This document shows positions 1 to 64,000 of a DNA stretch of 64,000 nucleotides, piece by piece (the stretch's first letter is position 1; each line of letters begins with the position of its first letter). The DNA is from Diadema antillarum (taxonomy: Eukaryota). The stretch covers positions 1,364,001 through 1,428,000 of the forward strand of contig NW_027270907.1 in the NCBI RefSeq assembly GCF_040938485.1, given 5' to 3'. The position numbers and the translations under genes are program-made. Below the pieces are notes generated by a model. That model worked only from the letters and a program-made list of their open reading frames with translations, searched no databases and was not told the origin of the DNA.

Positions 1-215
1 AAAAAGCTTTGCTTGAGGCATTATTAGCCGATTATCTTGCTAATTTGAATATTCATAAGGACTGGTCAAGAAATGTTTCCCGAAAAATTACAAGTGAGAT
101 TTCAATATGTCATATCTTCTTAATTTCTTATGAGATTTTTGTCATTTTGGAATGTTCTGTAAGGAATCTTTTTTCTCTTTCTTTTAGAGTTTACTTATTT
201 TGGGACGGACTTTCT
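1..215. mobile_element. Right-hand part of a TTAA-type (Kolobok-like) MITE, same family as 8476-9483 and 53400-53600
   Basis: Shares gaatattcataaggactggtcaagaaatg with 9331-9360 and 53433-53460 and ends in a degenerate version of the same terminus. Confidence 0.5.
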
Positions 216-1489
216 CAATACAGGGAGAATGACTCTTATATTCAAATCAAGGCAAATTTGAATAAAGACTAATCTAAATTTTGTCAAAACTCGTCAATTA
301 CAAGCAGCATTTTTCATTCAAAGAAAGGTGAATGCTGTGTGATGTGGCTGGAATATTTGTGACCGCACTTTACAATACACACGTGCGCATCGAAACGTCA
401 CGCTGTTCATAAAGGCAATTCAGAAACAAACCTTATGATGTTCACGACAACTCGGATTGGAATATAAGCCAATTTGTGTATTGCGAAAAGTCATCAATTT
501 CTATAGGTTTCTACTTTCTCAAAGAGACGGAGATTTTGTGTGATGTATTTTTAACCGCACTCCATACCCTCTTGCATACCGTGTAACGTGTATATCTTGG
601 TTCACACCATAAAATAAAACATTGAACCAGCAACAAATAATTCATCTGACCGTCTCTATTATTTCTTTCACCTACGTCGTCTCTCCTTGTGTATTGTGTA
701 TGATAATTCATGAAACACACATTAACACAACAGTGACAGCAGTTTATCTCTGACAAGAAACGGTCTCAATACGCCAACATTAATGCCAGACATCAAACTC
801 ACATTGAGAAGCTCTGAAGGGGGTTAGCGAAGTTTTCGAAAACGAGCTTCATAAACGTCGCACCTGGTCTTCGAGAAGAATATAAATTATGCAAACGCAC
901 ACGTGCAACGTCATTCACAAGAATCACAGTCACACCTGTCTAAAGCTGCCACACACATTCCAAGCGGCCGTTGTAGACAGGTGACCGCTATAGGACAGCT
1001 GGAAGCTAAGACGGACTTGACTGTATAATAGCAGTCTGAGAAGATTCATCTTATTTTGATTAAAGCACTGTGAAAGAAAAAAGAAAAGAAAAAAGGATGC
1101 ATTTCCTGAAGACCCAGGCCATAGGGTTATTTTTCTTTTTTTTCTTTTCTTCTTTTCTTCTTTCAGAAGGGAGTTTAACCAAAACGCAATTACATCTGGT
1201 TATTTGTGGCTAAAGAGTGTTTTACACGTGTGTCACCAACACTGTTTTCAAGCTTTCCAAGAACTTACACTCTCTCTCTCTCTCTCTTCCTATCCCTTTC
1301 TCTTTTTCTCTCTCCCTCCTAATTTACTGACTCAGCATAACACTAGTCATCAGCCGACAATTCTTTTTATTTTGCTCCAATGTCGCTGTTATCTTGTTTA
1401 GTTCATCTTCTATCTGCAAGAAACTATGAACAAATACACACACACACATACACACACACACGCACACATACACACACACATACACGCGA

Positions 1490-2660
1490 GTTCATGAGGT
1501 TGTAAAGTTATAGAGTCATGCGCTGAGCGGCAGTCGTATTAAATCTAGCAGAAATAATCCTTATGAATTTCAACAGCGAGGACTTTTCCTTGCAAACAGA
1601 TGAAAAAGAGACATTCGAAATCTATGGAAATTACCTTCCATCAGATGTGAACCTTTTCATCTGCCCATCGTAACGAAGAAAAGATCCCCATTAGGGTTTG
1701 CTCTTGAAGCTATTGTTGTTTATGCTGGTACGGGGGTGGAATTATCCACGTTTCTGCCGCTGATATTGAGGTTTCGTTGGTGTTGTTGTTTTGTCATATG
1801 ATCAAAATTATCTGACTCAATAATCACAACCACTGCAACTATTTCAGTAGCGATGTTTTGCGCGGAGTTAAAAGCATTTGACTTTCTTAATAATCATGTA
1901 AGTGCATGAATCAATAATGGGTATTTTGCTCAACCTTCGTCACGTTGTCAATTCCGTGCACCCCTATACTCTCTTCAACTATTTACCACAAATTGTATTG
2001 CCTCAAAAAGTTTCAACTTCTATCCTTGTCTTGCTACCTCAATGAAGCTCCATTTAGATCTATTCAATGTTTAATGTCCTTTAAATAATTGTTCTGCTTA
2101 ACTTAGTACTTGTGCTAAAACAACAACTAGCTCAAACCAGAAGGCACTCGAGAGATTCTTGCTTTCTTTCTTTTTTCGATCTCTCCTTATTCCTTAGCCC
2201 TAAAAAATTCAGTAACATTTTGAGAAAAAAAATACTACCTGGCAGGGGTCGTTGCATGTTTCACATTAGTAGCCCTGTGCCTGACAAAATCTCTAAAGAA
2301 AATAAAACACCAAGAACGGATACAAGATGCTTTGAACGGCAGTTTGGTTTTCAGATTTGGTATTGTGTGTTTGCACTCGCGGAGTGACTACAAGCTGCAG
2401 GTGATGATCAACTTTGTAGGACACCTGGGAGGTCTGGTGGTGTACCGAAAAGATTCCCAAGAGTGGTAGCTGTCATTAAATTTTTACTTTTAAGCACTTT
2501 CTTAACATTGGAGCGCTAAAATTCCAGTACCCACTGCGACTAGGTGAAATTAAGTGCAGAGAGAACGCATTCATCTGGATCTCCAGGACTTGTTTCGCTG
2601 ATTTCTCACATTTCGATCCTTGGTATTCGGCGTCAAAGGTATTTAGGTGTATTTGACGTA
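1490..2660 (-). pseudogene. Possible decayed antisense coding remnant repeated upstream of every GPCR copy (identity unknown)
   Basis: Minus-strand frame of about 100 codons at ~1600-1915 with 3 stops (..NAFNSAQNIATEIVAVVVIIESDNFDHMTK..NLNISGRN..), plus an NLFGTPPDL-type block at ~2425-2460. Homologous blocks lie upstream of all seven copies. Confidence 0.35.
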
Positions 2661-3991
2661 TACTATAAAACCTGTATAGGGACACACTTTGTTTCATGGC
2701 AATAAGGTTAAGGTCTCCACTTATTATTTTGCTAATTCCCTTAAACTTTCAATTTTCATTTCAAATCTATTTCCGTTTTCGACAATAACATAATAATACA
2801 TCTCGTTTTCTTTAATGACAGAAATCATGTAAACAGACAATGGATTGAACAGAGTAAACAATGATAATAATGTAAACTTACAGTAACGATACATTGTAAT
2901 GAGACTAAACGAAAATGAAATAAAGTGAAATTTAGTTCAAATATAACTTATCATATTTGTTGTCGAAAATGATTATTTTTTTTTTCTGTCCTTAAACTGA
3001 AACTAGGGCAATATTCCAGTCCGAATTCCCTATGAGAATCCAACTTTCATTAGTTGTTTCTAAATTGCAAATGAGGCATATTTTTTGGGGAAAAACCGTT
3101 ATTCCCTGTAAGTGAAATTTTCCAAGCACATCAAAATTACACATAAAGTTGCTTGCATCGCAGTAAATCCTTCCTAATTTGGAATTTTGGAGGAGTTTGC
3201 TCTGAGGGCGCGGATGTTACCTTCTCTGAAGTTTCTTTGATGCGTTAGGACAATTTTCAAAAACCTATGAAGGGGAGTAAAGTATTCCCCTTCTAATAGA
3301 AAAAGAAAACTGTTCCTGATGATACCTTGTTTTTAGATATCTAATTTCTTTGGAGTACGGATTGATATATAACATTCTATCTTGTTTGAAATGTTTCAGA
3401 TAAAAGATAATGATAATTTCAACTTGACGGGGAATAATTCAATCTTCTTTTCTTCTTTTGATTTTTTTCTTGCATATTTCACATGATATACTGTGGAGAT
3501 TACTCCAAGCATATTGTAAAAAAAAAAGAATAAATAAATTGCTCTGCTTCCTGATAATGCGAAATAAGAGAACATTGTTAAACTCGCATACCTAACATCT
3601 CCAAGATATTTTCTATCTAGAGCATTTTTCTCAATAATGTATACCAGATATTATGATCCAAGTGGTATACACATATCTCAAGTCTTTCTGCATTAGGCCC
3701 TTCTGGTTGTCATCATCATTTTCGTAATACGAGGCCTTGATCGTCCACTCTAATTAGGGCACTTGACTTGAAGATATCTTACTCTTAAAGATCTATACGT
3801 TTACTAACGCCAGTGACTGACAATTTTAATCACCATCATCATACTATTAATCTCATTTTTTAAAAGTCAAAAAGTTTAATATTTGACCTTGTCTGATACC
3901 GATGCACAATTTCTTGTTTGATTTGGTCTCTAATACAGATTTTAAAAAGACATCAGTGAATTTCGTTAAGGTCAACTCGAGTACACAGAGC

Positions 3992-5314
3992 ATGGCGTCA
4001 CTAGATACATTCTTCACTTTCGTGACCCTGATGGCAATGTCTTGCAGAATATCCGCTCAGAACCCGACGTCTATGAACTATCCTGAGATAGAGACAGTTG
4101 GCATCGCGGCTCAAAATATGACAACCACAGCTGCACGGAGCAGTCAGGGAACCACTGTTCTACAACGGACAATTTTTACTGTACAGGTGGAAAAAGACAT
4201 ACTCTCGCTTGGGGCAGAGAATTCGTGCTCATTTTGCAAGCCCGGAGAGGATCAGGCTGACACAACACATTATGACAACACTAAAGCAGAGCGGATCATT
4301 GAAAGCCATGCAACACCTTTTGTCGAGCCTGATTGGGTGTGGCAGCCGATCACGTGGTCTTTGCGAATGAAAATCCAAGTGTTCCTGTCAGTGCTCGGTA
4401 TCACCGGGAACGCGCTTGTCATGGCTGTTTTGTTATGTCGCAATGTGGTGAGAAGCTCCGCCGACACTCTCGTCGGGAATCTTGCCACAGCGGACTTTAT
4501 CACGTCTATCTTTATTTTCCCGATACCAGAGGCGGTTCGCGTCCCGAAAACAGCCATTGGGGAAATGTATTGCCGCTTTGTTTATACCTCATTCTTCCTA
4601 TGGGTAAGCATCTTGGGTTCAATCTTCACGCTGACTGCCGCATCGCTGGAGCGATATGCCGCGGTGGTCCACCCCATCCGCTGGAGCCGTTACAAGAAAC
4701 GCCGCCATATGAATCTGTGCCTCGTTCTCATCTGGTTTGCCGCTACGGCCTTACCCTTCGAGCTCCTTCTGTCAACCGGCGTCGGCAAGGCGTCGAGTTC
4801 CTGCCAAGTGGAGCATGCAACTTACGCGGGACAAATCGTCCTTGCATTGGCTACTTTCATTTTCGGCTTTTTGATTCCGGCCTCGACAATGTTAATAACA
4901 CAGCTTTTAGCTGCTCGCGCGCTCTACATGCAATCCAAACGTTTTACGGGAACCTGCGAACGTGGAGACCGCTCTACCGCATCGCTCAGGCACCTTGTGG
5001 CCATGAATCGGCTTTTGGTTATGCTCTTAATCGTTATCATTATTTTTATTGTGTGCTTGGGTCCGCAGGCCACCGCTTTTTTCTTGTACAACCTTCGCGT
5101 CCTTGATCCCAGCTTCCTCTATGGACCAATTGACCGTATTCTTACGGCATTATCTCTGTTTAACTCTTGCGCCAATCCTGTCGTGTATTTGGTTTTGAAC
5201 GCGCAATTCCGCGCAGCTCTCTTAAAATTCTTCACCTGCACCAAGATAAGTGATAACGCCCTATTCGGCTTTCAGGCAGAATCAACCCAGAAACCCCATC
5301 TTCGAAACGTTTAG
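3992..5314 (+). CDS. Intronless class A GPCR, array copy 1 (440 aa; galanin/allatostatin/somatostatin-receptor-like orphan)
   Basis: Seven hydrophobic segments with GN (TM1), NLAxAD (TM2), C..ERY (TM3), W (TM4), ECL2 Cys, FxxP (TM5), CLGP (TM6), NSCANPVVY (TM7) and helix 8 NAQFR..FFTC. Start set at agcATGG (3992), which is conserved in all paralogs and opens a signal-peptide-like stretch. The ORF track starts upstream at 3902. Confidence 0.93.
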   Translation: MASLDTFFTFVTLMAMSCRISAQNPTSMNYPEIETVGIAAQNMTTTAARSSQGTTVLQRTIFTVQVEKDILSLGAENSCSFCKPGEDQADTTHYDNTKAERIIESHATPFVEPDWVWQPITWSLRMKIQVFLSVLGITGNALVMAVLLCRNVVRSSADTLVGNLATADFITSIFIFPIPEAVRVPKTAIGEMYCRFVYTSFFLWVSILGSIFTLTAASLERYAAVVHPIRWSRYKKRRHMNLCLVLIWFAATALPFELLLSTGVGKASSSCQVEHATYAGQIVLALATFIFGFLIPASTMLITQLLAARALYMQSKRFTGTCERGDRSTASLRHLVAMNRLLVMLLIVIIIFIVCLGPQATAFFLYNLRVLDPSFLYGPIDRILTALSLFNSCANPVVYLVLNAQFRAALLKFFTCTKISDNALFGFQAESTQKPHLRNV

Positions 5315-5869
5315 TGCATCTTGCTAAAGCGGAATCAATGTCTGAATTTTGCTCTTGTTCAAACATTTCTCAAGACGACTGAGGTATTTTCAATAGTTTC
5401 CTGCAAGTATCTAATCGTACAATGTATTGCAAATGTATGGGCATCTATACACATCCTAAACTAATTGTTCCCCAAAAAAATGTGATATTGTAAAGGAAAA
5501 GTCCAGGTAAACGACAACCTTGTAAAGAAAAAAATGGCCCACTCAATGAATTGAACTTACGATTTAAAAAATGTAAGGGAACGGAAACACATACACAAAG
5601 GCACAAGACGCTCGCGGTAAACAAAGACGTAGACAGGAAAATCAAAAAGAGACAATGGGAAGGGGCAGGTTAGAGGGAGAACAAAGGGAGGGAAGGAAAG
5701 ATGAAAATAAGAACTATTTGAAAGGAAGTAGAGGTTCGCAGCACACGAAGAGCTATTGCCAAACACTGTCCATCGTCATGGGTGAGGTAATTTACATCAA
5801 ATAAGTTATGCCAATGAGATTAAAAAACAATGTAATTCAAATATCTCAAAACCAACCAAAACTGACTTA

Positions 5870-6130
5870 AACATATCTTAGTACAGCAAGAGTTGGTGTT
5901 TCTTTTAGTTTATCACTCAGTTGATTCCACAAGCTTTGCCCTGTATAAACAAAAATGTTCTGGGCGAGGATGGTGCGGAGTAAAGGGATATGAAACTCAT
6001 TGGATCCTCTTGTAGAGTACTTACGAACACTGACGTTTCTACGAAATACATCATCAGATACTTTGAGCAACTCATTTTCCCTAGAATTTAGCTTAAATTG
6101 TCCAAATTCATACCGTATTTGGAAAAAAAA
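5870..6130 (-). mobile_element. CR1/L2-group LINE, ORF2 C-terminal fragment
   Basis: KYSTRGSNEFHIPLLRT..QNIFVYTGQSLWNQLSDKLK matches the typical end of CR1/L2/Crack-group ORF2 (YxTR...P..RT....Y.GP.LWN.L). Confidence 0.75.
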
Positions 6131-8475
6131 GAGGTTTGGCATGGAGCTATGGTTACGATTTCTTCATGCATTCAAGAATATGTCAAAACTGTGTTCCGAT
6201 GAGAAATATGGCAAATGTATATAGGCAATACAAAATACACTAAAATCCTGTACGTGCCAATCCTTCTCCGGCGATTTTTTTTTTTTTTTTTTTGGTCTTG
6301 TATTTAATGTAAAACACAAGTTATTTTCAAGTCTGATGAATGGAGTAAAGTCTAGGAAAAGTTGTCAATCTGGCAAATTTTTAAAGTAGAAGTTTAAAAT
6401 GATTAAAAGAACAATGAGACCGTTAAAAGTTGTATGTAATACAGAAAACTTTCATCGAATGGGGATATATTACCAAGGTTGGCAAAATGCTTACAGGTTG
6501 GTAGAAGCCATAACTTGAAGAGCTTGCATTCAAGCCTTTACTAAATTGCATGTTAAAATTTTAGAAAAGAGTATTGTGCAATGTCGTGTATGAAACTATG
6601 TTTCATGATCCATCAATTATAACATCAGTTATGATTATAATTTGATGTCCCTGTTGGTGGATGCATTTACATTAAATTTGAAGAGACACATAATGGATCA
6701 CAATCAGAACTGACAACTGCAGCATCCCTTTATCTGTATTCATAATAGGATTGTTAAAGTGATGATTTTATCTTAAATACCTCTTCCTTTCAACATGTTC
6801 AATATCATCATCTGTAGCGACCGTGAAGCATGCAAGAGGTTGCTCTAAACTTGCGAGACTTAATAGCAAGTGACAAATGTTCGCGAATACAACTCCTACA
6901 CTAAATAAGAACAGAGAAATGTAGCAATGTCGAGAAGTCAAGGTAAGTTTTATTATTTGATAAATTCTACAAATTCTCATACGCATGGGATGAACTTCAA
7001 AAAAAATCTTAGTTTGAGATATATTTGGATGCTTGCCAGTTCTGTCAAGAAGAGCCTTGATCATGTTGATATCGTCGTAGTGCATTTCTTTAATTCCTGA
7101 TTGTTTTGTTTGAACCTGTTTTGTCATGTTCTACGCGTTGCAGGAAATTTTCCATAAATATAATGTATACATGTAGCTAGGAAAATGCACAAAGATTAGT
7201 GTTACACTTGATGTAAGTTTGAGGAATAGTGTTACACTCAGTATAAATATAATATATGGCAAAATGTTACACAAACGAAATTCCTGGAAATCAGACAATA
7301 CACTCCACATTTGTTAATTCTCCGTTTTGGTTAATTTCCCGTTGCACGCTGTACAATCCTATCAAGAAAGATGGGTAGGCCTACCCTACAATTTCACCAT
7401 ACTCACAATACCACTGGAATGGAACGGAATGAAGAAAATGTTAAAGGACTCTCATGAAGAATAAAATCCTCTTTCCTAGGATATCGAAAACAGAATTAAA
7501 GATCCTTGAACTTTTGGGAGGCTGAATCTACGTAATCATGTTTTTTGGGGGCACTTTTGATTTTGTTTGTATGTACAGCACACACTTTGTAGCAATTTGT
7601 ACAAGCTGGTATAAACCCTGTTAGAAAGAACACAGTGTTCCACAGTATGGTCAAAGTATGTTCACTACGGTCGACTATATTGAAAATGCTCGAATGTAAT
7701 AGTGTGAAGATGATTTCACACTGAGCGGTTTTCAGAGTGTTCACAATGCGTTCGCATTGATTTGCGTCACATTGTGTTTCACACTGTTGGACACTGTGTT
7801 CTTTCCAGCAAGGCTGTTCTACATGACTTGTTTGTGTGTGTGTGTGTGTGTGTTTGTTTATTGGTTTGTTATTGTCTTTTGAGCATGTTCTTAAACAATG
7901 TTAAATGAAAATTCAAAACAAGTGAAAGACATTCATGTACACGTTCCATTAATTTTGAAACTCTTTTTGGTAGGTCAAATAAGCGAGTGATTTTTAACGC
8001 CCTGTATATGCATCGCATCGTTTGCCGACCACCTGTGGGTCCAGATTCGACAAGAATTTGAGACTTCTAGAGACGTGTTCCAGACAGAGTACATTAAATT
8101 TAGAGCATGATTCCGCATGTCTACTATATGTGCTGAAATTCGAAATTCGATATTAGAACTCTGTTGATATCTGCTTTAGATATTGATCGCTATCTCCAAG
8201 GTTTATAAAAAATTGTATATTCCATGTTAGGTGTCAATATTCTCAAATACCTGTGAAAAAAAAAGAACTTGAATGGAATTTTACTGATCAATCAAGACGT
8301 TCATGTTGTGAATGCCTGCAGAACTTGTTTCACAGGTTGTCAATGCCGGATGTTTGTTGGAATTGTGAATAAGCTAATGGGTGACATCTTGAATTCCGAG
8401 TTACATCGGTTTCCTTGCACTCTTCGCCCCAACCCGGAAGAACAGCGATTGTTGTTTCGATAAAGTGAGTATATA

Positions 8476-9483
8476 TTAAAGAAGAAATCCACTCCAGAAT
8501 TATATCACTTTCATGAGAAAAAGAAAAAGTATTCCCTGCAGGACAGCAGTGACAAAGTGATTAAATGAAGATGTGACATTCTGAAATTTCAAAATTTCTC
8601 GGAAAACACTTCTTGACCAGTCTTTATGAATGATTATTCAAATCAGCAAGTTGATTATGCCATGCTATTACAATTTCTTATTCATTTCATATACAGAAAT
8701 GAAAAAAAATCTCATTTTTTAGCAGTAGGGCCTATAAATATAAAACTGACGTAAAACCATCCAAAATATAAATGAACAAATGTTGACTCTGATATTCAAT
8801 TCAATCGTTAATTTATTTCTATTAAAAAATAGACGTGATGCAAAGCGGTACATGTGTCAGTTTGACTTTCATTCAGCTGGAAAGGACACCTCATTGAACA
8901 CAATATAAAATGTGCACTAGTGGTATTATAACAATAACATAAAGGGAACCATGCACACTTTGTCATGGTAACAAAAAAGAAGTAGTAATCATAACGATGG
9001 AAAAGAGTGTTCCACTAAAAAACCAAGCTTGTAGGACGTGGAACTCTGAAAAGAAAACAACAGCAACACCAATATACCAAAAAGATGTATTCATGTTAAA
9101 TTCATCTATGTACCATTGTACTTTGGTCATTGATAATATATGATGCTGATGATACAAGCATGCTATCAACAATACTTGTTTTAGGGTGCAAATCTTAGAT
9201 TATATTTTGGTACGGTAATATGCTTTTACCCGCAATTAGCTAAAAAAAAAATTCGAATTTCATATTACGTACATCGTGACGTAATAGCAAACAGTAAAAG
9301 TTGTGGGGGCATGACATCATCTCTCTCATGTGAATATTCATAAGGACTGGTCAAGAAATGTTTTCCAAAAAAAATGTGAAATTTCAATATTTCCTAACTT
9401 CCGTATTTCTTTTACGATTTTTGTCATTTTAGAACGATCTGTGGGGATTTCATTTTCTTATTTTGGGGTGGATATTCTCTTAC
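8476..9483. mobile_element. TTAA-type (Kolobok-like) MITE with long imperfect subterminal inverted repeats
   Basis: Left end TTAAAGAAGAAATCCACTCC vs right end GGGGTGGATATTCTCTTA. 8580-8650 is the reverse complement of ~9330-9390. The centre contains host-like sequence, so it could be two separate inverted insertions. Confidence 0.5.
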
Positions 9484-10474
9484 AGGGAGAACAGCTCATA
9501 TTATGTTCGTAACAAGGCGAATTTGAATAAAAGCCTATCTACATTTTGTCAAAATTCATCAATTACAAGCAACATTTTTTTTTTCAAAGGAAGGTGATTG
9601 CTGTTTGATTTGACCGGGATATTTGTAAAATGCACTCTAGAATACACACGTGAGCATACCATATAACGTCACGCTGTTCATGAAGGCAATTCAGAACAAA
9701 CCTTATGATGTTCATGATAACTCGAGTCGGATTATAAGCCAAATTATGTATTGTGAAAGTCATCAATTCTTATAAGGTTCTACTTTCTCAATGAGTGGGA
9801 GATTGTGTGTGATGTATTTGTAACTCTCTATCATACCCTCACGCATACCGTGTAACGTGTTGGTCCACACCAATAAACGATTGAACGAGCAAGAATTAAT
9901 TCATCTGACCGTCTCTACTATTTCTTTCACCTACGTCATCTCTCCTTGTGTATTGTGTATAATAATTCATGAAACACACATTAACACAACAGTGACAGCA
10001 GTTTATCTCTGACAAGAAACGGCCTCAATACGCCTAATACTAGACATCAAACTCACATTGAGGAGCTCTGAATGGGCTTTGCGAAATTTTGGAAAACGAG
10101 CTTCATGGACGTTGCTCTTGGTCATCGGGGATTATATAAATTATGCAAACGCACATGTACAACGTCATTCACAAGAATCAGTCACACAAGTGGCCGTTGT
10201 AGAGAGGTGACCGCTAGAGGACAGTTGGAAGCTAAGACAGATTTGACTGTATAATAGCAGTCTGAGCAGATTCACTGACTATCTTATTTTTATCAAAGCA
10301 CTGTGAAAAACGAGAGCAGAATGCATTTCTTGAAGGCCCAGGCCATAGGGTTATATTTTTCTTCTTTTCTTCTTTAAGGAGGAGGGAGTTTAACCAAAAC
10401 GCAATTGCATCTGATTTATTAGTGGCTAAAAAGTGTTTTACACGTGTGTCACCAACAATTTTTTTTAAGCTTTC

Positions 10475-10514
<40 letters not shown>

Positions 10515-24587: not shown

Positions 24588-25550
24588 TGAATTTCTTTCA
24601 TTAGACACCCATTCGATAGTAGAGCAATTAATCTTAACATTTTTGCCTATTAAAGGCCGTGTCACATCTTTACGGTCAAGCCGTTGGTGCGTTTAGCGAA
24701 GAACAATTTTTATTACCAGGAGGTCCACGCAGATGACCCTCATATGACAGTACCTAGCAAGTATCTCACGCGTAGTCGCCCGGAGGTGCACACGCAAACC
24801 CTTTTTATTCGCAACCATGTTCAGGCCCTGTCACACAATACGGGCTTTTCCAGCATGGGGATATTCCAGCATATGCCTACTGGACAATTTCTGAGGGCGG
24901 ATAAGGATTTGGGCGAGTTTTACATGTGTCTTACTTGCTGGACGCCTTCTACTTAAGTTCTACTTGCGGGTATTCTGTGTGACCTACGTGCCAGGCGCAT
25001 GGTAGGTGACAACTCAGTGAAGGAATTCCACTGAAGGAATGGCAGAAGTCCCACAGAATTTCATAATCTTGGCCGCAAACGGGGACTGCGAAGTTCCTGA
25101 GTGGGAGTTCCTTGCGAGTTATTGTCGCTATTCGGAAGGGCCTCCTCCTGGCGTTCTGCGTTGACCCTTGCGGACAATCCCCGCGATTCACCCGGAAAAA
25201 AAAAATAATTGGTCATGCTCAAAACTTGGCTGCTGGTAAATCGGACTTCTGTGCGCACCTCCGGGCAACTACGGGTGAGATACCCGCTAGGTACTGTCAC
25301 GTGCGGACCAATAGCTGGAAGGTCCGAGTAGCAAAAATTTTCCCCCTCAAGTCAACCCGCAATGCTTCCCCAAACAGGGTGTGACTGTGACAAGACCTTG
25401 AGCATGCTCAAAACTCGTTCCGGGTGAGTTGCGGGGGTTTGACCGCAGAGGTACACGCTGAACAGCAGTAGGAATACCTCGCAGGCAATTCCCACGCAGG
25501 TACTTCGCAGCTAACCCAGATACTTCGCAGTCCCCGTATGTCGATCGTTA

Positions 25551-27233
25551 AGGCGGTGTCACACCTGTCCGGGCAAGCTACGCGGGCTTGTGGCGAGGAG
25601 GTAGTTTAAAGCACGTAGAAGATTTTCCGCGGGCGGACAAGAATGTTTGCAATTTTCGCACTTGTTTCTTACTTACTAGACGCGTGCTACTTAGCTTCTA
25701 CTTGCGTGCGTTCCGTGTGACTCGCGTGAGAGCTTTGAAACCGATCCATTTTCTGTTACGAGCGACTTTCGGGAATTGCGAAGTACCTGCTTTGGAGTTG
25801 CCTGTGAGGTGCTACCGGTAAGGGTTTCCTACTTGTGTTCTGCGCGTACCTCTACGGGCAACTCCCGTGACTCTTCCGGAACAAGTTTTGAGCATGCTCA
25901 AGACCTTGTCATACCGTATCTGGGGAAGTTTTGCGGCTTGACTTGCGGGGAAACAAATTTGCTACCCGGAGCTCTCCGCAGTCGGCCCGAACTTGACAGT
26001 ACCTAGCACTTATCTCGTCCTTAGTTGCCCGAAGGTGCGCACGCTAGTCCAATTTTCCCGCAGCAAAGTTTTGAGCATGACCAAAACTATTTCCGGATGA
26101 GTCGCGAGGATTGCCCGAAGAGTTCCACGCAGAACACCCGTTGGAGGGCCGTAGCTGCCGCAATTCACAGGCATTTGACCCACTTGAAGTAGGTAAGTTG
26201 CCCGCTGATCTATGCCTATGTGAAGGGAGTGCGTGCCAGTTAGTGGGCTCATTCTCTTATTTGTCCTCTGTCCTCTGTGGCGTCGAGGACTATTCCTGGT
26301 CCCTTTCGGACAGGACTTCATCCACCGAATGGACTTCAGCAGCAATTTGATGCATTTGCTGTTAATCTTCCGGGCTTTGTGGCTGTCCATCCACTGGACG
26401 TTCTCTGCCCTTGTGCACTTTCCGTCTATACGGGGCATCTTCACTTCTTGAAAGCTAGTTGACAAATTATTGTTTGCCCATCCACTCGAACCAGCCTATT
26501 GTTCAGGCTAGCACTCACCTCGCAGGCGACTAGTACGCAGATAACAGTTGTGGCGCAGGTACTTCGCAGAGCCCGTATGTCGCCCGTAACAACTATCACG
26601 AAGCTATCACGTGACACCCACGCGCCTAACATGCAGTTAAACGGAATACACGCAAGAAGGACTTAGGTATCACGCGTTTATCATGTAATACCCACGCCAA
26701 ACTCGCCCTTAACCTTGTCCGGCCGCAGAAATTATTCTGCGTGCTGAAAAATCCCCATACGCAATAAGCCCGCTTAGCTGGTGTGACAGGGCCTTTTTTG
26801 GCAGCGGGTAAGTAGAGCCAGCGTGCGCACCTCCGGGTAACTACTTTTGAGATACATGCTAGGTAGGGGAGACCGGGTCTAGTTGTTACAATTTTCACAT
26901 TTTTAGGTCTGTACAAAAAACGAATAGAGGAATCGGCTTCATTTTTGCTTTGAGGATACCTTATTTCCTCCTTTAATTAAAAACAGTACAAACTTTGGAA
27001 GTCCAGATAGTATAAACAAGATATTACGTAATCAATAAACACAAAATTTTGTAACAACTTTCCCCGATGTTGGGGTAATTTGTTACAGCACATGGGGTAA
27101 TTTGTTACACCGTAGAAAGTCAACTCAAATCGGGTAATGCAGATCTGACGTGTTAGGTAATTCTTAATATTAACCTGTCTGGGTGTGCATGTTAGCCTAT
27201 GCTAGGGTGTATGAGTGTGTTGGGTGTGTGTGG

Positions 27234-27270
<37 letters not shown>

Positions 27271-27800
27271 ACCATAAATTCAATTGAAAGTGCATTGGGG
27301 TAAGTTGTTACACCACTCGGATTCTCCAGACGGGTCAAGTTGTTGTAACAACTTGACCCAGTGCGTTTTCAAAAACTTTTCACACGTGTGGCCAATAAAC
27401 AATCAAACATCACGTGTTGCTACTTTCACCAAAAGACTGCCAAAACACGCTTCTTTCAACCACATACTCATCACTTGCTGGAGAAGAATGGATTTGGTGT
27501 AATAAAGAAAAATCGAATTTTTCAAAATTTCAAAAAGTGTTTTTTGGATCTACTTTCTATATGTGACGTCCAGGCAACGCCAGATTTCGCATGCAGAGAT
27601 CGTTGGCTATACGTTTTGATTTGATATTACTTGTGGACGCCCTCTTTTGATCATAATAGAGAAAATGACAGTGTAACAACTTGCCCGTGTAACAACTAGA
27701 CCCGGTCTCCCCTACTGTCATGTGCGGGTCATCTGCGGGGACCTCCGGATAGCAAAAATGTTCTTCGGAAGTCGCACGCAAGGCTGGTGTGACACGGCCT
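25551..27800. mobile_element. Inner PIF/Harbinger element of the same family, inserted in inverted orientation, TTA TSD
   Basis: TTA|AGGCGGTGTCACACC ... GGTGTGACACGGCCT|TTA (14/15 TIR match). Its right arm is the reverse complement of 24654-24870 and its left arm of 27810-28018. Confidence 0.75.
26866..27712. mobile_element. 847-bp Tc1/mariner-pogo-like MITE, TA TSD, perfect 25-bp TIRs
   Basis: TA|GGGGAGACCGGGTCTAGTTGTTACA ... TGTAACAACTAGACCCGGTCTCCCC|TA. Removing it restores gctaggTActgtca as seen at ~25287-25300. Internal GGGGTAAxTTGTTACA repeats are present. Confidence 0.9.
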
Positions 27801-28731
27801 TTAGCCTGATAGCTGAAAATGGATCGGTTTCAGAGCTCTCACACAGATCTCAAGGAAATACACGCAAGTAATAGGTAAACAGCACGTCTTAAGCAGTAAG
27901 ACGTGTTCGCCCGCCAAAAAAAAACACAAAAAAACAAAAACAAAAACCCTCTGCGTGGTGAAAACCCCCTACTCGCACTAAACCCGCGTAGTTTACCCGG
28001 TAAGGTGTGACAGGACCTTAAAGCATTTCGCGAGATGACTAAAATATTCTCATAAATTTCTTGCAAGTATAACTACTGCGTCTGTCCAAAATTCAGAGAA
28101 AAATGGTAGCAAAACAGAACCCCCCCCCCCCGCACCAAAAGAACAAGGAAACAGAGAACAAGGTGAGAAAAAAAATCTTTTGGTCCGAAGTGATATTATT
28201 AATGTTTGCGCCTGACTACGACTATAAACTCTTTATCTCTTCATAGTGTATTTAAAAAATATGACTTACCTCGAGCTGTGCATGTCGATTTATTTATGCA
28301 TTCAAACACCAATTTGTCAAAATTGTCATAAGATGACTAATAGAGGCAATACAAAATATACTTTTGTCCAACATTCGACATTAAAAAAAAAAAACAGAAT
28401 TAGGACCCAGCTCACCCGGAAGGCATATTGAATACAATTGCCATCATACACTTGCCATATCAGTCAAGTCAGTAACTGGCGAAGGGACCGTGTGCGTTTC
28501 GTACAAGCTAATGGTATTCACTGAAACATGAAAAGGTCAATGAAACTTTATTTCTCATGACAACATTTGGGCACCCTTTGTTTCAAAGTTCAGCCGATGA
28601 ATAAACGGGTCTGTTATTTATCTTTTTTCTCTAAATGAATGCCATACTTTAATATGTGATTTCATTTTCAATTCAGATCTTAATTCTCCAATAAATTGAT
28701 AATATTCACCATAATGATTCTCTTCTTTAAT

Positions 28732-28890
28732 CCGGTCACCATTTTCATGAAAGTTTTTAGTGTCTAAAAGTTACTATAGTAACAGTCATGTCACCAGAGC
28801 TTCTCAACCAATCAAAACAAAGGATTTTACTGAAATCGTCAGAGACTGACAACCTGTCATGGCTGACAACTTTCATAAAACGGTGGCCAG
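28732..28890. mobile_element. Small (~160 bp) MITE with imperfect 23-24 bp TIRs
   Basis: CCGGTCACCATTTTCATGAAAGTT vs AACTTTCATAAAACGGTGGCCAG, with internal CTGACAAC repeats. Confidence 0.6.
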
Positions 28891-30882
28891 AATCTTCTGA
28901 TCGATCTAGAGATGAGATTTAACGTCTTACACAGCGTTCAATCAAAAGGAAAGCAAGACTAGTCATTACCCCTATTAAAGTTTCTTCGAATCAGCCACAT
29001 TGGGATAGTCCTGTACAAGACGATAATCTCAAGAAATGTTGTGAAATTTGCCAAGCCCGCCAATCAGTGAACCAGAAGGAGCTACATTCGCCCCATGACC
29101 TACCACCCCACCCCCCACCCCCTTGGATAAACTATAGCAACTGATGTTGCAGTGCTATATAGACGGTGAAAATTAGCGTCCCCATGACTGGATCACTACC
29201 AATATGCTGGTAGCAAGCGCTGTAAGTTTCTTTGGAGTACTCACTGTGTCAGACAGTGGATCCACGATAAAATCCTGTTATGGCGAGGTTGGATACAACA
29301 AGGATCGACTTTTAACTATGTATATCGTAGGGTCCAAACTATCTTTTTTCCTTCACGTGTTTTTTCATTTGAAATTGATTTTTCTTTTCCACAGATGAAT
29401 ATTGGTCCAGAAAAGAAAGAAAAAAAAAACTAAACAGCGTTAAGAACACCAGTTTGTACTGTAACGATCCTGGTAATGACAAAGTTGTTTTAAGCATTCT
29501 GATACAGCTTTCAGAAACAAGGTTGGTTGTTTGTTTGTTGTTGTGTGTTTTTTGTCTTTTCTTTCTTCCAGTGTTCATGTACAGGTAAATTGGTATCTTA
29601 AGCCATTCATATATATAGTCAGAAGTCATCAGTTACTGTAATCAAGATTTTTTTAAAGAAAAGTGGATGTTGTGCCATGTAACTGGACTATTTGCATCTG
29701 TTTATAACTGCACTATATCTCACGTGCATGCTTACGATGATGTAGCGCGTAGCTCTTGGCCGCGCGAATAAATCAATGAACCAGGCCAAAGGTGCGTCCT
29801 GAATTTATACGGTCTCTTTATTTCTCCTTCATAACGTATCCTCTCTTTGTGTACTATGTATGATAATTAATTTGTCAAACACACAATAACGTAACATTCA
29901 CAGCATGTTCTCTCTGCCAAACGGCCTCAACATACTCAAAACGACCACATTAGCAAAATAATTTGAAGTCGGACATCAAACTCGCATTGAGCTGTGAGAG
30001 TAGGTCCGAGAAGGTTTCGACAACGATCTTGATGAACATCGTTTCTGGTATTCGGGAAATAATAACGATACATACAATCATGTACGAAATCAACAAAATT
30101 ATACGCAGTCTCAGCAGATTTATTTGTCGCTAAAGCTAGCACTGTGGAACTTGAGCAGAATATATTTCCATATAAGTTCGGTGCAAGGGTAATTTTATTT
30201 CGTTTAATTTTCTTTTTTCTTTCCTTTCAATTTTTCCTTTCTTTGTTGTCTTTTCTTTTCCTTTATTTCCTTTATGGAGGAGTAAGTTTAAACAAATATT
30301 TGATGTTGCGACACCCTATACGCATATAGTAAAGGTCAAAGTTACACCACTGAGCCGTTTTATGACTTAAGATAATTTTATTTTCTGACTGGTCTATACT
30401 GAACAGCTACTTGCTTTTACATGTATCATTTGAAGTTTTGAGTCAAATTACATTTTCTGACTGTTAGGATATCAAATTTAGCAATGGATTTAAAGACAAA
30501 TGGCTTTCTCATGCATCAACTGTGTGGACATTTACAAAAGATAAAGAAAACAGATTAAACCGGTTACAGGTCATATTCGAATAACAGCATAGCCAATAGC
30601 ATGCATGTAAACCATGTCAGATCACATGAAAATCAGTTTCATAATATATATTATGTATTTTCCATGAAATGTATCAAAAATCGACTTTAAAGCGATAAAA
30701 CAGAAATATAGTTAAACATAGAAAGACAGAAACCGGACCCCAACGATGAGAATGTGCAAACACATTTTTCACTTCCAATAGGTCCTTAATGAAACAAGAT
30801 ATATTTTCTACTGATCATGTGATACTATGCTACAAGTATGTACCATTATTTTGACGTTTGTGTCATCCATGTATATTGTTTG

Positions 30883-31062
30883 NNNNNNNNNNNNNNNNNN
30901 NNNNNNNNNNNNNNNNNNNNNNNNNNNNNNNNNNNNNNNNNNNNNNNNNNNNNNNNNNNNNNNNNNNNNNNNNNNNNNNNNNNNNNNNNNNNNNNNNNNN
31001 NNNNNNNNNNNNNNNNNNNNNNNNNNNNNNNNNNNNNNNNNNNNNNNNNNNNNNNNNNNNNN
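30883..31062. other. Assembly gap (180 N)
   Basis: Run of N. Confidence 1.
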
Positions 31063-32097
31063 TCACCTTCTGAATTGTGGAAGCGGGAGTGACTGGACCG
31101 TAGCACGCCGTTAATGACGGGATACCGATCTGGAAGTTTGTTCTTTTTTATTCAATTTTATGTTTTTTTTCAAATCCAACAAAGAGTGAAAAACAATACA
31201 AAGCATGCTTTTCACAATCACATCGATTTTGATGAATTTGAGGAAAAAATACATAACGCAACGTGGATCGTAAGGTCGCTTATGATAACATAACACCAAT
31301 TCATATTTTGAACGGTTGAGCGAAAAGTATATGGAAATGAGTGGTCCATTAAATAGCAAGGTTTGCAGTACGTGGATCACTCAAAACTTAACATACGAAA
31401 AACGTAATATGTCACTAAACATCGTCATCACATACTGCAATTATTCAAAAGTGCAAAAATTGCAAATTCAGACTAATCTAACAATGTTACAACCTGCACG
31501 CACTATTCGCTGAGCCGTGTGTACCAAACAAAAGAATGGTGGGAAAAAAAAACAACAACTCATAATACTAGATACCAATACATACAAACATGCGCATGCA
31601 CATACCCACACAAACTGAATCATGAATGTGTAAATTAATTTTCTGACTTGAACAAATAAATAAAAGACACTCAAAGGGCATAATTTATATGATTATATTT
31701 TCATCAGACAGCTTATTGCCCATAACAAAATTATGTATTCTCGAAGAGAATCAGTAGAGGCTTTCCTGTCCCATTAATCACTTAATCCTGTTTCCATGTT
31801 TTGACAAAGATCTGAATCGAAGTCTGCAATATAGGGTTCCTCTGTTTATCCAGGAATATGTATATCATTTCTGTAAGGGCTCTCCCCTATATCTCTTTCT
31901 CTCTCCCCCCCCCCCCCCCCTCTCTCTCTCTCTCACTCTCTCTCTCTCTCTCTTTTACTTTTTCTCTCTTTTGCGCTCTGTCTTCAACATCTGCGCGATA
32001 CTACACATCAGCTGACAAGATCTCATTTTTGATTGGTTCGGCTCTTGTTATGTTGTTACGTTCATCTTCCATTTGCAAGAGAAACCAGTCGACAATT

Positions 32098-32130
<33 letters not shown>

Positions 32131-33788
32131 ACCTTGAGAGGTCGTAAAGCTATAGACGTACATGGTCATTCACCCACTATAAAGCGGGCGTTTTGTTACA
32201 TCTCCATATACCAGAAATAATATTTCCGAACATCAATATTATGGGCCCTTCCTCTTGTAAAGACATGAAAGAGAAAAAGAGAACATCGAAATACAGTAGA
32301 TGGCAAATTACTTTCCACAAGATGCTAGCATTTTATATCTGTCCATCTTTGCCGAGATTCGAGCCCATTAGGGTTGACTTTGCATCTATTCTTGATTGTA
32401 TTGATACGCGGGCATCTTTGAGAATGTTACTGCCGCCGATATTGATGTTCGCAGTCGATGTTGTTCATGTTTTCTCATGTTATTGAAGTAATCTTACTCA
32501 CTTATTACAACCTCAGCAAGTATATTGATAGAGTTCTTTTGTACGGAGTTAAAAGCATTTACATTCTTAGCCATCTTTCAAGCGTATGAATCAAGTATCA
32601 ATGAAAGTCTGAGAATTTTCCTCAACTTTCTTCCTTTTGTCCCTTATCTGTCCCCCACCCCTCTCTTCAAAAAGCAACTCTTATCTCTTACAAAGATATT
32701 CTTCAAATGTTATCCTCGCCTCGGTTGGTCAATGATGCTTCATCTACATCATGGAATGTCTTAATGGTTTTCATGTCTATCGTTTGCCTATAACTTATTA
32801 CTTGTTTGAAAACAAGTCAACCACTGACTAAAACAACAAAAGAGAGGACAGATTTCAGTCGCGGCCTGACTTACCCCCCCCCCCCCACACACACACACAA
32901 AAAAACAAACAAAAAACAAAACAAAAGCAGAACAGAACAAAAACGCGCAACACGAGGAGATTTGATAACATCTCATAGACGCATTTGATTGGCTGGTTTC
33001 ATTGAACGTTTTGAAGCGTTATTCGTCCATTTTCTCGGCAAAATCTCCCCTTCTAGAAAAAAGAAAGAAAGAATAGTGATAATGACAATTATGATTTAAA
33101 TGATAATAACAATGATAAATAAGAAACGTTAAAGACGGGTATAAGTTGCCTTAACCGATAACTTGGTTTTCAGATGTGGCATTGGTCTTCTCAAGTGTTT
33201 CCAATCTTGGAAAGAGTACAAGCGCCAGGCTATATCGACTCTCTAGGACGTCTTGGAGGTCTGGTGGTGAGCAGAAAAGATTCCAAGATTCATATCCGTC
33301 ATGTCCCTTTTTTCCACTTGCTATCGGTGGTTTTTGTGCTGAGGGAACGTATTCAAAAGGATATCCGCATCTTGTATCACTGATAATTATTGTATTCTTC
33401 TATGTTCGTCTTCAAAGGTATTCTCTTCCAAAATTTCTTTTATATTGTAATTTCGATGTTTGTTCAATGTACACTGTAAATTTGTATTTAGATATGATTA
33501 GTTTCTTGGCAATGCAACTAGGTTACTTACTTGCTCACTCGCTAATTTGCTACAAATACTTTCGACTGACCAAATTGATTAGTGAAAGACACTGTACCCA
33601 GCCTAAGGGTGGTTTACCTAATAAACACTAATTTGGTACAAGTAAGTTAAGACTTGATAAAAACTGAATTCCAAATTAGCTAGCAAAAGAAAAATGCAAT
33701 TTGTATTACTACTTTGGAATAGAATTTAAAGCGTCAGAACAACCGTAACCAATTCAAGGACTTTCAAGTATTTCCCCAACCATGCCTA

Positions 33789-34141
33789 GGGCGGTGAGTT
33801 GGCTCAGTCGGTAGCGCGTCTGCCTCACGATCACGCGGCCCGGGTTCGAACCCGAGTCTGGACTGAGCAATGTTGTGTGTAAACATACCGTTCCCTCTAG
33901 CAAGAGGCAAAACACTCTGTCCCTCGGATAGGACATAAAATGGAGGTCCCGTGTATGAGAGAGTCACAGCTCATGCACGTAAAAGATCCCGCTTCATTCA
34001 TTCATCGCAAAGAGCAGGGTGTCTAACCCGGTGAAGTGGTCCTACCCCACATCCAACTGGACCTCATGGAAGACCAGCTTAGTGTAGCTGAATATGGGCT
34101 ATCCAGCCATCTTCACAGATGGAAAATGAACAACAACAACA
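33789..34141 (+). mobile_element. tRNA-derived SINE with Deu (DeuSINE-type) core and (CAA)n tail
   Basis: A box TGGCTCAGTCGG (33800-33811) and B box GGTTCGAACCC (33843-33853). Core GGATAGGACATAAAATGGAGGTCCC...CACGTAAAAGATCCC...AAGAGCAGGGTGTCTAACCCGGTG resembles the Deu-domain consensus as I recall it. CAA tail at ~34129-34141. Confidence 0.8.
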
Positions 34142-34825
34142 AGAAAAGAAATTCCTTCTGATGACGGTTATTCCTGCTGTGTTCGGGAATATAATACTGT
34201 GGTATATTATGGATCTATGTAAGAAATACAAATTTAAAAGGACAAGCTGTGTTAACGACTTTAAGTAGACTGTTGTAAAAAAAAAAGGAATGGCTTCTTT
34301 TCTAACAATGCAAAGCAATAGGAAACAAAGAAACATCTCCGATATGAAAAAGAAAATACCTTTCATATCGTTAATATTTTTTCTTAATAAATGTGATTAG
34401 AGATACCAGTTGCATCCATGTTTCTAAAGTCTTTCAGCATTACGTATTTTAATCATTATGTCCGCTTATTATTTTGCCACACTCATTTTCTGATTACTAT
34501 TGTTATAACGTAAATAGATTTCTCCAAAAAAAAAAAAAAGAAAACTAGTGTTGACCATATTCAAGCCAAGTGCTGCTCATATTTCAGTTACGACACTTGC
34601 AAAACGTTGCTTTAAAAGTATCATTCTCTTAAACAGGTCAAAGTTTGATAACGCTGGTTATGATAATCTTGGAGGTCAGAATCATACAAACAATCCTACT
34701 AAAGAGAAAAACAAATCCACCAAGTTCAATATGTAACCATGTCTGATTGCAATTCTCATTTCTTTGCCTAATTTGATCTCTATCCAGGATATTTTCTTTC
34801 GAAAATCAACTTGAGTAGGCACAGC

Positions 34826-36163
34826 ATGGCTACACACGATGCATTTATCATTTTCGTGACCTTGCTGGTAACACTTTGCAGAATGTCTGCTCAGAACTCG
34901 ACATCCGTCAACTATCCGGAAGTAGAGACAACCACAACACCCGAAGTTGGTGTTGCTGCTCAAAATTCAACAGTCACATCAAGGGGCTCTTTAGGAACCA
35001 CCGTTCTGCAACGGACAACGTCTGTTGTAGAGTTGGAAACAGAAATATTGTCGCTTGGAGTCGAGAATGGACGCTCATCTTACAAGCCCGGAGAGGGTCA
35101 GATGGACACAACACATCACGATGATATTAGAGAACAGCGGAGCAGTGAAATTCATACGCCACCTTATCCCATCGCTGATTGGGTGTGGCAGCCGATCACG
35201 TGGTCTTTGCGATTGGCAATCCAAGTTTTCTCGTCAGTGCTGGGCACTAGCGGGAACGCGCTTGTCATGGCAATTCTGTTACGTCGCGGAGTGGAAAGGA
35301 ACTCCGCCGACACTCTCGTCGGGAATCTTGCCGTAGCGGACTTTCTGACCTCCGTCTTTCTTTTCCCGATCCCGGTTGCGGTCCATGTCCCGAAAACAGC
35401 CATGGGGGAAATGTACTGCCGAGTTATTTTTACCTCATTCTTCCTGTGGGTAAGCATCTTGAGCTCAATCTTCACGCTGACTGCCGCATCGGTGGAGCGA
35501 TATGCCGCAGTGGTCCACCCCATCCGTTGGAGCCGCTACAAGAGACGCCAACACGTGAATGTTTGTCTCGTCTTCATCTGGTTTGCTGCTACGGGCTTGA
35601 CCACCGATCTCCTACTAGGAACCGGCGTTGACGAGGAGTCGAGGTCTTGCCAAGTTGAGCATCCAACCAATGCGGGGCAGATCTTCTTGGCAACGGTTTC
35701 TTTCATTTTGGGATTCGTGATTCCCGTCTTGACAATGCTAGTAACACAACTTTTGGCTGCTCGCGCTCTCTACACTCAGTCCAAACGTTTTACGGGGACC
35801 TGCAAACGTGGTGACCAATCTACCGCATCATCACTCAGACATATCGTAGCCATGAATCGAGTCTTGCGAATACTCCTGATACTGATCATTATCTGCATTG
35901 TGTGCTGGGGTCCGAACGCCACTTCTTTCTTCCTGTATAATGTGCATGTTATTGACCCCAGTTTTCTTTATGGACCAGTTGACCGTGTGCTTGTGATGCT
36001 GTCCCTGTTCAACTCCTGCGCCAATCCCGTCGTGTATTTGGTGTGGAATGCGCCATTCCGCGCAGCTGTCGTGAGGTTCTTCACCTGCACCAAGATAAGC
36101 AATAACGCCCTCTTCGGTTTGCAGGAAGAATCAACCCGGAATACCCACGTCGAAAATGTTTAA
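34826..36163 (+). CDS. Intronless class A GPCR, copy 4 (445 aa), closest to copy 3
   Basis: ERY, CWGP, NSCANPVVY. The TM4-ECL2-TM5 peptide WFAATGLTTDLLLGTGVDEESRSCQVEHPTNAGQIFLATVSFI is identical to copy 3. Confidence 0.93.
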   Translation: MATHDAFIIFVTLLVTLCRMSAQNSTSVNYPEVETTTTPEVGVAAQNSTVTSRGSLGTTVLQRTTSVVELETEILSLGVENGRSSYKPGEGQMDTTHHDDIREQRSSEIHTPPYPIADWVWQPITWSLRLAIQVFSSVLGTSGNALVMAILLRRGVERNSADTLVGNLAVADFLTSVFLFPIPVAVHVPKTAMGEMYCRVIFTSFFLWVSILSSIFTLTAASVERYAAVVHPIRWSRYKRRQHVNVCLVFIWFAATGLTTDLLLGTGVDEESRSCQVEHPTNAGQIFLATVSFILGFVIPVLTMLVTQLLAARALYTQSKRFTGTCKRGDQSTASSLRHIVAMNRVLRILLILIIICIVCWGPNATSFFLYNVHVIDPSFLYGPVDRVLVMLSLFNSCANPVVYLVWNAPFRAAVVRFFTCTKISNNALFGLQEESTRNTHVENV

Positions 36164-36423
36164 TGAATCGGTTATACATCTTAGCACAAACATGTCAACA
36201 ACACCGTTTCCCCTGAAGAATGTTGAAATCTGCCAAAAGGAAAATCAACATCTAAAATTTGATCAGTTATTAGTACTCTCGACACATACTTCGTTGTTTT
36301 CATCACTTTTGTGCAAGTAACTGCCAGACAAACAAGAATCATGTTAAAAAAAAAATGAGTTTGATGCGATGTCTAATATGTGGCCTTGGGATGAAGAAAT
36401 TAGAGCCAGAAGGAGAAAGTTTA

Positions 36424-36424
<1 letters not shown>

Positions 36425-36464
<40 letters not shown>

Positions 36465-36487
36465 GAGAAAGAGAGAGAGAGAGAGAA
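36425..36487. repeat. (GA)n-rich microsatellite
   Basis: Directly visible. Confidence 0.95.
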
Positions 36488-61566: not shown

Positions 61567-63301
61567 TATAACTGGAATAAGATGCGCTGTACGACAGTTT
61601 GGTCTTCAGATTTGGCATTGGTCTTTCTCAATGAAAGTGTCCTCAGTCCGGGAGAAATTACAAGGTGCATGTCGAACCAGCTTTCTACCACATTGCGTTG
61701 GAAGTCTGGTGGCTCTGCCGGAAGATTTATAAGACTTTCCTTCATCTCTAAACGCCTCGTAAACAGCTCTTGGTTAGTGACAACAACCCTCCTCGCCTAA
61801 ATAACTTTTGTGCTGAGGTAACGTATGACATGATCTTCTCTACTTCATTCGTTGATTCTCGTTTTTTAATCTAAATCATTCTGCTTCATATTCTCCTAAA
61901 ACCTTTTTAAATGTATCATCTTTTACATTTGTACTCTACTTGGATAATAAGCTTGCGTCAGATTTTCATTGGTTTCATGACAATAAAAACAAGCTACCGT
62001 TCGTTAAATTTCCTGATATACATGTAGTTTCGACTCACCAAACCAATTAGTGAGGAAATGTTTAAATCTATGTGAAACACACCAACAAAACATTACCTCA
62101 TATAAATATCATGATTTACATGCATATAAATATTATATAAAACCCGCTATTCCTGGCCTTGTGCCTGATATGCCTAATACTATCTTGTTGGGGGAATCTT
62201 CACTATGTTTTCATATTATCTGTTTTCACACTAAAGATAAAAATTCAAATCCAAATGATATTATGCAAAAAAAAAACCCGAGAGTTTAATCCCTTGTGTC
62301 TTAAATCTGATTGTGGCATTCTTGAGAAAGAAATAAAACTATATTCCCTCACATGTGCCATTTTTAAGCACACCAAAAGTACGTATCTCATCAACCTTTT
62401 TTTTTTCTTCCGTTTTGTTTTTCGTCCCTGCCATACTTCCCGTTATGTCATGGATAGTTCAAGAGGGCCTACACTTCTAGGGACACATAATACGAACTGT
62501 AAAAGCTTCTTTGAAAGAGTCCCAGGACGACGGTAACCCATTAGACAAAGTTGTAGAAAACTTCAGATGCAGAAGCAAATGCTTCCCCTTTAAAAAAAAA
62601 ATCCCCTTAAGAAATAAAAAGACACTTTGTTTCCATAATATGCTGATGTTTGAGACATCTCAGATCCACTAAACATTCATTTCATTTATTTTTTTCACAT
62701 TCTTTAAATTACATGATCTGAAGTCAATTTTCAGTGTATTTTAGGGCACAGAATGTGGTGGGCTTGTTTTACCATACAAGGAACATGACACAGAGCAATT
62801 GCTACGCTTTGTATATGGAATACTTGACATAACCGATATGAAATTGAATACATTTCATCATGTTCATTTTGGTAATGTTTTTTTTTTCTTTCTATCTCAA
62901 CGAAATAGAATAGAGAGGTATCCACGTATCCCACGTCTTTTAGCTTTACATTATACTGGGCCTTGTTTTGCCACATATATTTTCTGAGTACTTTCGTTAC
63001 AACATAATTATTTTGATATTTCATCAACAAAAAGGAATTTGGGTTGATTTTCTTAGTCAAGCGGTGTTCACATGTATAATTGTCCATTTCAGTTAGAACT
63101 CTTGTGAAACGCCTTTTGAATCCAAACCCACATCAGCCCACTGGTAGTCGTACTGATGAACTTCATCATCCGCATCAGACAACCAATCCCACAAAAAACA
63201 AACAAACAGACAAACACCAAGTTGAATGTTCAACCTATTCTAATACTTGCACACAATTCCTTGCCTTATTTTGTCTCCCCAGATTAAAGAAAAAGAAGAA
63301 G

Positions 63302-63333
<32 letters not shown>

Positions 63334-63400
63334 GAAGAAGAAAAAGAAAGATATCAGTGAACTTCTTCATGGTCAGTAGCAGTAGACCGAGCATGGCTTC
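59390..63400. repeat. Upstream flank of copy 7, paralogous to 43840-45178 / 46720-51670 (copy 6 flank)
   Basis: Collinear blocks, e.g. 59410-59880 vs 46730-47200, 60620-61030 vs 48035-48470, 61570-62050 vs 49960-50440 and 63050-63290 vs 51360-51610. Confidence 0.85.
63289..63345. repeat. (GAA)n microsatellite about 50 bp upstream of the copy 7 ATG
   Basis: Directly visible. Copy 6 has only a short A-rich tract at the homologous site. Confidence 0.95.
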
Positions 63401-64000
63401 ACTGGATGTAGGCCTATTGGTCATTTTCATCACCTTGAGAATTACGCCTTGCACAATGTCTGCTCAGAACTCGACATCCATCAACTATCCAGAAGGAGAA
63501 ACAGCTCCGACACCGGCAGTTCATGTCACATCTCAAAATTTGACAGCCACATCAGGGAACGGTCTAGGAACTGCAGTTTACCAATGGACAACGTTTGTTG
63601 CAGAGTTGGAAACTAATATACTGTCGCTGGGGGCCGAGAATGCACGTTTGTCTTACACGCCCGGAGAGGATCAGACCGATACAACGCATTATGTTGACAT
63701 TAGATCACAGCGGAGCAGTGAAACTCATACCACACCTTTTATCGACGCTGATTGGGTGTGGCAGCCGATCACGTGGTCATTGCGAAATGGAATACAAGCT
63801 TTCCTCTCCGTCCTCGGTATTGGCGGGAATGCGCTTGTCTTGGCGGTTCTCTTACGTCGAGGTGTGGGAAGAAGCTCCGCTGACACTCTCGTCGGGAATC
63901 TTGCCGCAGCGGACTTTCTCACGTCCGTCTTCATATTCCCGATCCCGATAGCTGTTCGCGTCCCAAAAACGGTCATTACTGAAATGTACTGTCGTTTTGT
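63393..64000 (+). CDS. Class A GPCR copy 7, partial (runs off the window in TM3), closest to copy 6
   Basis: Hand translation from ATG 63393 gives MASLDVGLLVIFITLRITPCTMSAQNSTS...DWVWQPITWSLR...GNALV...NLAAADF...EMYCRF with no stop to the window end. It is absent from the ORF track, presumably because no stop is reached. Confidence 0.88.
   Translation, partial: MASLDVGLLVIFITLRITPCTMSAQNSTSINYPEGETAPTPAVHVTSQNLTATSGNGLGTAVYQWTTFVAELETNILSLGAENARLSYTPGEDQTDTTHYVDIRSQRSSETHTTPFIDADWVWQPITWSLRNGIQAFLSVLGIGGNALVLAVLLRRGVGRSSADTLVGNLAAADFLTSVFIFPIPIAVRVPKTVITEMYCRF

Follow-up and report, generated by a model that had tools for sequence, protein, structure and literature searches.

A 64-kb stretch of the genome of Diadema antillarum, hereafter the window, carries a row of similar receptor genes, and the question that it raises is where such a set comes from, whether all of its members are maintained, and what they may sense. 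An earlier note on this DNA had proposed answers to each part.

Seven class A receptor genes in the window

Seven ORFs on the + strand of the window, with coordinates that start at a conserved Met (Table 1), encode closely related proteins; g1 to g6 are complete (440-446 aa), and g7 is cut at the window end. From g1 to g7 the start-to-start distances are 11.3, 8.0, 11.6, 4.9, 11.9 and 11.7 kb, and the copies, with pairwise amino acid identities of 65-78%, differ only by in-frame indels. The earlier description of seven same-strand intronless paralogs 5-12 kb apart, the six complete ones uninterrupted, therefore holds for number, strand, spacing (4.9-11.9 kb) and reading frames, but "intronless" only for the CDS. 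No further copies or pseudogene pieces were found by tblastn across the window. All three N gaps lie in spacers, so that no reading frame is interrupted by one, and continuity across the first and third is supported by colinearity with paralogous or duplicated copies of the spacer. Long ORFs in an alternative frame inside g1 and g2 (257 aa) look compositional and were set aside; the same frame is open over 67-257 codons among the copies.

Table 1. Positions of genes, gaps and spacer features in the window.
Feature	Array copy	Position	Strand	Description
g1	a08	3992..5314	+	complete class A GPCR CDS, 440 aa; 7tm_1 E 1.6e-37
g2	a09	15262..16587	+	complete GPCR CDS, 441 aa; Pfam 7tm_1
g3	a10	23250..24587	+	complete GPCR CDS, 445 aa; Pfam 7tm_1
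g4	a11	34826..36163	+	complete GPCR CDS, 445 aa; Pfam 7tm_1
g5	a12	39738..41072	+	complete GPCR CDS, 444 aa; Pfam 7tm_1
g6	a13	51674..53014	+	complete GPCR CDS, 446 aa; Pfam 7tm_1
g7	a14	63393..64000	+	first 202 codons in window; full 446 aa in genome
N gap 1		30883-31062		in spacer, at least 1 kb from any ORF
N gap 2		42064-42270		in spacer, at least 1 kb from any ORF
N gap 3		47730-47858		in spacer, at least 1 kb from any ORF
Upstream block of g1		1401..1927	+	2.6 kb 5' of ATG; ends in donor-like GTAAGT
Upstream block of g2		11488..12049	+	conserved among copies
Upstream block of g3		20661..21177	+	conserved among copies
Upstream block of g4		32100..32594	+	conserved among copies
Upstream block of g5		37477..37788	+	conserved; shorter than other blocks
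Upstream block of g6		48002..48505	+	conserved among copies
Upstream block of g7		60577..61078	+	conserved among copies
Acceptor-like site of g7		63268..63282	+	pyrimidine tract and CAG, 110 nt before ATG
Young 1.3-kb dispersed repeat		25548..26865	.	g3-g4 spacer, nested in older related element
2.9-kb spacer tandem duplicate		42271..48136	+	two copies 93-96% identical, bordered by N gaps 2 and 3

That these are class A GPCRs, as the note had claimed, is borne out by profile, fold and sequence motifs alike. All six complete copies cover the Pfam 7tm_1 profile (PF00001) from position 1 to 260 of 260, with E-values between 1e-36 and 1e-42 and scores of 125-146 bits against a cut-off of 30.5. The AlphaFold2 model of g5, which also serves as the reference for residue numbering, has seven long helices and helix 8 with a core pLDDT of ~88-96, and a Foldseek search of the PDB returned at least 500 matches at E<=0.001, the 50 listed being class A receptors. 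All 24 sequences have the microswitches N1.50, D2.50, ERY, W4.50, P5.50, (C/S)WxP, NPxxY and F8.50 along with the TM3-ECL2 cysteines, save for the toggle W6.48, which is replaced by Leu or Ile in a07, g1 (Leu in the motif table), g2 (Ile) and their alleles only.

The N-terminus of each predicted protein is hydrophobic and signal-peptide-like, and the ectodomain, about 95 aa long, is disordered, acidic and Ser/Thr-rich, with 1-4 N-glycosylation sequons; cleavage of the signal peptide and glycosylation are predictions. An almost invariant Trp-rich motif directly precedes TM1 and is packed against ECL1 in the AlphaFold2 model, where ECL2 forms a hairpin. TM3, which carries an insertion of 2 residues relative to GALR1, has no Asp in g5 (residues 198-226), position 3.32 being Leu once the insertion is allowed for. 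Because TM3 lacks this Asp, the array receptors are not aminergic, as the note had argued, and an aminergic or TAAR identity, which the NCBI name of a S. purpuratus sister gene suggests, was rejected on the same ground.

Predicted first exons and repeats in the spacers

Each of the seven genes is preceded by a conserved block (Table 1), and that of g6, used as a query, gave 26 matches genome-wide, every one adjoining a family member. Sites equivalent to the acceptor-like site of g7 occur ~60-110 nt 5' of the ATG in 16 of 16 copies examined. Since the conserved block has a donor-like site, and an acceptor-like site stands before the ATG, we predict that the block comprises a promoter and a non-coding exon 1, with an intron before the CDS; it is this putative 5' exon and intron that restrict "intronless" to the CDS.

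The spacers had been described as full of decayed TEs. Dispersed repeats are indeed present, but one of them, 1.3 kb long, is young, with at least 40 genome copies at 95-97% identity, and Pfam found no TE protein domain in ten spacer ORFs (114-151 aa), so that TE content was judged on genome-wide repeat counts alone. The tandem 2.9-kb duplicate in the g5-g6 spacer has one unit fewer on the second haplotype (haplotig C7), and reflects either a genuine duplication confined to one haplotype or an error in scaffolding.

The whole array, its haplotypes and its counterpart in D. setosum

A search of the species' own genome, with 1,579 first-look candidates, places the window in the middle part of an array of 15 intact same-strand copies spanning 135 kb (1.303-1.438 Mb) of contig C19, where the note had counted at least seven; ORFs, Pfam and this genome-wide copy search together confirm its observation as a whole. 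No long ORFs were found in 10-kb flank pieces of the C19 array. The haplotig C7 carries a colinear set of 16 copies, one more than C19, of which four are frameshifted by two 1-bp deletions, one 4-bp insertion and one 11-bp deletion; the C7 allele of g2 has a 1-bp deletion and that of g6 the 11-bp deletion. We ruled out a true segmental duplication, because the flanks of C7 and C19 are colinear (92-99.5% identical) and the 1.75-Gb assembly, with a quality of QV 44.5, is documented to keep both haplotypes (PMC13511894). In D. setosum, a syntenic array has 3 copies in 21 kb, with gene order and spacers conserved relative to D. antillarum.

Several of the NCBI gene models begin at an internal Met, by which the signal peptide is lost, and some intact copies are unannotated. 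The D. antillarum genome papers make no mention of GPCRs, and no transcript-like Logan contigs with these exact array proteins were found.

Nearest relatives

In a tree built without reference echinoderm neuropeptide receptors, the array forms a single clade (SH-aLRT 100, stem length 0.8), whose sister group consists of P0011 and P0016 of S. purpuratus and P0009 of L. pictus (support 98). Together they are nested in a large, echinoid-only GPCR radiation, in which camarodonts have 1-2 genes of this subfamily and Diadema has 15-16. An exhaustive search of 1.84 billion representatives found no relatives between 76% identity, which is the array's own cluster, and 47%. Tree, exhaustive search and own-genome search thus agree on an echinoid-only expansion without orthologues outside, and the tree and the 15 same-strand copies in 135 kb bear out the comparison that the note had drawn with the clustered, lineage-expanded rhodopsin-type receptors of sea urchins, proposed as chemosensors. 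The S. purpuratus sister genes do not turn up by accession in the supplements of PMC7042368.

Among characterised receptors, the best sequence matches are CCK-A (E 2e-22), the mu-opioid receptor (6e-22) and GALR1 (9e-21), and the best fits among the Foldseek matches listed are class A peptide receptors, with target-normalised TM-scores of 0.77-0.80. On one reading of such matches, which in sequence and fold include CCK-A, galanin R1, somatostatin, opioid and apelin receptors, the array would be a duplicated set of galanin/allatostatin-A/somatostatin-type receptors for endogenous neuropeptides or hormones, signalling inside the animal and not sensing its surroundings. The NCBI names of the copies (allatostatin-A, galanin or somatostatin receptor-like), the ECL2 hairpin and long N-terminus typical of such receptors, and the purifying selection on the copies described below all fit this explanation. 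However, the copies share only 20-26% identity with the CCK, galanin, somatostatin, opioid and apelin receptors, to much the same extent for each of these unrelated families; the names disagree among the copies and extend to TAAR-, dopamine D3-, melatonin- and mu-opioid-like for relatives in the same radiation; the clade lies inside an echinoid-only radiation with its lopsided copy numbers; and frameshift alleles and copy-number differences within one animal would be unusual for essential neuropeptide receptors. We therefore regard a set of endogenous-peptide receptors as rather unlikely, although it is the strongest competitor of the account favoured below.

The same data bear on ancestry. 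One-to-one orthology with bilaterian GALR or AstA-R was not found, GALR1 matching no better than CCK-A or mu-opioid, and neither tree nor exhaustive search revealed such orthology to any conserved neuropeptide receptor; its presence is what the note had named as fatal to its reading. The galanin/allatostatin-like ancestor that it postulated is not supported: what it had recognised is a nearest similarity, equalled by the other peptide receptor families.

Constraint, variation and gene conversion

Purifying selection on every copy, claimed earlier from the intact frames, agrees with an overall dN/dS among copies of 0.32, falling to 0.24 for the 7TM core (NG86), and with the open frames and dN/dS of 0.22-0.27 between D. 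antillarum and D. setosum orthologues (g7: dS 0.09, dN/dS 0.27). Site models (M0, M1a and M2a, in our own pruning-likelihood code with the topology fixed from a GTR tree) assume a single tree, which gene conversion violates; read with this in mind, M1a places 55% of sites at omega 0.12 and 45% in the omega=1 class, and M2a does not improve on M1a (p=0.33). If "ligand-diversifying" is taken to mean positive selection, it is not upheld, the variable sites behaving as nearly neutral, and since diversifying selection leaves no statistical signal, relaxed constraint by itself could account for the extracellular variation.

This variation is unevenly spread. Identity among copies is 56% in the ectodomain and 85-87% in TM2, TM3, TM7 and helix 8, and most differences fall in the ectodomain and the outer helix halves, chiefly TM4, TM5 and ECL2 (entropy of outer vs inner positions 0.66 vs 0.33 bits, p=2e-5). 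The map drawn by the earlier note, with variation in the ectodomain and on the extracellular side and near-fixed TM2-TM3 and TM7-helix 8, is right in these respects, but it overlooked TM4, which at 61% identity varies more than any other helix, and the strong conservation of the cytoplasmic extensions of TM5 and TM6. The paralogues are mosaics made by gene conversion: any one third of the gene is incompatible with the tree from either of the others (AU p<=4e-4), and the nearest paralogue changes along the gene in a sliding window. That TM2-TM3 and TM7-helix 8 seem fixed could also be due in part to gene conversion.

An acidic, variable ectodomain, together with gene conversion and haplotype variation in gene content that recall sea-urchin immune gene clusters, might also be expected of immune or danger-sensing receptors, similar to chemokine or formyl-peptide receptors, that diversify against pathogens on coelomocytes; the Foldseek matches listed include chemokine, chemerin and GPR15 receptors. 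Such a role seems improbable to us, as M2a against M1a gives no signal of positive selection, no sulfotyrosine-type or other diagnostic motif came to light, and chemoreceptor families fit the same features equally well. That the array is largely non-functional, its frames open only through recent duplication or repair by gene conversion, might be argued from the 4 of 16 frameshifted C7 alleles and the 45% of sites in the omega=1 class, but is highly improbable, and a pseudogene array was rejected, given that all 15 C19 copies are open over ~1.33 kb despite a dS between copies of 0.17-0.6, that core and D. setosum dN/dS values are low and the orthologues open, that the microswitch residues are retained, and that the paralogues lose their homology only a few bases from the stop codon, with the flanking DNA decayed.

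A probable sensory repertoire

We consider the array to be a 15-copy class A GPCR expansion of the Diadema lineage that probably serves as a sensory repertoire for external chemical cues, the chemosensory role being suggested by analogy with the surreal-GPCRs of sea urchins. Of the earlier interpretation, lineage expansion, constraint and non-aminergic character are retained, and ligand diversification, galanin-like ancestry, lack of introns and decayed TEs are not, or not as worded. An ancestral gene, kept in 1-2 copies in camarodonts, would have expanded in the Diadema lineage, and the array would evolve by tandem duplication, gene conversion between copies, and loss, which we include because the other haplotype has null alleles and one extra copy. 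All copies may couple to the same transducer, since their intracellular face (inner helix halves, ICL2, TM5/TM6 extensions, helix 8) is nearly fixed, and may bind different ligands, since they are unlike one another in the outer parts of TM4, TM5 and TM1, in ECL2 and in the ectodomain.

A bolder version, which we think doubtful, is an individually variable, Diadema-specific repertoire in which gene conversion shuffles binding-pocket segments into new specificities, and ectodomain, Trp-rich lid and TM3 bulge form a module for ligand capture. Were it true, specificities would be combinatorial, with haplotypes differing in gene content and null alleles, and the disordered, glycosylated ectodomain, the Trp-rich lid before TM1 and the 2-residue bulge in TM3 would be a capture device undescribed in class A, tuned to cues particular to the species, for instance alarm or spawning signals.

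D. antillarum is a keystone reef grazer hit by mass die-offs, and its aggregation, alarm response, spawning and settlement depend on chemical cues, for which the array is a candidate receptor family; it is present in Diadema and largely missing from other model urchins, and two haplotypes and D. setosum are at hand for comparison. For annotators, the NCBI names (allatostatin-A, galanin and somatostatin receptor-like) do not reflect orthology.

Comparison with known receptor systems

Vertebrate odorant receptors have a single coding exon with one or more non-coding 5' exons, lie in tandem arrays subject to birth-and-death evolution and gene conversion, segregate null alleles, and vary in the outer half of the helix bundle while their intracellular face is conserved. 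The array resembles their clusters in exon plan (the 5' exon being predicted in Diadema), tandem layout, birth-and-death evolution, gene conversion, null alleles, outer variation and conserved intracellular face. In contrast, the subfamilies are not homologous, the Diadema receptors have a ~95-aa ectodomain with predicted glycosylation, a putative signal peptide, the Trp-rich motif before TM1 and the TM3 insertion, and their nearest solved relatives are peptide receptors. These, the galanin/allatostatin-A, somatostatin, opioid and CCK receptors (7wq3, 7ezh, 7xmr, 8f7x), match the array best in sequence (E 1e-20 to 1e-22) and in fold and, like it, have the class A microswitches and a beta-hairpin in ECL2, but at 20-26% identity no family is favoured and none shows one-to-one orthology, and GALR1 lacks the 2 residues inserted in TM3.

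Similar in scale are the putative olfactory receptors (ApORs) of the crown-of-thorns starfish, 12 rhodopsin-like GPCRs over 140 kb (PMC5442662) against 15 over 135 kb, in which, as in the array, the loops diverge between conserved TM helices. Genes of the starfish cluster lie in both orientations, whereas all Diadema copies are on one strand, and expression of the starfish genes in sensory tentacles and tube feet has been shown (PMC5442662).

The most similar system is that of the surreal-GPCRs, described in S. purpuratus by Raible et al. (2006, Dev Biol 300:461, as relayed in PMC7042368, PMC5442662 and PMC10855541), which are independently expanded, tandemly arrayed and located for the most part in pedicellariae, tube feet and spines (PMC7042368; PMC10855541; PMC5442662). 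Like the array, they are rhodopsin-type receptors of an independent echinoderm expansion, in tandem arrays and without clear orthologues outside their lineage, and the array has its closest relatives outside Diadema in the same radiation, among genes of S. purpuratus and Lytechinus. They differ in that the array's subfamily expanded in Diadema (15-16 copies) and not in camarodonts (1-2). The cluster is thus real but fairly ordinary: it adds to a pattern recognised since 2006 and is no new kind of system.

Seven receptor genes and their structure

The window carries seven receptor genes (g1-g7), whose starts we set at the Met common to all alignable copies. Each of the six complete ORFs (g1-g6) encodes 440-446 residues and matches Pfam 7tm_1 across the whole profile (E 1e-36 to 1e-42). 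Pairwise identity among g1-g7 is 65-78%, with differences restricted to substitutions and in-frame indels, and tblastn of all seven proteins against the window detected no fragments beyond these loci; ORFs, alignment and search thus agree with an earlier note that described seven same-strand copies with in-frame indels only. Two 257-codon open frames (4333-5106 and 15606-16379, + strand, other frame) overlap the coding sequences of g1 and g2, but look like a compositional by-product, as in the remaining copies the equivalent frame stays open over just 67-188 codons.

Receptor ORFs in the window, counted from the conserved Met
Gene	Position	Strand
g1	3992-5314	+
g2	15262-16587	+
g3	23250-24587	+
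g4	34826-36163	+
g5	39738-41072	+
g6	51674-53014	+
g7	63393 to window end	+

The same note called the genes intronless, which holds for the coding sequence but probably not for the gene itself. Homology between paralogues starts ~35-120 nt before the ATG and breaks off no more than a few bases from the stop codon, and a pyrimidine tract with an acceptor-like CAG lies ~60-110 nt before the ATG in all 16 copies examined. A block of ~500 nt is found 2.2-3.7 kb upstream of every copy; it begins behind a (CA)n run, except at g5, and ends in GTAAGY or GTATGA. It is 66-85% identical among copies, and its 26 matches genome-wide all lie next to family members, including a dispersed copy on contig C142. 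We read this block as a predicted promoter and non-coding exon 1, which would be followed by an intron of 2-3.6 kb. Between species, its conservation does not exceed background (96.7%, as compared to 95.5-96.6% in the surroundings).

Extent of the array and its two haplotypes

A six-frame search of the 1.75-Gb Diadema antillarum assembly, whose RefSeq annotation includes these proteins, located 15 family copies (a01-a15, with g1-g7 as a08-a14) on one strand of the host contig, C19 (1,303,032-1,437,938), of which the window covers C19:1364001-1428000. All are open, with a06 terminating ten codons early; its 90% identity cluster holds a D. setosum protein of the same 434-aa length. A second contig, C7, carries a colinear set of 16 copies (the extra one being locus L012), and positional pairs can be aligned along the full length of their flanks, at 92-99.5% identity. 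Since the assembly keeps both haplotypes (84% of BUSCOs duplicated, for a haploid size of ~0.7-0.9 Gb; PMC13511894), C7 and C19 are therefore two haplotypes of a single locus. The C7 alleles at the a01, a02 and a15 positions are very divergent (dS 0.13-0.28, against 0-0.06 for the remaining pairs). Unlike the 15 open C19 alleles, four on C7 are frameshifted (two 1-bp deletions, one 4-bp insertion and one 11-bp deletion) and another has lost 57 bp in frame (together, loci L029, L030, L032, L033 and L031). At the reported assembly QV of 44.5, less than one error is expected over this amount of sequence, so these disruptions are probably mostly real null alleles. Outside the array, the dispersed copy on C142, with a haplotig on C427, is 70% identical.

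Several annotated gene models, among them P0001, P0002 and P0006 (425-426 aa), begin at an internal Met ~20 residues past the conserved one and consequently lack the signal-peptide-like segment, and g2, g3 and g5 as read from the conserved Met are absent from the protein collection.

Protein anatomy

All copies have a hydrophobic N-terminal core (maximal 9-residue Kyte-Doolittle mean 2.1-3.5) and, after it, small residues, and an ectodomain of 91-97 aa that is net acidic, 20-33% Ser+Thr and bears 1-4 N-glycosylation sequons. In the AlphaFold2 model, computed from 54 aligned sequences (mean pLDDT 74.5; numbering as in g5), confidence is high for helix 8 and the 7TM core, whereas residues 14-113 come out as disordered; the pre-TM1 motif contributes a short strand beside ECL1, and ECL2 forms a hairpin. 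The closest solved structures, at 20-26% identity, are the CCK-A, galanin R1, somatostatin, opioid and apelin receptors.

Class A microswitches are retained in all 24 sequences, except for W6.48 of the CWxP motif (equivalent to residue 360). This position is Leu in a07 (C19:1359649), g1 and their C7 alleles and Ile in g2, the three copies making up one subclade, and Trp in the twelve other C19 copies. TM3 of g5 lacks the Asp, as had been noted before, and carries a two-residue insertion, Thr-Ser 203-204 (window 40344-40349), seen as a HMMER gap relative to GALR1 and GPR183. It lies in upper TM3 between the disulfide Cys and ERY, extends the Cys-to-Arg distance to 27 residues from the usual 25, and coincides with a break of the helix in the model. 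Found at the equivalent site in every copy and in echinoid relatives, it seems to mark the entire echinoid radiation.

Selection on the copies

Nei-Gojobori dN/dS across the 15 C19 copies is 0.32 for the whole gene and 0.24 for the 7TM core, in line with the purifying selection on every copy proposed in the earlier note. By segment, it is 0.12 in helix 8, 0.17 in TM3, 0.18 in TM2, 0.43 in TM5, 0.45 in TM4, 0.53 in the ectodomain and 0.77 in the signal peptide. Helix halves on the extracellular side have an amino-acid entropy of 0.66 bits, against 0.33 for the intracellular ones (p=2e-5), with peak variability in TM4, the top of TM5 and ECL2. We therefore conclude that every copy is constrained, with an outer face that can vary freely.

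In our own implementation of codon-likelihood models, with the tree fixed, omega is 0.42 under M0, M1a places 55% of sites at omega 0.12 and 45% at omega 1, and the extra class of M2a holds 1% of sites at omega 2.4 (likelihood-ratio statistic 2.2, p=0.33), so that positive selection is not demonstrated by M2a versus M1a. Single-tree site tests are liberal under recombination, which makes this negative result conservative.

Relatives and age of the expansion

In its own genome, the family is followed by a next-best match at 47% identity and, further behind, by over 1,500 first-look candidates near 40%. HMMER, run exhaustively against 1.84 billion cluster representatives, recovered the family's own cluster at 76% identity, then none above 47%. 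Almost all of these alignments begin at residues 92-139, and hence the ectodomain has no relatives outside the family detectable in that set; a profile search brought in no additional members from beyond Diadema. A maximum-likelihood tree of 68 proteins resolves the Diadema array as one clade (SH-aLRT 100) on a stem of 0.8 changes per site, sister to Strongylocentrotus purpuratus P0011 and P0016 and L. pictus P0009 (support 98) and nested with them among echinoid GPCRs. Tree and genome copy count confirm a lineage-expanded cluster of rhodopsin-type receptors, as previously suggested. Automated names within the radiation conflict (allatostatin-A, galanin, somatostatin, TAAR, mu-opioid, dopamine D3 and melatonin receptor-like), a pattern expected where true orthology is absent.

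In D. setosum, a syntenic array at one 21-kb locus (L044) comprises three intact same-strand copies (Ds1-Ds3), of which only one is called as a gene. The Ds1-Ds2 spacer is colinear with that between g6 and g7; Ds2 pairs best with g7 (dS 0.09, dN/dS 0.27) and Ds3 with a15 (dS 0.21, dN/dS 0.22). The expansion therefore arose before the two Diadema species diverged, and is either younger than the camarodont split or followed a burst that came after it.

Mosaicism and gene exchange

Thirds of the gene yield different trees, each rejecting those of the other two (AU p <= 4e-4). In sliding windows, the nearest copy to g1 is a07 overall, g5 at nt 151-375, g2 at nt 376-750 and g6/g7 at nt 750-900, and g4 matches g6 at 97% over nt 601-750. 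Between g7 and Ds2 (L044:9938-11275), 20 of the 54 coding differences fall within nt 540-714 (175 nt, from the top of TM2 via ECL1 to TM3), and at most of these sites the D. setosum state is shared with other paralogues. Given this clustering and a coding dS roughly double the divergence of the non-coding flanks (0.09 versus ~0.04), we infer that exchange probably continues.

Spacers

The spacers, described earlier as full of decayed transposable elements, do contain dispersed repeats, but one of these is young and a Pfam search of ten spacer ORFs found no transposable-element protein domain. The young repeat (~1.32 kb, 25548-26865) is present in the genome in at least 40 copies that are 95-97% identical, among 4,045 first-look candidates, and is nested in an older element to which it is related, in inverted orientation, at 74-76%. 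C7 shares this entire arrangement (window 24700-28000) at 98%. The young repeat has no Pfam domain and is thus probably a non-autonomous, recently active element. Another older element, of 400 nt, lies at 8795-9194.

Three N gaps sit in spacers and touch no ORF, and colinearity with paralogous spacer copies crosses gaps 1 and 3. Gaps 2 (42064-42270) and 3 (47730-47858) border a 2.9-kb tandem duplicate (units 42271-45174 and 45191-48136, 93-96% identical). C7 has one unit fewer, and the g5 stop and the g6 upstream block lie 4.0 kb apart there versus 7.0 kb on C19. The duplicate is either specific to this haplotype or a scaffolding artefact that placed both haplotype versions in series.

Putative function

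The two D. antillarum genome publications do not discuss GPCRs, and hence this particular array is undescribed, while its kind is already known. By analogy, we infer a chemosensory function; the rival roles would be those of receptors for endogenous peptides or of immune-sensing receptors. Taken together, its anatomy and copy number, its restriction to one lineage, the tandem order, the single coding exon, a conserved inner and a variable outer face, gene conversion and segregating nulls fit the pattern seen in chemosensory GPCR families; the array especially resembles the echinoderm surreal-GPCR and ApOR arrays (PMC7042368, PMC5442662, PMC10855541).
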